From Planctomycetota bacterium (GTDB lineage Bacteria > Planctomycetota > PLA2): a stretch of 64,000 nucleotides of DNA. A model generated the notes under the pieces. It saw nothing but the letters and a program-made list of their open reading frames with translations, was not told where the DNA came from and ran no database searches. The number at the start of each line of letters is the position of its first letter. Within the stretch, counting starts at the first letter, position 1. This document shows, piece after piece, positions 1 through 64,000 of this stretch. Made by a program: the position numbers and the translations under genes. The stretch is taken from NCBI GenBank assembly GCA_021776735.1, contig JAJFFH010000028.1, positions 40,240 to 104,239 on the forward strand, given 5' to 3'.

Positions 1-699
1 CCGACCGACGACCTCGATCGGCATTCCCAGCTTCTGCTCGACCAGGAGGCGCGGCGCGGCGCGCGTCATCCACCAGCCGAATACGCCGGTCACGAGAACG
101 ATAGCGCTGAGAGCGGCCATGCAGAGCCCGAGCACCGAGCGCACGACCCAATCGGCATGCACGATCGCGCCGATGCATGCGACCGTGCCCAGAGCAACGT
201 GGACCTCGAGCCACTTGTTCATGCGGCCGAAACGTTCACGGCGCCGGATCTTGAGCTGCGGACGCTTCGCCAGACCGCGTCCCGTCGCCTGGTACTCGAT
301 GACCGCTTCGCGCACGCCGGCCATGTTCGTCTCTTTCAGGATCCGGTTGGCCTCGGCCAGGAGCTTTCGCGGGCTGGCCCCGTCCCCGGTGTCGAGTTCG
401 GATTCCATCTCACGCAGTCGCCGCGACAGCGTCTGCGGATGGGCGTTCTCCTCGATGCCGAGGTGGCGTACCCAGCGCAGCTTGACCGACCATTTCCGCA
501 GCGAGAACACGAACGCCGCCAGGAACAGTAGCGCCAAGACGATGCCCGACCAGATGAACCAGGAGTGCTGCTGGCCCGGATCGCCGCGTGCGGGGCGTGC
601 ATACCAAACCGACGCGAGCAGCATGAGGGCCATCGGCAGCAGCAATAGGGCCCAGAACTGCCAGCGTCCACCCAAGCGCGCGGGATATCGGTTCGCCAC
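1..699 (-). CDS. Integral membrane protein, cytochrome b / ferric-reductase-like transmembrane domain; runs off the left edge
   Basis: Translated by hand (not in ORF track): GTG start 3 nt after the cytochrome stop, open to position 1; several hydrophobic helices; KWLEVHVALG...IVHAD paired-His motif. Confidence 0.6.
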   Translation of the reverse strand, partial: MANRYPARLGGRWQFWALLLLPMALMLLASVWYARPARGDPGQQHSWFIWSGIVLALLFLAAFVFSLRKWSVKLRWVRHLGIEENAHPQTLSRRLREMESELDTGDGASPRKLLAEANRILKETNMAGVREAVIEYQATGRGLAKRPQLKIRRRERFGRMNKWLEVHVALGTVACIGAIVHADWVVRSVLGLCMAALSAIVLVTGVFGWWMTRAAPRLLVEQKLGMPIEVVGR

Positions 700-702
700 G
701 GG

Positions 703-2580
703 TTAACGTCCCCCGCTTGGCAGCGAGCGCGGCCGCTTGCGATGGCAACTCGCGCAGCTGTTGCCCTCCGACTCGGGACGGTTGAAAGGCGCATCGCGGA
801 ATGCCTGATCGCGGTGAATGCTCTTGTGCCGGACCGACTCGAGAAACGGCACGATGCGGGTTGTCGGGGGCACTTCGAAGCCGTGGCAGGCGCTGCACGC
901 GCCGGTCTTGTCGTGGAACTGCTGACCGGACACGATCGTCGCGTGAACGCGGAACATGGGTTTGCGGGATGACCGCGTGTTGATGTCCTTGCCGTGGCAA
1001 CGGGCGCAGCTCTTCAGCTCACGCGGCGTGCCCAGCTTGCCGGTGCGCGCGCTGTAGTCCTGCTTGCCCTTGTCCGTCCCGTGGTTGTGGCACTTCTTGC
1101 AGCTTTCGGGGCCGGGGACGGCCAGTGTGCCGTCCCGACCTGTCTCGTGGCAGACCGCGCAGTTCTTGATCTGGTCGGACCGCATGTGCGCGGCGTGATC
1201 GAATTCGGCCACGACCACGGTCGTCTTTTTTCCCCGATCCTTGGTGTGGCCGCCCTTGTGGCAGCTGACACAGCTCTTGCCGCCGGCGCGGTCGGTGTCT
1301 TCGTACGACGTCGTCGCCGCCGAGTGGCCGCTCTGAAGGATCGACGCGTGGCACTTGGCGCAGTCTTCCCCGGACGCATCCCCAGGTACATGCGAGCGGT
1401 GCGTGAATTTCCTGAAGGCGCGTCGATCGAGCGTTGACGGCTTGGCCCGGTGGCACGCTGCGCAGTCGGCATCTTCGATCTTCGCGCCGGCCCGCGTGAC
1501 TTCCGGGTGCGCCGCCTCGCCGAACGAGAAGCTGCCGGGCCGCCAACGTGTGACCTTGGCGACGGCCATCTTGCCCGTGGAAAAGTCCTCGTCCCGGACG
1601 TGGCAGCGCCAGCAGGCAATGCCCGCCCCGTGGTTGTCCACCTTCCACTCGGTGTGGCACTGGACGCAGCTCTCGTAGCCGTTCGTGTAATCGGCCTTGA
1701 GTTCGCCTGCGCCGTCGAAAGTGTGGCACGGGGTGCAGGAAACAGCCCCCGCGCCCCCCTGGCCCACTTTCGTGATGTGAACCGAGTGATCGAATCGGTC
1801 GAATCGGGTCGGCGGGCGCGCCACCTTTTCCAGTTTGAGTCCCGCCTGCTTGCCGTCGCCGTCGTTGTGGCACTGCTTGCAGTCCCCGGCCGCGAAGTGG
1901 TGCAGGTCGTCGCTGACCCGCGTGCTCTTGCGGATGCCGGCGTGGCAGGTCAGGCAGTCCTTGGCGGTCGCGGTCTTGGGATCGAAGTGGTTTTTGTGGG
2001 AGAACGCGCGGTCCGTGCGTTGCACCGGGCGCAGCTTCTTGCGCAGGTGGCACTGGTTGCAGCTCTCGCCGCGACCGGTCTCGCTCATGATCGGTCGGGC
2101 CGGATCGTGATCGGCGTGGCACTGCTGGCAAGACTCGAGGCTGCGGGAAACGTCAAACGTAAGGTCGCTCGTACCGGAGCCGCGCGACAGCTGCGGCTCG
2201 TGGCACTCCACGCACGACGTGGCCTTGTGCTGGTTGTGGTCGAAAAACGGACGATTCTTTCCGCGCTTCCCGAACGCCGGCTTCGGAAAGCTGACGTGGG
2301 CGCTGTCCTGATGGCACTCGGTGCACGTCTTGTAGGGTTCCTTGTAGGCGTCGAAGCCCTTGCTCTTGAACGTGTGGCAGGTGCGGCAGTCCTTTTCGCG
2401 GCCCGGGGACGCGAAGTCAGCCGCCAGATGCGGGCGGTGGGGGAACGCCGGGGCCTTGCTGGGCGCTCTTGCCGGATCCTGCGCCTGCGCGGTCGTCAGG
2501 GCCAGACTCCAGAGCGCCAAGGCCAGCCCGAAGAGGAGGAGTTTCTTTTGAACCTCGGTCAACACGCGCGATCCTGACAA
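703..2580 (-). CDS. Secreted 18-heme c-type cytochrome (c3/c7-like repeats); true start may be GTG 2565
   Basis: 18 CxxCH motifs counted; recurring FxHxxH distal-ligand motifs (FPHRPH, FDHNQH, FSHKNH, FDHSVH, FTHRSH, FDHAAH); signal peptide ending AQA. Confidence 0.9.
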   Translation of the reverse strand: MSGSRVLTEVQKKLLLFGLALALWSLALTTAQAQDPARAPSKAPAFPHRPHLAADFASPGREKDCRTCHTFKSKGFDAYKEPYKTCTECHQDSAHVSFPKPAFGKRGKNRPFFDHNQHKATSCVECHEPQLSRGSGTSDLTFDVSRSLESCQQCHADHDPARPIMSETGRGESCNQCHLRKKLRPVQRTDRAFSHKNHFDPKTATAKDCLTCHAGIRKSTRVSDDLHHFAAGDCKQCHNDGDGKQAGLKLEKVARPPTRFDRFDHSVHITKVGQGGAGAVSCTPCHTFDGAGELKADYTNGYESCVQCHTEWKVDNHGAGIACWRCHVRDEDFSTGKMAVAKVTRWRPGSFSFGEAAHPEVTRAGAKIEDADCAACHRAKPSTLDRRAFRKFTHRSHVPGDASGEDCAKCHASILQSGHSAATTSYEDTDRAGGKSCVSCHKGGHTKDRGKKTTVVVAEFDHAAHMRSDQIKNCAVCHETGRDGTLAVPGPESCKKCHNHGTDKGKQDYSARTGKLGTPRELKSCARCHGKDINTRSSRKPMFRVHATIVSGQQFHDKTGACSACHGFEVPPTTRIVPFLESVRHKSIHRDQAFRDAPFNRPESEGNSCASCHRKRPRSLPSGGR

Positions 2581-2634
2581 TTGTTCGACGCGTAGTCAAC
2601 CGCGCCCCCGGACGGGTGCCCATTCTGGTATAAG

Positions 2635-4242
2635 GTGCGCGAAGTGTCGAGGCCGGGATCTGTTCTCTTTTTTGTCGCACTTCTTGCGGCGTCCACCGTT
2701 GTGTCCGCGGAAGATTCCGAGCCGCCGGGGGATGCCGCTGAGAGGCCGCCGCAGCAGGAATCGCGCGCTACCAACGTTCGGTACACACCGTTCGACAGCC
2801 GCTACGACGTCCCGCTGCCCGACTACGACCGCTACGGCCTGCGCCGGGCGATCGACAGTCTGCTGCTCTATGCCGGGAGCGGCGAGTACCCCTGGATCAA
2901 GACGACGAGCCTGTGGGACTCGTACAACACCAATATTCTCAAGGGCGACCGGCCGATTTCCGGTGAGCACCTGTTCCTGCGCATCGACGCGGTCTCCAAC
3001 ACCGTGGCCGAGATGCGTGAAATCGCGGGGGGCGGAAACGAGATCGACGTCAAGTCGACGCTGTTCACGTCTTTTGACCTGTTCTACGGCAACACCGTCT
3101 TTCGGCCGCCGTCCTGGCGCGTCAAGGTCACCGGCGCCGCGGATATCCGGCACGGCGACCTGGCGACCAAGGATCAGACGAACGGCGACGGCGCCCTGCA
3201 GGAGGCGTTTGTCGAGTTCCTGCTGGCCGAGTTCGACCCGCATTTCGACTTTGTATCGGTGCGAGTCGGCCGCCAGGCGTTCATCAGCGATTTCTTCGGA
3301 TTCATCTTCAACGACGTGAACGATGGGGTTCGATTCTTTGGCACCGCGCAGTCGAAGCGAATCCAGTACGACCTCGCGGTGTTCAACATGGTCCAGAAGG
3401 ACCCGTTCAGCAACCTGAACCGTCTCGATTTGCGGCGCGATCAGGTCGTCGTGGCCGCGAACTTCTTCTTGCAGGACGCGCCGCCCGGCTACACGCTCCA
3501 GTTCACCGCCCAATACCTCCACGACACCCTCGCCCAGCACGTGGACGTGTTCTACCTCGGCTTTTTGGGGGATGGCGTGATCGGCCCCTTCGAGGTCGGA
3601 CACGCGATCTACGTGAGCTTCGGCAACGATGACGCCAACCCGGTCAGCGGCGTGGATACCGATATCTCCAGCCAGTTGGTCGCCTTCGAGATCGCCTGGC
3701 CGCGGGACTGGTACACACCGCGCCTGAGCCTGCTCTTCGCTTCCGGCGATTCGGACCCGACGGACAGCAAGGGTCGCGGGTTCGACGGTATATTCGACAA
3801 CCCCCGGTTTGCCGACGCCGGACTCGGGTTCTACCACCGGCAAAACCTCGTGCGCGCCGGGACGCGGCTGGCCAACGCGTTCAGCCTCTACCCGAACCTG
3901 CGCGCCAAGGCGTTCGCGGCGCCCAACTCCGTCAATCCGGGCCTGCTGCTCCTGCATCTCGGCGTGGACGTGCAGGTGTCGAACCAGCTCTTCTTGTTCG
4001 CCAACGCGAGCTACATGCGTTTTGTCGCCACCGAGTCGCTGGAGGCGGTCTTCGGCGTGCCGAACCTGAGCAAGGGCCTCGGCGTGGACGTAAGCCTCGG
4101 TGCCGTGTATCGGCCGCTCGGGATCGACAACCTTGTGGTGACCGGTGGCGTTGCGGCCCTGTTTCCCTCCGGCGGATTCGAGCAGATCTTCGGCGACGAG
4201 ACCGTCGTCGCGGCTTTCGTCGGGATCACGATTCTGTATTGA
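2635..4242 (+). CDS. Outer-membrane beta-barrel protein (alginate-export-like porin)
   Basis: Signal peptide; alternating amphipathic strands; SGDSDP..FD motif; C-terminal aromatic residue (GITILY). Confidence 0.7.
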   Translation: MREVSRPGSVLFFVALLAASTVVSAEDSEPPGDAAERPPQQESRATNVRYTPFDSRYDVPLPDYDRYGLRRAIDSLLLYAGSGEYPWIKTTSLWDSYNTNILKGDRPISGEHLFLRIDAVSNTVAEMREIAGGGNEIDVKSTLFTSFDLFYGNTVFRPPSWRVKVTGAADIRHGDLATKDQTNGDGALQEAFVEFLLAEFDPHFDFVSVRVGRQAFISDFFGFIFNDVNDGVRFFGTAQSKRIQYDLAVFNMVQKDPFSNLNRLDLRRDQVVVAANFFLQDAPPGYTLQFTAQYLHDTLAQHVDVFYLGFLGDGVIGPFEVGHAIYVSFGNDDANPVSGVDTDISSQLVAFEIAWPRDWYTPRLSLLFASGDSDPTDSKGRGFDGIFDNPRFADAGLGFYHRQNLVRAGTRLANAFSLYPNLRAKAFAAPNSVNPGLLLLHLGVDVQVSNQLFLFANASYMRFVATESLEAVFGVPNLSKGLGVDVSLGAVYRPLGIDNLVVTGGVAALFPSGGFEQIFGDETVVAAFVGITILY

Positions 4243-4250
4243 GAAGGACC

Positions 4251-7200
4251 ATGCGGCGTCCCTACTACTGCCTCCTCCTCCTCTGGGCCCTCGTGTTGGG
4301 CTGCACGCTGATTCCGTTCCGGCACGACGAGTCGCGCGCCGTGGGGCGACGCGGTGCGGATGGGCCTCACGGTTCGACCGTCGAAACCAAGGGCAGCTCC
4401 AAGGGCTGCGTCACCTGCCACGCCGGCATCGAGTCACCGTCGATGCACGCCTTTCAGGTCGTCAAGATCGGCTGCACCCAGTGTCACGGCGGGGACGCGA
4501 CGGTCAAGAAGCCGTCGGGAACGGACAAGGGGGACCGTGGCTACGCGGCGGCGCAAGAGCGCGCCCACGTCGCGCCGGCGTTCCCCGAAGAGTGGCACGG
4601 CGCAGCCAACCCGAAGACGTCGTACGCCCTGCTGAACCGCGAGCGCCTCGAGTTTGTGCGCTTCATCAACCCCGGCGACCTGCGCGTGGCGGACGTTACA
4701 TGTGGCGGCTGCCACCCCAACGAGGTGGATCAGGCCAGAACCAGCATCATGGCGCACAGCGCGATGGTGCCGGGCGCGGGCACCTACGCCAACGGGGTCC
4801 TTCCCTACAAGAACTACATCCTCGGCGAGTTCTACATGCCCGACGGACGGGCAGCGGCTGCCATCACCGACCCGCCGCCCACCAAGGAAGAGTTGGCGCG
4901 CGGCGTTCTGCCGGCGCTGTATCCCTACCCCCGTTTCGAGATCAGCCAACCGGGCAACATCTTCCGCACCCTCGAGCGTGGCAACGCCGACAACCTGCGT
5001 GGTTTGGGCACCGAAGCCAAGGTCGATGCCGCCGTTGTGGTGGTCACCAAGACGCGCCTCAACGACCCGACACTCTGGTTCTTGGGTAACAACGATTACG
5101 CCGCGGACTATCGATCGAGCGGCTGTACGGCGTGCCATGTGATGTACGCCAACGACGACAGCGAGAGCTCCGGACCGTGGGCGAAGTTCGGACGGCGCGG
5201 TCGGTCGCACAGCGACGATCCGACGGTCGATAAAAAGACCTCGGGGCACCCGATCCGGCATGCGTTCACCCGGTCGATTCCCAACAGCCAGTGCATGACC
5301 TGCCATCTGCACCAGGGCAACGGCGCCCTGGGAAACTACGCCGGCATCATGTGGTGGGACGGCGAAACGGACGCGGAGTGGTTTTACAACAAGGACGGGA
5401 GCCTCAAGACCGGCAAGAAGCTGCACGACATCGACAAGGTCGTCAATCCCAAGAGCAAGATCTCGCAGTTTAGCGCGCTGCACCGTTCGTCCTGGTCGTT
5501 CCGCAAGATCTACAAGCGCAACGAATCGGGCGGCCTGCTCGACGCGGAGGGCAAGATCGTCTCGTGGGACGATCCGAAGTGGTACGAGAAGGCCGTACAC
5601 CTGACGGACGCGCACTTCGACGCCGGGATGCACTGCATCGACTGCCACACCCGGCAGGATGTGCACGGCGACGGCAAGCTCTATGGCCAGATGATCGACG
5701 TTGTCGAGATCGCCTGCATCGATTGCCACGGGACCGTCAAGGAAGAAGCGAGCCTGGTCACGTCCAACCCGTCCGGCGGCAACGACCTCGCGGAGGCCCT
5801 GACACCGTTCGACAAGCCCTGGTTTGAGCGGCTCGACGGCAAGATCATCCAGCATTCCAAGGTCACCGAGGGTCTGTCTTGGGACGTGCCGCAGATCGTG
5901 AACATGATCGACCCCGACCACGAGTCGTACAACCGCAAGGCTGCGATCGCAAAGACGATCCAGAAGAGCGGCGAGAAGTTCGGTGACCCGTGCGCGAAGA
6001 ACCTGGCCCACGAAAACGACGAGATGACCTGCTACGCTTGCCACACGTCGTGGTCGACCAGTTGTAGCGGCTGTCATCTCGCCAACAAGGCCAACGCGCG
6101 CACGAAGTTCGGTCACTTTTGGGGCGAGTACACGCAAAACGACGTCGGCTACTTTTCGCAGGGGCTGCGCCAGGACCTGTTCATGCTGGGCAAGCACGGC
6201 AGGACTCAGAAGTATCGCATCGGCCCGGTGCGATCCGCGTCGGCGGTCACGGCGAGTACAGAGAACGCGAACCGCGCGATCGTCACGGTCCAGCAGCCCA
6301 CAATTGCCGCCAGCGGGCATAGCGGCATGGCCTTTTCCCCGTTCGTTCCGCACACGGTGCGCGTCACGGAAACCAGGCAGTGCAGCGACTGCCACATCTC
6401 GAAGGAGGAGGACAACAACGCGCGGCTTGCCGTGCTGTTCAACCTCGGCACGCAGGCCACGGATCTCGTGGGGCCGTATGCCTGGCTCGCCACGGGTGCG
6501 GGTGGCATCAGCGCGGTGCGCGTCACCGACGGTTGGGAGCCGCAGCCGGTGATAGGGTCCAACTACCACCGCTTGCGTTTCCCGAAGTTGCACGCCGCCC
6601 ACGTGGAAAACGATCGCACACTCGTCGAGGAGCAGCGTCACGGTTCGCGCCACGCACAGAGTCTCCAGATCCACGGCGAGTACATGCTCGTCGCCGATGG
6701 GCCGGGTGGCTTTCGCGCGTTCGACATCGCCAATGTCGCCAACAAGGATGTCGCCCAACGCATCGTGACGGCGCCGTTCAGCCCGCTGGGCCACGACACA
6801 CACATCGAGTCGAGGAACGCCACGGCGGTGCTGGTTCCGTCCAGCGTGCCGCTCGACCCGCGCCGCGTACAGGATCCGGCGAGCCTCGAGGATCCGGTCC
6901 ATCCGCTGTTCGGCTACGCGTTCATCACCGACAGCGAGGAGGGGCTGATCTGCGTCGATATCAACACGCTGGTCGATGGCAACCCCGAGAACAACTACCT
7001 GAAGCGTGCCGCAACCTACAACCCGAAGGGCCGCCTCGATGGCGCGCGCGGCGGAGTCGTCGCGGGGCACTACCTGTATGTGCTGACCCCGCGCGGCGTC
7101 GCGGTTGTCGATATCGACACCCCGGACAAGCCGCGCTTGGTCCACGAACTAGGCGACGGCCTCAATGTCCCGAGAGCGGTCGATCTCCAGTTCCGTTACG

Positions 7201-8072
7201 CCGCGCTGGTGGACAAGGACGGGTTCAAGGTGCTCGACATCACGGATCTGAGCCGCCCGCGTCTTATGAAGAAGGCGACGATCCCGCTGGCCGACGCGCG
7301 TCACGTGCAGATCGCGCGCACGTATGCCTACGTCGCGGCGGGCAAGGAAGGCGTCGCGATCATCGACGTCAAGCGCTTCCGGCGTCCGAAGCTGAAGCAG
7401 ATGTTTTCGGCCGGCGGCAAGATCAACGACGCCCACGCGGTCACGGCCGGGTTGGCCTATTCGAGCTTTTTCCTGTTCGTCGCCGACGGCAAGAACGGAC
7501 TCCGCGTCGTCGAACTCTGGGCGCCGCATCGGTACCCCGGGATCGACGGATACTCGCCGCCCCCGATGCCGCAACTCCTCGCGTCCTATCGCACCAAGAC
7601 GCCCGCGATCGCCATCTCGGAAGGGCTCGCGCGCGACCGCGGCGTGGACGAGAGCGGCAACCAGGTTTCGGTCTACGGCCGCCTCGGCTCGCGGCCGCTC
7701 AACCTCGCCGAACGGCGCCGGTTCTACCTGCGCGACAAGCACGTCTACCGCGTCACCGACGAGCCGAGTAACCTCAGCCGGGTCAAGTACGTCCGCAAGA
7801 AGAAGACCACGACCAGAAAGGGCATGACCCGTCTCGGTATCCGCGTCCGCCTCGCCGGCGGCGACAAGGATCTTGCGGACGCACGTGTGACGCTGGTGAC
7901 CCCGCGCTTTGAGACGCTCCAGTCCGAAGACGGCGTCTACATGCTGCCGCCGCTGCCGGCGGGTTCGAAGGTCCAAGTCCGCGTGAAACACGCCGACGGC
8001 AAGACCAGGACCATCGAGTTCACGCTCGGAGAAGCCGGCGAGACCCAGCAGGTCACGCTAGAGAAGCGGTAG
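4251..8072 (+). CDS. Decaheme cytochrome c lipoprotein fused to LVIVD-repeat beta-propeller and a C-terminal beta-sandwich
   Basis: AAGGA RBS before ATG 4251; lipobox-like VLGC; 10 CxxCH motifs; LVIVD-type repeats (YAYVAAGKEGVAIIDV, FLFVADGKNGLRVVEL). Confidence 0.85.
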   Translation: MRRPYYCLLLLWALVLGCTLIPFRHDESRAVGRRGADGPHGSTVETKGSSKGCVTCHAGIESPSMHAFQVVKIGCTQCHGGDATVKKPSGTDKGDRGYAAAQERAHVAPAFPEEWHGAANPKTSYALLNRERLEFVRFINPGDLRVADVTCGGCHPNEVDQARTSIMAHSAMVPGAGTYANGVLPYKNYILGEFYMPDGRAAAAITDPPPTKEELARGVLPALYPYPRFEISQPGNIFRTLERGNADNLRGLGTEAKVDAAVVVVTKTRLNDPTLWFLGNNDYAADYRSSGCTACHVMYANDDSESSGPWAKFGRRGRSHSDDPTVDKKTSGHPIRHAFTRSIPNSQCMTCHLHQGNGALGNYAGIMWWDGETDAEWFYNKDGSLKTGKKLHDIDKVVNPKSKISQFSALHRSSWSFRKIYKRNESGGLLDAEGKIVSWDDPKWYEKAVHLTDAHFDAGMHCIDCHTRQDVHGDGKLYGQMIDVVEIACIDCHGTVKEEASLVTSNPSGGNDLAEALTPFDKPWFERLDGKIIQHSKVTEGLSWDVPQIVNMIDPDHESYNRKAAIAKTIQKSGEKFGDPCAKNLAHENDEMTCYACHTSWSTSCSGCHLANKANARTKFGHFWGEYTQNDVGYFSQGLRQDLFMLGKHGRTQKYRIGPVRSASAVTASTENANRAIVTVQQPTIAASGHSGMAFSPFVPHTVRVTETRQCSDCHISKEEDNNARLAVLFNLGTQATDLVGPYAWLATGAGGISAVRVTDGWEPQPVIGSNYHRLRFPKLHAAHVENDRTLVEEQRHGSRHAQSLQIHGEYMLVADGPGGFRAFDIANVANKDVAQRIVTAPFSPLGHDTHIESRNATAVLVPSSVPLDPRRVQDPASLEDPVHPLFGYAFITDSEEGLICVDINTLVDGNPENNYLKRAATYNPKGRLDGARGGVVAGHYLYVLTPRGVAVVDIDTPDKPRLVHELGDGLNVPRAVDLQFRYAALVDKDGFKVLDITDLSRPRLMKKATIPLADARHVQIARTYAYVAAGKEGVAIIDVKRFRRPKLKQMFSAGGKINDAHAVTAGLAYSSFFLFVADGKNGLRVVELWAPHRYPGIDGYSPPPMPQLLASYRTKTPAIAISEGLARDRGVDESGNQVSVYGRLGSRPLNLAERRRFYLRDKHVYRVTDEPSNLSRVKYVRKKKTTTRKGMTRLGIRVRLAGGDKDLADARVTLVTPRFETLQSEDGVYMLPPLPAGSKVQVRVKHADGKTRTIEFTLGEAGETQQVTLEKR

Positions 8073-8110
8073 CCCAGCGCGCGTGTCTGCAAGGGTGTCT
8101 TCCGGTGTGG

Positions 8111-9217
8111 CTACCCGACCTGTTTCCAGGTCTCGCCGTCGTTGCCCTTTTCGCCGCTGGCGACCGGACCTTCCATCGTGTCCTTGGGCCCCGCGTCGCC
8201 GTGTTTGTACGCCGCGCTCGCGCTGGGACCGTTCGCGCCGCTGTACTTCTTGGCGTCGGTCGCGAGGATGTCGCCCTGCACGTTGACAAAGAACGTGCGC
8301 GTGCCGGTCTTGCCGTGCTCGACGGGCCACGCGTAGACGCAAAAACTCGTCTCGGCACGTTGCGCGTCGATCACGTCGGGCTTCGCCGGCTCGACGAGGC
8401 CCTGTGCGTTCTTGCCCGGCAGGTAGATGCGGTAGTGGTATCCGTTGCGGGTCACGGTGCCGTGGTTGACCGCGCGAAACGCGCCCGAGAGCACCGGGGG
8501 ATTCATGTTCGCGCCGCCGCGGACGCCGACCCCGCCGGACAGCTCGCCGAAGAACCCGAACTCGCCCACGCCGTCCTTGTCGACATCCGCACGCGCGGTC
8601 GCCTGGAACTGCGCCTGCGCCGAGAGGATGTTGCGCAGGGTCGCGATCGTCGCCGTCTCGTTGGCGCCGCGCCGGGCCTTCCGGTTCGGTGCGGCGTGAT
8701 CGACCTTCCAGGCGCCGTTCTCGCGCACCAGCTTCAGGTCCAGTTTGTTGGACCGGCCCGGCAGCCGCTCGATGGCCACCTTGACGTGCGCCGTGTCTTT
8801 GCCCTTGAGCTTCACCGCAACAACGGTGACCTTGATCGCGCCGGCCATCTGCTGGAACTTCTGCTGTTCGGCACCCGCCTGTTTCTCGAACGCGGCGACG
8901 ATCTCGCGCGTCGTCGCCGTCCGCGGATTGAGGCCGAGCATCGGCGCTGCCTTCGACACGATCGAGCCGACAAGCTTTCGGCCGTTATCCGACAGACCGT
9001 CGAACGCCTTCAGGAACTCGCCCTTCTTGAGCGTGGTTTCCAGCGCCGCGAGGGCAGTGCGCACACCGGCGTCGTCCTTCTTGTCTTCCTTCGCAGGCTC
9101 CGCCGCGGCTTCCTTGCCAGCGGATGCGTCGGGCTTTTGGGGGGGCGCGGGGGCCGCGGGGTCGTCCCCGGGAGCGGCGAGGAACAGGCACAGGAGTGCC
9201 GTGGTGAGCAGGTACAT
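8111..9217 (-). CDS. Secreted protein with NTF2-like N-domain and DUF2950/pilin-globular-like C-domain
   Basis: Signal peptide; ANETATIATLRNI...GYHYRI...YAWPVEHGKTGTRTFFVN motif. Confidence 0.6.
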   Translation of the reverse strand: MYLLTTALLCLFLAAPGDDPAAPAPPQKPDASAGKEAAAEPAKEDKKDDAGVRTALAALETTLKKGEFLKAFDGLSDNGRKLVGSIVSKAAPMLGLNPRTATTREIVAAFEKQAGAEQQKFQQMAGAIKVTVVAVKLKGKDTAHVKVAIERLPGRSNKLDLKLVRENGAWKVDHAAPNRKARRGANETATIATLRNILSAQAQFQATARADVDKDGVGEFGFFGELSGGVGVRGGANMNPPVLSGAFRAVNHGTVTRNGYHYRIYLPGKNAQGLVEPAKPDVIDAQRAETSFCVYAWPVEHGKTGTRTFFVNVQGDILATDAKKYSGANGPSASAAYKHGDAGPKDTMEGPVASGEKGNDGETWKQVG

Positions 9218-9291
9218 GTCTTTCCTATCGGCCGTGCCGCGGAAGCGTGCGAAGTGTCCGATTCTCGATTCGAGACGGCGGGGGACGAGTC

Positions 9292-9783
9292 CTACCGGAC
9301 GCGCTTGATGATGTGGAAGCCGTACGGGCTGGTGGTCCGGTTGTAGTCCGCCATCCCGATCTCCCCGACCTCCAGTTTGAAGCCGACGTCACCGAACGCT
9401 GACACCATGCCGCGGCGGGGTAGTTCGCCCCGTGCCGGGCGAACATCGTGGTTCGCCATTCCGTACGTTTTGCCACCCGGGTCCTTGGAGTGCCTGCTCT
9501 TGAGCGAGGGCCAAAGCGACGGGTTCTTCTCGAGCTTCTTGAGAAGGTCGTACGCGAGGTCGCGCGCCTCCTTGACCGTGAGCAGAGAGTCCACTCCCGC
9601 GCCCCGCACCCCGATCAGGATGTGATCGACGGTGATGTGTTGCGGCTCGACTTTGTTGGCCCGCTTCGCAGGGTTCTCCGGCTGGTTCTCGCTTTTTTGG
9701 CCCTCGCAGCCCGCGAGCAGGGTGATGCCAAGGGCAAAGACGGCGGTGAGAGCCGCGGTGCCGGTCAGGGAGTACCGATACAT
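9292..9783 (-). CDS. Parvulin-type peptidyl-prolyl cis-trans isomerase, lipoprotein
   Basis: HILI...SKDPGG...MVSAFGDVGFKL...SPYGFHIIKR rotamase motifs; lipobox LAGC. Confidence 0.9.
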   Translation of the reverse strand: MYRYSLTGTAALTAVFALGITLLAGCEGQKSENQPENPAKRANKVEPQHITVDHILIGVRGAGVDSLLTVKEARDLAYDLLKKLEKNPSLWPSLKSRHSKDPGGKTYGMANHDVRPARGELPRRGMVSAFGDVGFKLEVGEIGMADYNRTTSPYGFHIIKRVR

Positions 9784-10113
9784 GCCCGCAGTCTATCGAC
9801 CCGCCCCAGCGCCCCGGGGTTCATCGACCAGAGCGCCGGAGCGACCGGAACCGCCAAGGTAGTGGCCAATTTGCCCTGCGACCCATACCGAGCCGGGATC
9901 ATATGGATGGTTTTGACAATCTCTGGTCGCCGCAAGGCGCGGTCATGACCGACGACGCGTCAGCGGCACACGGCCTAACTTCATGCCTGCAAGCGGTTTG
10001 TGACCGACGGCTCTCCAAGATCATCCTTTTGATCCCGGCTCCGGTACTGAAGCGCGACCGGTCTCCGCGTTACCGGGGCTGCCCGCGCGGGCGATTCGGT
10101 ATGCTCCGGGGGC

Positions 10114-10674
10114 ATGGCAGGCGACATCACCGAACTGCTGAATCGTGCCCACGGCGGAGACCGGCAGGCGGCGGACAACGTGCTGGCGCTGCTGTACGAC
10201 GAACTGCGCAACATCGCCGGGGCACAACTTCGGCGGCGGGCGGGGGCGCAGACTCTCCAGCCCACCGGTCTGGTCAACGAGGCTTATCTGCGGCTCATGG
10301 GGCGCTCGGCCGGTGATTCATGGAAGAGCCGCGGGCATTTTCTGTGCTTCGCCGCCAAGGCGATGCGATCCGTCCTGGTCGACCATGCGCGCCGACGGCA
10401 GTCCGAAAAGCGCGGTGGAGACCGGTCGCGTGAGCCTCTGCACGAGGCGATTGCGTGGTTTACGGAGAACAACATCGACCTGCTCTCCCTCGACGAGGCC
10501 CTGACGCGTCTCGGCGCCGAAGATGCGCGCCAGCGTCAGGTCGTCGAGCTCCGTTTTTTCGCGGGCCTCGACAACGCCGCGGTGGGGGAAGCGATCGGCA
10601 CGTCGCGCGCCACCGTGGAACGCGACTGGGCCGCCGCGCGCGCGTGGCTGATGCGCTACATGGACGACGACTGA
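10114..10674 (+). CDS. ECF sigma factor, TIGR02999-like (Planctomycete/Verrucomicrobia type)
   Basis: LYDELR..A, TLQPTGLVNEAYLRL, AMRSVLVDHARRR, VELRFFAGL, TVERDWAAARAWL. Confidence 0.92.
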   Translation: MAGDITELLNRAHGGDRQAADNVLALLYDELRNIAGAQLRRRAGAQTLQPTGLVNEAYLRLMGRSAGDSWKSRGHFLCFAAKAMRSVLVDHARRRQSEKRGGDRSREPLHEAIAWFTENNIDLLSLDEALTRLGAEDARQRQVVELRFFAGLDNAAVGEAIGTSRATVERDWAAARAWLMRYMDDD

Positions 10675-13475
10675 TGCCTCCGGATAAAAAAACGATCGAC
10701 GCAACTTTCCTCGCCGTCCGTGAGCTTCCCTCAAGTGAGCGTGCCACGTATCTCGACAAGGCTTGCGGAGGCGACGCGGAACTGCGGGCCGAAGTCGAAG
10801 CGATGTTGCGGGCGGACGCGCGCGCCGATCGACTGCGTCCGCCGACCAACGAGGAGCTCGGCTCGTGGCTACAGCGTGCCGACGCCCTCGTCGGCAAGCG
10901 CGTCGGAAACTGCACGCTCGTGCGCCACCTTGCGAGCGGGGGCATGGGGGTCGTGTATCTGGCGGAACAGGACGAACCGAAGCGGACGGTCGCGGTCAAG
11001 CTGATGCGCTCCGCGCTGTTCGGCGACGACATGCGCACCCGCTTTCGCCACGAGGTGCGCGCGCTCGGCAGCCTGACCCACCCCGGCATCGCGCAAGTCT
11101 TCGCGGCGGGTACGCACGAGTCCGACGCGCTGCCGTACTTCGTGATGGAGTACGTGGCGGACGCGCGCTCGCTGACGGAGTACGTTGAAGAAAAGCGTAC
11201 CGACGGCGATGCCCGTGTGAAGCTGTTCTTGTCCGTGTGCGAGGCCGTGCATTTTGGGCACGTAAAGGGCGTGGTCCACCGCGACCTGAAACCCGACAAC
11301 ATTCTGGTCGGCAGGGACGGGCAGCCCAAGATCATCGACTTCGGCATTGCCAAGATCACCGATCCCGATCTCGCACAAACCAAGGCGTTGACGCGCACGG
11401 GCGAAATCTTCGGCACGCTGCAATACCTGAGCCCCGAACAGCTCGCGGGCGACCCGAGTGGAATCGACGCGCGCTCAGACGTGTACTCACTCGGCGTCGT
11501 CTTGTACGAACTGCTCGCCGGACGCCTGCCGTACAGCCTCGACGGCAAGGACCTCCTTGGGGTGGCGCAGGTCATCGCCCGGCGCCCGCCGCGCTTTCCC
11601 GCCGTCGGCGGCGATCTCGATGTCGTGCTCGGCAAGGCGCTGGCGAAGGATCCGGCGCGCCGCTACGCGTCGGCGGCGGCGCTGCGCGACGATCTGGCAC
11701 GCGTGCTCGCGGGCCAACCGATCGAGGCACGACCCCCGAGCGTCGGCTATCAATTGCGGCTGTTCACGAAGCGGCACAAGGCCGTTGTCGCGGCCGGGAT
11801 CATCGCCGTCGTGGGGCTGTTTTCAGGCGCAGTCGTCAGTCTGATGATGGCGTCGCGGGCGCGGGACGAGGCGCGGCATGCGGAACGGGAAACGCAGCGT
11901 GCCCAGACCGCGGAGCGAACCGCGGTGCGCGAAACGGAGCGGGCCAAAACAGCGCGGGAAACGGCCGTGCGCGAGGCGGCGCGGGCACGCGCGCTCTGGC
12001 TGGAGTCGCAGCGCGTAACCAACACGGTCGCGGGTGAGCTGTTCGATCGTATCGCCTATCTGCCGGGGTCGCTCGGGGCGCGCGAGTATCTGGCGGAGTG
12101 GCTGAAGGGGGCGCTCGATCGCTTGTCGAAACACGTCGGCGACGACCCGGCGCTACGCCTCGTCGCGGCGCGGCGCTTTGTGCGCCTCGGCGAAATCCAT
12201 GGCCAGCACGGCCTGCCGAATCTCGGCAATACCAAGGAGGCGCTGGAGGCGACCGAACGTGCGATCACGTTGCTTGACTCCGGGGGCGGGATCGACCTGG
12301 CGATCGCACGGGCGCGCGCGGCCGATCTCGTCTTTCGTTCCGGCGATCTCGAACGGGCGGCAAAGCTCGAGGGACAGGCGCGCGACGTACTGGAGGCCGC
12401 TGACAAGCGCGATCCGCTTGTGCTGCGCAACCTCGTCTTGCTCGACGTCAACAGCGGACTCCGGCTCGACAAGCTCAGTAAGGGCAAGGAGGCGATTGCG
12501 GCTTCGCACCGCGCGGTCGCGTACGGTCGTTCCCTGGTGGCCGCCGCGCCGGATCGCGCGGTTCATCACCTGATGCTGAGTCGCGCGCAGGGGCTCCTGG
12601 GCCAGCGCCTGATTCGGCAACGGGACTATGCCGCTGCCCAAAAAACCCTGAAGGAGGCCGTTGCGTCGATCGACGCCGTGGCGGATCGACTGCCGCCCGC
12701 CGCGCTCGACGGACCGCGCTCGCTGTTGCAGTACTACCTGGGCGACTTGCACTTTTTTCAGAGACGCTATGCCGCTGCCCAGGTGGAGTACGAAAAGGGC
12801 GTCGCGCATCTCCGTGCGCTCGTCAAGCGCGAGCCGCGCGACCGGCGCGCGCGTGACAACCTCGGCGCGTCACTTTCACGTGTCGGAATGACGCACAGTG
12901 TCCAGGGGCTGATGCTTCACAAGCATCCGTTGCACAAGGACGCACTCGGGGACGACCCCAAGAAAAAGCGCGCCCTCGAGCACTATCGGCGCGCGGTCGC
13001 ATACGCGCGCGAGGAGCTGGCGACATACGAGGAGCTGGCGCGCCGGGATCCGGCCAACATCCAGCGCCTGTACGGGTTGCAGGACGGCGTCACGGGTCTC
13101 GCCACGACTCTTGTCAAGGTGCAGGCGTGGCGAGAGGCACAAGAGCTGTTCGCGCGGGCCGAGAAGCTCGCGAAGGCGCTCCAGCAGCGCGAGCCGGCGT
13201 CGGTCGACGCGGTCCTCAAGGAGTTTTCGGTCTTCCAGCGCCGGTCGCACCTGTTCACGTTCCGGTCGATCTTCAACAGCGACGCACGCGCCTCACTCGG
13301 CTTTCTGCAGCGTTCGCGCGCGGACGCGCAGCGGGCGAAGACGATTCTCGAAACGCTGGACGCGGCCGGCCAACTGCCCGCGCACCTCAAGCGGCTGATC
13401 AGAACCATGTCCGCGCAGATCGCGGAAACAGAACGCAACATGGGCCGGATACGGACCCGCATAGGAGGAGGGTGA
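10674..13475 (+). CDS. Hanks-type Ser/Thr protein kinase with transmembrane helix and TPR-like C-terminal region
   Basis: GGMGVVY, VAVK, HRDLKPDN, DFG, YLSPEQ; TGATG overlap with the ECF gene. Confidence 0.92.
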   Translation: MPPDKKTIDATFLAVRELPSSERATYLDKACGGDAELRAEVEAMLRADARADRLRPPTNEELGSWLQRADALVGKRVGNCTLVRHLASGGMGVVYLAEQDEPKRTVAVKLMRSALFGDDMRTRFRHEVRALGSLTHPGIAQVFAAGTHESDALPYFVMEYVADARSLTEYVEEKRTDGDARVKLFLSVCEAVHFGHVKGVVHRDLKPDNILVGRDGQPKIIDFGIAKITDPDLAQTKALTRTGEIFGTLQYLSPEQLAGDPSGIDARSDVYSLGVVLYELLAGRLPYSLDGKDLLGVAQVIARRPPRFPAVGGDLDVVLGKALAKDPARRYASAAALRDDLARVLAGQPIEARPPSVGYQLRLFTKRHKAVVAAGIIAVVGLFSGAVVSLMMASRARDEARHAERETQRAQTAERTAVRETERAKTARETAVREAARARALWLESQRVTNTVAGELFDRIAYLPGSLGAREYLAEWLKGALDRLSKHVGDDPALRLVAARRFVRLGEIHGQHGLPNLGNTKEALEATERAITLLDSGGGIDLAIARARAADLVFRSGDLERAAKLEGQARDVLEAADKRDPLVLRNLVLLDVNSGLRLDKLSKGKEAIAASHRAVAYGRSLVAAAPDRAVHHLMLSRAQGLLGQRLIRQRDYAAAQKTLKEAVASIDAVADRLPPAALDGPRSLLQYYLGDLHFFQRRYAAAQVEYEKGVAHLRALVKREPRDRRARDNLGASLSRVGMTHSVQGLMLHKHPLHKDALGDDPKKKRALEHYRRAVAYAREELATYEELARRDPANIQRLYGLQDGVTGLATTLVKVQAWREAQELFARAEKLAKALQQREPASVDAVLKEFSVFQRRSHLFTFRSIFNSDARASLGFLQRSRADAQRAKTILETLDAAGQLPAHLKRLIRTMSAQIAETERNMGRIRTRIGGG

Positions 13476-13484
13476 CGGACAGGG

Positions 13485-16028
13485 TTACCCGTCGGCAAAA
13501 AACACACGGTCGATGGGCTGATCCGCCACGATCAGCTCGCCGGCCGCCTCTCCGTTGATCGAGACGGCGTAGGAACCGGGCGCAAGCGTACGGACGGCGA
13601 TGTTTCCGGCCTTGTCCGTGCGCCACAGGCGCGGCGTCGTCATCAATTCGAACGCGTTGCGCGTGGATCCGGCGCGCACGCCGTCTTCGTCGACGATCTC
13701 GACGATCGCGCCGACGCGCGGCAGCTCGTTGCGCAGAAACCGGAGTCGCACGGTGACGCCGCGCACGAGCGGCACCGTAATCGGTCCGTCGCCCGCAACT
13801 TCGATCAGGTACGACGCACGATCAGCAAACCCCGCCGCGGCGACCCACACGCGATAGCGCCCGCGCGGCAGCCGTGCCGTGAACTCGGCGGTGGCGAAAG
13901 GCCGGCTTTCGCTGGCGTAGAGTTCGGCGATGTTGCCGTCTTCGCCCCGGAGCAAGAACGCCGCCTTGACGGGTCGGCCGTCCGGATCGACCGCACGCAC
14001 CGAAAGCGCCGCCAGAGCGCGCGGATCGAAACGCCACGAAACGGACTTCGTTTCGGCGTCGGCGAGCGTCAGCGACACAGCCGCGAACGCGCCGCCCGTG
14101 CCGTAGAGGACGCGATACTTTCCGGCGTCGAGCCCCGTCACGGTGAAGCGGCCCTGCGCGTCGGCGCCAGTACGAGCCGTGAGCCCGCGCAGGAACACGC
14201 GTTCGCCGGCCTGTCCCACCAGGGCCCGATCCGCCGGACTCCGTTCGATAGTGATGTCGGCCTCCGCCAACGGCTTTCCCTCGGCGTCCAGAACCGTGCC
14301 CTCAAGCACGCCCAGCGGCATCGCAACTTCGACCGTTTGGCGCGGCTCGTCCGGGCGGATGGTGACGCTCTTGCTGATCAGCGTGCCCGTTTCGTTCGCC
14401 ACGGTCAGTTCGTACCGCCCCGGTTCGAGGGCGTCGAAGCGAAACCTTGCGTCCTCGTCGAGTTGGGCTTCGAGCCCGGGACGGTGCTCGCGGTCGAGGT
14501 CATACAGATAGACGAGACCCGCGCGGACCGGCTCTCCTCTTCGTGTAAAACGGCCCTCGAGGGTTGCGGTTTTCGTCGCGCCGAAGTCGAGGACGGCGAT
14601 GTTCCCGGCCGCGATCGTCACGCTGCGTTCCGCCGTCCGAAAGCGCGGCCGGTTCTCGGTCTGGGCCCCGGAGAGGGCCACTCGATAGCGTCCCGGTGCG
14701 AGATGCGGGAAGGACAGTTCGCCGGTGGCCGAAAAAACTGCGCGCGCGACGGGACGTGCGCCGAGTCCGCCGCCGAGCACTTCGCAGACAAGGCCGTCGG
14801 TCGGCTGCCCGCCGAGGGTCTTGGCGCGAACGAGCAACCCGCCGCCCGGCTTGAGCCGGATCGTTTTCGGCGCGTCGCCGGTCGGTACGGCGCGCAGGCG
14901 ATGGGGAACATGCTGCGGACTCAGCACGATCGCGTGAAACACCCCGGCCGGCAGTCCGTCGATCAGGACGTGGCCGCCGTCGTCGCTCACGCGCGTTTTC
15001 AGTCGGAAGGTGTTTGAGTCCTTGCGTGCCAGCACCGCGAGATCCTGGCGGTCCAGCATCGTGATCAGCGAGAGAATCGGTCCGCGTTCCGGCTCGCGTT
15101 CCAGGACCGGCTCGAGCGCGCGATTTCGTGCGGGGTTGTCTCTTGGTCCGGCGTAGAGCACATGGACATGCGCTCCCGCAATCGGATGACCGGTTGCTTC
15201 GTCGAGCAGGACGAGGGCGGCGCGGACACCCGGGACGGCCGGTTCGTCCGGCGCTTCGACAGCGGGTGTTTTTGGCGACGACAAGACATCGTCGTTCGTC
15301 TGCTGTGGAGTGCTCGGGGCGCCTTGGATCGGCGGCTGCTGGTGTTCGCGTGCGAGGGACACCGTGCGATCGCCCTTCTCGGTGCGGTCGTGGAGAAGGC
15401 GCCATCCGAGGGTGCTGGCGGCGACCGCGAGGACAGTGGCCACGATGAGGGTCTTGCTGAACATGAGGAGTGCTCCTTTTGGGATGAGAAGAGGAGCGAG
15501 GGCCCCGGTCCACGCTCGCCGGCCGTGCGAACGGTCGAGACGGGCGCGGAGACGTGCGAGCGCGCGTTGCAGGCGGGTGTGAACCGTCGAGACCGGTACG
15601 TCGAGGCGCCGTGCGATCTCTCGCGGCATGAGGCCGTCGAAGAAACGCAGGACGATCACCGTGCGATCGGTCTCGTCGAGTTCACGCACGGCGCGTGCGA
15701 CCACACTTTGCACTTCGGCGCGTGCCGCGGCATCCGCGGTGGGGTCGATCCGGTCGGGACGCGCTGCGGCGTGTTCGCGCGCCCGCCGTCGGTGTGCCGT
15801 ACGGTGTCCGCCCAGCGAGAGATTGCGCACGACACGGCCGAGCCAGCCGCGCAGGTTGTCACGATGTCGCGGCGGACGTTCCAGTGCGCGCACCATCGTG
15901 TCCTGCACGACATCGTCAGCCGTCGCCGCATCGCGCACGAGACTGCGGGCCAACGCGCGCAAGAACTCGGTGTGCTCAAGCAACGCACGAGCCGTCGGAC
16001 GGAGTGTTTCACCCGGATCAGGAGTCAT
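13485..16028 (-). CDS. ECF sigma factor fused to a TM helix and carboxypeptidase-regulatory-like beta-sandwich repeats
   Basis: Region 2 ADDVVQDT..LRGWLGRVVRN; region 4 LRFFDGL..EIARRL..TVHTRL; repeated G.V.D..G.P..A modules. Confidence 0.88.
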   Translation of the reverse strand: MTPDPGETLRPTARALLEHTEFLRALARSLVRDAATADDVVQDTMVRALERPPRHRDNLRGWLGRVVRNLSLGGHRTAHRRRAREHAAARPDRIDPTADAAARAEVQSVVARAVRELDETDRTVIVLRFFDGLMPREIARRLDVPVSTVHTRLQRALARLRARLDRSHGRRAWTGALAPLLIPKGALLMFSKTLIVATVLAVAASTLGWRLLHDRTEKGDRTVSLAREHQQPPIQGAPSTPQQTNDDVLSSPKTPAVEAPDEPAVPGVRAALVLLDEATGHPIAGAHVHVLYAGPRDNPARNRALEPVLEREPERGPILSLITMLDRQDLAVLARKDSNTFRLKTRVSDDGGHVLIDGLPAGVFHAIVLSPQHVPHRLRAVPTGDAPKTIRLKPGGGLLVRAKTLGGQPTDGLVCEVLGGGLGARPVARAVFSATGELSFPHLAPGRYRVALSGAQTENRPRFRTAERSVTIAAGNIAVLDFGATKTATLEGRFTRRGEPVRAGLVYLYDLDREHRPGLEAQLDEDARFRFDALEPGRYELTVANETGTLISKSVTIRPDEPRQTVEVAMPLGVLEGTVLDAEGKPLAEADITIERSPADRALVGQAGERVFLRGLTARTGADAQGRFTVTGLDAGKYRVLYGTGGAFAAVSLTLADAETKSVSWRFDPRALAALSVRAVDPDGRPVKAAFLLRGEDGNIAELYASESRPFATAEFTARLPRGRYRVWVAAAGFADRASYLIEVAGDGPITVPLVRGVTVRLRFLRNELPRVGAIVEIVDEDGVRAGSTRNAFELMTTPRLWRTDKAGNIAVRTLAPGSYAVSINGEAAGELIVADQPIDRVFFADG

Positions 16029-16037
16029 CGCTACCGG

Positions 16038-16067
16038 TAGAACGCCGCGAGTACGCTTTCCTGCTCA
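16038..16067 (-). promoter_or_regulatory. Putative ECF-type promoter of the 13485..16028 sigma gene
   Basis: TGAGCAGGAA-N12-GCGTTCTA ending 9 nt before the ATG; same geometry as the motifs at 29972 and 31499. Confidence 0.4.
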
Positions 16068-16176
16068 AGGATTCGAAACGGGCCGGGAGGGCGTGGGGAG
16101 AGATGTCTACGATGGTCGGTGACTTCCCGGGTTTTTTCCAACGGGAACCGGGGGGGCGGCAAGAAGCAGACGAGTC

Positions 16177-19128
16177 ATGGGAACTTCTTCTTCTGAATCC
16201 GGGCGCGTGGACCCCTCTGCCCCCGCTGTCAGCATCGATGACTTGTTGGCCCACGCCGGGTGGGCACGCGCGTTGGCGACGCGTCTCGTGCGTGACCCCT
16301 CGGCGGCGGACGATCTCGTGCAGGACGCCTACGCCGTAGCGCTCGCGCGTCCCCCGCGCGGGGATCGGCCCGTGCGTCCGTGGTTGCGCGGGGTGCTGCA
16401 AAACTTGGCGCGGTTCGGGCGGCGCTCCGAGGCTCGGCGGGGGCGCCGTCAGGCGGAAGCGGTCCGGTTGGCGGCCGCGGGTTCTTCCGCTTCTACGGGT
16501 TCGTCAGAGTCGCCGGACGCGATCATTTCGCGCTTCGAGGCGCAGCGGGCATTGGCCCGGGCTGTGGCGGAACTTGCCGAGCCCTATCGTACGACCGTCT
16601 TGCTGCGGTTTCATGAGGATCTTGCGCCACGCGACATCGCGGTGCGGTTGGGGATTCCGGCCGGGACCGTACGTTGGAGGCTCAAGCATGCGCTCGACTT
16701 GCTCCGGGTGCGTCTCGACGACCGATTTGGGACGCGTCGGGCGTGGGCGCCCGCGTTCGTACCGCTACTTGCCACGGGAGGATCGTTGATGAGCAGCTTT
16801 TCGAAAGGGGTCGCCGGGGTCGCGGCGTTGGTTGCGCTGGCCGTGCTGGTTACATGGAACGCGCGCTCGTCGGATCGAACCCGGGCGACCGCAGGCTCCG
16901 AGCGCGCGGCAGGGACCCCGACGGGCCACACCGCAGCGGGGCGGAACACCGAGGCGGCGCCGGCTCGCGGCGCACCGGAAGACAGGCACGGAGAGACAAC
17001 CGGCGGCCCGACTACCCCGCCGCGCGCGACAGCTCGGTTGCTCGGCCGTGTGCTTGATGGGCAAGGCGCGCCAATCCCCTCCGCGACCGTGCGATTGCGG
17101 GGCATCGTAAGAGCGCGGCCCGCGACGACGGGTCCGGACGGTCGGTTCGTCGTCGATGTCGTGCCTCCCCCGGGCGGACGGTCTCAGACGACCGTGGTCG
17201 CGGTCGCGTCCGGCCACGCCGAGGCCCTGCGCAAGATCGAACTCAAGCCCGGGACGCGCGATGTCGGCGATCTGGTCTTGGGCTCGGGTGGCGTGGTGGC
17301 CGGAAAAGTGGTCGATTCACGCGGCCAGCCGATTCCCGGGGCAGTCGTCGGAGTGGCTCATGCCGAGGATCGATTCGGTGGCCTGGGGCCGATACCGATC
17401 GAGTTTCTGCTTGCCGGAGCACGCACCCGCAGCAACGCAGACGGCGCATTCGAGTTGCGCGGCGTCCCTGTGGGCACCTGCCGGATCGGAGCTGGACGAC
17501 AGGGCTATCGCGTGGCGGTGCGCAGCGGCGTCGCGGTCCGGCGGCATGAGCGGACCGTGAACGTGACGATCGAGCTTGTCGCATCCGCGAGCACCGACCG
17601 GTTCACGGGCGTGGTTGTCGATCCTCTCGGCGCCCCGGTCGGGGGAGCGGTGGTGCGGTACTCGTTTGAGTCGAACGGAACCTCCGGCTCGGGGTCGGCG
17701 CCTGCGAAGTCAGACGGGACGTTCTCATTCCCGGTCATGATTCCCGCGAGGTACCGGTTTGCGGCTACGGATCCGAGTGGGCGCTGGCGGGGATCGAAGC
17801 CGGTGCAGGCGAAGCCCGGGGACGAGGTTGTGCTTCGCCTGCAGGTGCCGCGCTGGTTGCCGATTGATGTACGTGACCGCGGCGGTCGCCCGATGCCGAA
17901 GGTCGTCTTGATGGTGCGCGACCCAGCAACCGGGATCGACACGCCCGCGGTGCGCGACCCCGCCGGACGCGTCGCAGTTCCCGGCGTGCCTTTTCGTCTC
18001 ATCGCGACGGCGGACGGGTACGCGAAGGCCGAATCCGAAGTCCTCGATCCGGGCGCACTTGCTCGGTCGCTGCGCCTGGTTCTGGCGAAGCTCGCGGGCA
18101 TACGCGGCGTCGTGCGCGTTGGCGGACGGCCGCTCGCGGGTGCGCGGGTCAGCTTGCACCGCGTGATCCCGCTTGACCGGCACTGCCGCCATGCCGGATT
18201 CTCATGCCGCTATCATCCGAAGCCGAAGGAGGTGGTGCGCACGCCTGCGGACGGGAGCTACCGGCTCACCGGCCGTGAGCGCGACCGATATGTGATCCGG
18301 ATCGAACACGGCGACTTCGCGCCGGTCGATGTCGGCCCTTTCAAGAACGATCCTGAAAGAGGCTCGTCCGGCCGCGACGCGGACCTCACGAGGGGCGGCG
18401 TGCTGGAGGGCCGTGTGATTACGAGCGCGGGCCGCAGCGCGGCTGGGATCCTCGTTGCCGTCTCGCGCGGTGACGGGCATCCACAAAAACAAGAAGTCGG
18501 CGCCGACGGCCACTTTCGGTTCGGGCGCCTCACGCCCGGTCCGTGGATCGTTCGTCGCGTGGATGGGCTGTCGCAACACACCGTGATCTTGGGGGGCAAG
18601 CCGCCGACGCCGCGCTGGAGTTGCCGGGTCCGCGACGGAGTCGTGACGCGCTTCGACCTCGACACGACACGTCCGTCGGGCCTTTCTGTGCGCGGCATGT
18701 TCGCCTTGGCCGGCGTCGATGTGCGCGGCGCGACCGTGCTGCTTCAGGCTGAGGGCCGAACGCTGCGTGACAAGGCCCCGCGTGGGACGCTGGATTCCGC
18801 CGGCCGTTTTCGGATCCGCGTCCCGCGGGTGGGCCGGTATTGGATTACCGTCATCGTCGGAGCGTTGCGCTACACCGAACGGATCGACCTAGAACGAGAG
18901 GGTGCGACTTGGGAGCGCTCGTTGAAGTCCGGCACCGTGGTGGTTCACGGCGTCAAAAACGATGATCGTTTGACATGGGAGGGCGGGGGCGCGAACGCCC
19001 GCGCGACGATCAGCCTCGTCCCGGATGCGGAGCGCATCGCACGCGTAGTGGTTCCCGTGGGAATCGCCCGCATCGGCGAACACAAAATCACGGTGCGTGC
19101 GGGCGCAACGGTGGAGATCCCGCGCTGA
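16177..19128 (+). CDS. ECF sigma factor fused to a TM helix and carboxypeptidase-regulatory-like repeats
   Basis: ADDLVQDAY..RPWLRGVLQN; LRFHEDL..DIAVRLGIPAGTVRWRL; repeated GRVLDGQGAPI / GKVVDSRGQPI / GVVVDPLGAPV. Confidence 0.88.
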   Translation: MGTSSSESGRVDPSAPAVSIDDLLAHAGWARALATRLVRDPSAADDLVQDAYAVALARPPRGDRPVRPWLRGVLQNLARFGRRSEARRGRRQAEAVRLAAAGSSASTGSSESPDAIISRFEAQRALARAVAELAEPYRTTVLLRFHEDLAPRDIAVRLGIPAGTVRWRLKHALDLLRVRLDDRFGTRRAWAPAFVPLLATGGSLMSSFSKGVAGVAALVALAVLVTWNARSSDRTRATAGSERAAGTPTGHTAAGRNTEAAPARGAPEDRHGETTGGPTTPPRATARLLGRVLDGQGAPIPSATVRLRGIVRARPATTGPDGRFVVDVVPPPGGRSQTTVVAVASGHAEALRKIELKPGTRDVGDLVLGSGGVVAGKVVDSRGQPIPGAVVGVAHAEDRFGGLGPIPIEFLLAGARTRSNADGAFELRGVPVGTCRIGAGRQGYRVAVRSGVAVRRHERTVNVTIELVASASTDRFTGVVVDPLGAPVGGAVVRYSFESNGTSGSGSAPAKSDGTFSFPVMIPARYRFAATDPSGRWRGSKPVQAKPGDEVVLRLQVPRWLPIDVRDRGGRPMPKVVLMVRDPATGIDTPAVRDPAGRVAVPGVPFRLIATADGYAKAESEVLDPGALARSLRLVLAKLAGIRGVVRVGGRPLAGARVSLHRVIPLDRHCRHAGFSCRYHPKPKEVVRTPADGSYRLTGRERDRYVIRIEHGDFAPVDVGPFKNDPERGSSGRDADLTRGGVLEGRVITSAGRSAAGILVAVSRGDGHPQKQEVGADGHFRFGRLTPGPWIVRRVDGLSQHTVILGGKPPTPRWSCRVRDGVVTRFDLDTTRPSGLSVRGMFALAGVDVRGATVLLQAEGRTLRDKAPRGTLDSAGRFRIRVPRVGRYWITVIVGALRYTERIDLEREGATWERSLKSGTVVVHGVKNDDRLTWEGGGANARATISLVPDAERIARVVVPVGIARIGEHKITVRAGATVEIPR

Positions 19129-19192
19129 GCCTCGCCTGCAAGCTTGGCATGATGCCCCGTCCGTCGGCGGGGGCATCATGCCTTTTCGAAGC

Positions 19193-19951
19193 CTACGAGA
19201 GATGCTTGCGCAAGACGGCTGCACCGAGGGCCAGCGCGCAAAGGACGAGCGTGCCGGGCTCGGGTACGGGACCAGGACCAGGACCAGGACCAGGACCAGG
19301 ACCAGGACCAGGACCAGGACCAGGACCAGGACCAGGACCAGGACCAGGACCAGGACCAGGACCAGGACCAGGACCAGTGAAGTTCCCGGAGGCAAATCCG
19401 CTGTCGGATTCGCCGGCCGCCGCGACCAGCGATTGGAGGTGGGCGCCCATTTGCGAGCCCGGGGCCGGAATACCGCCGCCCGTCGAAAGGCCGGCGCCGG
19501 TGAACATCGCTTCCGTCCAGAAGTTGCCGCCGGACAGCGTCAGGTCGAACGTGAGGTCCGTCGCGTTGTTGACCTGGTTCGGGTTGGGGCTGCCGCCGCC
19601 GGTCTGCGAGACCGCAAGGTCGAAGTCGGCGCTGCCCGAACCGGCGACGTTCGTGCCCGAGACCGGGGTCCACATCTTGCCCGCGTTATCCGGCAGGAAG
19701 TCCGAGAATGCCGCCGCAAAGGCTCCGATATCGAGATTGAAGGCGAAAATGTCGAGCTTGATACTCGGGTGCAAGGGCGAGTTGATGTCCACGACCCACG
19801 ACGCAACATCATCGACCACGTTGACGGTGACATCAACGATGAGGTTGTCCGGGTTGCCCGGGCGATCATCGCCGAGCAACTGGCCCGTAACAGAAAACGT
19901 ATCGGCGGCCACCAAGGCCGCGCATACCACTAGGCAAAAACCGATTCTCAT
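19193..19951 (-). CDS. PEP-CTERM surface protein with (Gly-Pro)18 linker
   Basis: Signal peptide; C-terminal VPEPG + hydrophobic helix + RKH. Confidence 0.9.
   Translation of the reverse strand: MRIGFCLVVCAALVAADTFSVTGQLLGDDRPGNPDNLIVDVTVNVVDDVASWVVDINSPLHPSIKLDIFAFNLDIGAFAAAFSDFLPDNAGKMWTPVSGTNVAGSGSADFDLAVSQTGGGSPNPNQVNNATDLTFDLTLSGGNFWTEAMFTGAGLSTGGGIPAPGSQMGAHLQSLVAAAGESDSGFASGNFTGPGPGPGPGPGPGPGPGPGPGPGPGPGPGPGPGPGPVPEPGTLVLCALALGAAVLRKHLS
19269..19376. repeat. Perfect hexanucleotide tandem repeat (GGACCA)18
   Basis: 108 nt of uninterrupted repeat read directly. Confidence 0.97.
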
Positions 19952-20174
19952 GAAAACTCTCTCCTACTGTCTCAGATAGACTGTATCAGTCTAAGACATC
20001 GGAGAAAGAGTCGCACGCGATTCTCGGCCGCCCGGTTTGGGGCGGTTCTTGCCAGAAGCTGATGGTCGGATTCCGTGGGGCAAAGGACTGGAACCCGCTA
20101 CGTACGAGGGATCCTGCCGCCGGCCGCCCGGGAGTTTCCGGCCTTTACGGTGGAGATGCCGCGAGCCGTTCGAC

Positions 20175-20948
20175 TCACTTCTGGCGGAAGAGCGAGATTC
20201 GGCGGCGGGCGTCCTCCCAGAGCATTGACTTCTTGAGGTCGCGGTCGAAGTCCTTGTGAAACGCTCGGCGGGCCGCAGCGCGCTTGTCCGCGTTGGCTTG
20301 GAGTGCTGCTTCGGCGTCGGCCTCGATCCTGGCCGGGTCGCGCCCCGCGACCGGGGTCTTGTCGTTTTGGAGTGCTGCCGTGAAACGGCGCAGCATCGCG
20401 TGGGCGAGGTTGCGCTCGGCGTGCGGCTTGGTCAGGTTGCGCGCGAGCAGGCTCACCTGCAAGCGTAGGCGCAGCGAACTCTCGTTCGCGACGACGGACT
20501 CCAGATACGACTCGTAGGTCCGGCGCAACTGCGCGTAGTTCTCGTCGTCCCCGCCTTCTGCCGCGCGGCCCCGGGCCGACCAGTCCTTCACGACGTCGCG
20601 AAGCGCCGAACGTGCGGCGGCTTCAGCGGCTTCGCGTGCTGCCCGGTCGGACTCGCTTTCCGGATTCGGATCGGAGACGGGCGCAGGGTCGCCGCCATCG
20701 TCGCTGTTCGCGGACGCCTCGACGGAGTCGGAAACATCGCCGTCCGTCTGCTTTTCTCCGGAATCCTCCGGCAAAAAACCCTCTTCCCAGGTGACGTCCT
20801 CGGCGTCTTCCGCTTCGTTCTCGGCCGAGGCGGCGACATCGGGCGCGGGGGCGTTGGCGGCCTCCTCTTCCGATTGTTCCCAGGGCGGCGTGGTTGTGGC
20901 GCAGCCGACGAGCAGAATACAGCCTAGGATTGTGCGAATGTTCCCCAT
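20175..20948 (-). CDS. Hypothetical lipoprotein with acidic low-complexity linker
   Basis: MGNIRTILGCILLVGC lipobox; the upstream part of the 600-aa track ORF is antisense to the next gene. Confidence 0.7.
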   Translation of the reverse strand: MGNIRTILGCILLVGCATTTPPWEQSEEEAANAPAPDVAASAENEAEDAEDVTWEEGFLPEDSGEKQTDGDVSDSVEASANSDDGGDPAPVSDPNPESESDRAAREAAEAAARSALRDVVKDWSARGRAAEGGDDENYAQLRRTYESYLESVVANESSLRLRLQVSLLARNLTKPHAERNLAHAMLRRFTAALQNDKTPVAGRDPARIEADAEAALQANADKRAAARRAFHKDFDRDLKKSMLWEDARRRISLFRQK

Positions 20949-21035
20949 GACGTGTTGGTTATCGGAAGACTGAAGCTCGAATTGACCGCCCGGCGTCTCA
21001 CGATGAAACCCGCTATGATGGGGGCGGAGGAAACC

Positions 21036-21851
21036 ATGCGAACGGCAGGACTTGTTTTGGCACTTATGGGCGCTGTTTGGGCCGAGGAGCCCCCCGGGAA
21101 GAATCGCGGAGCGGAATTCGAGGCGAAGCTCGAACGACTGCAGGACGAGGCAGCAAAGCTTGAGGCCGCGGGCAAACACGACCACGCGCGTGCCCTGCGC
21201 CAGAAGACTCAAAAGCTGGCGGCGAGATTCAGGGCGATGCGGGAGCGGCGTGACGATGACCGGCATGCGGGACCGGACAAGGAGCAGCGCGCCCTGCGTG
21301 CGTTGGGCCAGGCGATCGAGTCGTTGCAGGCCGCCGGGCGTCGCGAGGCGGCCGAGCAGGTGGCCAAGTTGGCGCGCGATCTCAAGAAAGACATGGCGAA
21401 GTCGCGCGAGCGGCGGATGGCCGAGCACCACGTCGAGATCATGCGCCTCGCGTTTCACGCGTTTCGCGAGGCGAAGAAGGGCGACTGGGCGGAGCTCATG
21501 GAGCATGCGATCCATGTGCGTGAACTCCAGCTCGCCGGGCGGCGCGACGAAGAGGCCCGCGAGATCATGCGCAAGGGTCCGAACCTGGGCGCGCAGGCCG
21601 AGTTGCTGCATGCGGCGGCGGCCCTTTGGAAGAAGTGGGGCCATAAGAAACGTGCTGCGATGTGTCTTGAGCTTGGCAAGCACTTCGGGCAACGCTGGCA
21701 CAAGAAGCGCGGCCCCAAGAACGCGAAGGGCAAGAAAAAGCACGGCGCGGCGCGTGGCGAGATGCTGCAGCTCCTCGAGCGCACGCTGCACCGTGTCGAA
21801 AAGCTGGAGCGTCGGATCGCCGAGCTGGAAGAGCGCCTGCGCCAAAAGTAG
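21036..21851 (+). CDS. Secreted alpha-helical/coiled-coil hypothetical protein
   Basis: GGAGG RBS before ATG 21036; signal peptide ending AVWA; charged helical composition. Confidence 0.75.
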   Translation: MRTAGLVLALMGAVWAEEPPGKNRGAEFEAKLERLQDEAAKLEAAGKHDHARALRQKTQKLAARFRAMRERRDDDRHAGPDKEQRALRALGQAIESLQAAGRREAAEQVAKLARDLKKDMAKSRERRMAEHHVEIMRLAFHAFREAKKGDWAELMEHAIHVRELQLAGRRDEEAREIMRKGPNLGAQAELLHAAAALWKKWGHKKRAAMCLELGKHFGQRWHKKRGPKNAKGKKKHGAARGEMLQLLERTLHRVEKLERRIAELEERLRQK

Positions 21852-21886
21852 CTGCCTGCCTGAATAGCCACCGTCAATAACAAGCC

Positions 21887-21913
21887 CCGGGGTGGGGAAT
21901 CTCCCCGCCCCGG
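21887..21913. terminator. GC-rich 12-bp hairpin, putative terminator
   Basis: CCGGGGTGGGGA-ATC-TCCCCGCCCCGG; no clear U-tract on the + strand. Confidence 0.45.
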
Positions 21914-21958
21914 CCGATCTACTCCTTAGCGCCGCGTCATGCTGACCTGAGGAGAACT

Positions 21959-23125
21959 GTGTTGAGTCGGACCGCATGGGACCAACGGTTCCGGGAACGA
22001 ATGATGCGGTCGGACATGTCAGCGGAGCTGTTTTTTCCCATCGGCAACTCCGATTGGAAGGACGGCCGCTGGATCGTCCGGCGCGGCGAACGAGGCGAGA
22101 CCCGCACGGACATCACCGGTGTCCGGCTGCGTCCCGCCGATCCGCGGGGCGAGGATCTCGTCCCCGAGGGACAGGTCCGCACCGACCTCGTGAATCTGGT
22201 TGCGACCCTGCGCAAGGCGCGCGGGATCGAGGGCGGAAGCGGCCTTGTCTTGTCGTCGCGCATGCTCAGGCGTAGGCAAACGGACGGCGATACTCTTCAC
22301 CGCATCCGGTTCGGGCTGCAAGACACGGGATCCACCGGGGAGGACTCGGCCGTTGCCGCGCGGGCGTGCCATCGCCGCATTCGCCGCGCCGTCAGCAGGT
22401 CGGGGCTGGTCGTGGAGCACCCGCGGCGCTTTGATTCCGAGACGGGCCTTGCCGGACTCGAGACGTGGGCGGGGCAGGTGAGGTTGCGCCGCCGTCGCCG
22501 CTGGTGGCTCTGGCTCTTGCCGCTGCTGCTCCTGCTGATTCCGCTCTGGAAGCCGGATCTGGTCCGACCGGAGCGCTTTTTTGGCGTTGCGATCGAGACC
22601 AGGAGCCTTGTCATCCTGCTCGACAAGTCGTCGAGCATGGGCACGCATTTTGGCGCCGTGCAGGGCGAGGCGCGCCGCGTTCTGACGAGCATGGCCGGGG
22701 CGGATGCCGCACATTTTTGCAACGTGATCGCGTACGACCAACACGCGCATCCCGCCCTGCCCGGGTTGCGTGCGGTCGATGCGGACTGCGAGAAGCAGTT
22801 GGCCCAGTTCCTGTCCCGGCTTCGAGCTGGCGGCGGCACAAACCTGCGCGCCGGACTCGAGGAGGCCGCGCGCCAGGTCGCCCAGCACGGCCGGCCGACA
22901 ACGCTCCTGATCCTGACCGATGCGCAGGACTCGTCGATCCAGCAGATGCTGGCGGACAAGGACAGCCTGCTCGCGCGTTTTGCGGGCGTGGGCATCGTCG
23001 GCAACGCGCTGACGCCGCGCCTGTTCGGGAAGGACGGCGAGGCGCGCCCGGTCGATGGACACGAAAAAAACCTGGCGGCGCTCGCCGAGGCGCTCCACGG
23101 AAGGTTCGGACCCAATGATTCCTAG
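21959..23125 (+). CDS. Membrane-anchored von Willebrand A (vWA) domain protein
   Basis: GAGGAG RBS + GTG; RRRRR-WWLWLL TM segment; MIDAS DKSSS, GGGTN, ILTD. Confidence 0.85.
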   Translation: MLSRTAWDQRFRERMMRSDMSAELFFPIGNSDWKDGRWIVRRGERGETRTDITGVRLRPADPRGEDLVPEGQVRTDLVNLVATLRKARGIEGGSGLVLSSRMLRRRQTDGDTLHRIRFGLQDTGSTGEDSAVAARACHRRIRRAVSRSGLVVEHPRRFDSETGLAGLETWAGQVRLRRRRRWWLWLLPLLLLLIPLWKPDLVRPERFFGVAIETRSLVILLDKSSSMGTHFGAVQGEARRVLTSMAGADAAHFCNVIAYDQHAHPALPGLRAVDADCEKQLAQFLSRLRAGGGTNLRAGLEEAARQVAQHGRPTTLLILTDAQDSSIQQMLADKDSLLARFAGVGIVGNALTPRLFGKDGEARPVDGHEKNLAALAEALHGRFGPNDS

Positions 23126-25175
23126 CGATCTCGTCAACACACTCAACGACATTCGCGCCGCCTACATGGAGGCGACCGGGAAACTGCCGGAGATCGCCAG
23201 CTTCCGGTCGCTGATGGGCACGTCGTCCACGCTGCCCGCCGCCGTGCGTGAAATCCTCGCCGTCATGGAGCACCGTCATCTGAAGCGGCCCTGCGACGGG
23301 CGCGTCACGGTTGCCGTGATCGGCTCGAGCGGCCACGGCAAGACGACGATTCTCGACGAGATGTTTCCGGGGCTCTCCGAACGCGGTTGGCTCGTGACGG
23401 ACGTGACGGACACGACCTCGCAGTCGCTGCGTATCGAGTACGCACCGGACGGATCGCCCGCGCTCGAGGAGGTCGAGGTGCGTTCGTGGGATGTCGAGCA
23501 GATCAAGGAACTGCTGCATCTTCCCGCGGTGGAAGAGCAAAACCGAAACGACAACATTCGCGTCAGCTACCTGGAAGACGCGGTCATCGTCGATGGAACC
23601 GAGGCGCGCTTTTCCGATGCCGACCTGGGTCAGTTCCGGTTTCCGCGCCGTCTGCGTCTGCAGCCGTTTTCCGAGCCGTTTTCCGTGCCCGCCGAGCGCT
23701 CTTCGGAGCGCGCGTTCATTCGCGCGCTCACTGTCAAGGAGCAGTCTTCCGCCCTGTCGGCGGGGCCCGTGCTCAAGCAGGGCGGAGAGACCTACGATGC
23801 GCTGCAGTTGCGCGCGGTCGTCAAGGATGTGCGGTTGCGCGATCGGTTCGAGAACATTCGCCGCTGGAGCGGCCGGCCCGACGAGGAGGTCGCGCGGCTG
23901 ACGTTCGTCGATACGCCCGGGCTGGCCGTGCAGGGCAGCGCGAAGGACGAGGTGCTGCGCCACTGCCTTGAAAAAAAGAGCAGTCAGATCGCGCTGCAAC
24001 TCTGGAAAGACGACGAACTCGACTTCATCGTGCATCTCGTCTTGTGCGGCCGCCAGTCCGACTTCGCCGAGCTCTGGAAAGCAATCGAGTGCGAGTGCGG
24101 GCCGGCGGAACTCGCCGACCTGCAAGACCGCATGATCGTCGCGGTCAACGGGATGAACATCTACTTCACCAACCGCGACCTCAAGAAGAAATACGAGGAT
24201 CCGGAGACCGCGCGCCGCGAGGGCGACCATTTCGCGACGACGCTCCTCGACAACGTCCTGCAGAAAATGAGCCCGCGGGGTCGCGTGCGGCCCGCGCGCG
24301 TCTGTTTTCTCGATTCGGCGTCGATCGTCGAGACCCTGACGACCGGCCAGTACGCCGACGCGTACCAAAAGTACCGTCCGATCATGGAGCGCTGGCTGGA
24401 GCCCGGCGGCGTCGGCCATACGACACTCAAGGAGCTCGACCTTCTCGAGTCGTTCCGTGACAACGTCGATCCGCTCTGCGACCCCGAGGACCGCGGGCAA
24501 GGCCATCTTGTCCGACAGCTTCAGCAGGTCGTCGAGGAGCAGGGGCCGGCGCTGCTGCTCAAGAAACACCTTTGCAAGACCGGACTTTTGCGGGGCCTCG
24601 AGGGACTTCAGGAAATCCTCTCCTCGTACTACGACGACGAGGGCCGCATGACGCGGGAGGCCACGCAGCAGGCACTTGGGGCTTGTCTCGCCTTTTTGGA
24701 CCGCAACGATCTCGATGGCGTCGAGCGCTTCGCGCGCGACCATCTCGACTCTCGGATCGAGGAGATCGTGCCGCGGCGCGACCCGCCCGATGGCTGGGTC
24801 CAGGAGAGTTTCTTTGCTCTATGCGACCTCATCAAGGAGAACGTTCTGTTCCACGGCGAGGCCGCGCCCGACGTCCAGGGCTCGTTTGCCCGCTACTTCG
24901 ACGGCCAGGCCCGGACGTGGGCCCAGGACTGGGGTTACGCCGACGCGCAGTTGGCGCCGCCCGACAAGGGATTCGCGAACTCGGCGGATCTCGTCACGCA
25001 CTGCCTCCGGCTCCACGCCCGCGATGTCTTGTATCTGCTCCTGGTCGAGGAGCGCGTGGCCGGAGTGGAGCAGGGCGACGACGATCGCGAACAGGTCGAT
25101 GAGGTCTTGAGAATCCTGGAGCATGCGAGGCGCCGCGCCGCCGCCGCGTGCGCCGAATACGGAGTGGGGGTCTGA
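23115..25175 (+). CDS. Dynamin-like (SrfC-like) P-loop GTPase
   Basis: G1 VAVIGSSGHGKTT, G2 candidate DTTS, G3 FVDTPG, atypical G4 AVNGMN; helical C-terminus. Confidence 0.75.
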   Translation: MIPSDLVNTLNDIRAAYMEATGKLPEIASFRSLMGTSSTLPAAVREILAVMEHRHLKRPCDGRVTVAVIGSSGHGKTTILDEMFPGLSERGWLVTDVTDTTSQSLRIEYAPDGSPALEEVEVRSWDVEQIKELLHLPAVEEQNRNDNIRVSYLEDAVIVDGTEARFSDADLGQFRFPRRLRLQPFSEPFSVPAERSSERAFIRALTVKEQSSALSAGPVLKQGGETYDALQLRAVVKDVRLRDRFENIRRWSGRPDEEVARLTFVDTPGLAVQGSAKDEVLRHCLEKKSSQIALQLWKDDELDFIVHLVLCGRQSDFAELWKAIECECGPAELADLQDRMIVAVNGMNIYFTNRDLKKKYEDPETARREGDHFATTLLDNVLQKMSPRGRVRPARVCFLDSASIVETLTTGQYADAYQKYRPIMERWLEPGGVGHTTLKELDLLESFRDNVDPLCDPEDRGQGHLVRQLQQVVEEQGPALLLKKHLCKTGLLRGLEGLQEILSSYYDDEGRMTREATQQALGACLAFLDRNDLDGVERFARDHLDSRIEEIVPRRDPPDGWVQESFFALCDLIKENVLFHGEAAPDVQGSFARYFDGQARTWAQDWGYADAQLAPPDKGFANSADLVTHCLRLHARDVLYLLLVEERVAGVEQGDDDREQVDEVLRILEHARRRAAAACAEYGVGV

Positions 25176-25179
25176 TCCG

Positions 25180-27591
25180 ATGCGTGCCACCAAGCAGCCC
25201 GCGAAAGCCGGCGTTTACCAGTTCATCGTGCTGCCGAACACCGGCATCCAGATTTGCCGCGGGTTTCCCGTCACGCCGGACGCCCAGCGCTCGATCGACG
25301 AGCTCTTCAAGGCCGCGAATCGGGCGGCGCAGGAATTCGAGAGCCACGAAGTCGTGCGGCTCGTCCGCGAGCACGTCGCCTGCAACCGGGAGCTCGAGGC
25401 AAGCGGGTGGGTCGCGTGCGACACGAACGAGTTCGTATTCTGGCGCATGACCCGCGCGGGTGCCGAGGTCCATCTCGATCTTGTCGTGGACACACGCAAC
25501 GGAGCCGGCGCGCAACTCGGCAACAAGATCCCGGTGCAGGTCGGCAACGGCCTGTTCCGCCGCCGCACGCGCCTCGCCGACATCTTTGTCGAACGCCACG
25601 AGAGCGCGCGCAACGAGATCGGCACGCTGATCATGGACTTCGGCAACAGCGGCAGCTCGTTTGTGTTTTCGCGCAACGGCGCCGGACCGCTGCAGGCGCA
25701 TGTCGTGCAGCCCACCAACCCGTTCGATCCGCGCTACAACGAACGGTCGGAGACCGAGCGCAACATCCTCAAGTCCAACATGATCGTCCTGCGCGTCGGA
25801 CCACGCACGGAAGAGGCGCCGTGGATCGTTCTCGGCAAGCGTTCGGAAGAGCTGATCCGCGACCATCCGCTATCGACCTACCTGTACGCGCCCAAAAAAT
25901 ACGTACGCCACTGGCCGGACCACCTCCGTGCACCCGAACCGACGATGAAGTTCCGGGGCATCCTCGGGCAGCGCGACGGATTGCACCCGATGCTTCATTT
26001 CGTGCGGCACACGCTCGACGAGATGATGCAGCACGTGCTGGCGTCGCTCGCCAACCCGCACGGCACGTCGGACGAACCGGAGTTCTATCCGCAGGTGGCG
26101 CGCTTGATGTGCACCTATCCGCTGACGTGGCGTGAGTCGGACCGCCGGCTCTTTCAGGAGATGATGGAGGACGTGGCGAGCCGGCTGCTCGTTCACGAAG
26201 ACCACGTGCGCGAGCAGTTCAAGGTCGAACTGATCTGTTCCGAGCCGGTCGCCGTCGCCGCGTTCGTCCTGTGGGAGACGTTTTTCCACTTCGGCACCAA
26301 GAACCTCGCCTTGGCGGCGAGCACCCTCGGCAACACGAAGGGCACGAATGAACTGCGCATGCTGGTCGTTGATATCGGCGGCGGATCCACCGACATTGCC
26401 TGTGTGGACATCGGCTGGAACGTGCAGCAGTTCGACGACTCGGTCGACGTGACCTTCAAGCTGCTCGAGTCCATGCGGTTCAACCGGGCGGGTGACCGGC
26501 TCTCGCATCTTCTCGCCGCCGCGCTCCGCGAACATCTCGCGCTCAAGTACGGCCTTACCGAGTCGCTCGACTTCCGGATCGAGTCCCGCAACCCGGCGTT
26601 CACGCGCGGGTACAAGCGGCTCGCCGTGAGCCGGATCGCGGAGCTGGCAGAGCACGCGAAGGCGGCGCTTTCCAGCAGCGACGGGACCTGGACGCTCGAG
26701 CCTGCGGACGAATTGGACCTGCTCCACTGCTTCGAGCCCCTGCTCGACGACACCGGGAACGCCGGGACTCCCGGCAACCTGGAGGATCGCGTCCGACGCG
26801 GGCCGCGTTTCTCGCTGGACCGTGCGACGTTCCAGGAGTGGGTCGAACATGACCGCCAGTCGCTCGAGACCAACGGCGAACCGGGCTTCATGGACATCTT
26901 CTTCTATCTTGAAGAGCTGCGCCAAAGCCTGCGCGAGAAAAACCGCGACCCGCACCTTGTCGTCTTGTCCGGTCGCTCGACACGACTGCCGTTTATCCGC
27001 ACCATGGCCGCGCGCCGGCTGGGGCTGCCGCCGCATCGCGTTCGCACGCTCGCCGACATCCTGCCCGACTCGCTGAAACTCCAGGGCCACGAGAACATGG
27101 ACAAGCTCGCCGTGGTCTGCGGGGCGCAACGGTTCCGCTTCGGCGATCACATCCGGTTTTCCGCGCTCGCGGACGCGCCGATTTTCAATCGCTACATCGG
27201 CACCGTGCGCGAGACGCCGACCGGTCTCAAGCTCAACCGCGTGCTGATCCGTCCTGGCGACTCGTGCCCGCGCACGATCGACGTCGAGGTGCCGCCCGCG
27301 CGCGACATCCGCATCGGCCACGCGTTCCGCGAGGACGGGACCGCGCAGGTCGTGGCGAACCTGTCGAACCATTCGCACACGAAGGCGCACAAGGTGTCGC
27401 TTGATGTCCTGGACGACTACTCGATCCAGATGCCGTCCCACGAAGACGTCGTGTGTTCGGAGTGGGTGCCGGGCGGCAACGACATCGTGGTCGATAACTT
27501 CCACGACACCGGCCGGATCGACGGCGAGCCCGATGGCTTCCTGCGCCGGATCGTCCTGAAGAACCGTGAGGCCTGGCATCGCGATGCGTAG
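25180..27591 (+). CDS. Hsp70/actin-fold ATPase (SrfB-like)
   Basis: Phosphate-1 IMDFGNSGS, connect SEPVAVA, phosphate-2 VVDIGGGSTDI, adenosine VLSGRSTRLPFI. Confidence 0.8.
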   Translation: MRATKQPAKAGVYQFIVLPNTGIQICRGFPVTPDAQRSIDELFKAANRAAQEFESHEVVRLVREHVACNRELEASGWVACDTNEFVFWRMTRAGAEVHLDLVVDTRNGAGAQLGNKIPVQVGNGLFRRRTRLADIFVERHESARNEIGTLIMDFGNSGSSFVFSRNGAGPLQAHVVQPTNPFDPRYNERSETERNILKSNMIVLRVGPRTEEAPWIVLGKRSEELIRDHPLSTYLYAPKKYVRHWPDHLRAPEPTMKFRGILGQRDGLHPMLHFVRHTLDEMMQHVLASLANPHGTSDEPEFYPQVARLMCTYPLTWRESDRRLFQEMMEDVASRLLVHEDHVREQFKVELICSEPVAVAAFVLWETFFHFGTKNLALAASTLGNTKGTNELRMLVVDIGGGSTDIACVDIGWNVQQFDDSVDVTFKLLESMRFNRAGDRLSHLLAAALREHLALKYGLTESLDFRIESRNPAFTRGYKRLAVSRIAELAEHAKAALSSSDGTWTLEPADELDLLHCFEPLLDDTGNAGTPGNLEDRVRRGPRFSLDRATFQEWVEHDRQSLETNGEPGFMDIFFYLEELRQSLREKNRDPHLVVLSGRSTRLPFIRTMAARRLGLPPHRVRTLADILPDSLKLQGHENMDKLAVVCGAQRFRFGDHIRFSALADAPIFNRYIGTVRETPTGLKLNRVLIRPGDSCPRTIDVEVPPARDIRIGHAFREDGTAQVVANLSNHSHTKAHKVSLDVLDDYSIQMPSHEDVVCSEWVPGGNDIVVDNFHDTGRIDGEPDGFLRRIVLKNREAWHRDA

Positions 27592-27814
27592 CCTGACCAA
27601 CCGCCAACTCCTGCTGGGGGTCGTCGTGCTCGCGGGGGCGGCGACCCTGTTCGGGCTTGTCGATGTGGTCCAGGGCGCGACGGCGCGCGGTCGCGAGGCA
27701 AAGCTGCGCGTGCGCGTGCAGGAACTCGAGCGCGATCTCGGCACGCTGCGGGCACGCATCGATGCTCGGGAAGCGGAGCCGGGCCTGCTGGACCGGGTCC
27801 TGGGCCGGCCGTGA
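27584..27814 (+). CDS. Small TM + coiled-coil protein (76 aa)
   Basis: Overlaps both neighbours; N-terminal hydrophobic helix, then heptad pattern LRVRVQELERDLGTLRARI. Confidence 0.7.
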   Translation: MRSLTNRQLLLGVVVLAGAATLFGLVDVVQGATARGREAKLRVRVQELERDLGTLRARIDAREAEPGLLDRVLGRP

Positions 27815-28326
27815 GCTCGCTGGCACTGCTCTTCGCCGCGGGCCTGTTCGCCGGCGCGCTCCTGCTCTGGGATCGGTGGCGCGCCGAAGACATCGCCGTC
27901 CCGACGCTGCCTCAAGAGGCCCGCGACGCGGACCGCGTCTGGGCCGCCGACGCCCAAGGTGTCCGCGCGCTGCCGGTCCCGCACCGCGAAGTCCACGACC
28001 CGTACCGCACGATCGGCGAACTTCTCGCTGCGCTCGAAGGCCAACAGCTCGCAGAACCCGAGCGGCGCCTCAAGGCGCTCTACCAACTCGAGGGCGCGCT
28101 CGGTGTGGCTCCCACGGAACTCCACGCGGCGCAGGACGCCCTCGTCGGCCGCCGCGTGATGGACCAGACCATCGCCCGCATCGGCGTCATCGAGCCCGGC
28201 GCGCTCGTCGATCGCCGCACGATGCGTCCGCTCGGCCCCGGCAGCCGCGTGCGGCAACCCCTCGGCGCCATCGGCTACTCCGAGGACGGAAGGGTACTTC
28301 TGAAGGCGAAGGTCGTCACCGGTTGA
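27811..28326 (+). CDS. Membrane-anchored protein with GrpE-like C-terminal beta domain
   Basis: GTGA overlap; N-terminal TM; PGALVDRRTM...VRQPLGAIGYSEDGRVLLKAKVV resembles the GrpE G..FDP...GY...RVLRPA.V pattern. Confidence 0.6.
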   Translation: MSSLALLFAAGLFAGALLLWDRWRAEDIAVPTLPQEARDADRVWAADAQGVRALPVPHREVHDPYRTIGELLAALEGQQLAEPERRLKALYQLEGALGVAPTELHAAQDALVGRRVMDQTIARIGVIEPGALVDRRTMRPLGPGSRVRQPLGAIGYSEDGRVLLKAKVVTG

Positions 28327-29965
28327 CCGCGACCGGAACGATGACGTACCCGATCGCATCGAGGCGCGCGCGTTGGGCGTCGGTTAGCGCCAGTCCCGCG
28401 GTGAGAGCAGCGCTCAGGGAAAGCTGACGGACGGCGAGATCCTTGAGGTGTTTCGTCGGCATGAGTCGCACGCCGTGTTTTGGGTCGGGGCCCGGCCGGG
28501 GCAACGCCGCGGCCCACGCGGCAACGAGAGGCCGGGCGCGCGCGGTCTGATCCGTATCGAGTTCGAGAACTCCGACAAGGTGCGCGAGGACCGCGCGGGC
28601 CGGTCCGGTTGCCGCGTCGTACGGGAGGGCGCGTGCGCGCGCACCCCACACCAGGCCCGGCCCGAACAGGTCTGTAATGCCCTGGCCGCGATACGTCTGC
28701 GGCCTCAGGATGTTGCGCTGCTTCGCCGTGAGATGTCGCTCGAGCCGCGCCAGGAAACGGGTGCGGTTTTGGAGCGAGGCGTGCACGCGAGCCAGGATCG
28801 GTCCGTCCGCGGCGAGTGGTTGTGGGTTCCAGTCGCGCAAGAGCGTACGGACGGCGATGCCTTGCGCCGGCGAGAGTGGGGCGCCCGCGCGCCGTAGCAC
28901 CGCGCCGGCGAGGTTGGCGACGACGAGCGGATGCAGCAGCACCTCGTTCGGTGTCTCGCCCGGAATGCCTCGATGAGAAAGCGTAAGGGCCGCCTTGACC
29001 AACTCGCCGTTCCAGCGCTGGGCGAGCCCGGCTGTTTCGGGCACCGGGAACGTGCCATCCCCGGCACCGACGAGATCGGCGAGGAGCGGCCGCAGGATCA
29101 GGATTGCACGAGCGGCGAGATCCCAGTCGATGGCGCGCAACGCATCCTCGTGCGGCGCGAACAGAAACGTCGGACGGCGCGGATCTTGTTGCGCAATTCT
29201 GGAACCCTCCTCCCTGGTGCGCGGTACGAGGGCGGCGAGCCTTCGGGCGATTTCCCTGCTGCGGGCGCGCGCGTCTTCGAGTTCACCCGTCACGCCTGCA
29301 TGCGGTGCGGTCGCGAGTTCGGTGCTTGCCGGTGCATCGGGCGCGGTCGCGAGCGAATAGCCGGCGCCAAACGCGGTCAGCGCGATGGCGAGCGTGGCCG
29401 CCACGGGCAGAGCCGAACCGGTCGTGGAGCCTGCAAGTGCGAGCAGGCCGAAGCGCCACGTACGGGGATCTTCGCGATAGGCATCGTCAAGCGCGAGCCG
29501 GAGTTTTTGCAGGGCGCGGCGGAGCCGCGTGTCGACGGTCTTGACCGGCACGTCCATGACGCGCGCGATCTCGCGCGGCGGCCGATCGTCGAAGAATCGA
29601 TGGACGATCGTCGTCCGATAGGGCTCGGGGAGCTGATCGACCGCGTTCACCACGCGCCGTTGCACCTCGATGCGTTCCGCGACGGATGCGGTCGAGGCGA
29701 GAGACTCGGGGAGGGCGGCGGCGCGCTCCCGTTGCCGCCGCCGACTCTCGCTACGCCGCGTCTTGTAGGCGAGGTTGCGGGTCACCCCGGCCAGGAACGC
29801 GCGCAGGCGCGAGGGGTGGCGGGGCGGTTGGACCAGCGCGACCGCGAGGGTGTCTTGCACCACGTCGTCGGCCTCGGCATCGTCGAATAGAAGGCTGCGG
29901 GCCAATCCGCGCAAGAACCCGACGTGTTCAAAGAGCGCTTCGGGATTGATTCGCGGCGGCAGCAT
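28316..29965 (-). CDS. ECF sigma factor fused to a TM helix, coiled coil and an unknown helical domain
   Basis: ADDVVQDT..LRAFLAGVTRN; HRFFDD..EIARVMDVPVKTVDTRL; C-domain paralogous to 30317..31492. Confidence 0.88.
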   Translation of the reverse strand: MLPPRINPEALFEHVGFLRGLARSLLFDDAEADDVVQDTLAVALVQPPRHPSRLRAFLAGVTRNLAYKTRRSESRRRQRERAAALPESLASTASVAERIEVQRRVVNAVDQLPEPYRTTIVHRFFDDRPPREIARVMDVPVKTVDTRLRRALQKLRLALDDAYREDPRTWRFGLLALAGSTTGSALPVAATLAIALTAFGAGYSLATAPDAPASTELATAPHAGVTGELEDARARSREIARRLAALVPRTREEGSRIAQQDPRRPTFLFAPHEDALRAIDWDLAARAILILRPLLADLVGAGDGTFPVPETAGLAQRWNGELVKAALTLSHRGIPGETPNEVLLHPLVVANLAGAVLRRAGAPLSPAQGIAVRTLLRDWNPQPLAADGPILARVHASLQNRTRFLARLERHLTAKQRNILRPQTYRGQGITDLFGPGLVWGARARALPYDAATGPARAVLAHLVGVLELDTDQTARARPLVAAWAAALPRPGPDPKHGVRLMPTKHLKDLAVRQLSLSAALTAGLALTDAQRARLDAIGYVIVPVAVNR

Positions 29966-29971
29966 GTCTTG

Positions 29972-30000
29972 TCGTACCCGCGGGCGTGCGATTCCCTTCA
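29972..30000 (-). promoter_or_regulatory. Putative autoregulatory ECF promoter
   Basis: TGAAGGGAA-N12-GGGTACGA-N6-ATG, repeated exactly at 31499..31527. Confidence 0.7.
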
Positions 30001-30316
30001 GCGCGACTCCGATATCGCGGCGGGGGAACCCTTCGCTGCACGCGGGTTTCGGAAAGCAATGTAGAGTTTTTGCGACATGACATCGGAATTCCGTCTCACG
30101 GTCCGAAAACAAGGGTACCCGTCGGGCGTTGTTCCCGCCTAGCATGAACGCCAGGAGTCGGGTCCATGGTCAAACTAGTCGCACTATCGCTGGCGGTTCT
30201 CTTTGTCGTCGCCATCCTGGCGCTGTTCATCGTCCTGCCGATTCGGCAGGGCATAGTGGAACGTCGTCATACGGGCGGGCGATACGGACCACCGCGCCGC
30301 TGACGTCGAGCAACGC

Positions 30317-31492
30317 TCACCGCCGGTACGGCACCAGAATGCCGGAGCTCGCGCGCAACGTCTTTTTCTGCGCGTCCGTGAGCGGCACCGTCGCCAGGAT
30401 CGCGCGCTGGAGTTCGATCTGGTTCGCGCCGGCCTGTCGGATGCGGTCGGTGCGGTGAAACGCCTTTTGCTTGACGGCGAGGAACTCGTCGTCGAAACGC
30501 TGGGCCCAAACGCGCACCGCGTTCTCGAGTGCCGGTCGGGCGTCGTCGCCGAGGCCCAGCGCCTTAGCGAATCGGGCGGTCGTGTTTTTTTGTAGATCGG
30601 CGCGGGTCTTGAACGGGACCGGGCGCGCGAGCGGACCGAGCATGACGCCGTCGGAGACGATGTCGATCATCGCGTAGCCGCGGAGCTCCTTCGGCCGCAG
30701 CTTGTTCACCTGACCCGTGCCTAGAACCTTTTCCAGATCATCGACAAGCCGCGCCTTGAGCGCCGCTTCCTCCATCACGCGTTCGAGTGCCGGGACGTCG
30801 TCCGCGTATCCCTCCTGGCGCGCCTTTTCCTCGACCGTGAAACGCCGGCCCAACTCCTCCAGGGCCGCGTCTTGGTTCTCGCTCAACGGCACGTCGGACT
30901 GGCGCAGCGCGGACGCGACGAGGTTGACTGTCATGGCTGGATGGCTGAACGAACCGTTGACGCCCGTGCCCTTGACGCCGGCCTGCATCGCCGTGAGCGC
31001 CTGCGTCACGAGCGGGCCGTTCCAGCGCTGGATCTCGCCGGCCTCCGGCGGGTACGGCTTGCCCGCCAAGAGCGCCTCGGCCAGTTTCACGAGGAGCGGC
31101 GGCAGGTGGTCCACGGACTGGCCGACGCTGTTCCAGTCGATCGCGGCCAGAGCCTCCTCCATGCCTTCATAGACAAACGTCGGCTTCCTGGGATCGACCG
31201 CCGGCGCCTCGGGGACATCGCCGTCCGTCGGCTTTTCTTGCGGGGGCTCTTCGTTGTGCTTTTCGATCGCCGCCAATGCCGCGTCCAGTTTCGTCTGGAG
31301 CTTGCCGAGTTTTTCCTTCTCCCGCCCGAGTTCCTTGCGCAATTGTTCGACGTGCGCGCGCGGAACCGTGTCATTCCGGGACGCCGCGGCGCGCGCCGGT
31401 TCGGCTCTCGCCGACCGGCCCACTCCCCAGCCGAGAAAAAAGCCGGCGATGCCGACGAGGAGTGCCAGGGCGAGGGAAAGAGGGGAGCGCAT
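30317..31492 (-). CDS. Membrane-anchored/secreted protein; free paralog of the ECF C-terminal domain
   Basis: N-terminal TM and coiled coil; shares AIDW, QRWNG.LV, HP...NL, LRP...RG, LTDAQ with the neighbouring sigma fusion. Confidence 0.82.
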   Translation of the reverse strand: MRSPLSLALALLVGIAGFFLGWGVGRSARAEPARAAASRNDTVPRAHVEQLRKELGREKEKLGKLQTKLDAALAAIEKHNEEPPQEKPTDGDVPEAPAVDPRKPTFVYEGMEEALAAIDWNSVGQSVDHLPPLLVKLAEALLAGKPYPPEAGEIQRWNGPLVTQALTAMQAGVKGTGVNGSFSHPAMTVNLVASALRQSDVPLSENQDAALEELGRRFTVEEKARQEGYADDVPALERVMEEAALKARLVDDLEKVLGTGQVNKLRPKELRGYAMIDIVSDGVMLGPLARPVPFKTRADLQKNTTARFAKALGLGDDARPALENAVRVWAQRFDDEFLAVKQKAFHRTDRIRQAGANQIELQRAILATVPLTDAQKKTLRASSGILVPYRR

Positions 31493-31498
31493 GATGTT

Positions 31499-31527
31499 TC
31501 GTACCCGGTGAATCGGGTTTCCCTTCA
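31499..31527 (-). promoter_or_regulatory. Putative ECF promoter, second copy
   Basis: TGAAGGGAA-N12-GGGTACGA-N6-ATG. Confidence 0.7.
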
Positions 31528-31769
31528 AGCAATCTCCGTGGTTTCCGATAAACCCTGCATGCCGCAAACGGAGGGTACCAAGACCGAGGCTCCGCCCGCG
31601 CGCCGGGAGATCGATCTCGTGCGCTTTGACGCCGAGCAGCTCGATTCCGGGCTGTACCGGCACCGCCAGACGAAGTTCGTCTTCGAGCTTTCGCGTCCCC
31701 CGTCGGGTTAGGGGATCAGGGCGGAGGCAGCGTACGGACGGCGATGTCCGTGCGGCCCGCATGCCGTGG

Positions 31770-32264
31770 CTACTGCGGCGGCCTGAGCTTTTGGGGTGGC
31801 TCGGGTAGATCCGGCGCGTCGGGGGACGCGATGCGGCCCTCTTCCTTGGCCTTTTCGAACCGGTAGTGCTCGTGGCGTTCCAGGTCGAAGGCAGGCAGTC
31901 GACCGATGTTGTCGAACCCGCGGTGGTGCGCCTTGCAGCGGTGGCAGATGCCGACGTCGGGCAGGGTGACGTAAAGCACAAGGTCGATGAGGGCGGCGAC
32001 GCCGAGGGGCCAGTAGGGCCACACGAAACACAGACCGGCGCCGACGGCGATCAGGAGCAGGCCCATCTTCTGGTTGAAGTCCCGATGGCGGTAGATGTGT
32101 TCGCAGCCGCAGGCGAGGCATTTTTCGAGGTCGTTGCCCGCCTCGGGTACCGGAGTCTCGGCATCGCAGTGACGGCACGTGAGCGTTTCGCCCGGTGCGC
32201 CCTCGATGGCGCGGCCGCACTTCGAGCAGCCGAACTCCACGGAAGTCTTGATGGATTCACTCAT
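31770..32264 (-). CDS. Zinc-ribbon membrane protein
   Basis: Four CxxC pairs (CSKC, CRHC, CLAC, CHRC) flanking a TM hairpin; ATGA overlap with the upstream gene. Confidence 0.75.
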   Translation of the reverse strand: MSESIKTSVEFGCSKCGRAIEGAPGETLTCRHCDAETPVPEAGNDLEKCLACGCEHIYRHRDFNQKMGLLLIAVGAGLCFVWPYWPLGVAALIDLVLYVTLPDVGICHRCKAHHRGFDNIGRLPAFDLERHEHYRFEKAKEEGRIASPDAPDLPEPPQKLRPPQ

Positions 32265-32950
32265 GCCGCGATGCCGCGCTCCAGACGCAGGTAGACCGCG
32301 ATCAGCTCGCCGAACACGAAGACCAGGACGGTCATCGCGTACAGGATGCCGGTCGCGGATTGGTTGGATTCGATCTTCACGCACTGCAACACCATCCAGC
32401 CCAGCACGAGGGGCAGGAACAGGCCGAGCGCGAACCGCATGGACAAAAACACCATGTCCATCATCGCCATGGGTTCGAAGAACACGGGTACCACCGTGAT
32501 CGCGCGCGCCAGCAGGATCACAAAGAGGATCCACGCCATGCGCTTGAGCGGCTCGAACGATAGTCCGCGCGCGATCAGATAGCTGTGGCCCAGGAGCATC
32601 GCGCCCAACGTGCCACCGAGCGCGATGGCGCTCGCTCCCGCGGAAAAACCGGGGGGCCATTCGTTGGCCGCCGCGAGCCAGACCGCGCACGGTGTCGCGA
32701 GCCAAACCGCCGAGCCCGGGATCTTTACATCGAAGGCCAAGAGGCGCTCGACGAGCAACGCGACGACCGCGGTCGCGATACACGGAACCGTCGGTGCGTC
32801 GGTTGCGAGCGCGACGACTGACAGCGCGGCGATCGTGAACAGGCTCACGCGGCGCCACGTTCCCGTGACGACCTGCGGGCCAACGAGACCGAGCAGCAGG
32901 CCGTAGCCACCGACCAGGCGCGTGAGAAAAACCGACAGAATCGTGGTCAT
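32261..32950 (-). CDS. Multi-pass membrane protein of unknown function
   Basis: About 7 hydrophobic helices; motifs AMLLGHSYL and SNQSATGILY. Confidence 0.75.
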   Translation of the reverse strand: MTTILSVFLTRLVGGYGLLLGLVGPQVVTGTWRRVSLFTIAALSVVALATDAPTVPCIATAVVALLVERLLAFDVKIPGSAVWLATPCAVWLAAANEWPPGFSAGASAIALGGTLGAMLLGHSYLIARGLSFEPLKRMAWILFVILLARAITVVPVFFEPMAMMDMVFLSMRFALGLFLPLVLGWMVLQCVKIESNQSATGILYAMTVLVFVFGELIAVYLRLERGIAA

Positions 32951-32960
32951 GGTGCGCGCG

Positions 32961-33656
32961 TTACCCCGTGCGTGCCGGGCATTGGTCCTCGAACACGCAT
33001 CCCGCGCACAGCGGCTTGCGTGCGTTGCAGACCTTGCGTCCGTGCCAGATCAGCAGGTGCGACACGTCGATCCAGTCTTTTTGGGGCAAGAGCGCGACCA
33101 GTTCGCGCTCGATTTTCTTGGGGTCGGTGGCGCCGACGAGGCCGAGTCGGCCGGTGATGCGTCCGACGTGGGTATCGACCACCACGCCCACGGCGATGCC
33201 GAACCAGACTCCGAGGACCACGTTCGCGGTCTTGCGCGCGACCCCCGGCAGGGTCAGGAGCTCGTCCATCGTGTTCGGAACCTGGCCCCCGAACTCCTCG
33301 ACGACCCGCTGGGCCATGCCCTGGATGTTTTTGGCCTTGTTGCGATAAAACCCGGTCGAGTGGACGAGCCGCTCGACGGTGCTGCGCCGGCCGCGGGCGA
33401 GTTTTTGCGGCGTCGGGTAGCGCCGAAACAGGGCGGGCGTCACTTTGTTCACCATCTCGTCGGTGCACTGGGCAGAGAGAATCGTCGCGACGGTGAGTTC
33501 GTAGGCGCTCTTGTGCAACAGCGCGCACTCCGCGTCGGGGTACGCCTTGCGCAGGCGCCGCACGACCGTGCGCGCCCAGTTTCTTTTTGCCGGTTCCGCT
33601 TCCGGTTTCTGGGATGTCGGCTGTTGGGACGTTCGCTTTTGGTGAGCCGGGGTCAT
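32961..33656 (-). CDS. nth: Endonuclease III
   Basis: ILSAQCTD, LPGVARKTANVV (HhH), VVDTHV, [4Fe-4S] motif CNARKPLCAGCVFEDQC. Confidence 0.96.
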   Translation of the reverse strand: MTPAHQKRTSQQPTSQKPEAEPAKRNWARTVVRRLRKAYPDAECALLHKSAYELTVATILSAQCTDEMVNKVTPALFRRYPTPQKLARGRRSTVERLVHSTGFYRNKAKNIQGMAQRVVEEFGGQVPNTMDELLTLPGVARKTANVVLGVWFGIAVGVVVDTHVGRITGRLGLVGATDPKKIERELVALLPQKDWIDVSHLLIWHGRKVCNARKPLCAGCVFEDQCPARTG

Positions 33657-35215
33657 CGCAAGAACTCCTCCCATGATCCGGTGTTGGGCACGTCCTCGGC
33701 ACGCAGACCGCCGTGGCGCGCGGCCAAGACACCCCAGTGAACGTCGTCCATGCCTTCGCACGAGTGTGCGTCCGGATTGATCGGCACCCCGATCCCGAGT
33801 TCGACGGCACGCGCGTGCCAAGCGGGATCGAGGTCGAGGCGCCAGGGACTCGCGTTCAGCTCGACCAACGTGTTCGACGCAGCGCACGCGCCCAACACGC
33901 GCTCCACATCCACGGCGGACGGCTCGCGCCGCAGGCGCAGTTGTCCCGTGAGGTGGCCCAGGACATCGACGTGCGGATCGTTCACCGCGCGCACTATGCG
34001 CGCCGTCATCGTCTCCTCGTCCTGGTCGTGCACCGAGTGGATCGACGCGATCACGAGGTCGAGTTCGGCGAGGACCTCGTCGGGATAGTCGATCGCGCCG
34101 TCGTGCAGGATATCGACCTCGGTGCCGCACAAGACACGCACGGGCCCGCCGCGCTCGTTGAACGCGCGGATGGCCGCACCCTGCTCGAGCAACCGCTCGA
34201 CGGACAAGCCGTTGGCGTAGACCGCAAGCGGGCTGTGGTCGGTCACGACAAGGTACGAAAACCCGCGCTCGCCCGCGGCGGCCGCCATCTCCTCGATCGA
34301 GGCCGTGCCGTCCGACCACGTCGTGTGCGCGTGAACGAGTCCTTTCAGGTCCGCGCGCTCGATCAGACGCGGAACCGCCTCGGATCCGTCGCAAGCGTGG
34401 CGGCGCTCCGGCGGCACGAAAGAGAGTCCGCGCGACCGGTAGATCTCAAGTTCATCGCCGTCCGTTCCTGTCTTTGCGAGGACAGCTGCGACGTGATCGG
34501 CCGGCCCGGTCTCCTCGAACAGGGCCCGGGCGAACTTGTCGGATCTTTCCAGGCGGACGCGTACGGACGGCGATGTTTCGGTCGCGGGCTCCTCGATCAG
34601 CGCGGGTTCGCCGGCGGCCACGATGGAAATGCCGGATACCGTCGGCTCGCCGCGGCGCAGATCGCCGGCAATCACCGCGTCCTTCAGGCCGAGCCGCTCG
34701 ATGACGGCCTGTGCGGCGGCCCATGCGTCGTGCAGGCGGGCGCGGCCGTGCAGGGTGCGCAGGAACGCGATGCCTTCCCGCACCTTGCCCGCGGTCTTTT
34801 GCCCAAACCCCTTGAGTGCGGCCAGCCGTCCGTCGCCCGCAGCTTCTTCGAGCCCGTCAAGGGTGTGGACCCCAAGCTCCTTGAGGACCGTGTGGACCCG
34901 GCGCGGGCCGAGGCCGGGGACGCGGAGGACGTCGCGGGTTCCTGCGGGCAGCCGGGCCACGAGTTGTGCGTGAACCTCGCAGTCGCCCGTGACAACGATT
35001 TCCTGGATCGCTTTTTGGACTTTTTCGCCGAGGCCCTTGATCTTGGTCAGTTGGCCATGGGCGGCGAGGTCGGCGGCGGACGGGCCGAGGGTCTCCAGGA
35101 TTCGCGAAATGCGTCCGTAGGCGATTGCACGGCCCCTCGGCTCGCCGAGAACCTGCATCAGGATCTCGATCTCCTTGAACACCCCGGCGAGCGCCTTGTT
35201 CGTCAGACCGGCCAC
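33653..35215 (-). CDS. polX: PolX-PHP protein with degenerate polymerase active site
   Basis: HhH motifs IKGLGEK, VPGLGPRR, LKGFGQKT; AGDLRR; PHP motifs HAHTTWSDG, TDHS, GH, NPDAH; start GTG 35215 inferred. Confidence 0.88.
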   Translation of the reverse strand: MAGLTNKALAGVFKEIEILMQVLGEPRGRAIAYGRISRILETLGPSAADLAAHGQLTKIKGLGEKVQKAIQEIVVTGDCEVHAQLVARLPAGTRDVLRVPGLGPRRVHTVLKELGVHTLDGLEEAAGDGRLAALKGFGQKTAGKVREGIAFLRTLHGRARLHDAWAAAQAVIERLGLKDAVIAGDLRRGEPTVSGISIVAAGEPALIEEPATETSPSVRVRLERSDKFARALFEETGPADHVAAVLAKTGTDGDELEIYRSRGLSFVPPERRHACDGSEAVPRLIERADLKGLVHAHTTWSDGTASIEEMAAAAGERGFSYLVVTDHSPLAVYANGLSVERLLEQGAAIRAFNERGGPVRVLCGTEVDILHDGAIDYPDEVLAELDLVIASIHSVHDQDEETMTARIVRAVNDPHVDVLGHLTGQLRLRREPSAVDVERVLGACAASNTLVELNASPWRLDLDPAWHARAVELGIGVPINPDAHSCEGMDDVHWGVLAARHGGLRAEDVPNTGSWEEFLR

Positions 35216-35295
35216 GGCGGCATGGTACCGACCGGCGGCGGGGGCGCCACGGTTTGACACGGCGCGGAATTGGGGTTGAATAGCGCCCTTACGAC

Positions 35296-35371
35296 GCCCT
35301 CCTAGCTCAATCGGTAGAGCAGCGGATTCTTAATCCGGAGGTTCTTGGTTCAAGTCCAAGGGGGGGCACCA
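35296..35371 (+). tRNA. tRNA-Lys(CTT)
   Basis: Acceptor GCCCTCC/GGGGGGC, D-arm AGCTCAATCGGTAGAGC, anticodon CTT, T-loop GGTTCAAGTCC, encoded CCA. Confidence 0.95.
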
Positions 35372-35600
35372 AACCTCCGCGTCCGGGAAGTCCCGGGTGC
35401 GGTCAACCAGACGAGCCCAGGGCGACTCGCATGTCGGCCCGATCGATCTTCGGTCGCCTGCGTCACCCTGTCGCATGTCGGGCCAACTCGGGCCACTCGG
35501 GCCAGAGCGAACGGACGGCGATGTCTTCGAGCCGGAAGTAGCCGGCGCGATTGCCTCGGTGTCTCGTGGGCGCTGACCTGCGTCGGCCAAGATGTACAAG

Positions 35601-35624
35601 CCCGCCGGCGCGGACGCCGGCGGG
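35601..35624. terminator. 10-bp hairpin between convergent tRNA-Lys and nrdJ
   Basis: CCCGCCGGCG-CGGA-CGCCGGCGGG; weak U-tract. Confidence 0.45.
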
Positions 35625-35662
35625 TGAAGAGCGATCAAGGCTTCCCGTTTGCGAGCAGCCTG

Positions 35663-38600
35663 CTACGAGCAGCCGCTCGTGGCGCCGCAGGTCATGCATT
35701 TCAGGCATGTGCCGTTGCGGACCTGCGTGAATTGGCCGCAGTCGCCGCAGGGGTCACCTTCGTAGCCCATCAAGCGGGCGTGTCGGATGCGGTTGGCCGT
35801 CTCCGTTGCCGCGCCGCCTCGCTTGATGGAGGTCCGCCCGATCGCTGGCTGCCGCACTGCCTGGGCGGTCCGACCGCTTGACGGGCCCGGCACAGCTTCC
35901 GAGACGGCGAAGCCGGCCTCCACCGCGGATCCCTTGGAGCCGGATCCCCTGGATCCAGCGGGAGCGGTTCTTGCCGCGGCTTGCTTCCCGTAGCCCCCGT
36001 TTCCCGCTCCATCCCCACGGTTCTCTCTACGGTCATCTTCACCGTCATTTCTACCGTGGCCGTCGTTGTGTTGCGGATTTCCGTTCTTACTGGCGACCGC
36101 AATCGAGGTTGTGCGGGTCGGCATGGTGCCGTCATCGACGATCTCCTCCTCGACATACTCCGGAGTGACGCCGCCCGAGTCGTCCGGGCTCTTTCCGCCC
36201 ATTGCCTCGGGGCGAAGATCTTCCGGGGTCACTTGGCCCAGGTCGTTGCGGCCAAGATAGGTGATGGCGAGCTCGCGGAAAATGTAGTCGATGATCGAGG
36301 TGGCCATCTTGATGCGCTCGTTGCCGCTCACCGGGCCGTTGGGCTCGAAGCGGCTGAAGACGAACGCGTCGATGTACTCCTCCAGCGGTACGCCGTACTG
36401 GAGTCCGAGCGAGACCGAGATCGCGAAGCAGTTCATCAGGCTGCGGAAGGCGGCGCCCTCCTTGTGCATGTCGATGAAAATCTCGCCGAGGGTTCCGTCC
36501 CGGTACTCGCCCGTGCGGAGGTAGACCTTGTGCCCGCCGACGACGGCCTTTTGGGTGTAGCCCACGCGGCGTTGCGGCATGCGCCGCCGCTTCGCGAGAT
36601 AGCGGTAGACGATCCGCTCGACGACTCGCTCCATGACCGCGGGCTCGTCGGTCTCGAAGACGGAGAAGTCCTCGTCCTCCGCCGTGACGTTGAGCGGCTG
36701 GCTAAGCTTGGAGCCGTCGCGGTAGAGCGCGTTGGCCTTGGTGCCCAGCATCCACGAGAGCTGGTACGCCGCCTGGACATCTTCGACGGTGGCGTCGCCG
36801 GGCATGTTGATCGTCTTGCTGATGGCGCCGGAGATAAACGGCTGTGCCGAGGCCATCATCCGGATGTGTGACTCGACCGACAAGAAGCGCTGCCCGTCGC
36901 GACCGCAGCGGTTGGCGCAGTCGAAGATGGGATAGTGCTCCTCTTTCAGGTGCGGCGCGCCCTCGAGCATCATCGTCCCGAGGCAGTATTCCGACGCCTC
37001 GCGGATTTCCTCCCCGGTGAAGCCGAGCGCGACCAACAGGTTGTGACGCGCCTGTTCGAGCTGGCTGTCGGAAACACCCAGCGTGTCACGTACGAACTCA
37101 TCGCCCAGAGTGCCTGTGTTGAGCACGAACGACAGGTCGAACGCGGTGCCAAGCGCGCTCTCCACCAGGGCGAGTTTCTCGTCGGTGAAGCCCTTGGCGC
37201 GCAGCGAGCCGGGGTTGACATGCGGTGCGCCGTCCAAGGATCCCGCGCCACGGCCGTAGCGCACGATTTCCTCGATTTGCTCGGGAGTGTAGCCCAGACG
37301 CCGCAGCGCCGGCGGGATCGACTCGTTGATGATCTTGAAGTAGCCGCCGCCCGCGAGCTTCTTGAACTTGACGAGCGCGAAGTCCGGCTCGATGCCGGTG
37401 GTATCGCAGTCCATGACGAGCCCGATCGTGCCGGTCGGGGCGATGACGGTCGTCTGCGCGTTTCGATAGCCGTGTTTTTTGCCGAGCGCGAGCGCTTCGT
37501 CCCAGGCGCCGCGGGCGGCCTCGAGCAGGTAGTTGGGCGTGTGCCGTTCGTCGATCGCGACCGGAAGCACGGAGAGACCCTCGTACTCGTCCGGCTGGGT
37601 GCCGTATGCGGCGCGCCGGTGGTTGCGGATGACCCGCAGCATGTGGTCGCGGTTACGCGCATAGCCCGGAAACGGACCGGCCTGCGCGGCGATTTCCGCG
37701 CTCGTCGCGTAGCTCGTGCCGGTGAGCAGCGCCGTGATGGAACCGCAGATCGCGCGGCCCTGCTCGGAGTCGTACGGGATGCCAGCCACCATGAGGAACG
37801 TGCCGAGGTTGGCGTAACCGAGGCCGAGGGTGCGGAACTCATACGAGAGACGCGCGATTTCGCGGCTCGGAAACTGCGCCATCGCCACCGCCGCCTCGAG
37901 CGTGATCGTCCAGAGACGGCAGGCGTGGCGGAACGAGTCGACGTCGAAGCGTGCCGTCTCGGGATCGGCGAACCGCATCAGGTTAAGCGACGCCAGGTTG
38001 CACGCCGTGTCGTCGAGGAACATGTACTCGCTGCACGGGTTGCTGGCGCGGATGCGACCGTCGGTCGGGCAGGTGTGCCATTCGTTGATCGTCGTGTCGA
38101 ACTGGAGGCCGGGATCGGCGCACGACCATGCGGCGTGGGCGATCTCTTCCCAGAGTTCGCGGGCGGGAACGGTTTCCTGGACCTGGCCGTCCGTGCGCCG
38201 GGTCAAGGACCAGTCGTCGTCGCGCTCGACTGCCTTGAGAAAGGCATTCGTGAGACGAACCGAGTTGTTCGAGTTTTGGCCCGATACCGTCAGGTACGCC
38301 TCGGAGGTCCAGTCGGTGTCGTAGGTCGGGAACTCGATCGAGGTGTAGCCCTGACGCGCCAACTGCGCCACCCGGCGGATGTAGTTCTCCGAAACCTCCG
38401 CGCCCCGGGCCGCCGTGATTGCTGCGGCCAGCGGGGAGTTGTGGCGAGCCGAAAAACGCTGCTCGTCTTCGGCCGAGAAGTCCTCGGACGGCGCGCACGC
38501 CTTCATGATGGCGTTCAGGTGTTTTTCGGCGAGCCGTGAGCCGGCGACGAGGGCCAGAACCTTTTGCTCCTCGCGGACCTTCCAGTTGATGAACTTGCGG

Positions 38601-39496
38601 ACATCGGGGTGGTCGATGTCGCAGATGACCATCTTGGCTGCGCGGCGGGTCGTGCCGCCCGACTTGATCGCCCCCGCGGCCCGGTCGCCGATCTTGAGGA
38701 AGCTCATCAGGCCGCTGCTGCGGCCCCCGCCCGAGAGCGGCTCGTTTTCGCCGCGGATCGACGAGAAGTTCGTGCCCGTGCCCGAGCCGTACTTGAACAG
38801 GCGCGCCTCGCGGACCCACAGGTCCATGATGCCGCCGTCACCGACCAGGTCGTCCTTGACGCTGGAAATAAAGCAGGCGTGCGGCTGCGGCCGGGAGTAG
38901 GCGTCCTTGCTCTTGTAGACCCGGCCGGCCTTGGCGCCCCGCGACTCCACGAAATAATGGCCCTGGGCCGGGCCGTTGATCCCGTAGGCCCAATGGAGGC
39001 CCGTGTTGAACCACTGCGGGCTGTTGGGCGCGGCCATCTGGCGGACGAGCATCGCGCACATCTCGTCGTAGTAGGCGCGTGCGTCCTCTTCAGAGTCGAA
39101 GAGGCCTTCCTTGAAGCCCCAGTAGGTCCAGCAGCCGGCCATCCGGTGAAAAACCTGCCGGCAGTCCTTTTCCATCCCGTACCGCTCTTCGGGCGGGAGT
39201 TGGGCCAGTGCCGTTTCGTCGGGCACGGCGCGCCAGAGCCACTCCGGCACGCCTTTCTCGCGCACGCGTTTCAACGCCGCCGGCACCCCCGCCTTGCGGT
39301 AGTACTTCTGGGCAAGCACGTCCGTCGCGACCTGGCTCCAAGCCTCGGGAACCACGATCCCATCACAAGAAAAGATGACGCGACCATCGGGCTCGACGAT
39401 CTTCGACGAGCGCTCCACAAAGCGAATCCCGTCATAGGCGCGAGTCCCATCATGGGGACGACTACCAGCGGTGGTGAAACGGCGCTCGATTTTCAT
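35663..39496 (-). CDS. nrdJ: Vitamin B12-dependent ribonucleotide reductase (class II)
   Basis: [35 protein letters not shown]; C-terminal TSCPD-like region and CGDC..CLKC..TSGCS. Confidence 0.96.
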
Positions 39497-39559
39497 TCAC
39501 GACTCCCAGCCGCCAGCGCAGTCGCGCACTGGCCCAACGTGCGTCCAGCACACGCGTGC

Positions 39560-39594
39560 CCGACACGACGTGTCCGACACGACGTGTCCGACAC
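39560..39594. repeat. 14-bp tandem repeat (CCGACACGACGTGT)x2.5 in the nrdJ leader
   Basis: Read directly; each unit contains the dyad ACAC-GAC-GTGT. Confidence 0.85.
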
Positions 39595-39659
39595 TGTCTT
39601 GTACAGAACGAAGCCCCCGGCACAGCATCGCCGAGGCGCGGAACCCAAAGAACCTGAAA

Positions 39660-39707
39660 CCACAACATCTAGTGGTGTCTATCGGACGAAAGCGCAATAT
39701 CTGCTAC
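39660..39707. promoter_or_regulatory. Tandem NrdR boxes upstream of nrdJ
   Basis: CCACAACATCTAGTGG (39660-39675) matches the NrdR consensus; weaker GCGCAATATCTGCTAC 32 bp away. Confidence 0.8.
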
Positions 39708-39848
39708 CCACTAGAGCGGCTGGGCATTGTGCAAAGACGGTCCGACAGGATTTGGAACGGCACGCTGGAGGCTCCCGTGCGTATTCCCACGCGAGGCTCT
39801 CGGAGGGCTATCTGTGGGGTCCTTGGGGCCCGAACAAGGCGAGCTAGA

Positions 39849-41741
39849 ATGCGGAACTTCATGCAAAACATCGCCGTCCGTGGGCTTTTTGTGGCAGCGT
39901 CTTTCGCCCTGCTCCTTTGGGCGTGCGGCGGTCCTGATCCTGCCCCGAAAAAAAAAGAATTGCCCCAGCGCGATGATCGGGCGGACGGTCCCGTGGAGAG
40001 CGGCGGTCCCTGGTTTGTGAACGAGGCGAAAAAGCGCGGGGTCGACCTCTTGAACCGTACCGGGAAGCCGGGCCGGAAGGAGTTCATTCTGGGGGCGGTG
40101 GGGCCCGGGGCCGCGGTGTTCGACGCCAACGGGGACGGTCGGCTCGACGTTTACATCCCAAACGGGAACTGGCTGGTCGGCGACCGTCGGACCGAGTTTT
40201 ACGGAGGTGACGACCGGCCACGCAACGCGCTCTACATTCAGCAGGCGGACGGGACCTTTCGCAACGAGGCGAAGGAGCGCGGGGTCGATGACGATGCGTG
40301 GGGGTTTGGTGCGGTGGCGGCCGACCTCGACGCGGACGGCGACCAGGATCTGGTCGTTTCGAACCTCGGTCCGAACCGGCTCTACATCAACGACGGAAAG
40401 GGCCGGTTTGCCGACGTAGCCGTCGCGGCGGGTGTGGCGGGGCCATCTGAGCGCGGGAAGTGGCAGTGGTCGACGGGCATTGCTGTTGCCGACTTCGATC
40501 GCGACGGGGTTCTCGACCTCTACATCGCCAACTACGCGGACATGTTCAAGTGGATGCGGGAATACGAGAAGATCAAGCGCGACGACCAGGGGCGGATCAT
40601 TCAGGCGCGCGTTTGTGACTGGCAGCGGCTCAAGGTGTACTGCGGCCCGCTCGGCCTGCCCGCGCAGCAAGATCACCTGTTTCGCGGCAAGGGCGGCGAA
40701 AACGCGGCGATTCGGTTCGAGGACGTCTCTCAACGAACCGGAATTCACCGGCCCGAGGACGATGGTGGACCGAAGTATGGATTCCAGGTCCTGTTCACGG
40801 ATGTCAACCTCGACGGCTGGCTCGACATCTATGTTGCGAACGATTCCGTCGAGTCGTTCCTGTTCGAGAGCCGCGGCGATGGCACGTTCGAGGAGCGCGG
40901 TGGCGCGTATGGGGTCGCGGTCGGGCGCAACGGCGACGATCAGGCGGGCATGGGGGCGACGACCGTCGATATGAACGGCGACGGCTACCCGGACCTGCTC
41001 AAGACCAACTTCAGTCTTCAGACCAACAACCTCTACCTGTCGGCCCGGCTGCCCGACGGCCGGATCGTGTACGGCGACTCGTCGGAGCGCACCGGCCTGC
41101 GAGCCGCGGTCTACACCGCGCTCGGGTGGGGGGTACTCTCGTTCGACTACGACAACGACGGCGACCGCGACATCTACTACGCGAACGGTCACGTCTACCC
41201 CGAGGTGGACACGCCCGCCGCCGCCGGACTCAACACGAGTTTCGAGCAGCTCAACATCCTGTTCCGCAACGACTCGACCGACACCAACGGCCGGCGGCGC
41301 CTCCGCTACAAGGAGCAGCGCGACGCGGGGCCGGGGCTATCTGTCCGCAAGTGCTCACGCGGCGCGTCGGTGATCGATTTTGACAACGATGGCGACCTCG
41401 ACATCGTCGTCATCAACCTGAACAACACGCCGGACCTCCTCGTGAACCACCGCGGGGCCCGGGAGGGCGCGTGGGTGAAGTTGCGGCTGACCGGCGATCC
41501 CCGAAAGAAAGTCAATATCGAGGGCATCGGCAGCCGCGTCACCGTGACCGCCGGCAACAAGTCACAGCTCTTCGAGACGCACCGCGGCGAGGGATTCCTG
41601 GGCTGCGGCGATCCGCGCGTCCATGTCGGACTCGGCCGGCACAAGGGCCCAATCGATGTCGAAGTGATCTGGCCGAACGGTCAAAAGCGAACCTACAAGA
41701 TCACCAATCTGCGCCAGACCGTAGAGCTCAAGTACGAGTAG
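39849..41741 (+). CDS. CRTAC1/ASPIC-UnbV family FG-GAP repeat lipoprotein
   Basis: Repeated DxNGDGxLD / DFDNDGDLD motifs; C-terminal RVHVGLG..VIWPNG; lipobox LWAC. Confidence 0.9.
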   Translation: MRNFMQNIAVRGLFVAASFALLLWACGGPDPAPKKKELPQRDDRADGPVESGGPWFVNEAKKRGVDLLNRTGKPGRKEFILGAVGPGAAVFDANGDGRLDVYIPNGNWLVGDRRTEFYGGDDRPRNALYIQQADGTFRNEAKERGVDDDAWGFGAVAADLDADGDQDLVVSNLGPNRLYINDGKGRFADVAVAAGVAGPSERGKWQWSTGIAVADFDRDGVLDLYIANYADMFKWMREYEKIKRDDQGRIIQARVCDWQRLKVYCGPLGLPAQQDHLFRGKGGENAAIRFEDVSQRTGIHRPEDDGGPKYGFQVLFTDVNLDGWLDIYVANDSVESFLFESRGDGTFEERGGAYGVAVGRNGDDQAGMGATTVDMNGDGYPDLLKTNFSLQTNNLYLSARLPDGRIVYGDSSERTGLRAAVYTALGWGVLSFDYDNDGDRDIYYANGHVYPEVDTPAAAGLNTSFEQLNILFRNDSTDTNGRRRLRYKEQRDAGPGLSVRKCSRGASVIDFDNDGDLDIVVINLNNTPDLLVNHRGAREGAWVKLRLTGDPRKKVNIEGIGSRVTVTAGNKSQLFETHRGEGFLGCGDPRVHVGLGRHKGPIDVEVIWPNGQKRTYKITNLRQTVELKYE

Positions 41742-41774
41742 CGAAATCCGCAAAGCGGATTTTCGTCGGGCGTT

Positions 41775-43007
41775 TCAGCGACACCGGGGTCTCCCCTGAT
41801 GGTCGTACTTCTGCTTCTGGTCGAAGTCGCGCTTCTTGGCTGCGAACAGGCGGTCGTAATAGAGCTCCTGCTTGTGATCCCCCAGGAGTTGCAGCAAACG
41901 GCGCAGGCGGTAGTACACCCCCGGGCATTCGGGCCGGTGATCCGCCTCGGTCTTGAGGGTCTGCACCATCTCCAGGAGGAGCGGGCGGTGGTTCGCCGCG
42001 TCCGCGGGCTGGACCTTTTCGAGGGCGAGGTCCGCGAGCAGCTTGGCGAGGAAGTAGCGATCCCGCTCCGGGAACTTCTTCATCGCCTCGCGGATGTAGC
42101 GCAGCGCGTCGTCCATGACGCGACCGTCGGGCGCGCGCATGGCGAGCTTGTAGCGCATCATGCAGCGCGCGGCGGTGACCTCGGGATGCGTCGTTTCCCG
42201 GCCCAGTTCATGCAGGATCTTGCGGCCCTCATCCATGCGTTCGAGGTTGAACAGGATCAGCGCGATCGATGCCGTTAGTTCCTCGGTGAGGGCACGATCG
42301 TCGTTGAGCTCGATGCACTTCTTGAGGTGCTTGATTGCATTGTCGTAGTTCGCGATCTGCTCGCAGGCGACGCCGAGCCGCCGTTCAAGCAGCGCACGAA
42401 TCGAGCGCGATCCCTGGAGCTTGTCGAGCCCCTGGTTCGCCTTCTGGAGCACCGGCAGCGACTTCGCGAATTCGCCGTTCGTCATCATGCGGCCGGCCAG
42501 GCGCAACGAGGCCTGGGCGAAGGCCATCTTGGCGTTGTCCGCGAGCTGCAGATCCTGATAGCGGGCCAACATTGGCCGCGGCGCTTTCATCACCCGACTC
42601 AGCGTGCGATAGGCCTGCTCGTCCCGGCTCTTGGCGCTCATGATCACGCCGCGCAGATACAGGTACATCGGATCGGTCATCCGCGTTCCCGCGCGTTTCG
42701 GCAGGTCGGACGCGATCCGCCCGGCCTGTTGCAACAACCCCATGCGCCGGTCCGGCTCGGTTTCCTCGACGGCGTCCTGAATGTGAGCTACAGCCTGAAA
42801 GGCATGGCCCCGCCAGTCGGTGGGCACGAGTTCACGCGCCCGCCGGAATATCTCGGCCGCCTCCGACCACTTTCGCGCGTTGAGCAGCTTGCGCCCCTGG
42901 CTCAGGAGTTGAACGTACTTGTCGGTCTTGCTGTCGCCCGCGTCCGCGGGGAACGCGCCGAGCAAGAGGGCCAAGAGGGAGATGGCGATGGAGAGAGGTC
43001 GAATCAC
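41775..43007 (-). CDS. Secreted TPR-repeat protein
   Basis: GTGA overlap with the upstream gene; signal peptide ending ADA; TPR-like helices (AIKHLKKCIELN). Confidence 0.75.
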   Translation of the reverse strand: MIRPLSIAISLLALLLGAFPADAGDSKTDKYVQLLSQGRKLLNARKWSEAAEIFRRARELVPTDWRGHAFQAVAHIQDAVEETEPDRRMGLLQQAGRIASDLPKRAGTRMTDPMYLYLRGVIMSAKSRDEQAYRTLSRVMKAPRPMLARYQDLQLADNAKMAFAQASLRLAGRMMTNGEFAKSLPVLQKANQGLDKLQGSRSIRALLERRLGVACEQIANYDNAIKHLKKCIELNDDRALTEELTASIALILFNLERMDEGRKILHELGRETTHPEVTAARCMMRYKLAMRAPDGRVMDDALRYIREAMKKFPERDRYFLAKLLADLALEKVQPADAANHRPLLLEMVQTLKTEADHRPECPGVYYRLRRLLQLLGDHKQELYYDRLFAAKKRDFDQKQKYDHQGRPRCR

Positions 43008-44272
43008 GGTGCGATGTTGGTGAGTTGGATCACGCGCAAGCCGCCCCGGTCGCCGGCGCAGACCAGGAGAAACTGCCCGCGTACGGTGGAGTGGAAAACG
43101 AGGCTGCGGACGACGAACGTGCCGGGAAAGCTGAAGGCGTTGGCCCGCTGGAACTGACCGCCGAATCCGGAAAAGAGCTGGGCGGCGTCGCCAACCGCGG
43201 CGGCAATCGTCTGGCCGCTTGCGGCGATGCCGATCGTGTCCTCGCCCGTGTTCTCGATCTCGTTCAGCAGCGTGGGGCCGACCGGGTTGGTGACCGCGAA
43301 GACGAAGATGGAGTCCTCCCCGGTCACATAGAGGGAGAGACCGTCCAGGGTCAAGTCGAGCGGCATGTTGCCCGGCCCGACCACGACCTGCTCGAGGAGC
43401 CGATCGAACTGACCGCTGATCGGAAGCGAGACCGGCGGCGCGGGGACGAAGTCGGGATGGCCGAGAGCCACCACGGCGAAGCCGCCCGTCGTTGTCTCGA
43501 CGGACACGTAGATCGCGATCTGCTGGTTCACGACGACGTTGATCGTGTCGGCTGTCGTCGCGGTCAGGGGGAGAGCGGCGGCTCGCGCGCTCCATTCCGC
43601 CGCGACCGGATCGATGTCGGCGGCAAACAGCGTCGGACCGCCGCCAGCGACGAAAAAGACGAGGTTGGCGCCGGACACGCCGCCGCCATTGCCGCGGGCG
43701 TTGCCGGGCGCGGGAATAGCGGAGCCGGCCGCGGGCGGAATGAAGGCGCGTGACACGTCGGCCGTGGTGCTGACCGCGTCCTCGATCAGGATGTCGATGT
43801 CGAAGACCGTGACCGCGTTGACCGCACCGCTGCCGATGGCGACGCAGACGAGGAAACGGTTGTCGACGACCGTCACGGCATCGACCCGCCCGCCGGCGAT
43901 CGCCGCCGGAGCGGTGAGCACGCCAGCGTCGAGCGTCGTGATGACGTCGGTTTGCGTCAGGAGTTCGGGGCTGGAGACATCGACGACATGGACGCCGCTG
44001 GTCCCGGCCGCCAAGAAGGCGATGGTGCGATCGTCGGCGAGTTGGGCCAGGGCGATGTTTTTGACATCGCCGTCCACGCCCTGGCTGCCCGCGACGGCTG
44101 CGACCTCGCCCGCAACGAAGTTGTCTCCGCCTCCGCCTCCGCCGCCTCCGCCCCCTCCCTCGAACGCCTCGGGCGGAAAGGCCGAGAAGAGATCCCCGAT
44201 GTTGCCGCCCCCGCATCCGAGTGCGAACGCGACGACGAGGGTCGGAAGGAGGATCGGCAGATGACGCTTCAT
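43004..44272 (-). CDS. LVIVD-like beta-propeller lipoprotein with poly-Gly linker
   Basis: Lipobox ALGC; AFLAAGTSGVHVVDVSSP; VCAGDRGGLRVIQL. Confidence 0.75.
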   Translation of the reverse strand: MKRHLPILLPTLVVAFALGCGGGNIGDLFSAFPPEAFEGGGGGGGGGGGDNFVAGEVAAVAGSQGVDGDVKNIALAQLADDRTIAFLAAGTSGVHVVDVSSPELLTQTDVITTLDAGVLTAPAAIAGGRVDAVTVVDNRFLVCVAIGSGAVNAVTVFDIDILIEDAVSTTADVSRAFIPPAAGSAIPAPGNARGNGGGVSGANLVFFVAGGGPTLFAADIDPVAAEWSARAAALPLTATTADTINVVVNQQIAIYVSVETTTGGFAVVALGHPDFVPAPPVSLPISGQFDRLLEQVVVGPGNMPLDLTLDGLSLYVTGEDSIFVFAVTNPVGPTLLNEIENTGEDTIGIAASGQTIAAAVGDAAQLFSGFGGQFQRANAFSFPGTFVVRSLVFHSTVRGQFLLVCAGDRGGLRVIQLTNIAP

Positions 44273-44373
44273 GTGGATTCGACGATCATTCTAGCGTCAC
44301 CCTTCCCCCTTGGCGGCTCCTTGCCTTTTTGGTCGCGTGGGCTACCTTCTGTGATCGCGGCTTGTATCTCGTC

Positions 44374-44451
44374 GGTGGGTGTAGCTCAGTTGGTTAGAGC
44401 ACCAGATTGTGGTTCTGGGGGTCGCCGGTTCAAATCCGGTCACTCACCCCA
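44374..44451 (+). tRNA. tRNA-His(GTG)
   Basis: G-1, acceptor GTGGGTG/CACTCAC, anticodon GTG, T-loop GGTTCAAATCC, C discriminator, CCA. Confidence 0.96.
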
Positions 44452-44488
44452 AGCGGAATCCGGTTCTGCCGGATTCCGCTCTCTTTTT
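44452..44488 (+). terminator. Intrinsic terminator after tRNA-His
   Basis: AGCGGAATCCGG-TTCTG-CCGGATTCCGCT followed by CTCTTTTT. Confidence 0.85.
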
Positions 44489-44529
44489 GGCTCAGTCTGA
44501 GCACGCTTGAACGAACCAAAAGGACAGCT

Positions 44530-45009
44530 TTACGACGGCGATACACCCTCGTCCTCGGAGGCATCGCCGTCCGTCTGCTCCCTTGCGGCGTGCTCCCCGC
44601 TCTCGGACTCGCCTGTGTCAGAATCTCCGGCTTCATCGACTTCGGAGTCCTCACTGGCTCGCCGTTCGTCGGAAATCTGACCCAGGATTTCGTGAATCCG
44701 GGCGGCGCCGGCCACTGACTCGTCGAAGTGAAACACGAGATGCGGTGTCGTGCGCGTCTGGGTCGATCCGGCGACGGCCGCCTGGAGGAGACCGCGTGCG
44801 TCCTCGAGCGCGTGCGCGGCCTTGCTGCGGTCCGCCGGCGTCCCGATCATCGACCAGTTGACTCGGGCGATGGCGAGATCGCGGCTCAGGCGGATGCGCG
44901 TCACCGTGATCATCTGGAGACGCGGATCGGCCAGGCGCTGCGAGACGAGCGGCGCGATCGCCTGGTAGATGGCTTTTTCGAGGCGCTTGATGCGGCGTGC
45001 GTCGGCCAT
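44530..45009 (-). CDS. rbfA: Ribosome-binding factor A with acidic C-terminal tail
   Basis: DPRLQMITVTRIRLSRDLAIA..TPHLVFHFD; position after infB. Confidence 0.93.
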   Translation of the reverse strand: MADARRIKRLEKAIYQAIAPLVSQRLADPRLQMITVTRIRLSRDLAIARVNWSMIGTPADRSKAAHALEDARGLLQAAVAGSTQTRTTPHLVFHFDESVAGAARIHEILGQISDERRASEDSEVDEAGDSDTGESESGEHAAREQTDGDASEDEGVSPS

Positions 45010-45291
45010 TTACAAAATCTCCAACTGGTGGTCGATGACGCGGGCGACGGGGTGCAGTTTCAGGTGGTTCAGGACTTGCTGGAGCTGGCCCCGCACATAG
45101 TCGGCGTCGCCGCTCACGGCCGCGAAGCCGAGGCCCGCGCGCTGCCACTTGTCGAGGTCGCCGACCTCGGCAGCACTCACGTTGAAACCGGCACGGACCC
45201 GCGCGAGGACGGATCGGACCGTCTGGCGCTTCTCCTTGAGCGATCGCGCCTTGTCGATCGCGAGGTCCACCTGGAGTACGCCGACGTGCAC
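45010..45291 (-). CDS. DUF503 (YlxP-like) protein
   Basis: SLKEKR...FNVSAAEVGDLDKWQRAGLG; located between infB and rbfA. Confidence 0.9.
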   Translation of the reverse strand: MHVGVLQVDLAIDKARSLKEKRQTVRSVLARVRAGFNVSAAEVGDLDKWQRAGLGFAAVSGDADYVRGQLQQVLNHLKLHPVARVIDHQLEIL

Positions 45292-45344
45292 GATTCCGTT
45301 CGCTTGGGCCGCTGGGCCCTCAAGTACGTGCTTGCGGGAGCCCA

Positions 45345-47537
45345 CTACAGGGTCCGCTTGCGCTCCTCAAGGATGTAGAACTCGAGGATATCGCCCTCCT
45401 TGATGTCTCCGTAACTGGCGATCATGACGCCGCACTCGAAGCCCTCCTTGACTTCCTTTGCGTCGTCCTTGAAGCGGCGCAGGGACTCCAGTTCACCGTT
45501 GTCGATGATGACCCGGCTGTCGCGAATCAGGCGCACGTGTGCGTCCTTGCGCGCCATCCCGTCCGTCACCATGCCGCCACCGATGTTGCGCTTCTTGTGC
45601 TTGAAGAGCGTGCGGATCTCGAAGTGGCCGATGACGACCTCTTCGGTGTCGCTCGGAAGCATGCCCTCGGCCAGCAGGGTCATGTCCTCGAGGAGCTTGT
45701 AGATGATCTGGTAGGTGCGGATTTCAACGCGGGCTTCGTCCGCGACCGCGCGCGCCTTGGCGCCGGCGACAACGTGGAACCCGAGCACGACCGCTTCGGA
45801 CGCCTGGGCGAGCAGCACGTCCGACTCGGTGATGCCGCCCACGCCCGCGTGGAGCAGCTTGACCCGGACCTCTTCGTTGCCGATCTCGTCGAGCTTGGCG
45901 CGGAGCGCCTCGATCGAGCCCTTCACGTCGGCCTTCAGGACGACACGAAGTTCCCGCATGTCGGTCTCGCCGATCCGGTGCATGAGCCGCTCGAACGATG
46001 TGCTCTGCTTGCTGGCGATTTCCTTTTCGCGCTGGCGGTGCGATCGGTCGGCGGCGACCTTTTTCGCGAGACCCTTGTCGAGGATGACCTGGAAACGCCC
46101 ACCTGCTTCGGGCACCACGTCGAGGCCGGTGACCTCGACCGGTGTCGCCGGCGGGGCCGTATCGACACGCTTGCCGGTATGGTCCGTGAGCGACTTGATC
46201 TTGCCCTGGCACGCGCCGCTCAAGAGGAAGTCGCCCTTCTTGAGCGTGCCGTCTTTGACAAGCATCGTGGCCACCACGCCTCGGCCGGTCTGCTTGCGCG
46301 CTTCGACTACGAAGCCCTCGGCGGGACGGTCGGGTGTCGCCTTCAGGTCGAGCAGTTCCGCCTCCAGCGCGATACGCTCGAGCAGGTCGTCGATGCCCAT
46401 TCCGGTGATGGCGGAGATCGGGATCATCGCCGTCGTGCCGCCCCATTCCTCGGGAGCGAGATCGGCGGTGGCGAGCTGGTGTTTGACTCTCTCCGGATCC
46501 GAATTCGGCCGGTCGCACTTGTTGATCGCAACGACGATGGGGCAGCCCGCCGCCTTCGCGTGAGCCAGTGCTTCCAAGGTCTGGGGCATGACGCCGTCCT
46601 CGACGGCGACAATCAGGATCACGATGTCCGTGAGTTGCGCGCCGCGCGCGCGCATGGCCGTGAACGCCTCATGGCCCGGGGTGTCGAGGAAGGTGATCTT
46701 GCGCTTGCTCTTCTTTCCGCCCAAGGTCACCTGGTAGGCGCCGATGTGCTGCGTGATGCCGCCGGCTTCGCCGGCTGCAACGCGCGCCTTGCGGATGTAG
46801 TCGAGCAGCGACGTCTTGCCGTGGTCCACGTGGCCCAGCACCGCGACGACCGGCGGACGCGAGGACTTGTTGGACTCGTCGACCTCGTCGTGCGTATCCA
46901 GGAGTTCGTCGAGCTTGTCCTCGATGGTCAGCGCGGCCTCGATCTCGACCGTGCGGTTGAACGCCTCCGCGAGCACCAGCACCATCTCTTCGTCGAGACT
47001 GGTGTTGGGGTTCGTCATGACCCCTTCCCGCATCAGGTGAAGCTGAAGCCGGCTCGTCTTGACTCCGATTTCCTGGCTGAACTCCTTCAGGGAGAGGGGC
47101 ACAGTGATCGGAATCGTCCGGTTGGTAAGGAGTTCTTCGGCGCGCAGCTTGTCGTCACGAGACTTCTGACGGGCCTCTTTTTGGCGGAAGATCTTGATGC
47201 CGCGCCGCTGGGGCTGGCGTTGCTGCCCGCCCGGATACCGCCGCTGGCCGGGAGCACCGGGACCGCTGGGGCGCGCACCGGGCCGCGAGACCGGATGGAT
47301 GGGCCGTGCCGGAGCGGGAACGACGGGCGGCGGGAGCTTGAGTTCGCTCATGCCCGGGGCGGGCTTGGCCGCGATCTCCAGACGACCGGTCGCGACCTGG
47401 CGCGCCTTCTCCGTCTCCGAGTCGTCCATGACGGACATGACGGAGGGGATTTTCATGCCGCGGTTGCCCAGCAACGTGAGCAGCTCGCTGCTCGCGACAT
47501 CGAGTTCAGACGCGAGGTGATAGAGCCGGATTGCCAT
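45345..47537 (-). CDS. infB: Translation initiation factor IF-2
   Basis: [39 protein letters not shown]. Confidence 0.98.
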
Positions 47538-47596
47538 GTTCGTTTTCTGTTCCGTTCCTTCTGAGGTCCTGTGCTGGAATCCCTGCGGGTTGTCCG

Positions 47597-48679
47597 CTAG
47601 CGGGGCTTGTCGCGAGCCTCCGGGTCATCCGTGAAGTCCTGCGCACCCGTGAGGCCCGCGCCACCGAGCTCCATGTCGTCGTCAAAGCGGCCGATGCGGT
47701 CCGGGGACTCCTCGAGTTCCCCGCCGTCGGTCTCGGCTTCCTCGTCCGTCAGGATGCTGATGTCCCACTTGCAGAGCTTGGCCGCCAGACGCACGTTCTG
47801 GCCGCGGCGGCCGATTGCGAGCGAGAGCTGGTCGTCCTCGACCACGACCTTCGCGCGCATGTTTTCCGAGTCGAGTGTGATCCAGCGAACCTGGGCGGGC
47901 TTGAGGGCGTTGCCGATGAAATCCTCGGTGCTGTCGCTCCAGCGGATCACATCGACCTTCTCGCCCTTGAGCTCGTCGAGAACGTTCTTGATTCGCGTGC
48001 CACGCACGCCGACACAGGCTCCGATCGCGTCGATCTTGCCGTCCATCGACTGCACGGCCATCTTGGTCTTGTAGCCTGCCTCGCGCACGAGGCCGCGCAC
48101 TTCGATGAATCGCTCCGCCAGCTCCGGAACCTCGAGTTCGAACAGCTTCTGCACGAAGTCGGGGTGGGTCCGGCTCAAGATGATCTTCACCTTTTGGCCG
48201 GCCTTCTTGACCTCTTGGACAAAGCCGCGCACGCGGTCGCCGATCCGGTAGTCCTCGCCGCGCATCTGTTCGGACTTGGGAAGGATCGCTTCGGTGCGGC
48301 CGAGGTTGACGATAATCGTGCCGCCCTCGAAACGCTGCACCGTACCGGTCAGGATCTGGCCGAGATGATGGTCGTACTCGTCGTAGATCACATCGCGCTC
48401 GGCCTCCCGAATGCGCTGGATGATCACCTGCTTCGCCGTCTGTGCCGCAATGCGGCCCAGATCAAGCGGGACCGTGACCTGACCGTCCGGGGTTTCCTCG
48501 TAGCAGCGAATACCGCCGGTTGTCCTGTCGATCTGGACGTTCAGATCCCCGGTGGTCCCGTACTGCTTGCGCGCGGCCGTCAACAGGGCCTGCTCGATCC
48601 CGTCGAACAGGGCCTCCTTGTCGATGTCCTTTTCGCGGTGGATCATGTCAACGATCCGAAGCAGTTCGGCACCCTCCAT
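47597..48679 (-). CDS. nusA: Transcription termination/antitermination factor NusA
   Basis: AAGGAG RBS; GRIAAQTAKQV, GACVGVRGTRI, SLAIGRRGQNVRLA. Confidence 0.97.
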   Translation of the reverse strand: MEGAELLRIVDMIHREKDIDKEALFDGIEQALLTAARKQYGTTGDLNVQIDRTTGGIRCYEETPDGQVTVPLDLGRIAAQTAKQVIIQRIREAERDVIYDEYDHHLGQILTGTVQRFEGGTIIVNLGRTEAILPKSEQMRGEDYRIGDRVRGFVQEVKKAGQKVKIILSRTHPDFVQKLFELEVPELAERFIEVRGLVREAGYKTKMAVQSMDGKIDAIGACVGVRGTRIKNVLDELKGEKVDVIRWSDSTEDFIGNALKPAQVRWITLDSENMRAKVVVEDDQLSLAIGRRGQNVRLAAKLCKWDISILTDEEAETDGGELEESPDRIGRFDDDMELGGAGLTGAQDFTDDPEARDKPR

Positions 48680-48700
48680 CGGGACTCCTTTGGTTTTTTC

Positions 48701-48731
48701 AAAAAAAGAAGTGGGCCGCGGTGCCCACCTC
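48701..48731 (-). promoter_or_regulatory. Terminator-type leader of the nusA-infB operon (rimP-leader-like)
   Basis: Minus strand GAGGTGGG-CACCGCGG-CCCACTTC-TTTTTTT about 20 nt before the nusA start. Confidence 0.75.
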
Positions 48732-49003
48732 GAAGCTGCCAGGCTGCGCTCGCCGGCCAACACGCCATCTGTGCTTCCCGATGGGAGCACCCCCGAGCAT
48801 GACAACCCCACGGGGGGCCGAAATGCGAAGGGCTACGGTGTGAAGGCAGTCTCGCGCGAGGCTACATGCTATTCGGGATCGCGTTTCTGTCAAAGGCCGG
48901 CTGGCCCGCAATTCGTATCACGCCCTGGGAGTCGCCGCGCTGCGGTATCGCGTCCGAGGCGACGGAACTCGTTTTTTCCCAGTAGTTTGTGACCGATTCC
49001 GCC

Positions 49004-50317
49004 ATGCCTCCTCCTCAAAAGCAGCAGGAGAACCGTGCCAAAACTGCACGATATCGTGCGGATTCTTGGGCGGCTGCCCCGGGTCGGGTCGTCGGGGCGG
49101 TCGGTATCGGGCTACTCGTGCTCGGCATCGGCACTTACTGGGGCACGATGACTCTCCAACGTGAGCTTGTCGAGGATGCACTGGCCGAACAGGGCCGGGC
49201 CGTGGAGGACCACATTGAGGCCCTCATCGAGCGCTACTCGGTCAAGTCCGAGTCACTCGCGGATCTCGGCTCCCGACTGGTTCGGGCGGCCGAAGTTCAT
49301 CCCGCCATTCGCGATCTGGTCATCGCGGACGACGCCCGCCGGATCGTGGCGCGCTATCCCCGGGACGCCGGCCGGCTCCCGTGCCTCCCCGTCCGACCCG
49401 CCGGCGCGGCCGTTCGTCATGAGCACTCGGCGGGCGAGTTGGAGACCGCACCGGTCGCCTGCACGATGCTGCCCGTCAAGCTGGCTGACGATTCCTCCGG
49501 AGTCGTCTTGTTCCACGCCGTCCGGGACTGGCGGATGGAGGGCGCACGAGCCCAGCGCTGGCTCATGGCCACGACCCGCCGACTCGCGCCGCTGTTCGCG
49601 GCGTTTTACCTCCTGCTCGCCGGGCTTTTGTTTTGCGCGGCGCGTGCAGCCCAGCGCTGGCGTCGCCGCGCCGAGTCGGCCGGGCGCGTCCAGGCTCTCG
49701 GTGCACTGGCGGCCGGGATCAACCACGAGATCAAGAACCCCCTCAACACCGTGGGGCTTTCCCTTCAATACCTCGCTCGGCGTCATGATGACCCCGAGAC
49801 CCGCGAGGTTGTTGCCTCCGCCGAGCGGGAGGCCATTCGTATCGGCGAAACGCTCGACGAGTTCGTACGTTTTACCCGCGTGTCTCGGCTCGACACGCGG
49901 GAAGTCTCGCTGCGCGAACAGGTCGCGGCGTGCAACGGCCGCGAGGCTGCCGGAGGCGATGGTCCGGTATCCATTGATGGCGATGCGCGCGTTCGTATCG
50001 ACGTGGACAAGATGCGCGACGCGCTCGCAGCAATCCTTGGCCCGATCTGGTCCGGACCGGTTGAGGTCACGCTGACCGGTCGGCGCGACCGCTGGACCGT
50101 GGTCGTGCGAGGGCGTCCGAGCGACCCGGAACTTGCCGTGGATCGGCTGTTCGATCCGTACGTGCGGCCCCGTCCGCGCGACATCGGCCGCGGACTGGCG
50201 CTTGCGCGCGCCGTATTTCAGGCGCACGGCGGCGATCTCGATGGCCGCCTCAAGGGCGAGTGGCTGGTGTTGAAGGGAGAAGCCCTCAAGACCCCCGTGT
50301 CTTCAGAATCCCAGTGA
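49004..50317 (+). CDS. Membrane sensor histidine kinase with degenerate ATP-binding domain
   Basis: Two TM segments; H-box NHEIKNPLN; F-box LFDPY and G2 GRGLA present; N and G1 boxes not recognisable. Confidence 0.85.
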   Translation: MPPPQKQQENRAKTARYRADSWAAAPGRVVGAVGIGLLVLGIGTYWGTMTLQRELVEDALAEQGRAVEDHIEALIERYSVKSESLADLGSRLVRAAEVHPAIRDLVIADDARRIVARYPRDAGRLPCLPVRPAGAAVRHEHSAGELETAPVACTMLPVKLADDSSGVVLFHAVRDWRMEGARAQRWLMATTRRLAPLFAAFYLLLAGLLFCAARAAQRWRRRAESAGRVQALGALAAGINHEIKNPLNTVGLSLQYLARRHDDPETREVVASAEREAIRIGETLDEFVRFTRVSRLDTREVSLREQVAACNGREAAGGDGPVSIDGDARVRIDVDKMRDALAAILGPIWSGPVEVTLTGRRDRWTVVVRGRPSDPELAVDRLFDPYVRPRPRDIGRGLALARAVFQAHGGDLDGRLKGEWLVLKGEALKTPVSSESQ

Positions 50318-50330
50318 GAGAGAAACAACA

Positions 50331-51767
50331 ATGAGCCGCGAAACACAGATCAAGCCCAAGCAAAAGATCCTCATCGTCGATGACGACCGGACGCAGGCCG
50401 AGACCCTTGCGCGCGTGCTCCGGCTGGAGGGGTACGAGGCCGTCGTCGCCGAGAGTGGCCGCGAGGCACTCGGCGAACTTGCGGTTGGGGTGTTCGATCT
50501 CGTGCTCACCGACTTCAAGATGCCCGGGATGGACGGTCTTGAGCTGTTCCGCAAGGTCCATGAGGCACATCCGGAATTACCGGTGCTGATTATCACCGCG
50601 CACGGCACGATCGAAACCGCGATCGAGGCGGTGCGCGCGGGCGTGGCCGACTTCCTCCAAAAGCCGGTGTACGCCGAAGAGCTCATGCACCGATTCGAGA
50701 AGGTCTTGCGCGAGCGAGCGCTCCAGACCGAGAACGCGGAGCTCAAGAAGCGCCTGCTGCACCGTGACCGGGGCGACGCGATGCTCGGTGCAAGCGACGT
50801 GATGTCGCGGCAGCGCGAAGAGATCCGGCGCGTGGCGCGTACCGAAGCCACGGTGCTGATTCTCGGCGAGTCCGGGGTCGGCAAGGAACTCGTGGCGGAC
50901 GCGATCCACTACGGATCCGCTCGCGCCGATGGACCGCACGTCAAGCTGAACTGTGCGGCCATTCCCGAGAACCTGCTCGAGGATGAGCTGTTTGGCCACG
51001 AGCGTGGCGCGTACACCGGTGCGAGCCAACGGCGCCAGGGACGCTTCGAACTCGCCCACGGGGGCACGCTGTTTCTCGACGAGATCGGGGAGCTTCCGCT
51101 GGGCCTGCAGGTGAAGCTGCTGCGTCTGCTCCAGGAACGAAAGTTCGAACGCCTTGGCGGCAGCGAATCGATCGAAGCCGACGTGCGGATCGTGTGTGCC
51201 ACGAACCGGGATCTCGAGGCGCACGTGCGTGAGGGAAAGTTCCGCGAGGATCTCTACTACCGCATAAACGTCGTGCCCATCCAGGTACCCCCGCTACGTG
51301 CCCGCGGCGACGACATCGTTCTGCTCGCCCGCCACTTCGCGCGGGAAGCCGGTGCCCGCAACGGTCGTCCGATCGAGGCCCTGGCCCCGGTTGCCCTCAC
51401 GTCGCTGCGGAACCACTCGTGGCCCGGCAACGTGCGTGAGTTGCGCAATGTCGTCGAGCGCGCCGTCATCATGGGAAGCGGGAGCACTCTCACCGAGGGC
51501 CACCTGTCGATCGGCCCGGCGCTTGTCGCCGGAAGCACCAATGGCTCGGGACCGGTAACCGATGCGGACGCGGCTCTCATCCGCGAACTCATGCAGTCCA
51601 AGATCGGGTTCGAGGAGTTCGAGCGGGAGCTGCTGGTCCGCGCGCTTGAGCGCAACCGCGGCAACCAGTCGCGCGCCGCCCGGATGCTCGGCATGACCCG
51701 TCGGACCCTGCAGTACAGAATCGACAAGTTCGGCATTGATACGGCTTCCATGCGGGCGAGTTCCTGA
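50331..51767 (+). CDS. Sigma54-dependent NtrC-family response regulator
   Basis: Receiver VDDD..TDFKMPGMDG; GESGVGKE; GAYTGA; FLDEIG; WPGNVREL; Fis-type HTH. Confidence 0.96.
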   Translation: MSRETQIKPKQKILIVDDDRTQAETLARVLRLEGYEAVVAESGREALGELAVGVFDLVLTDFKMPGMDGLELFRKVHEAHPELPVLIITAHGTIETAIEAVRAGVADFLQKPVYAEELMHRFEKVLRERALQTENAELKKRLLHRDRGDAMLGASDVMSRQREEIRRVARTEATVLILGESGVGKELVADAIHYGSARADGPHVKLNCAAIPENLLEDELFGHERGAYTGASQRRQGRFELAHGGTLFLDEIGELPLGLQVKLLRLLQERKFERLGGSESIEADVRIVCATNRDLEAHVREGKFREDLYYRINVVPIQVPPLRARGDDIVLLARHFAREAGARNGRPIEALAPVALTSLRNHSWPGNVRELRNVVERAVIMGSGSTLTEGHLSIGPALVAGSTNGSGPVTDADAALIRELMQSKIGFEEFERELLVRALERNRGNQSRAARMLGMTRRTLQYRIDKFGIDTASMRASS

Positions 51768-51990
51768 CGCGAGAATCCGCAGGGCGGGTTTTCGTCAGCG
51801 CGTGCCGGGGTGGTGGCTTGGGCCGCCCGGCCGGCCCCAAAGGAACATGAGTCGAACGTTCGCGTGCGTGCATCTCGCTCGCGCTATGTTCCTGCTCCAT
51901 GTGGGCCGCGGGGCGCGGCGAAGCGCCGACACCCGACCCCGGCCAACGAAAACCCGCTATGCGGATTCTCGGAGGGCATAATGATCGGGC

Positions 51991-53274
51991 ATGCCGTCGC
52001 TGCAGCTCGCCCTCGACTTCGTGGATCTTCACCGTGCCCTCGGGGTCTTGCGCGAGGCGCTGCGTGGTGGCGTGGACTGGGTCGAGATCGGGACGCCGCT
52101 GCTCAAGGCGGAGGGGCTCGATGCGGTTCGCGCGGTGCGCAAGGAGTGTCCGGGGCTGACGGTTGTCTGCGACACCAAGACGATGGACGCGGGACGGACC
52201 GAGATGGAGGCAGCCGCGAAGGCCGGGGCCGACGTGGCGACCGTGCTCGGCGCCGCGTCCGACGCGACGGTTCGCGAGTGCATCGAGGCCGGCCGGAACT
52301 ACGGGATCAAGGTGGCGGTCGATCTCGTCTCGGTGCAAGACCCGGTGGCGCGCGCGCGCCAGGCGGCCGAGTGGGGCGCCGCGGTCGTCGGCGTGCATTG
52401 TCCCATCGATGAGCAGATGAAGGGCAAGGACCCGTTCGCGACCCTGCGCGCCGTCGCGGAGGCCGTGGACATTTCGGTGTCGGTCGCTGGCGGCATCAAC
52501 AGCGAGACGGCGGGCCTGGCCGTCGCCGCGGGTGCGTCCGTCGTCGTCGTGGGGGGCGCGATCACCAAAGCCGAGGACGCCTGCGCGGCCGTGCAGCAGC
52601 TACGGCGCGTGATGGAGTCGGGCGTCGCCGAGCACACCGAGCTGTTTCGGCGGGGCGGTGAGGCCGACCTGCGGGAGCTGCTGGCGCGGCCGTCCGTGCC
52701 GAACGTTTCCGACGGCTACCACCACATGCCGCCGATTCCCGACCTGATCCCGATCGTAGCGGGCCAGAAGCTGGTCGGCCGCGCGGTCACGGTGCGCACC
52801 TACCCGGGCGACTGGGCGAAACCCGTCGAGGCGATCGATCAGGCGGGCGAGGGTGACGTCATCGTGATCGATGCGGGCGGCGTGCCGCCGGCGATCTGGG
52901 GCGAGCTGGCGACGCACAGCGCGGTGCAGAAAAAACTCGCCGGGGTCATCATCTGGGGCGCGATTCGCGACACTCCCGAAATCCGCGCCCTCGGTTTCCC
53001 CGCGTTTGCCCGCCACGTCACGGCGCGCGCGGGCGAGCCGAAGGGCTTCGGAGAGATCGGCGTGCCCATCGAAATCGGCGGCCAGTCCATCGAACCCGGC
53101 GACTGGATCGTCGGCGACGATGACGGCGTAATCCGCCTGCCCAGGCGCCACGCAGTCGAAATCGCCAACCGGGCGATGGACCGCATGGAAATGGAAAACC
53201 GCGTGCGCAAGGAAATCAAGGCGGGCTCCACCCTGGCGCAGGTCGCCGATCTGTACAAATGGGAGAAGCGGTGA
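51991..53274 (+). CDS. 3-hexulose-6-phosphate synthase (OMPDC fold) fused to an RraA/HMG-aldolase-like domain
   Basis: [31 protein letters not shown]; C-domain [23 protein letters not shown]. Confidence 0.88.
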
Positions 53275-53471
53275 TTGTTTGCCTGAACGGCTCCAACGTG
53301 GAGTTCGAGGCGGGTGCGACTGTGGCTGGGGCCGTGGAGCGCGTCGTCGAAGACAGTTCGCGCGTGGCCGTGGAACAGAACCGGGCGATTGTCCCGCGGG
53401 CCGCATGGAATCAGACAGAGCTGACGGACGGCGATGTCTTGGAAGTCGTCACGCTCGTGGGCGGCGGCTAA
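53271..53471 (+). CDS. thiS: Sulfur carrier protein ThiS
   Basis: VAVEQN..IVPR..W...[13 protein letters not shown]; precedes thiG. Confidence 0.93.
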
Positions 53472-53497
53472 GCCCGGTAGTCAAAGAGGAGATCGTG

Positions 53498-54307
53498 ATG
53501 GTGGCAGGCCTGAACCGGACGGACGATGTCCTCCGCATTCGCGACCACGTGTTTGCGAGCCGACTCTTTGTGGGCACCGGCAAGTATGCGAGCCACGAAC
53601 AGACTGCGGCGGCGCTCGAGGCGTCGGGGACGGACTGCGTCACCGTCGCGCTGCGCCGGGTGGATCTGAACCCCGCGAAGGCGGAGAAGAACCTGCTCGA
53701 CGTGATCGATGCGGAGCGCTACACGATTTTGCCGAACACCGCCGGGTGCTACACCGAGGATGACGCGCTGCGCACGGCTCGGCTTGCGCGCGAGCTCGGA
53801 CTCGGTGATCTCGTGAAACTCGAGGTGATCGCCGACGAGCAGACACTCCTGCCCGACACCGGCGCAACGATTTCGGCGACGCGGACCCTGGCAGCCGAGG
53901 GCTTCACCGTGCTCGCCTACACCAACGACGACCCCGTCGCGGCGCGCGCCCTCGAAGAGGCTGGTGCCGCGGCGGTGATGCCGCTGGGGGCGCCCATTGG
54001 CTCCGGACTCGGGATTCTCAACCCGACCAACATCCGCATCATCCTCGATCGCGCGAAGGTGCCGATCGTCGTGGATGCGGGTGTCGGAACGGCCAGCCAC
54101 GTCGCTGCTGCGATGGAGCTCGGCGTGGACGCGGTGCTGCTCAACACCGGCATCGCGCTGGCGCAAGACCCCGTCCGGATGGCGCGGGCGATGAAGCACG
54201 CGTGCCTGGCCGGCCGCGAGGCGTTTTTGGCCGGGCGCATGGCGGGCCGCATGGTCCATGCACCCGCGAGTCCGAGCAGTCCCGTGCAAGGACGCTTCAC
54301 GAGTTGA
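53498..54307 (+). CDS. thiG: Thiazole synthase ThiG
   Basis: [40 protein letters not shown]. Confidence 0.97.
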
Positions 54308-55062
54308 TCGCGAGCGCGATTCTCGGTGCGATTCTCGAGGCGTGGCAGCAGGCGCCGGTCACGTTTGTACTCGCGGTGACCGGCATCGTGCCGCTGGTAT
54401 ACTTTGCGCGCTGGCGCAAGCCCGCGTTCTCGTCGATCGGGTTCGAGCCGCCGGAGATCGGCCTTGCCTTCGCTGTCGGGTTCTTCGTCGCCTATGCTGC
54501 CGTCGGACTTGCGATCTTCCACGGAGCGGCCCTCATTCGCGGCCTCGGTTTTCTGACCGCCGCGATCGTCGCCGTCGGTGGTCTCTCGCTCCTGTCGCGT
54601 CACGAGCGTCCCCGCGGCACGCGCAGTTGGCGGCTTCTGGCCGGTCTTGTCGGGCTGTGGGCGGCACTGCCGGTGATCTACGGAATCGCCACCGTGATCG
54701 CGATCATTCGTCCGGACCTGCCGGTCCAGGCGGCGGTCGAGACGATCCACTCAAGGGATACCGGGTGGATCCGGATCGTGTTTACCGCTGTGCTTGTCGC
54801 GCCAGTCTTTGAGGAACTCGTCTTCCGCGGATTCCTGCAGGCATCGTTGCGCCAGTTCTGGACCCCGCACGCGGCGTGCGTCGTCTCCGCGCTGGCGTTC
54901 GCCCTGATCCACGAGCACGCTGCCAAGGCGCCGATGTTCGCGTTCGGCTACGCGATCGGCATGGTTCGCGACCGAACGGGCTCGGTCGTGCCGTGCATCG
55001 TGGGACACATCGCGTTTAACGCGCTCACGATCGGCCAGCTACTCGTCCTGTCGCCCTCCTAG
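54304..55062 (+). CDS. CPBP/Abi (CAAX-protease-like) intramembrane metalloprotease
   Basis: [17 protein letters not shown]; TTGA overlap with thiG. Confidence 0.88.
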
Positions 55063-55085
55063 CGGGGTCAGGGGCCGAGTCCGAC

Positions 55086-55235
55086 CTAGAAGTCCGCTTC
55101 GCGCAGGGCGGTGTCGCGGAAGGGCACCCTCGCGCGCCGGAACGAACCGTTCACGAAGTCGAGGTCGATCTTCTTGCCGCCGACGGCTACGACGCGGGCG
55201 CGGCGCAGCTCGAGGTTGATCGTGACGGAATCCAC
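55086..55235 (-). CDS. Possible 49-aa HMA-fold-like ORF or gene remnant
   Basis: Below ORF-track cutoff; (RLEG)VDSVTINLELRRARVV resembles HMA beta2-beta3; GC3-biased codons. Confidence 0.3.
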   Translation of the reverse strand: MDSVTINLELRRARVVAVGGKKIDLDFVNGSFRRARVPFRDTALREADF

Positions 55236-55288
55236 GCCTTCCAGGCGGGCGCCCCCTCAATCGGGTCCGCAAGGGACTATGATCCGTC

Positions 55289-55804
55289 ATGCCCAAACGA
55301 GCGATGGAGCGCGCCGGGGAAGCCTTGGTGGCGTCCACGGCGGTAGTCGAGGCTGACGTCACACTGGGACCGATGGTCAGCGTCTGGTGGAACTCCGTCC
55401 TGCGGGGCGACGATTCCCCGCTGGTGATAGGGGTTCAGACCAACGTCCAGGATCTGGTGATGATCCACCCCGACGTGGGCGAGCCGATGGCGATCGGGGC
55501 TCGGGTCACGATCGGCCACCACGCCGTACTGCATGGGCGCGAGGTCGGGGACGAGGCGTTGATCGGAATCGGGGCGATCGTTCTGGCGGGAACCACGATC
55601 GGGGCCGGCGCCATCGTGGCCGCCGGGGCGGTCGTGCGGGAGCGGACCGAAGTGCCGCCCAACGTGCTCGTGGCAGGGGTTCCGGCGCGCGTCATCCGCG
55701 ACGTGACGCCCGACGAGCGGGCCCAGGCGGCCTGGCGGGCGGCCAAGTATTGGCGCGAGGCGTGTCAGCGAGCAGGCTTGCCCCCGCCGCCGTCCGTGCC
55801 GTAA
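55289..55804 (+). CDS. Gamma-carbonic anhydrase family protein
   Basis: VLRGD, TNVQD..IH, TIGHHAVLHG; hexapeptide repeats; AGVPARVIR. Confidence 0.92.
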   Translation: MPKRAMERAGEALVASTAVVEADVTLGPMVSVWWNSVLRGDDSPLVIGVQTNVQDLVMIHPDVGEPMAIGARVTIGHHAVLHGREVGDEALIGIGAIVLAGTTIGAGAIVAAGAVVRERTEVPPNVLVAGVPARVIRDVTPDERAQAAWRAAKYWREACQRAGLPPPPSVP

Positions 55805-55818
55805 GGTGCCGCGGTTCC

Positions 55819-57339
55819 ATGGAACGGCTGGCCTCGCTCTTCGGCATCTTCGCCCTGCTCGGCATCGGGTACGCGTTCTCGACCGCTCGCCGTGCCATCC
55901 CTTGGCGCATCGTCGTCGTCGGGATCGCGCTCCAGGTCTACCTGGCCCTGTTCATTGTCCGTCCGGAGACCGTCCCCATCGTGCTCACCCTCGCCGCGGG
56001 AATCTGCGCCTTGCTGTCGGTCGGCGCTCTGGTGCGAAAGCTACCCCCCGGGGCGGTCGGCGCCGCCGTGGGCCTGGGGCTGCTCGGCCTGTTCACGACC
56101 ATCGTAAACCTGGCGACCCAGGCATCCGGGTGGTGGCTCCTGCTCCTCGTTCCGCTGCCGTTTCTGCGTGGTCGCCTGCGTCACGCCGCAGGCATCGCGG
56201 GCAACCTCGGCGTGCTCGGGGCGCTATGGCTCTGGAGCCTGCCGCACGACTTCGTGTTCCGCGGCATCTCGGGCGTCGGCACGGGCGTGAAATGGGTGAT
56301 TGGATTCACGGGCGAAGGGACCGAGTTCGTCTTCGGGCACATCGCGGGCAGTGGGTTTGTCTTCGCGATAAACGTCGGCGCGATCATCATCTTGTTCGGC
56401 GGCCTGATGTCGCTGCTCTACTACGTGGGGATCATCCCGTGGCTCGTCGGGTTGATGGCGCGCGTGATGCACCGGTCTCTGGGCGTGAGTGGCGCCGAGT
56501 CGCTGGCCGCCGCGAGCAACGTCTTCGTGGGGCAGACCGAGGCGCCACTCGTGATTCGTCCCTATCTTGCCTCCATGACGCGCAGCGAAGTCATGGCGCT
56601 CATGACCGGCGGGTTCGCGACGATTGCGGGCAGTGTTCTTGGAGCCTACATCGCGATGTTCGAGCGGGCGGGTCTCGCGGTCGGGGCGACGCATCTGATC
56701 TCCGCCTCGGTGATGAGCGCGCCGGCTGCGTTCGTGTTTGCCAAGCTGTTCGTACCGGAAACGGAGACCTCCCAAACGGCGCAGGGCGCCAGCATGCCCC
56801 GCGACGCCGTGGGGTCCAACGCGCTCGACGCGCTGACCAGCGGCGTGACCGCCGGTCTCAAGCTCGCGGTCAACGTCATGGCGATGCTGCTCGTGTTCGT
56901 CGCCCTGACCAAGATGCTCGACACATCGGTCTCCTGGGCTTGCGATGCCATCTTCGGGCGCCCGGACGTCAATTTTCGCACGATCTACGCTTGCGTCTTC
57001 GCGCCGTTCGCGTTCCTGATGGGTGTGCCGTGGGATGAGTGCGTCGCGGTGGGCATGCACCTCGGCACGAAGACGATCTTCAACGAATTCCTGGCCTACA
57101 TCCACCTGACCGGCGCAATCGCGGCCGACGCGCTCTCCCCGCGCGCCGCGATCTTATCGACCTATGCACTCTGCGGCTTCGCGAACTTCATGTCGATCGG
57201 CATCCAGATCGGCGGCTTGTCGCAGCTCGCGCCCCGGAAGCGGTCCGTCTTTTCAAGCCTCGCCGTACGCGCGATGGTCGGCGGCGCCTTGGCCTGTCAA
57301 CTCACCGCCTGCATCGTCGGCGTTCTGGGCAAATTCTGA
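55819..57339 (+). CDS. NupC/CNT-family nucleoside transporter
   Basis: SGAESL..FVGQTEAPL, GFATIAGS, FNEFLAY, YALCGFAN. Confidence 0.94.
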   Translation: MERLASLFGIFALLGIGYAFSTARRAIPWRIVVVGIALQVYLALFIVRPETVPIVLTLAAGICALLSVGALVRKLPPGAVGAAVGLGLLGLFTTIVNLATQASGWWLLLLVPLPFLRGRLRHAAGIAGNLGVLGALWLWSLPHDFVFRGISGVGTGVKWVIGFTGEGTEFVFGHIAGSGFVFAINVGAIIILFGGLMSLLYYVGIIPWLVGLMARVMHRSLGVSGAESLAAASNVFVGQTEAPLVIRPYLASMTRSEVMALMTGGFATIAGSVLGAYIAMFERAGLAVGATHLISASVMSAPAAFVFAKLFVPETETSQTAQGASMPRDAVGSNALDALTSGVTAGLKLAVNVMAMLLVFVALTKMLDTSVSWACDAIFGRPDVNFRTIYACVFAPFAFLMGVPWDECVAVGMHLGTKTIFNEFLAYIHLTGAIAADALSPRAAILSTYALCGFANFMSIGIQIGGLSQLAPRKRSVFSSLAVRAMVGGALACQLTACIVGVLGKF

Positions 57340-57537
57340 CCGTGAACTCCGACTGCGATCTCCGACGTGATTGAAGGGGGCCCGGGGGCAGCAACCGCCC
57401 GTCCGTTTGCTTCAGGCTCGGTTTGAGAATCCGGTCGGCTTCGGTCGGCTGCGCCATGTCGCTCGCCTGCGGCTCGCGCCCCGGGGTCCGCTGCGCGGCA
57501 GTGCTGTCTGGCCTGACATCTGACGATCCGTGTCGGA

Positions 57538-58020
57538 TCACACGACCATGCCGATGATCGTGCTTTCAAACACCATCGTCCCGCGGACGAAGCCCTGGCA
57601 GGAGAAGATGGCCCGGCGCGGCTTGAGCGATGTCATCTTGCCGACGATGACCAGCCGGTCGCCCGGAACGACGGTGCCGCGAAACTTCGTATCGTTAATG
57701 CCGCCGAACCCGAAGAAGCGCTCTTCGTTCGGGAACTGCACCCGCCAGTAGAAGCTGCAGAGTTGCGCTGCCGTCTCGACCATCAGGACGCCGGGAAAGA
57801 GCGGGCGTCCGGGGATGTGGCCGCGGGCCCAAAACCCGTCGTCCTTGGCGTCGTGAAATCCGGCGATGAGTCCGTTCTCGGGGTGCCGGAAGAACACGCC
57901 GTGAAGCAGTGCGAATTCGTGGCGGTGGGGATTGTGCTTTTGGATCTCGTCGGGTCCGAACTGCACATGCTCCAAGTCGAGCGAGTCCAGGTCGGCCAAG
58001 AGCTTCGGCGGCATCCGCAT
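57538..58020 (-). CDS. fabZ: FabZ/FabA-family 3-hydroxyacyl-ACP dehydratase
   Basis: PHRHEF, GHIPGRPLFPGVLMVETAAQ, KFRGTVVPGD. Confidence 0.8.
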   Translation of the reverse strand: MRMPPKLLADLDSLDLEHVQFGPDEIQKHNPHRHEFALLHGVFFRHPENGLIAGFHDAKDDGFWARGHIPGRPLFPGVLMVETAAQLCSFYWRVQFPNEERFFGFGGINDTKFRGTVVPGDRLVIVGKMTSLKPRRAIFSCQGFVRGTMVFESTIIGMVV

Positions 58021-58114
58021 ACACTACTCGTGATCCAAAGCGGACTCTGCGGATGCGGCGTCCGGCGTTGGCCCCCGGGGCTACGATTGAGGTGCGCGCC
58101 GCACCGAGAGACCC

Positions 58115-58849
58115 ATGTCTAAATCCGATCTCCGCTCCATGATCGAGGAGGGCGAGCGGCTTCGCCGTTCCAACCCGGCGATGGCGGCCTTTCACCTGGT
58201 GCTGCCGTGCGCGGTCCTGATCGGAGTGATTGCCGTACTGATCGTGTCGGGCGCGGCAGCGCGGGTCGGTGCGGCGGCAGTGACGGCGTTCTTCTTCCTG
58301 GGGAAGCTCATCATCCTGAACGGGGGTATCGACAACCCGTTCGAAATGACGACGCTCCAATTCGCGGTCATGGTCTTTTTCCTGGATCTGTGGGTGGCCT
58401 ACACCGTTGGCTACAACCTGCACCACATCTACCGCATCCCCCGGCTCGGTCCGTGGCTGGAACGCCTCCAGAACTACTGCCGTTTCTGGATCGTGCGCAA
58501 CCCCTGGATGAAGCGGTGGGCGTTCACCGGCGTCGCGCTGTTCGTCCTGTTCCCGCTCACCGGCACGGGCGCACCCGGCGGCACGATCCTCGGGCGCCTG
58601 GTCGGGCTCCGGCCGCGGACCACCCTGATCGGCATCGCGGTCGGTTCGGCGCTGGGCTGCGGCATGATGGCAGCGTTTGCCGAGCAACTCCGGCCGTATT
58701 TCGAACGCGTCCAGGGCGAGTGGTGGTTCAAGGCCCTGGGGGTCGTCATTCTTGGTATCCTGCTGCTGCTCCTGTATCGCCTCGGCCAGCGTATTTCGCG
58801 TGCTTCCGACGAGTACGCACGGTCCGACGCAGCGGGAGGTGACGCATGA
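58115..58849 (+). CDS. Putative small multidrug export family membrane protein
   Basis: FVLFPLTGTGAPGG motif; several TM helices. Confidence 0.75.
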   Translation: MSKSDLRSMIEEGERLRRSNPAMAAFHLVLPCAVLIGVIAVLIVSGAAARVGAAAVTAFFFLGKLIILNGGIDNPFEMTTLQFAVMVFFLDLWVAYTVGYNLHHIYRIPRLGPWLERLQNYCRFWIVRNPWMKRWAFTGVALFVLFPLTGTGAPGGTILGRLVGLRPRTTLIGIAVGSALGCGMMAAFAEQLRPYFERVQGEWWFKALGVVILGILLLLLYRLGQRISRASDEYARSDAAGGDA

Positions 58850-59667
58850 AGAAACTGCTCGTTTTGGCCCTCGGTGTCGCCCTGTTCCCGGCACCCGCCG
58901 TCGCGGAGGATCCCACGGAGGCCCCCAAGGAGGACTCCAAAGAAAACAAGGAGGACGCGGAGAAGGCTCCCGAGAAAATCACCCCTGGGGGGATCGAACC
59001 GGGTGAGCCGGCCACCGCAATCGAGGACTCGTCGTCCGCCCGACGGCAGGTCGCTCGCTTCCAGAAGGAGTGGAAGGAAGCCAAGAGCAATCAGGACCGA
59101 CTCAAGGCACTCGAGCGTCTCGGGAAGTGGGACCACGGCGAGGTCTTAAAGGCGGCCCAAAGACACACCAAGCACAAGGACCACAATATCGCCACCGCCG
59201 CGGTCGTGGTTTGCGCGCGCCAGTTATCGGTCAAGAAAAAGGCGGCCAAGGCCGTCTTGGGGGTGCTGCGGCGCGAAAAGCGGACGAACGTTGTCTGCGC
59301 CGCAATGCTCGGACTCGGCTGGCTCGGATGCGACAAGAAGGCCGCCGTCAAGGAGGCGAAGAAGCTGTTCCGCAAGGACTGGCGGGAGCTGCACAAGGCG
59401 GCGACGCGGTATTTCGGCTACATCAAGTACAAGCCGGTCTTTCGGTTGCTCGCCGAGCAGCTCGACGAGCCCAGACCGGCCAACCCCAACGACCCCAACA
59501 ACCCGCCCGCCTCGTATTGGAAGGAACGTTGGCACGCCTGGAACAAGAACGTGAAATGGACCCGGTGGGCCCTGGCCCAGATGGTCCCGGGCGAGACCTT
59601 CGACGAGAAATCGGAAGCGAAGGCGTGGGCGGAGACCGAGGGCAAGAAGCACGGCATCGAGTGGTAG
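58846..59667 (+). CDS. Secreted HEAT-repeat-like protein
   Basis: GGAGG RBS, ATGA overlap; signal peptide; helical repeats; PANPNDPNNPP motif. Confidence 0.7.
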   Translation: MKKLLVLALGVALFPAPAVAEDPTEAPKEDSKENKEDAEKAPEKITPGGIEPGEPATAIEDSSSARRQVARFQKEWKEAKSNQDRLKALERLGKWDHGEVLKAAQRHTKHKDHNIATAAVVVCARQLSVKKKAAKAVLGVLRREKRTNVVCAAMLGLGWLGCDKKAAVKEAKKLFRKDWRELHKAATRYFGYIKYKPVFRLLAEQLDEPRPANPNDPNNPPASYWKERWHAWNKNVKWTRWALAQMVPGETFDEKSEAKAWAETEGKKHGIEW

Positions 59668-59786
59668 CCCTCGCCGTCGCGAACCTGCATCGCCGCCCGT
59701 TTGCGATTTCGGTCCGGTGACCCGGCCCAACAAGATTGATTGAAGCTGGTCCGGGGGACGCGCGGCGCTGCCGGTCCTCGGCTACC

Positions 59787-61346
59787 ATGGCCGCCGTGCG
59801 AGGGTTCTTGCTCCTGCCTCTTCTGCGATCCGTTTTCTTGGGGCGATCACCGCTCTTTGGCCTGGCGTTGCTCTTCGGGGTGGCGGCCTGCTCGGAGAGC
59901 GGCCCCACGCCGCCGACCGACTCTCCGGCGGTTTCGTCGAGCGTAAACCCCACGAACGTTCCCGCGAACCCCGGGGAATGGTGGAAGGCGGCGACCGTGC
60001 GGGCGTCGGGCCGCGAGCGCGTGCTGGCGCCGCGGGAACTCCGCGCACTCCTCGACGAGGGGCGGAACCGTGGTTTTGACCGCGACGCGGACTGGTGGAG
60101 CAAGCACGTCGCGTGGGCGCATGCGCGCATCCTCGAAGTGGACCCCGAGGATCCCGACGCGAATGCCGGGGTCGGCAACAAGACGCTCCAGGAGATTCCG
60201 GGCTTTCGCGAGATCTGGGAAAAGATGTTGGCGGCGGATCCGACCGAGGAGATTTCGGAGTTGCTCGACGACTACGAAGTCCAGGTGACTGCCGGCCGGG
60301 CGGTGTATCTCGATGAGCAGGAGTTTGCGCTCCTTACGCAGCGGTTTCGCAAGGCCCAAACGCATCTGGAGCGGGTGGCGGCGGACCCCGAATATGTGGC
60401 CCTGCGCCGCGCCCTGCGCCAGGTTCGCCGGGGTGCGGTGTCGGACTATCCGTTCGTCTATGTGAAGAGCGGCCCGTTCCTCGTCTTTTTTACCGCGCGG
60501 GATCTGCAGATGATTTCCGGCGAGGACGAGGCGCTGGAGCGGCAGCGGCTCACGGCGCGGCGCGCGTTCTATCGCAAGAGTCTCGAGAAGTGGGTGGGGG
60601 TGTATTCCGAACTCGTCGCGGATCTGGCCAAGGCGTATCCCCAACTCTGGAAGCAGCGGCGGCCGGGCAAGGGCGACCTCTTTTGCCAATGGGTCTTCGG
60701 CGAGCGCGAGTGGTACGTCTCGTTTGCGGAGCGGGTGCGCAAGGACGGGGCCGAGGCACCGTACCGGTGCGGCTTCTATCACGGCGGGACGGGCTGGGCG
60801 TACCTCTACGACCCGGAGGCGGCCGGTGACAAAGACGGCCGTGCGGACGCGGCCGAGGTCCGCCGCGAGTCCGCCGCGTACCTGGCCGCGACCCAGCTTC
60901 TGCGCCATTGGGGGGACGACCCGAACGATCGGACGATGAACCGCCTCGACCGCTCGCGGGCCTATTGGCTCAAGGAGGGCTGGCCCGCCTACATCGCCAC
61001 GCGGCAGATGAAAACACCGATCGTAGGCCGTGTCTTTCAGACGAAGTGGACGTTGCCTCCTCTTCGTGATGTCATCCAACGACGCAGCCGACTGGATCGC
61101 AGCGCGTTGTTGCAGCGGCAAGGCGACGCGTGGGACGGGCGGACGCTTCCCGGCGGCGGTTACACCGATCTCGCTTGCCATGTCGTGCGGTGGCTCCACG
61201 AGCACAAGAAAGACGCTCTTCTGCGGTTTCTCGAGTCCCAGACCGGCGGGGGCAAACGCGGGATCGCCTGGTTCGAGGAGTGCTTTGGGATCGGCAAAGC
61301 CGGCTGGGGCAGGTTCGAGAACGGCGTGTACGCGGGTCTCCGGTAG
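59787..61346 (+). CDS. Lipoprotein with degenerate gluzincin/DUF1570-like domain
   Basis: Lipobox VAAC; WLKEG motif; paralogous to the next gene. Confidence 0.65.
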   Translation: MAAVRGFLLLPLLRSVFLGRSPLFGLALLFGVAACSESGPTPPTDSPAVSSSVNPTNVPANPGEWWKAATVRASGRERVLAPRELRALLDEGRNRGFDRDADWWSKHVAWAHARILEVDPEDPDANAGVGNKTLQEIPGFREIWEKMLAADPTEEISELLDDYEVQVTAGRAVYLDEQEFALLTQRFRKAQTHLERVAADPEYVALRRALRQVRRGAVSDYPFVYVKSGPFLVFFTARDLQMISGEDEALERQRLTARRAFYRKSLEKWVGVYSELVADLAKAYPQLWKQRRPGKGDLFCQWVFGEREWYVSFAERVRKDGAEAPYRCGFYHGGTGWAYLYDPEAAGDKDGRADAAEVRRESAAYLAATQLLRHWGDDPNDRTMNRLDRSRAYWLKEGWPAYIATRQMKTPIVGRVFQTKWTLPPLRDVIQRRSRLDRSALLQRQGDAWDGRTLPGGGYTDLACHVVRWLHEHKKDALLRFLESQTGGGKRGIAWFEECFGIGKAGWGRFENGVYAGLR

Positions 61347-61444
61347 GTTTTTTTTGGTCCGCGGATAGATTTCGGCTCGACAACAGACTCCAGTCCAGAA
61401 CAGACTCCGGGATATCCCGGGACTTCGGCCAAAGGTAGATCACG

Positions 61445-63379
61445 ATGCGACGACAACAGTGCAGTCAGTGCGGGACGATGCTCGATGTTTCGAACCTCGA
61501 GAAGGAGGCGAGATTCGCGTGCTCGAACTGCGGCGCGATCCTCGTCGTGGGTGCGGCCGTCGCCGTGAAGCGCTCCTTGAAAGAGGGGACCGGATTCCAG
61601 CGGAAGTCCCAGGACGGCGATGCGCCGGCGCCCCAGGTAACGAGTCGCCGCCGCCGCGCTGCCGGCACGGGCGGCACCGGAGGCACGGCGGCTGGCGCCG
61701 GAGATTCCGGCGAGCACACCGGTCGCGGTCGTTCCCGGGAGCGCGCCGAGGCGGGGGGCAAGTCCAAGCTGCCGCTGCTTATCGGGATCGGCGTGGTCGC
61801 CGTGGTCGGGGCCATCATCGCGATTTCGTCGATGGGTAGCGGCCCTGCGAAAGAGACCAAGGCCCAGCGCGCCAATCGCTGGTGGATGAACGTCGGCATG
61901 ATCCGGGGGGGCGAGAAGGGCCGGCTTGAGGAGATTTTGGCCGAAGCCAAGACCGAGGGGTACGACCAGGACGCGGCGTGGTGGGCGCCGAAGCGCAAGG
62001 ACGTGATGGACGCCCTGTTTGCGGCCGACCCCTCCCACGAGCTGGCGAACCGCGAGCGGGGCCGCAAATGCCTGAACACCGATGTGCCGGGATTCGCGAG
62101 GATCTTTGAGCAGATGAACGATGCGTATGCCGACGCACCCGACAAGTTCAAGAAGTTCGTGGACCGGTACACCTCCAAGGTCGATCGCAAGAAGAAGGTG
62201 TGGCTCTCCACGGGGCGGTTCGAAGCGGCGCAAGGACTGCTCGGCGAGTTCGCGGCGTGGAAGAAGAAGCGCGACGCAAACCCGGCGGGGCGGTTCGTAA
62301 CCAAGGCCATCGCGGCGGCCAAGCAGCTCTTTCGAGGCAAGGAGTTCGCCCATGCCGTCGCCGGCCCGTGGATCCTCCTGACTCCTTTCGACGCGGATCC
62401 GGCGGGCGCGGATGGCACCGCGACACTGCGCAAGGACAAGTCCGCTCACGCCGCGAAGGTCGCCGCCGTGCTGCCCGTCGCTCTCGCGCAGTGGACCGCA
62501 AAAATCGCCAAGCCGCTGGGCCTTCCCGCTTTCAGGAAGGACTACTACTTCAAGGTGCTGCTCTGCGAGACGCCGGCCGGTCTCGCGACCTATCTACGTA
62601 ATCGTCGCGCCGAGGACACGGCTGCCGGCGGCCAAATCGGACCCGAGCTTGTCGGTTTCTTCCGCCACGACACGAAGTGGGCGGGCGCGTCCGCGATCGA
62701 CGACGAAGCGCTCAAGCCGTATGTTGCGCAGGATCTGGCGCATGTGGCCATCCACCAACTCCAGCAGTACCACTCGCAGGATCCGAAGGACAAGTATGAG
62801 AACTGGTTCGACGAGTGGAACACGAAGTGGCTCAACGAAGGGCTCGCGGAATGGCTGGGGGGCGGCGTGCAACTCGACGCCGCAAGCGGCAAGGCGACGT
62901 TCACGGGATACGCAAAACGGAGGATCGAGTTCCTGCGTCAGATGAAGGACAACGGTGTACCGCTGATGCCGATCCGCGACATCGTGCAACTCAACAGTCT
63001 TGAGGATTGGGGCAGCTTCTACGCGACTTGGGCCGGCACGCTCCGCGGCGACGATGACATCGGTGAAGCGACGGTGACTTGGCTCAACGGGTTGCGCGGG
63101 GGGACCCGCAAGTGCTTTTACGCGCACTCCTGGTATCTGGTCCACTTCCTCCACGAGGGCAAGGACGGCAAGTACCGCGAGCAGTTTCTCGCGTTCGTCA
63201 AAACGGCGCTCCGCGGAAAGTACAAGCCCGAAAAGTACGCCAAGAGGCCGCGCGACCGCTGGATCAACCCGTTCGACGCGTTCCAGGACATCTTCGGCCT
63301 AAACGATGCGGCGCAATGGGAGAAGCTCCAAAAGGACTACGCGCGCTACCTCAAGCGAATGCTGCGCGACGCCGAGTAG
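61445..63379 (+). CDS. Zinc-ribbon + TM + gluzincin/DUF1570-like protein
   Basis: CSQC..CSNC; TM LPLLIGIGVVAVVGAIIAI; HVAIH..WLNEGLAE; YAHSWYLVHFL. Confidence 0.72.
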   Translation: MRRQQCSQCGTMLDVSNLEKEARFACSNCGAILVVGAAVAVKRSLKEGTGFQRKSQDGDAPAPQVTSRRRRAAGTGGTGGTAAGAGDSGEHTGRGRSRERAEAGGKSKLPLLIGIGVVAVVGAIIAISSMGSGPAKETKAQRANRWWMNVGMIRGGEKGRLEEILAEAKTEGYDQDAAWWAPKRKDVMDALFAADPSHELANRERGRKCLNTDVPGFARIFEQMNDAYADAPDKFKKFVDRYTSKVDRKKKVWLSTGRFEAAQGLLGEFAAWKKKRDANPAGRFVTKAIAAAKQLFRGKEFAHAVAGPWILLTPFDADPAGADGTATLRKDKSAHAAKVAAVLPVALAQWTAKIAKPLGLPAFRKDYYFKVLLCETPAGLATYLRNRRAEDTAAGGQIGPELVGFFRHDTKWAGASAIDDEALKPYVAQDLAHVAIHQLQQYHSQDPKDKYENWFDEWNTKWLNEGLAEWLGGGVQLDAASGKATFTGYAKRRIEFLRQMKDNGVPLMPIRDIVQLNSLEDWGSFYATWAGTLRGDDDIGEATVTWLNGLRGGTRKCFYAHSWYLVHFLHEGKDGKYREQFLAFVKTALRGKYKPEKYAKRPRDRWINPFDAFQDIFGLNDAAQWEKLQKDYARYLKRMLRDAE

Positions 63380-63382
63380 GTG

Positions 63383-63775
63383 CTACTTGCCCTGCGGCAC
63401 ATAGAAGTCATAGCCCGGGATCTTCTCCCGTACCCGGGCCAGGGCGTCCTCGTCCTCGGCTTCCGTGTACGCGCGGAACCCGTCGCGCCAACGGCCCGCG
63501 GCTTCGGCGGCTTCGCCCGCGCGGAGCCAATGGTCCGGCGTGACCTCGTGGCCATCGCGCCGTAGTGAGACCAGGAGCCACGGGAGGCCGTTTTTTTGGG
63601 CCAGTTCGCGCATGCGGGCGATGCTGTTTTGGTCGTCGGCGAGGATGAACAGTTCCAGGGCCTCCGCGAGTCGCCCTTCCCTGAGAAAGAGCTCACCGGT
63701 CGTCACGCGGAGTTCGTTCGTGGTCTTCTCGCCGTACTTGATTTCGCGGAGTTCGAGCGTGTCGGGCAGCGCCAT
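63383..63775 (-). CDS. Small TPR-like helical protein
   Basis: GRLAEALELF and GRWRDGFRAY helical repeats; GC3-biased codons. Confidence 0.65.
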   Translation of the reverse strand: MALPDTLELREIKYGEKTTNELRVTTGELFLREGRLAEALELFILADDQNSIARMRELAQKNGLPWLLVSLRRDGHEVTPDHWLRAGEAAEAAGRWRDGFRAYTEAEDEDALARVREKIPGYDFYVPQGK

Positions 63776-63933
63776 GGCGCGAGTTTATCCGGTCCCGCTA
63801 GCGAAACGGCGTGAATTCGCGTAACCGATTGATACTGCTCCGGTTACGCCCAAAACTCGCTTCCGGCGCGGGTTTTGAGGGTCGAAACGGTCGTAAACGC
63901 TTGCGGCAAAGGGGGTTCGGCCAAAAAAAGCGG

Positions 63934-63961
63934 TTGACGGCGTGCCAACCGATTCTAGATT
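63934..63961 (+). promoter_or_regulatory. Possible sigma70 promoter for a gene beyond the right edge
   Basis: TTGACG-N16-TAGATT in AT-richer intergenic DNA. Confidence 0.35.
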
Positions 63962-64000
63962 CGGTGTCGTAAGAGCCGATGTACAAAGGGAATAAGACGA

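Follow-up and report, generated by a model that had tools for sequence, protein, structure and literature searches.

The window, a stretch of 64,000 nucleotides from a Planctomycetota bacterium, contains 11 exact copies of the 13-base word ACGGACGGCGATG spread over sigma-factor fusion genes, polX, rbfA, thiS, other open reading frames and the spacers between them. Exact matching confirmed every one of the 11 copies in the original prediction, in position and in strand:

13590..13602, + strand: antisense, IAVR near the C-terminus of an ECF-sigma/CarboxypepD_reg fusion gene (13485-15983, -)
20735..20747, - strand: sense frame 0, TDGD, in an ORF without a Pfam match (20175-21845, -)
28847..28859, + strand: antisense, IAVR, in a second ECF-sigma fusion gene (28316-29965, -)
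31216..31228, - strand: sense frame 0, TDGD, in an ORF without a Pfam match (30317-31663, -); the source-run contigs break at this copy
31734..31746, + strand: intergenic, between 31663 and 31770; covered by a contig of run X2
34453..34465, - strand: sense, TDGD, in polX (33653-35260, -)
34563..34575, + strand: antisense frame 1, SPSV, in polX
35511..35523, + strand: intergenic, 143 bp after the tRNA at 35296-35368; covered by a contig of run X3
39869..39881, - strand: antisense, IAVR, codons 6-10 of an FG-GAP/ASPIC-UnbV protein (39849-41741, +)
44562..44574, - strand: sense, TDGD, in rbfA (44530-45009, -), within the part that encodes the C-terminal tail
53424..53436, + strand: sense, TDGD, in thiS (53259-53471, +)

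The five near copies that had been listed beside them are also real, four with one mismatch and one with two:

10709..10721, - strand: 1 mismatch, T11>G
11199..11211, + strand: 1 mismatch, G2>C
22280..22292, + strand: 1 mismatch, G12>A, at the tolerant last position
28427..28439, + strand: 2 mismatches, at positions 11 and 12
59688..59700, - strand: 1 mismatch, A4>G

The peptide readings agree with those claimed (IAVR in the two ECF-sigma fusions and the FG-GAP/ASPIC protein, TDGD in rbfA, thiS, polX and two unnamed ORFs, SPSV in polX), as do the two intergenic placements, 31734 and 35511. Ten of the 11 exact copies have GC at positions -4 and -3 and ten are followed on the 3' side by T or C, the only copy lacking either feature being 34453. 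Together with 34563 it forms an inverted pair within polX, the two lying 110 bp apart with 34453 on the left.

The word is far too frequent to be a product of base composition or codon usage. Not one copy appeared in 100 dinucleotide shuffles of the window, and near-matches with at most two mismatches number 30 in all, compared with 6.0 expected. In the whole 5.97-Mb genome there are 1,202 exact copies (589 on the plus and 613 on the minus strand), where Markov models of order 1, 3 and 5 predict 1.2, 1.4 and 5.2, respectively, and no other family of 10-, 12- or 13-mers in the genome is as common as that of ACGGACGGCGATG. Within genes we count 673 copies, against a mean of 27.6 when synonymous codons are shuffled within each gene (10 runs) and 1.4 when codon order is shuffled. 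The observation is thus confirmed, and is stronger than first reported. The density is one copy per 5 kb, while the 10-mer core occurs once every 3 kb. An assembly artefact does not account for the copies: positions 28000-47999 of the window show 0 differences to contigs of the probable source run, and copies 31734 and 35511 show 0 differences in short contigs of two further runs, all of these runs belonging to one study and so not being independent.

In its full form, RAAGCRN-ACGGACGGCGATG-TYTYY, the word is asymmetric and covers ~24 bp, with a sharp 13-base core inside a graded footprint that is A-rich on the 5' side and T-rich on the 3' side. One-off variants of the core number between 2 and 37 at ten positions, and tolerance is limited to positions 1, 11 and 12 (198, 66 and 318 variants). 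Conservation around the copies ends within ~24 bp. The core is not self-complementary and the 5' and 3' flanks do not covary (MI ≤ 0.024 bits), so that the word forms no hairpin. Nor is it palindromic, and the earlier exclusion of parS- and matS-like sites therefore holds.

The results support the proposal, made from the window, that the copies are selected as DNA and not as peptide. According to a crude in-house gene caller, on which this split relies, 56% of the copies lie inside genes, 505 of the 1,202 are intergenic and 25 sit on gene edges, giving 42% intergenic copies compared with ~13% of the genome. Those in genes are not restricted to one reading frame but occupy all six, mostly as TDGD (345) and IAVR (162), and the flank preferences of the word persist in every frame class; the synonymous-shuffle null, too, fails to account for them. 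Convergent spacers and the region 20-40 bp past gene ends hold more copies than expected, and the direction of the flanking genes has no bearing on how the copies are oriented. In 64 cases a coding copy could be aligned to a same-family relative. The alignment at these sites is gap-free in 77% (95% of controls), at least 4 residues are gapped in 7.8% (1.1% of controls), and local protein identity is 0.32 compared with 0.55 in controls. Since most sites align without a gap at low local identity, the copies have arisen mostly by substitution in poorly conserved segments. The thiS site (53424) is an example, where the orthologue in genome G007 aligns gap-free and reads VEPAD. A similar origin is reported for USS and DUS (PMC2817400).

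These data bear directly on a possible origin of the copies from a small mobile repeat that a transposase or nuclease has spread, be it a MITE, a REP/REPIN with its RAYT or a repeat of the Ssn type. Like such elements, the copies are short and dispersed, are over-represented in spacers and behind gene ends, and have close neighbours in inverted orientation, an arrangement also seen in REPINs and terminal inverted repeats; seven matches to Y1_Tnp and a single small GIY-YIG ORF occur in the genome, and the surplus of longer gaps at coding sites points the same way. Against this, REP/REPIN and MITE elements have a hairpin, an extended body or a fixed pair spacing, which the word lacks, and over half of its copies are genic, with the tested sites mostly colinear with the orthologue. 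The sequences enclosed by different inverted pairs mostly show no relationship to one another, and the flanks of partners agree at 9.3 of 24 positions compared with 8.9 at random. Similarity between pair regions is mostly confined to 21-35 bp at the word, a few being longer (e.g. 98 bp at 84% and 193 bp at 78%), and an inverted partner (at least 10 of 13 bases) is found within 80 bp downstream for only 64 of the 530 intergenic and edge copies. The RAYT-like gene is flanked by its own, different repeats. At six of the seven Y1_Tnp loci the nearest copy is more than 3 kb away, and the seventh carries different inverted repeats of its own. A single exact copy lies 583 bp upstream of the small GIY-YIG ORF (91 aa), with none on its downstream side, and the ORF has 57-59% homologues in relatives free of the motif. 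A mobile origin is thus largely refuted, and we consider it very improbable. The Ssn-related motifs, NTS/SRM, are described in PMC11893778 as present in hundreds of oriented copies that modulate transformation and are cut by GIY-YIG ssDNA nucleases; their core is a palindromic hairpin, and they are clustered near particular genes and on both sides of ssnA, a GIY-YIG gene of the cd10448 type. The word is similar in its hundreds of oriented copies but has no hairpin, is evenly spread and does not flank the small GIY-YIG ORF.

The word is also limited to resident DNA of a single lineage. Four stretches longer than 30 kb are free of the core, compared with ~0.08 expected (Poisson, from the genome-wide density). 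One of them encodes a Mu-like prophage, and in two others, where 4 and 1 proteins were scanned, AbiEii-like, DUF4209, TrwB-like, HATPase and SNF2/ResIII proteins are found. Prophage and island DNA lacks the word. The 40 relatives searched, all from outside the genus, have 0-4 exact copies each, with no excess at two or fewer mismatches, and 400 genomes of the phylum have no more than 0-1 copies each of the extended word. When k-mers were counted de novo in parts of two genomes (130 kb of G001, 200 kb of G007), no comparable dispersed asymmetric word emerged, although words rich in G/C are frequent in G001.

The arrangement of the copies follows a rule of orientation that is new in this analysis. 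Copies in the same orientation exclude each other within ~1 kb, there being 12 gaps shorter than 800 bp compared with 87 expected, and 137 of the 145 neighbouring copies less than 800 bp apart are inverted. Neighbours of opposite orientation are at or above the expected number; inverted pairs are in 2-3-fold excess below 200 bp, and below 100 bp there are 37 compared with 11 expected. The rule is specific to the word, as 12 control 9-mers of similar abundance are inverted in 45-52% of cases beyond 100 bp and in 15-61%, leaning towards direct, below 100 bp.

One explanation of this rule requires no function. The word could be the product of a sequence-biased mutation, repair or gene conversion process peculiar to the lineage, or the fossil of a drive that has ended, and close direct pairs could be missing through deletion between direct repeats. 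In B. subtilis and E. coli, short direct repeats are deleted less often the farther apart they lie, over a scale of ~1 kb. Substitution gave rise to the coding copies, the word occurs in a single lineage, and depletion in recently acquired DNA is expected of anything that accumulates slowly. However, we know of no repair bias that writes an asymmetric word of 13-24 bp. Other close direct repeats persist in the genome (arrays with a 36-bp period and ~120-bp-spaced repeats beside the RAYT-like gene), so a generic purging of direct repeats is not evident. The rule is not seen in the control 9-mers, and deletion leaves the excess of close inverted pairs unexplained. A functionless origin therefore seems improbable.

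A directional chromosomal site could also explain the rule. The copies could act as an array of sites for a protein inside the cell, peculiar to the lineage, that binds DNA or translocates along it and is sensitive to the direction of the word, for example a Chi-type regulator of an AddAB-like enzyme, a translocase loading or stop site, or a nucleoid organiser. Same-strand copies within ~1 kb would then be redundant or harmful while the two strands served two directions independently, and such a two-direction signal predicts the deficit of same-orientation gaps without depletion of opposite neighbours. The sharp core with its graded 24-bp footprint suits a protein site. In common with Chi, KOPS and AIMS, the word is over-represented and its orientation matters locally; its density resembles that of E. 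coli Chi, which is also ~1 per 5 kb. An AddA/AddB-like pair is present as two adjacent large ORFs with PD-(D/E)XK domains, and RecC was not found in this 93% complete genome. Known Chi and KOPS are strongly polarised, however, and Chi sites are of 5-8 nt. Mapping against GC skew gave 265/244 copies on the two strands in regions of positive skew and 270/304 in regions of negative skew, with 52-53% co-oriented. The word is thus without replichore polarity and not Chi- or KOPS-like, which bears out the earlier setting aside of these two systems. Furthermore, a housekeeping signal should be found in relatives, and none of the 440 other genomes searched has the word; its absence from prophage and islands suits slow accumulation over a need for even coverage, and no candidate reader protein was identified. 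We regard a directional site of this kind as rather unlikely, though a serious rival to the uptake reading.

The explanation that we prefer, tentatively and with a probability of roughly 0.4, is that the word is a DNA-uptake-sequence-like self tag, lineage-specific, read by a protein and of the same kind as DUS and USS, the reading being strand- or orientation-specific. A sequence-specific reader acting in DNA exchange would favour DNA carrying the full 24-bp form, and would most likely be a surface or periplasmic part of the type IV pilus/ComEA/ComEC transformation route. Near-matches mutating towards the word would be favoured in uptake and would spread through the population by recombination (molecular drive), and the word would build up by point substitution wherever coding constraint permits, most easily between genes. 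Close inverted pairs, with their A-rich 5' and T-rich 3' sides, may serve in addition as bidirectional terminators. We infer the strand-specific reading because the orientation rule needs explaining. If recognition took place, for example, on the single strand entering the cell, a second same-strand copy within one recombination tract (~1 kb) would add nothing and would not be driven, whereas a copy on the opposite strand would still add benefit. The competence genes that were looked for, ComEC, DprA and a ComEA-like HHH_3 ORF, are present, together with 15 T2SSE, 7 secretin and 18 prepilin-type N_methyl matches. Competence-gene profiles also match in most of the control genomes, so their presence does not discriminate.

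The known DUES are the DUS of Neisseriaceae (12 nt), with the minor pilin ComP as receptor, and the USS of Pasteurellaceae (a 9-nt core in ~29 bp), where ComN is the predicted receptor. The genomes of H. influenzae and Neisseria are ~2 Mb in size. In PMC1939737, 1,471 and 1,965 copies are reported for these organisms, with 65%/35% in ORFs and ~10% as inverted repeats; they are not palindromes, are in excess in non-coding DNA and are evenly spaced without orientation bias. About half of known DUES lie within terminators according to bioRxiv 10.1101/2025.10.24.684340. The word described here is likewise short, asymmetric and hyper-abundant; its core is sharp and its AT-rich flanks are weaker, and it is equally frequent in both orientations and without replichore bias. 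Its genic copies are found in permissive frames and poorly conserved segments, there is an excess between genes and near gene ends with a minority in terminator-like inverted pairs, and it is scarce in foreign DNA and lineage-specific. Most of the hallmarks of uptake sequences that can be seen in silico are therefore present, and the original prediction of an uptake or binding site is partly supported. Two features, the lack of dialects in relatives and the orientation rule, sit badly with the uptake reading, so that both halves of that prediction are still in play. The word departs from the known DUES in being several times less dense, in belonging to a lineage outside the two families, and in not being shared as dialects with family or order relatives, where known DUES span whole families. 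The orientation rule is a further difference, no same-orientation exclusion being described for DUS or USS in the available parts of PMC1939737 and bioRxiv 10.1101/2025.10.24.684340. Since USS orientation is without effect on uptake in H. influenzae (PMC1939737), the strand-specific step that we propose would have no precedent in that system; a precedent for the strand-specific reading of a genomic repeat is provided by NTS/SRM, which are read on single-stranded DNA (PMC11893778).

The GCCGTC in common with the Neisseria DUS amounts to only six bases and is treated as chance. The HIP1 element of cyanobacteria, an 8-bp palindrome, is also lineage-specific, hyper-abundant and found both in and between genes; the word shares these traits with it but is long and asymmetric.

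A pattern search of the window found all 11 exact copies of the asymmetric 13-mer ACGGACGGCGATG that the original prediction had counted, each in place and on the claimed strand, and a mismatch search showed that the five claimed near copies are also real. The word is held by 0 of 100 dinucleotide shuffles of the window, which lies at G000:C21:40240-104239. The whole genome (G000; 5.97 Mb in 71 contigs, 66.3% G+C, 93% complete, from a biofilm metagenome according to the run records) carries 1,202 exact copies, split 589 to 613 between the strands, and its commonest 10-mer (GGACGGCGAT, n = 2,022) and commonest 12-mer (ACGGACGGCGAT, n = 1,520) are both sub-words of ACGGACGGCGATG. The over-representation holds against both kinds of null: Markov models of order 1, 3 and 5 predict 1.2, 1.4 and 5.2 copies, respectively, and for the 673 copies in genes a synonymous-codon shuffle within each gene, which leaves every protein unchanged, gives a mean of 27.6 and a codon-order shuffle 1.4. 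Full-text literature searches (supplementary files excluded) with ACGGACGGCGATG, its complement and the 10-mer core returned only primer-type matches in unrelated papers, and nothing relevant was found on uptake sequences in Planctomycetes; the word itself is new to the searchable literature.

Assembly artefact as the source of the copies is ruled out by contigs of several runs, mutually non-independent because they come from one study. The stretch 28000–47999 of the window shows 0 differences to contigs of the probable source run, the copies at 31734 and 35511 lie in identical short contigs of two more runs, and eight covered copies show 0 differences in run contigs (2–12x depth, with rare variants below detection). 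Loose contig ends or joints at 28842–28860, 34453 and 35506–35527 are other motif loci of the genome aligning on the word.

Alignment of all copies extends the word to R-A-A-G-C-R-N-ACGGACGGCGATG-T/C-Y-T-Y-Y, with preferences for A at − 5 (70% of copies), G at − 4 (79%), C at − 3 (76%) and a pyrimidine at + 13 (95%); conservation runs from about − 10 to + 18 and there is none outside. At ten core positions one-off variants number 2–37 each against the 1,202 exact copies, and the tolerant positions are 1 (198 variants, mostly A), 11 (66) and 12 (318). Covariation between the 5′ and 3′ flanks is lacking (mutual information at most 0.024 bits). A unit on its own thus folds into no hairpin, and a REP or hairpin structure of the word is rejected. 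The flank preferences are kept in intergenic copies and in every reading-frame class, indicating that the flanks too are DNA-level features.

Genes were called with our own simple caller (codon log-odds trained on long ORFs; 4,463 genes, 87% coding), whose calls match Pfam at those window genes that were compared; the coding and intergenic figures depend on it. Copies between genes (505) and straddling a gene edge (25) make up 42–44% of all copies in ~ 13% of the genome. All six frames, rather than a single one, are represented among the 672 coding copies (TDGD 345, IAVR 162, RTAM 75, SPSV 49, HRRP 22, GRRC 19). With the failure of the synonymous null and the frame-independent flanks, this bears out the earlier view that the word is selected as DNA and not as peptide. 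Convergent spacers hold 146 copies in 145 kb and divergent spacers 82 in 193 kb; intergenic copies are also dense 20–40 bp past gene ends, with a mild excess in the gene's own direction past the stop codon (87 versus 43 in the other orientation). With respect to the genes beside them, intergenic copies point either way without preference (73/75, 77/69, 44/38 and 73/77), on which ground a promoter, 5′UTR or RNA signal is rejected. Nor is there an association with GC skew, our proxy for replication direction on this fragmented assembly (265/244 in skew-positive and 270/304 in skew-negative regions), so that the replichore polarity of Chi or KOPS is absent, as the original prediction had argued. 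The genome has an AddAB-like pair at about 39000–46000 of contig C6: neighbouring ORFs that measure 1,057 and 1,144 codons from stop to stop and both carry a C-terminal PD-(D/E)XK nuclease domain. A search for RecC (PF04257) had no match in the genome, which is 93% complete. Both tRNA genes at 35296–35368 and 44375–44448 of the window (+ strand) have an exact motif copy 114–143 bp downstream (35511 and 44562), two cases being too few for meaning.

The origin of the coding copies was assessed against 1.0 Mb of G007, a single distant relative from the same family with orthologues of ~ 60% protein identity. Orthologue-like matches were obtained for 83 sites in 75 proteins, with 64 sites inside the alignment. 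Of these 64, 77% have no gap (controls 95%) and 7.8% have at least 4 gapped residues (controls 1.1%), and local protein identity is 0.32 versus 0.55. Most of the coding copies are thus in register with the orthologue and arose by substitution where the protein is poorly conserved, and a minority lie in indel-prone linkers.

Neighbouring copies obey an orientation rule, which is a new observation. Neighbours are inverted, that is, on opposite strands, in 37 of 37 cases below 100 bp, 56 of 59 at 100–400 bp and 44 of 49 at 400–800 bp, and the inverted share then falls with distance (82/117 at 0.8–1.5 kb, 161/270 at 1.5–3 kb and 327/619 beyond 3 kb). Twelve control 9-mers of similar abundance are 45–52% inverted above 100 bp and 15%–61% below, where they mostly lean to direct. 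Counted per strand, same-orientation gaps number 12 versus 87 expected below 800 bp and 39 versus 70 at 0.8–1.5 kb. The next opposite-orientation copy lies within 100 bp in 37 cases (11 expected), at 100–200 bp in 23 (11) and at 200–400 bp in 32 (22), and is at expectation beyond 400 bp. These counts therefore describe a same-strand exclusion reaching to about 1–1.5 kb and an opposite-strand attraction reaching to about 400 bp. The closest “+-” pairs have a perfect stem, an A-rich flank before and a T-rich flank after, in the manner of a bidirectional intrinsic terminator. Among the 530 copies between genes or at gene edges, only 64 have a partner of this kind (at least 10 of 13 positions) at most 80 bp downstream. 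About half of DUES, the DNA uptake enhancing sequences of Neisseriaceae (DUS) and Pasteurellaceae (USS), are stated to lie in terminators (bioRxiv 10.1101/2025.10.24.684340).

Local copying of partners is rejected, the flanks of inverted neighbours scoring 9.34 of 24 positions versus 8.94 for random ones (z ~ 1.8). Three direct pairs of the 13-mer lie within 400 bp; one belongs to a protein segment with repeated D-x-D-G-D, another to a local duplication. Other close direct repeats survive in the genome, and a generic purging of direct repeats thus does not explain the rule; we consider it improbable that the word reflects a functionless mutational or fossil process. The main rival to the reading that we prefer is a binding site read directionally inside the cell, a possibility that we rate lower; the rule is directional at short range and the copies have no polarity relative to the replichore. 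Distance profiles and the outcome of strain comparisons would differ between three models: drive with strand-specific reading, a directional signal on the chromosome, and deletion.

Four stretches of the genome lack the 10-mer core for 59.9, 47.6, 38.9 and 33.9 kb (contigs C6, C45, C27 and C19), where our own Poisson arithmetic from core density gives ~ 0.08 gaps above 30 kb. Under the codon model trained on the host, the C6 and C45 stretches score lower as coding DNA.

Core-free stretches and the proteins found in them
G000:C19:1723-35632, 34 kb: Mu-like major head (capsid) protein, phage tail protein, ParB-like protein
G000:C6:51387-111239, 60 kb, G+C 61.8%: AbiEii-like AAA, DUF4209/DUF7380, TrwB-like coupling protein, HATPase_c_3 (4 proteins scanned)
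G000:C45:95222-142787, 48 kb, G+C 63.7%: SNF2/ResIII helicase (1 protein scanned)

The C19 stretch is a probable prophage, and those on C6 and C45 are probably defence or integrative islands; contig C19 ends in a Y1_Tnp fragment. The word thus marks resident DNA. Motif-free stretches, by coinciding with prophage and island genes, flag foreign islands, and the word is a near-perfect marker for binning contigs of the organism.

The word is restricted to one lineage. In 40 relatives, all from outside the genus (10 share the family, 29 the order and 1 the phylum), there are 0–4 exact copies of ACGGACGGCGATG each, and no dialects, sequences within 2 mismatches numbering 155–661 each versus 2,861 in G000. 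An extended form, GCNNACGGACGGCGATG, has 901 copies in G000 and 0–1 in each genome of a further set of 400 from the phylum (287 genera). When k-mers were counted de novo in 130 kb of G001, another member of the family, and in 200 kb of G007, no dispersed asymmetric word of this kind emerged. A search of metagenome contigs for closer relatives through polX found nothing above 63% identity, with core counts there at background. As to the taxon, an IF-2 search gave a weak pointer to Verrucomicrobiota and Planctomycetota, and PF07596, a family typical of planctomycetes, had no match in G000 or in any control genome.

Known repeat classes do not account for the word, and a REP or MITE remnant is not supported. 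It is very unlikely to be a mobile repeat: all-against-all BLAST of 76 inverted-pair regions gave, among the matches listed, mostly 21–35 bp at the word, with interiors mostly unrelated, and a MITE is rejected for lack of an element body and because most sites are colinear with orthologues. REP/REPIN is rejected likewise: the unit lacks a hairpin, the RAYT-like gene (Y1_Tnp; C53:81044-82007) comes with different inverted repeats of its own, and 6 of 7 Y1_Tnp loci have no motif copy within 3 kb. Ssn-type repeats are hairpins clustered around and flanking the GIY-YIG nuclease gene ssnA (PMC11893778, whose Supplementary Data 4 tabulates genomes with > 200 of these Ssn-related motifs). The one small GIY-YIG ORF of G000 (91 aa) does not have the word on both flanks and has 57–59% homologues in relatives without the motif, so that an Ssn-type repeat is rejected; the ORF is also rejected as reader protein, being not specific to G000 and having no NCBIfam match. 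Only seven clusters pack at least 4 cores into 1.5 kb, and these suggest no obvious gene for a reader.

The original prediction offered an uptake sequence or a chromosome-binding site. We tentatively rank first, with a probability of about 0.4, a DUES-like self tag, which would accumulate through biased DNA exchange followed by recombination. To cover the orientation rule, this reading has to assume in addition that recognition of the word is confined to one strand or is directional; same-strand copies within one recombination tract would then be mutually redundant, and copies would consequently alternate in orientation at short range. A strand preference of the DUS in single-stranded transformation of Neisseria gonorrhoeae is reportedly known, a literature search finding no such paper. 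The Ssn system (NTS) gives a precedent for a genomic repeat that is read strand-specifically during transformation (PMC11893778). In Haemophilus influenzae, USS orientation had no effect on uptake (PMC1939737). Against the tag stand the lack of dialects in all 40 relatives and a density lower than that of known DUES. The word resembles uptake sequences, which are described as sitting in poorly conserved protein segments and permissive frames (PMC2817400), in both of these respects; it is unlike the DUES of known families in density and dialects. The competence genes that the original prediction proposed to look for are present, profile searches finding ComEC, DprA, a ComEA-like ORF, pilus ATPases, secretins and prepilins, but these are common genes that do not discriminate and prove nothing on uptake. 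Self-DNA recognition in transformation is described as established in two proteobacterial families only, with ComP and predicted ComN as DUES receptors (bioRxiv 10.1101/2025.10.24.684340). A bolder claim, which we regard as doubtful, is that the word is the first self tag of the uptake-sequence kind beyond Neisseriaceae and Pasteurellaceae, and one read on one strand or in one direction. If true, it would be a third and unrelated case on which the origin of such tags could be tested, because the word, confined to one lineage with untagged relatives, appears young; the rule could also reveal a step of exchange or repair (single-strand entry, nuclease protection or directional packaging into particles) not displayed by known uptake sequences.

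Several other repeats were seen. ACATCTGACGATG, the commonest long word of G007, was considered as an analogue and proved to be a tandem-array repeat. Its family has 28 copies in G000, outside the window, and 108 in G007, and is absent from 38 of 39 other relatives, the remaining one having a single copy; head-to-tail arrays are frequent, their periods being 30, 36, 60 or about 100 bp, and several of them lie at the ends of contigs.

Sites of the ACATCTGACGATG repeat
G000:C34:333755-333839: repeat site
G000:C48:3-123: repeat site (others in the same genome)
G007:C1:7087-7189: repeat site, one of many in this relative

At G000:C53:80600-82300 (L145:1100-2750) the RAYT-like gene has two direct copies of a ~ 100-bp repeat upstream and two inverted relatives of it, containing GGCTGCCAAAGGGCC, downstream, a separate REP-like family with its probable transposase. 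In G001 (72% G+C; 130 kb, loci L081–L090), the commonest 12–14-mers are G/C-rich, for example GCCCCCGGACCCCC (12 copies), and may be hairpin-type repeats. Finally, the class II ribonucleotide reductase at 35663–39496 of the window (1,277 aa, with a TSCPD domain) is ~ 60% identical to proteins of many Alphaproteobacteria, Plesiocystis and Gemmatales MAGs alike and does not follow the phylogeny of the organism.

Follow-up and report, generated by a model that had tools for sequence, protein, structure and literature searches.

In this study, we identified a five-gene cassette (g1 to g5, positions 21959 to 28326) in the window, the whole 64,000-nucleotide stretch of DNA that was analysed. We found that it encodes a membrane anchor with a vWA domain (g1), a predicted dynamin-like NTPase (g2), a predicted ATPase related to SrfB (g3) and two small membrane proteins (g4 and g5). 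The cassette may be a membrane module that is complete in itself, has spread horizontally and represents a distant variant of SrfABC-type systems; we give this explanation as a whole roughly an even chance. The identity of the module and the folds of its proteins are quite probable in our assessment; envelope sensing coupled to membrane remodelling is the role that we favour, and we propose it only tentatively. SrfABC proteins are SsrB-regulated factors of Salmonella, and Xenorhabdus has a 'SrfABC toxin'. We take Pfam PF07520, Pfam PF10139 and NCBIfam NF040486 to be the families of SrfB, SrfC and SrfA, respectively.

Organization of the cassette

The five genes are all encoded on the + strand. 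The open reading frame list gave g1 at 21959-23125 (388 aa) and g5 at 27811-28326 (171 aa). Between them, g2 spans 23115-25175 (686 aa from the ATG at 23115, the start backed by homologues, in a frame that extends over 23055-25175), and g3 spans 25180-27591 (803 aa from the ATG at 25180, the likely start in a frame of 25123-27591). The g4 gene occupies 27584-27814 (76 aa from the ATG at 27584), and an alternative GTG start at 27566 would give 82 aa (27566-27814). Direct reading of the window showed that all neighbours overlap or are 4 nt apart: g1 shares its last 11 nt with g2, a 4-nt gap separates g2 from g3, g3 and g4 overlap by 8 nt counted from the g4 ATG, and g4 and g5 overlap via a shared GTGA. 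The reading frames and junctions thus bear out the co-oriented, tightly spaced genes of the initial annotation, and every motif it quoted (the g1 MIDAS, GSSGHGKTT, DTPG, DFGNS, DIGGGSTD and LSGRSTRLP) was located in the translations.

The sequence AGGAG lies 4 nt upstream of the g1 GTG. Furthermore, a G+C-rich inverted repeat (21886..21913, + strand; arms CCCCGGGGTGGGGA...TCCCCGCCCCGG by direct reading) is located between the upstream gene (20952-21851) and g1. A simple terminator scan did not report this repeat because it has no T tract. It may mark where transcription of the upstream gene terminates, in which case the operon would begin with g1.

With a Kyte-Doolittle 19-residue mean of at least 1.7 as the threshold, hydrophobic segments among the five proteins are confined to g1, g4 and g5. 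Domain and family searches found no toxin-like domain in g1 to g5. A Pfam search (E <= 0.1) detected no J domain in the five proteins, in agreement with the earlier remark that the operon has no J-domain gene.

The membrane anchor, the NTPase and the ATPase

The protein g1 is a single-pass membrane anchor bearing a vWA/MIDAS domain. A conserved N-terminal domain (about aa 1-175), predicted to be cytoplasmic, is followed by an Arg-rich juxtamembrane stretch, a Leu/Trp-rich TM helix (about aa 177-200, hydrophobicity maximum at aa 184) and a C-terminal vWA domain (aa 217-346), predicted to be extracytoplasmic. We found that g1 matches Pfam VWA_3, VWA_2 and VWA, all above their cut-offs (E 9e-9 to 3e-6), and that the MIDAS residues (D222-x-S224-x-S226, T294 and D321) are unchanged in 6/6 aligned homologues. 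With a single TM helix, the anchor is as first described, a TM-vWA protein with intact MIDAS. The four of the six aligned homologues above the hydrophobicity threshold all have an excess of Lys and Arg before the TM helix relative to the stretch after it, and this charge bias suggests that the vWA domain is periplasmic and the conserved head cytoplasmic.

The g2 protein is predicted to be a soluble NTPase (maximum hydrophobicity 1.19) with a dynamin-superfamily fold. Its AlphaFold2 model (pLDDT 90.5, pTM 0.80) has the bacterial dynamin pair 5owv_A as its best Foldseek match in the PDB (E 2.8e-8), followed among the top matches by IniA, Drp1, dynamin 1, SynDLP and BDLP; 107 PDB chains reached E <= 0.001. 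These best matches all belong to the dynamin superfamily, which upholds the fold given by the initial annotation. The G1 motif GSSGHGKTT (aa 69-77) and the G3 motif DTPG (aa 266-269) are separated by an insert of ~190 aa, and a helical stalk covers aa ~400-686. The G4 motif is a non-canonical NGxN (aa 345-348), and the use of GTP is putative. Weak Pfam Dynamin_N matches occur in 8/8 homologues (best E 9.3e-5). The nearest language-model neighbours of g2 are SrfC clusters (17/30 matches, score 0.96). The SrfC family PF10139 matched nothing in the whole genome at E <= 10 and is carried by 0/120 g2 homologues, and the hhalign match between g2 and SrfC (E 0.0046) is confined to the surroundings of the P-loop.

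Judged by its sequence, the soluble g3 is a distant homologue of SrfB, an Hsp70/actin-fold (ASKHA) ATPase whose predicted nucleotide-binding motifs are all intact. These are the phosphate-1 motif DFGNS (aa 153-157), the connect motif CSEPVAVA (aa 353-360), which contains EP, the phosphate-2 motif DIGGGSTD (aa 398-405) and the adenosine motif LSGRSTRLP (aa 596-604). Residues D153, G155, N156, D398, G400-402, D405, G598, R599, R602 and L603 are invariant in all 23 sequences of the g3 family. PF07520 was the top family for each of these 23 members (best E 5e-10); the g3 of the window scored 21.9 bits, under the cut-off of 27.1. When g3 was aligned with three canonical SrfB proteins by hhalign, the probability was 96.8% (E 2.6e-10, 302 columns), and the crossed controls (g2 with SrfB, g3 with SrfC) gave 0.06-0.19%. 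A profile search of the PDB also matched DnaK nucleotide-binding domains at three motifs (E 0.0035). The family ranking and the hhalign probability support the earlier view of the ATPase as a relative of SrfB.

The g4/g5 membrane pair

The small g4 protein crosses the membrane once, through a TM helix (aa ~11-29 counted from the ATG, hydrophobicity maximum 2.27). A short basic N-terminus precedes this helix, and the tail after it appears, read by eye rather than by a program, to be a coiled coil. ORFs of this type (a TM helix, then a heptad-like helix; 91-226 aa) lie between g3 and g5 in 17 of the 18 other loci inspected, and their sequence is poorly conserved across loci. The g5 protein is also single-pass, with a TM helix at aa 2-27 and a C-terminus that reads ...GYSEDGRVLLKAKVVTG. 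Lys and Arg are more frequent after the TM helix in 73/74 homologues; this basic flank therefore puts the globular domain, by prediction, in the cytoplasm on the ATPase side of the membrane.

GrpE is the nucleotide-exchange factor of DnaK (Pfam PF01025; PDB 1dkg, 8gb3, 3a6m, 4ani, 9bls), and two ordinary GrpE genes lie elsewhere in the genome of the window. We found that g5 aa 81-171 (window 28051-28323) resemble the helix pair and beta-domain of GrpE. Using an AlphaFold2 model of g5 (83 sequences, pLDDT 91.6, pTM 0.81), Foldseek placed GrpE chains at ranks 1-9 of 350,542 chains (best E 0.052, TM 0.25). VIA-align ranked GrpE first among 48,161 representatives (Z 4.2) and, in a second look at 480 chains, at ranks 1-7, with 8gb3_E as the best (Z 4.8, rmsd 3.5 A, 82 residues) and Z 4.8/4.7 for GrpE against 3.2 for the best unrelated chain; all these values are under 5, and models without a clear match typically score Z 7-8 by chance arrangement. 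The hhalign comparison with 26 GrpE sequences was collinear over g5 aa 82-170 (E 0.021, probability 2.2%), and its score of 19.7 was attained in 1/150 column shuffles and 3/150 block shuffles, an empirical p of about 0.01-0.02. Among language-model neighbours, a GrpE cluster was the sole named family (rank 7, score 0.86). A GrpE match was found neither in Pfam at E <= 0.1 nor among PDB profiles at E <= 10 with 11- or 83-sequence queries.

These four pointers (Foldseek, VIA-align, hhalign and the language model) are not wholly independent, and the predicted likeness of g5 to GrpE is weakly supported. The initial annotation called the last ORF GrpE-like; this stands in that GrpE is the top structural match of both aligners and the profile alignment departs from shuffled controls, and falls short in that Z stays at or below 4.8, Foldseek E is 0.05 and HMM searches of Pfam and the PDB give no GrpE match. 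That g5 acts as a GrpE-like exchange factor for g3 is, in our judgement, finely balanced. A rival reading, to which we give somewhat less than an even chance, is that g5 is no exchange factor and resembles GrpE only through a common small helix-plus-beta-sheet arrangement. In that case, the g1-g2-g3 core would use g4 and g5 as membrane adaptors or for its assembly, for instance as a scaffold that oligomerises or spans the periplasm. This is consistent with similarity scores that all lie in a grey zone, with no GrpE signal at the HMM level, with the missing dimerisation helix of GrpE and with at least three losses of the g4/g5 pair from an intact core. However, two different structural aligners put GrpE at the top of 350,542 and 48,161 chains, the sequence-profile alignment independently selects the same region in the same order, and g5 lies two genes after an Hsp70-fold ATPase with its domain predicted on the same side of the membrane.

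Distribution and alternative roles

A neighbourhood survey found the cassette in synteny in 34 related loci of several phyla, which supports the earlier reading of an operon. Since the same gene set recurs in these loci, the arrangement is far beyond chance. Where the loci have room, g2 adjoins g3 in 25/26, g1 is present in 20/21 and g5 in 21/28. The g4 and g5 genes travel together; the pair is absent from 7/28 loci in three clades and is therefore dispensable. Two loci (L064 and L065) carry the same genes in permuted order, with g1 after g5. The cassette is rare, occurring in 4/401 sampled genomes of the phylum (four families) and, among 41 relatives, only in the window's own genome. It occurs in unrelated phyla, the g3 tree intermixes G+C contents of 30-69%, and the flanking genes of the window have no counterpart at the 8 genome loci compared. 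The named carriers are free-living aquatic or sediment bacteria (Planctomycetota, Omnitrophota and sulfur bacteria), including the filamentous or giant Thiomargarita, Parabeggiatoa and Desulfonema limicola. Rubripirellula obstinata is a carrier that exists in culture.

This sparse, patchy distribution across unrelated phyla, the unconserved flanks and the filamentous or giant carriers also fit an NTP-dependent conflict (anti-phage or anti-invader) system, which we consider unlikely. Here, sensing and the setting of a threshold would fall to a core made up of the vWA protein and the two NTPases, in the manner of the vWA/GTPase/Hsp70 systems that Kaur and colleagues catalogued, with membrane damage or abortive infection as the output. 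The sections of Kaur et al. 2020 drawn on here (PMC7159879) include Hsp70, GrpE and membrane-bound vWA proteins in GTPase-centred systems, and g3 weakly matches the PADLOC candidate PDC-M61B (E 8.9e-5, aa 394-470 only). However, apart from P-loop noise, PADLOC matched none of the other four proteins at E <= 0.1, and the same five (or three) genes recur with no variable effector domain or swapped enzymatic modules. No defence-island context was seen around the window locus, whose neighbours encode cytochromes, ECF sigma factors, a kinase, ribonucleotide reductase, IF-2 and NusA, and no relative of the cassette was found among viral contigs. DO-GTPase systems are defined by a GAP1 partner, and no cassette protein was recognised as GAP1 in searches that used no GAP1 model. 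PADLOC and the literature gave no characterised system matching the cassette, as the initial annotation had anticipated.

A toxin complex that is delivered by vesicles or on contact, as reported for SrfABC of Xenorhabdus stockiae, with vesicle release driven by g2, is very improbable: it would accord with the SrfB homology of g3, with the cytotoxic and insecticidal activity reported for Xenorhabdus SrfABC (in the parts cited of PMC6950479 and 10.64898/2026.09.18.752743) and with the vesicle-mediated export proposed in the latter, but none of the named carriers lives in association with animals or insects, no toxin-like domain was detected in g1 to g5, g1 has a vWA domain where SrfA has a lipocalin-like one, and the SrfABC toxin idea itself lacks a mechanistic explanation.

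Proposed mechanism

In the favoured reading of envelope sensing coupled to membrane remodelling, the vWA domain of g1 would bind a metal-dependent ligand on the outer side of the cytoplasmic membrane. Both the soluble ATPase g3 and the dynamin-like g2 would dock on the cytoplasmic head of g1, in parallel with SrfA, which part of a recent preprint presents in an AlphaFold3 model as a platform for SrfB and then SrfC (10.64898/2026.09.18.752743). We propose that g3 would cycle between ATP and ADP in the manner of Hsp70. The g5 protein, anchored in the same membrane through its own helix, would probably pair with the coiled coil of g4, and this coiled coil would substitute for the long dimerising helix missing in g5. 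As a GrpE-type nucleotide-exchange factor, g5 would speed ADP release from g3 at the membrane only, and as the output g2 would reshape or tether the membrane in a nucleotide-driven process. If this is true, an ATPase with a dedicated membrane-anchored GrpE-type helper could explain how the little-understood SrfABC proteins work.

Comparison with known systems

The C-terminal 90 residues of the modelled g5 superpose on the helix pair and beta-domain of GrpE with a collinear profile, and g5 is encoded beside an Hsp70-fold ATPase. In contrast to GrpE, g5 has no PF01025 match, carries a TM helix at its N-terminus where GrpE has the long dimerising helix, and has a SrfB-like ATPase rather than DnaK as its predicted partner, so that exchange activity is putative.

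The predicted GTPase domain and helical stalk of g2 are shared with Campylobacter DLP1/2 (5owv), mycobacterial IniA (6j73), Nostoc BDLP (2j69) and SynDLP (7zw6), at Foldseek E 1e-8 to 1e-6, and g2 has the G1 and G3 motifs. Unlike these bacterial dynamin-like proteins, g2 itself lacks a TM or paddle segment, its GTPase domain carries the ~190-aa insert, its G4 is NGxN instead of N/TKxD, and its gene is partnered with an Hsp70-fold ATPase instead of a second dynamin.

The DO-GTPase, GAP1-N2 type systems, as described in the sections cited (PMC7159879), resemble the cassette in combining a TRAFAC-type GTPase, an Hsp70-family protein, a GrpE-type factor and a membrane-bound vWA protein, and in being patchily distributed, with multicellular or filamentous bacteria among the carriers. 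According to the same sections, their defining components are the DO-GTPase/GAP1 pair, canonical Hsp70 and GrpE, FNIII/DnaJ proteins and variable effectors, and they occur mainly in actinobacteria and firmicutes. The cassette differs in its predicted dynamin-like GTPase and SrfB-like ATPase, and no GAP1 (without a GAP1 model), J domain or variable effector was seen in it.

Membership in srfABC proper was not borne out at the sequence level. The window's g3 falls short of SrfB by about 200 aa and does not reach the PF07520 cut-off, g2 is without a PF10139 match and has a clear predicted dynamin fold, and g1 has no detectable similarity to SrfA beyond the membrane segment, with a vWA outer domain in place of the lipocalin-like one. 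The gene order of the cassette is anchor-NTPase-ATPase, and the g4/g5 pair is extra, as nothing equivalent follows srfC in the three canonical loci inspected. The two systems are alike in their single-pass anchor, with an Arg/Trp/Leu-rich TM helix, and in two large soluble proteins, an Hsp70-fold ATPase (homologous to SrfB in the cassette) and a P-loop NTPase in which a long insert separates the P-loop from DxxG. An association with vWA is also common to both. According to part of the preprint, vWA genes flank srfABC (10.64898/2026.09.18.752743), and we found a vWA gene two genes after srfC in both canonical loci with enough flank; this separate gene in the canonical loci corresponds to a domain fused to the anchor in the cassette.

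Organization of the five-gene cassette

The cassette comprises five genes on the + strand (window 21959-28326), referred to here as g1 to g5. g1 (21959-23125, 388 aa) encodes the vWA membrane anchor, and base-level reading revealed AGGAG ahead of its start and a G+C-rich hairpin (21886-21913) between the upstream gene and g1. g2, the dynamin-like NTPase gene, is listed as an ORF from 23055, and alignment of homologues sets its start at the ATG at 23115 (23115-25175, 686 aa). For g3, encoding the SrfB-like ATPase, the listed ORF begins at 25123, but homologues support a start at the ATG at 25180 (25180-27591, 803 aa). The fourth gene, g4, runs from a GTG at 27566 or an ATG at 27584 to 27814, and g5 occupies 27811-28326 (171 aa). 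At base level, the overlap is 11 nt for g1/g2, 8 nt for g3/g4 and GTGA for g4/g5; the gap between g2 and g3 is 4 nt. The last codons of g5 overlap the end of a convergent ECF-sigma gene. A consensus scan found no promoter-like site, and terminator-like sites showed no excess (7 vs 4.9 +/- 2.3 in shuffles). The five + strand ORFs are present, and all motifs quoted in the initial annotation occur and are conserved within their families, which confirms that observation.

Conservation and distribution

We scored related loci with HMMs of four families; of the 34 loci in this set, 8 come from species genomes and 26 from metagenomes. g2 was located immediately 5' of g3 in 25/26 loci with room for it, the exception being L070. 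g1 was present in 20/21 loci with room; it is 5' of g2 in all but L064 and L065, in which a copy comes after g5, and these two loci therefore carry the same five genes in a permuted operon. g5 was found in 21/28 loci with room. Of 18 other loci inspected for g4, 17 have an ORF of its type separating g3 from g5; the degraded Thiomargarita L009 does not. The cassette is thus syntenic elsewhere, with the same gene set shared across the 34 loci, and we demonstrated its linkage together with the folds and motifs of g1-g3. Counterparts of the window's flanking genes were absent from the eight genome loci.

Seven loci (L008, L052-L055, L060, L063) are missing g4 and g5, and they contain no substitute ORF for the pair. 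In the g3 tree, these loci fall into three well-supported clades, requiring at least three changes, and g5 carriers stand on both sides of the midpoint. This distribution makes the g4/g5 pair look ancestral and repeatedly lost.

Several loci have features of their own. L064 (284-6742) and L065 (2296-11749) form one clade with the order NTPase-ATPase-g4-g5-anchor; in addition, L064 contains a g2 fragment in inverted orientation, and L065 retains, upstream, a g1 fragment limited to the head. In L009:75-2835 (Candidatus Thiomargarita nelsonii), g1, g2 and g3 are represented only by short fragments in a 2-kb stretch, a g5 homologue comes next, and the cassette looks degraded; a 648-aa g2 homologue (P0274) is found in the protein collection under the same species name. 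At the Parabeggiatoa-like L053:5407-7001, about 1.6 kb separates g2 from g3, and g3 is followed 3' by tandem repeats translating to a repeated peptide, with g4/g5 absent. L070:1-2838 is the only locus with room 5' of g3 and neither g2 nor g1, and its contig ends inside g3.

By source name, the carriers belong to Planctomycetota (among them Pirellulaceae, Gemmataceae and the cultured Rubripirellula obstinata), Omnitrophota, Verrucomicrobia, Desulfobacterales (Desulfonema limicola) and large sulfur bacteria (Parabeggiatoa, Thiomargarita). The family is rare: 4/401 sampled genomes of the phylum have it, the window's own included, and these four represent different families. It was found in 0/40 relatives of the window's genome, and in a viral collection 0/17 pattern matches encode a relative. 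The source names of the family's proteins are all 'hypothetical protein'. No RNA runs are listed for the stretch, and the DNA runs that contain it are three from one biofilm-metagenome study, one of which may be its source, plus one small-share run.

g3 is an Hsp70-fold ATPase related to SrfB

The reading of g3 as an actin/Hsp70-fold ATPase with DFGNS, DIGGGSTD and LSGRSTRLP was well founded. The ASKHA motifs occur in order (DFGNS, DIGGGSTD, GRSTRLP), are invariant in 23/23 family sequences, and align to DnaK segments: in a PDB search, the family profile matched the nucleotide-binding domain of DnaK at these three motifs (E 0.0035). The g3 family numbers roughly 140 homologues. The Pfam family SrfB (PF07520) was matched by all 23 family members (best E 5e-10), and HSP70 by only 1/23. 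The window's g3 scored 21.9 bits against PF07520, under the gathering cut-off of 27.1, with a match confined to aa 570-624. With hhalign, the g3 family aligned to three canonical SrfB proteins over 302 columns (probability 96.8%, E 2.6e-10); the crossed controls gave 0.06% for g2 vs SrfB and 0.19% for g3 vs SrfC. g3 is about 200 aa shorter than SrfB. Judged from these profiles, the kinship between g3 and SrfB is real yet distant.

g2 has a dynamin-like fold

All of the 8 g2 homologues scanned with Pfam matched Dynamin_N weakly (best E 9.3e-5), beside generic P-loop families. An AlphaFold2 model of g2 built from 53 sequences (pLDDT 90.5, pTM 0.80) has the dynamin layout, in which a helical stalk/bundle comes after a large GTPase domain. 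The top Foldseek matches in the PDB were all dynamin-superfamily chains with probability 1.00 and E from 2.8e-8: one of the Campylobacter dynamin pair (5owv_A, E 2.8e-8), IniA, Drp1, dynamin 1, SynDLP, MxB and BDLP. In total, 107 PDB chains matched at E <= 0.001. Because the model is confident and these top matches come from the dynamin superfamily only, we demonstrated that the predicted structure of g2 is dynamin-like at the fold level.

The usual motifs of the dynamin superfamily are G1 GxxxxGKS/T, G3 DxxG and G4 N/TKxD. In g2, both G1 (GSSGHGKTT) and G3 (DTPG) are conserved, and the G4 position (aa 343-348) reads A-V-N-G-x-N, with N345 and G346 in at least 90% of the 53 sequences. Having NGxN in place of N/TKxD suggests that the nucleotide of this family may be other than GTP. 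The initial assignment of a dynamin-like GTPase is supported for the motifs GSSGHGKTT/DTPG and the dynamin fold, and G4 departs from the usual form.

g1 is a predicted single-pass vWA anchor

A vWA domain spans aa 217-346 of g1, where three Pfam models exceeded their cut-offs (given in brackets): VWA_3 with 36 bits (27), VWA_2 with 36 (27) and VWA with 28.2 (23.8). The MIDAS is complete, and D222, S224, S226, T294 and D321 are invariant in 6/6 homologues, in agreement with the TM-vWA protein with intact MIDAS described from the DNA alone. The single hydrophobic segment is at about aa 184, with five arginines just before it. For the four homologues above the hydrophobicity threshold, of six aligned, K+R per 15 flanking residues averaged 5.75 on the N-terminal side of this segment and 2.25 beyond it. 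We infer from these basic residues that the head of g1 (~175 aa) is cytoplasmic and the vWA domain extracytoplasmic.

g4 and g5 are predicted membrane proteins, and g5 has a possible likeness to GrpE

In g4, a TM helix connects a short basic N-terminus with a heptad-like helical tail, and the g4 sequence is poorly conserved. g5 had no match in Pfam (E <= 0.1), NCBIfam or PADLOC. A profile search of 1.84 billion representatives yielded 114 relatives at E <= 0.001, nearly all of 150-210 aa. The AlphaFold2 model of g5 with 83 relatives (pLDDT 91.6, pTM 0.81) places a TM helix at 2-27 ahead of a loosely packed stretch, after which come three helices and a small beta-domain. The conserved C-terminal strand of g5 reads V.QP.G...G.VL.KAKV. 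K+R around the TM helix is 3.4 after vs 0.07 before, and the basic flank is C-terminal in 73/74 homologues, so the globular part should be cytoplasmic by this charge pattern, on the same side as g3.

GrpE chains took Foldseek ranks 1-9 of 350,542 for the g5 model (E 0.052-1.3), with weak figures (best probability 0.66, TM 0.25). These chains were from Thermus (3a6m), Geobacillus (4ani), E. coli (1dkg), human GrpEL1 (9bls/9blt) and an integrative GrpE-DnaK model (9a81), and Mycobacterium tuberculosis GrpE (8gb3_E) was rank 12. VIA-align among 48,161 representatives also ranked GrpE first (1dkg_B, Z 4.2, rmsd 3.7 A, 81 residues), superposing residues 81-171 of the model on 93-193 of GrpE, and three further GrpE entries were in its top eight. 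In a second VIA-align look, GrpE held ranks 1-7, with Z 4.8 for 8gb3_E, 4.7 for 1dkg_A and then 3.9, and the first unrelated chain had Z 3.2; according to the tool's notes, Z under 5 can come from common arrangements.

We also compared the g5 family with 26 GrpE sequences from relatives of the window's genome using hhalign, and found aa 82-170 of g5 collinear with the same part of GrpE (E 0.021, probability 2.2%). The score of 19.7 was reached by 1/150 column-shuffled and 3/150 block-shuffled GrpE alignments. The sole named family among the language-model neighbors of g5 was a GrpE cluster (rank 7, score 0.86). GrpE was absent from PDB profile matches at E <= 10 with queries of 11 and 83 sequences, the best of which were spectrin and designed helical proteins (E 0.05-4). 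None of 8 relatives scanned with Pfam (the longest, weakest and best of the 114) was a GrpE-annotated protein. GrpE has a long N-terminal dimerizing helix, whereas the g5 model has the TM helix 2-27 followed by short helices and shows no long paired helix.

By the notes of the tools themselves, all of these similarity figures count as uncertain. The initial proposal of a GrpE-like last ORF finds weak backing in the structural searches, where GrpE is the top match of both Foldseek and VIA-align; on the other side, there is no HMM match and Z stays at or below 4.8. On the predicted model, we consider that the g5 domain is probably a genuine GrpE-type fold. For its putative role as the exchange factor of g3, predicted from sequence and model, the chances appear about even. 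Alternatively, g5 alone may be a mere adaptor with a GrpE likeness that arose by chance; given the ranks held by GrpE in the structural searches, this explanation is possible but somewhat doubtful.

The window's genome also contains two ordinary GrpE genes, both apart from g5, at C3:182871-183275 and C48:206821-207246 (L010, L011). One is strong (132 bits) and the other divergent (51 bits).

Proposed mechanism

We propose that g1 would span the membrane as a module that captures a ligand with its periplasmic vWA/MIDAS domain and holds g3 and g2 with its cytoplasmic head. g3 would run an Hsp70-type cycle. g5, tethered at the same membrane and probably together with the g4 coiled coil, would speed ADP release from g3 locally, and g2 would act mechanically on the membrane as the output. 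This scheme is predicted in its topology, in all of its contacts, in the exchange activity and in the output. An extracellular ligand is suggested by the predicted vWA/MIDAS ectodomain that is fused to the anchor, and the dynamin fold of the partner NTPase points to membrane work.

In its fullest form, the proposal holds that SrfB-type ATPases are true Hsp70-like machines with rate-limiting ADP release, and that this branch has a split membrane-anchored GrpE, with g5 as its head and g4 as its coiled-coil stalk. The five proteins would then form a trans-membrane transducer leading from periplasmic vWA/MIDAS ligand capture, through a locally accelerated Hsp70-type cycle, to dynamin-driven membrane remodeling. 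We put this joint reading forward tentatively, and as a whole it is rather unlikely. If true, this would make g5 the first exchange factor known in bacteria to be dedicated to a non-DnaK Hsp70 relative. If the GrpE-like partner is real, the SrfB-like ATPase would cycle as an Hsp70 and not polymerize like actin, and the partner would be a direct, testable handle on the working of SrfB-type ATPases. Since Rubripirellula obstinata is a cultured carrier, these predictions are testable at the bench.

Genomic neighborhood and the defense reading

Anti-phage defense was among the functions suggested initially, and a conflict/defense system of the NTPase-vWA type is one alternative reading of the cassette. 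The neighbors in the window are multiheme cytochromes, a Ser/Thr kinase, ECF sigma/anti-sigma fusions, polymerase X, ribonucleotide reductase, IF-2 and NusA. These neighbors do not make up a defense island and lend the defense reading no support. Inspection of the related loci found no sixth conserved gene or variable effector beside the cassette. We rejected PADLOC membership for g2, where mad3 matched at the P-loop level only (E 0.033), and for g3, where PDC-M61B gave a short phosphate-2 match only (E 8.9e-5). We regard the defense reading as unlikely, and favor the ligand-responsive membrane machine proposed here.

Other features of the neighborhood were observed. ECF sigma genes with long C-terminal extensions cluster at 13485-16028 (-), 16177-19128 (+), 28316-30145 (-) and 30317-31981 (-), and two of these ORFs contain CarboxypepD_reg repeats. 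The ORF at 30317-31981 is without a sigma domain and, by eye on unaligned translations, resembles the C-terminal part of its neighbor. The ORF at 19193-19951 (-) has a long (Gly-Pro)n run, which yields long spurious opposite-strand ORFs, and then a PEP-x-hydrophobic-basic tail resembling a PEP-CTERM sorting signal. Large multiheme cytochrome genes (Cytochrome_C7, MtrC/MtrF-like domains) are located at 703-8072 beside a putative outer-membrane porin-like gene, and a 1277-aa protein of this region carries LVIVD repeats.

Comparison with SrfABC and other known systems

We found no earlier description of the cassette in the literature searched for the gene combination, for SrfB/SrfC with vWA, dynamin or Hsp70, and for the Pfam accessions. 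Together with PADLOC hits at the P-loop/phosphate-2 level only, this upholds the view that it matches no characterized system. DO-GTPase/GAP1 systems were set apart because their defining partner GAP1, as described by Kaur et al. 2020, was not seen on inspection of the cassette. CoCoNuT, with its Hsp70-like CnuD, was likewise set apart by description because its McrB/McrC partners are absent.

Operons of the SrfABC type occur widely, and links to virulence regulons and to insect toxicity have been described. To our knowledge, no function has been assigned to the large proteins SrfB and SrfC, and the proposed mechanism, if true, would provide a mechanistic handle on these systems. That the cassette encodes a vesicle-delivered Srf-like toxin, a reading to which the g3-SrfB kinship might lend itself, is very improbable in our judgment.

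Canonical srfABC loci were taken from gammaproteobacterial genomes, 7/251 of which, as sampled, have SrfC. SrfC (PF10139, Virul_Fac) was not found in the window's genome at E <= 10, and it was carried by 0/8 g2 homologues scanned and by 0/120 in the precomputed column. Comparison of g2 with 6 SrfC proteins (hhalign, default alignment) gave a match of only 64 columns, located at the P-loop (E 0.0046, probability 7.6%). A permissive alignment, with weak statistics, showed a shared motif order of P-loop, very long insert and hhhhDxPG. The nearest language-model clusters of g2 were SrfC (17/30 matches, score 0.96), and because of these features a distant g2-SrfC kinship is possible. In two gammaproteobacterial genomes, a long SrfC-family protein (1116-1132 aa; L048:4130-7528 and L050:217-3567) has no adjoining SrfB gene within 12-14 kb.

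For g1, no SrfA match was found in NCBIfam at E <= 0.1. Comparison with 2 SrfA proteins by hhalign aligned the juxtamembrane/TM stretch only, of the RRRWW-x-WLLLPLLLL type (probability 83%, 45 columns), and this likeness may reflect composition. Both of the canonical loci with sufficient flank encode a vWA protein two genes 3' of srfC. A 2026 preprint (10.64898/2026.09.18.752743) agrees on vWA near srfABC, and models SrfA as a platform binding SrfB, then SrfC. It describes SrfA as a kinase-like cytoplasmic head, a TM helix and a lipocalin-like periplasmic domain (10.64898/2026.09.18.752743).

The three canonical loci inspected have no g4/g5 counterpart after srfC. The gene after srfC (349-363 aa), composed of an N-domain, a Pro/Glu-rich linker, a TM segment and a helical C-domain, was rejected as a g5/GrpE counterpart for want of likeness (hhalign E 0.67 and 0.095). 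The gene order also differs, being A-B-C in canonical loci and anchor, NTPase, ATPase in the cassette and in related loci.

Taken together, the initial reading of a divergent srf-like system stands for g3, which is homologous to SrfB, and is qualified by the lack of SrfC and SrfA matches and by the different order. Strict tests of SrfABC membership (SrfB cut-off, SrfC, SrfA, gene order) place the cassette outside that system, but it shares the SrfABC logic. The outer domain is lipocalin-like in SrfA and vWA in g1, and the single-pass layout of head, TM and outer domain is common to both.
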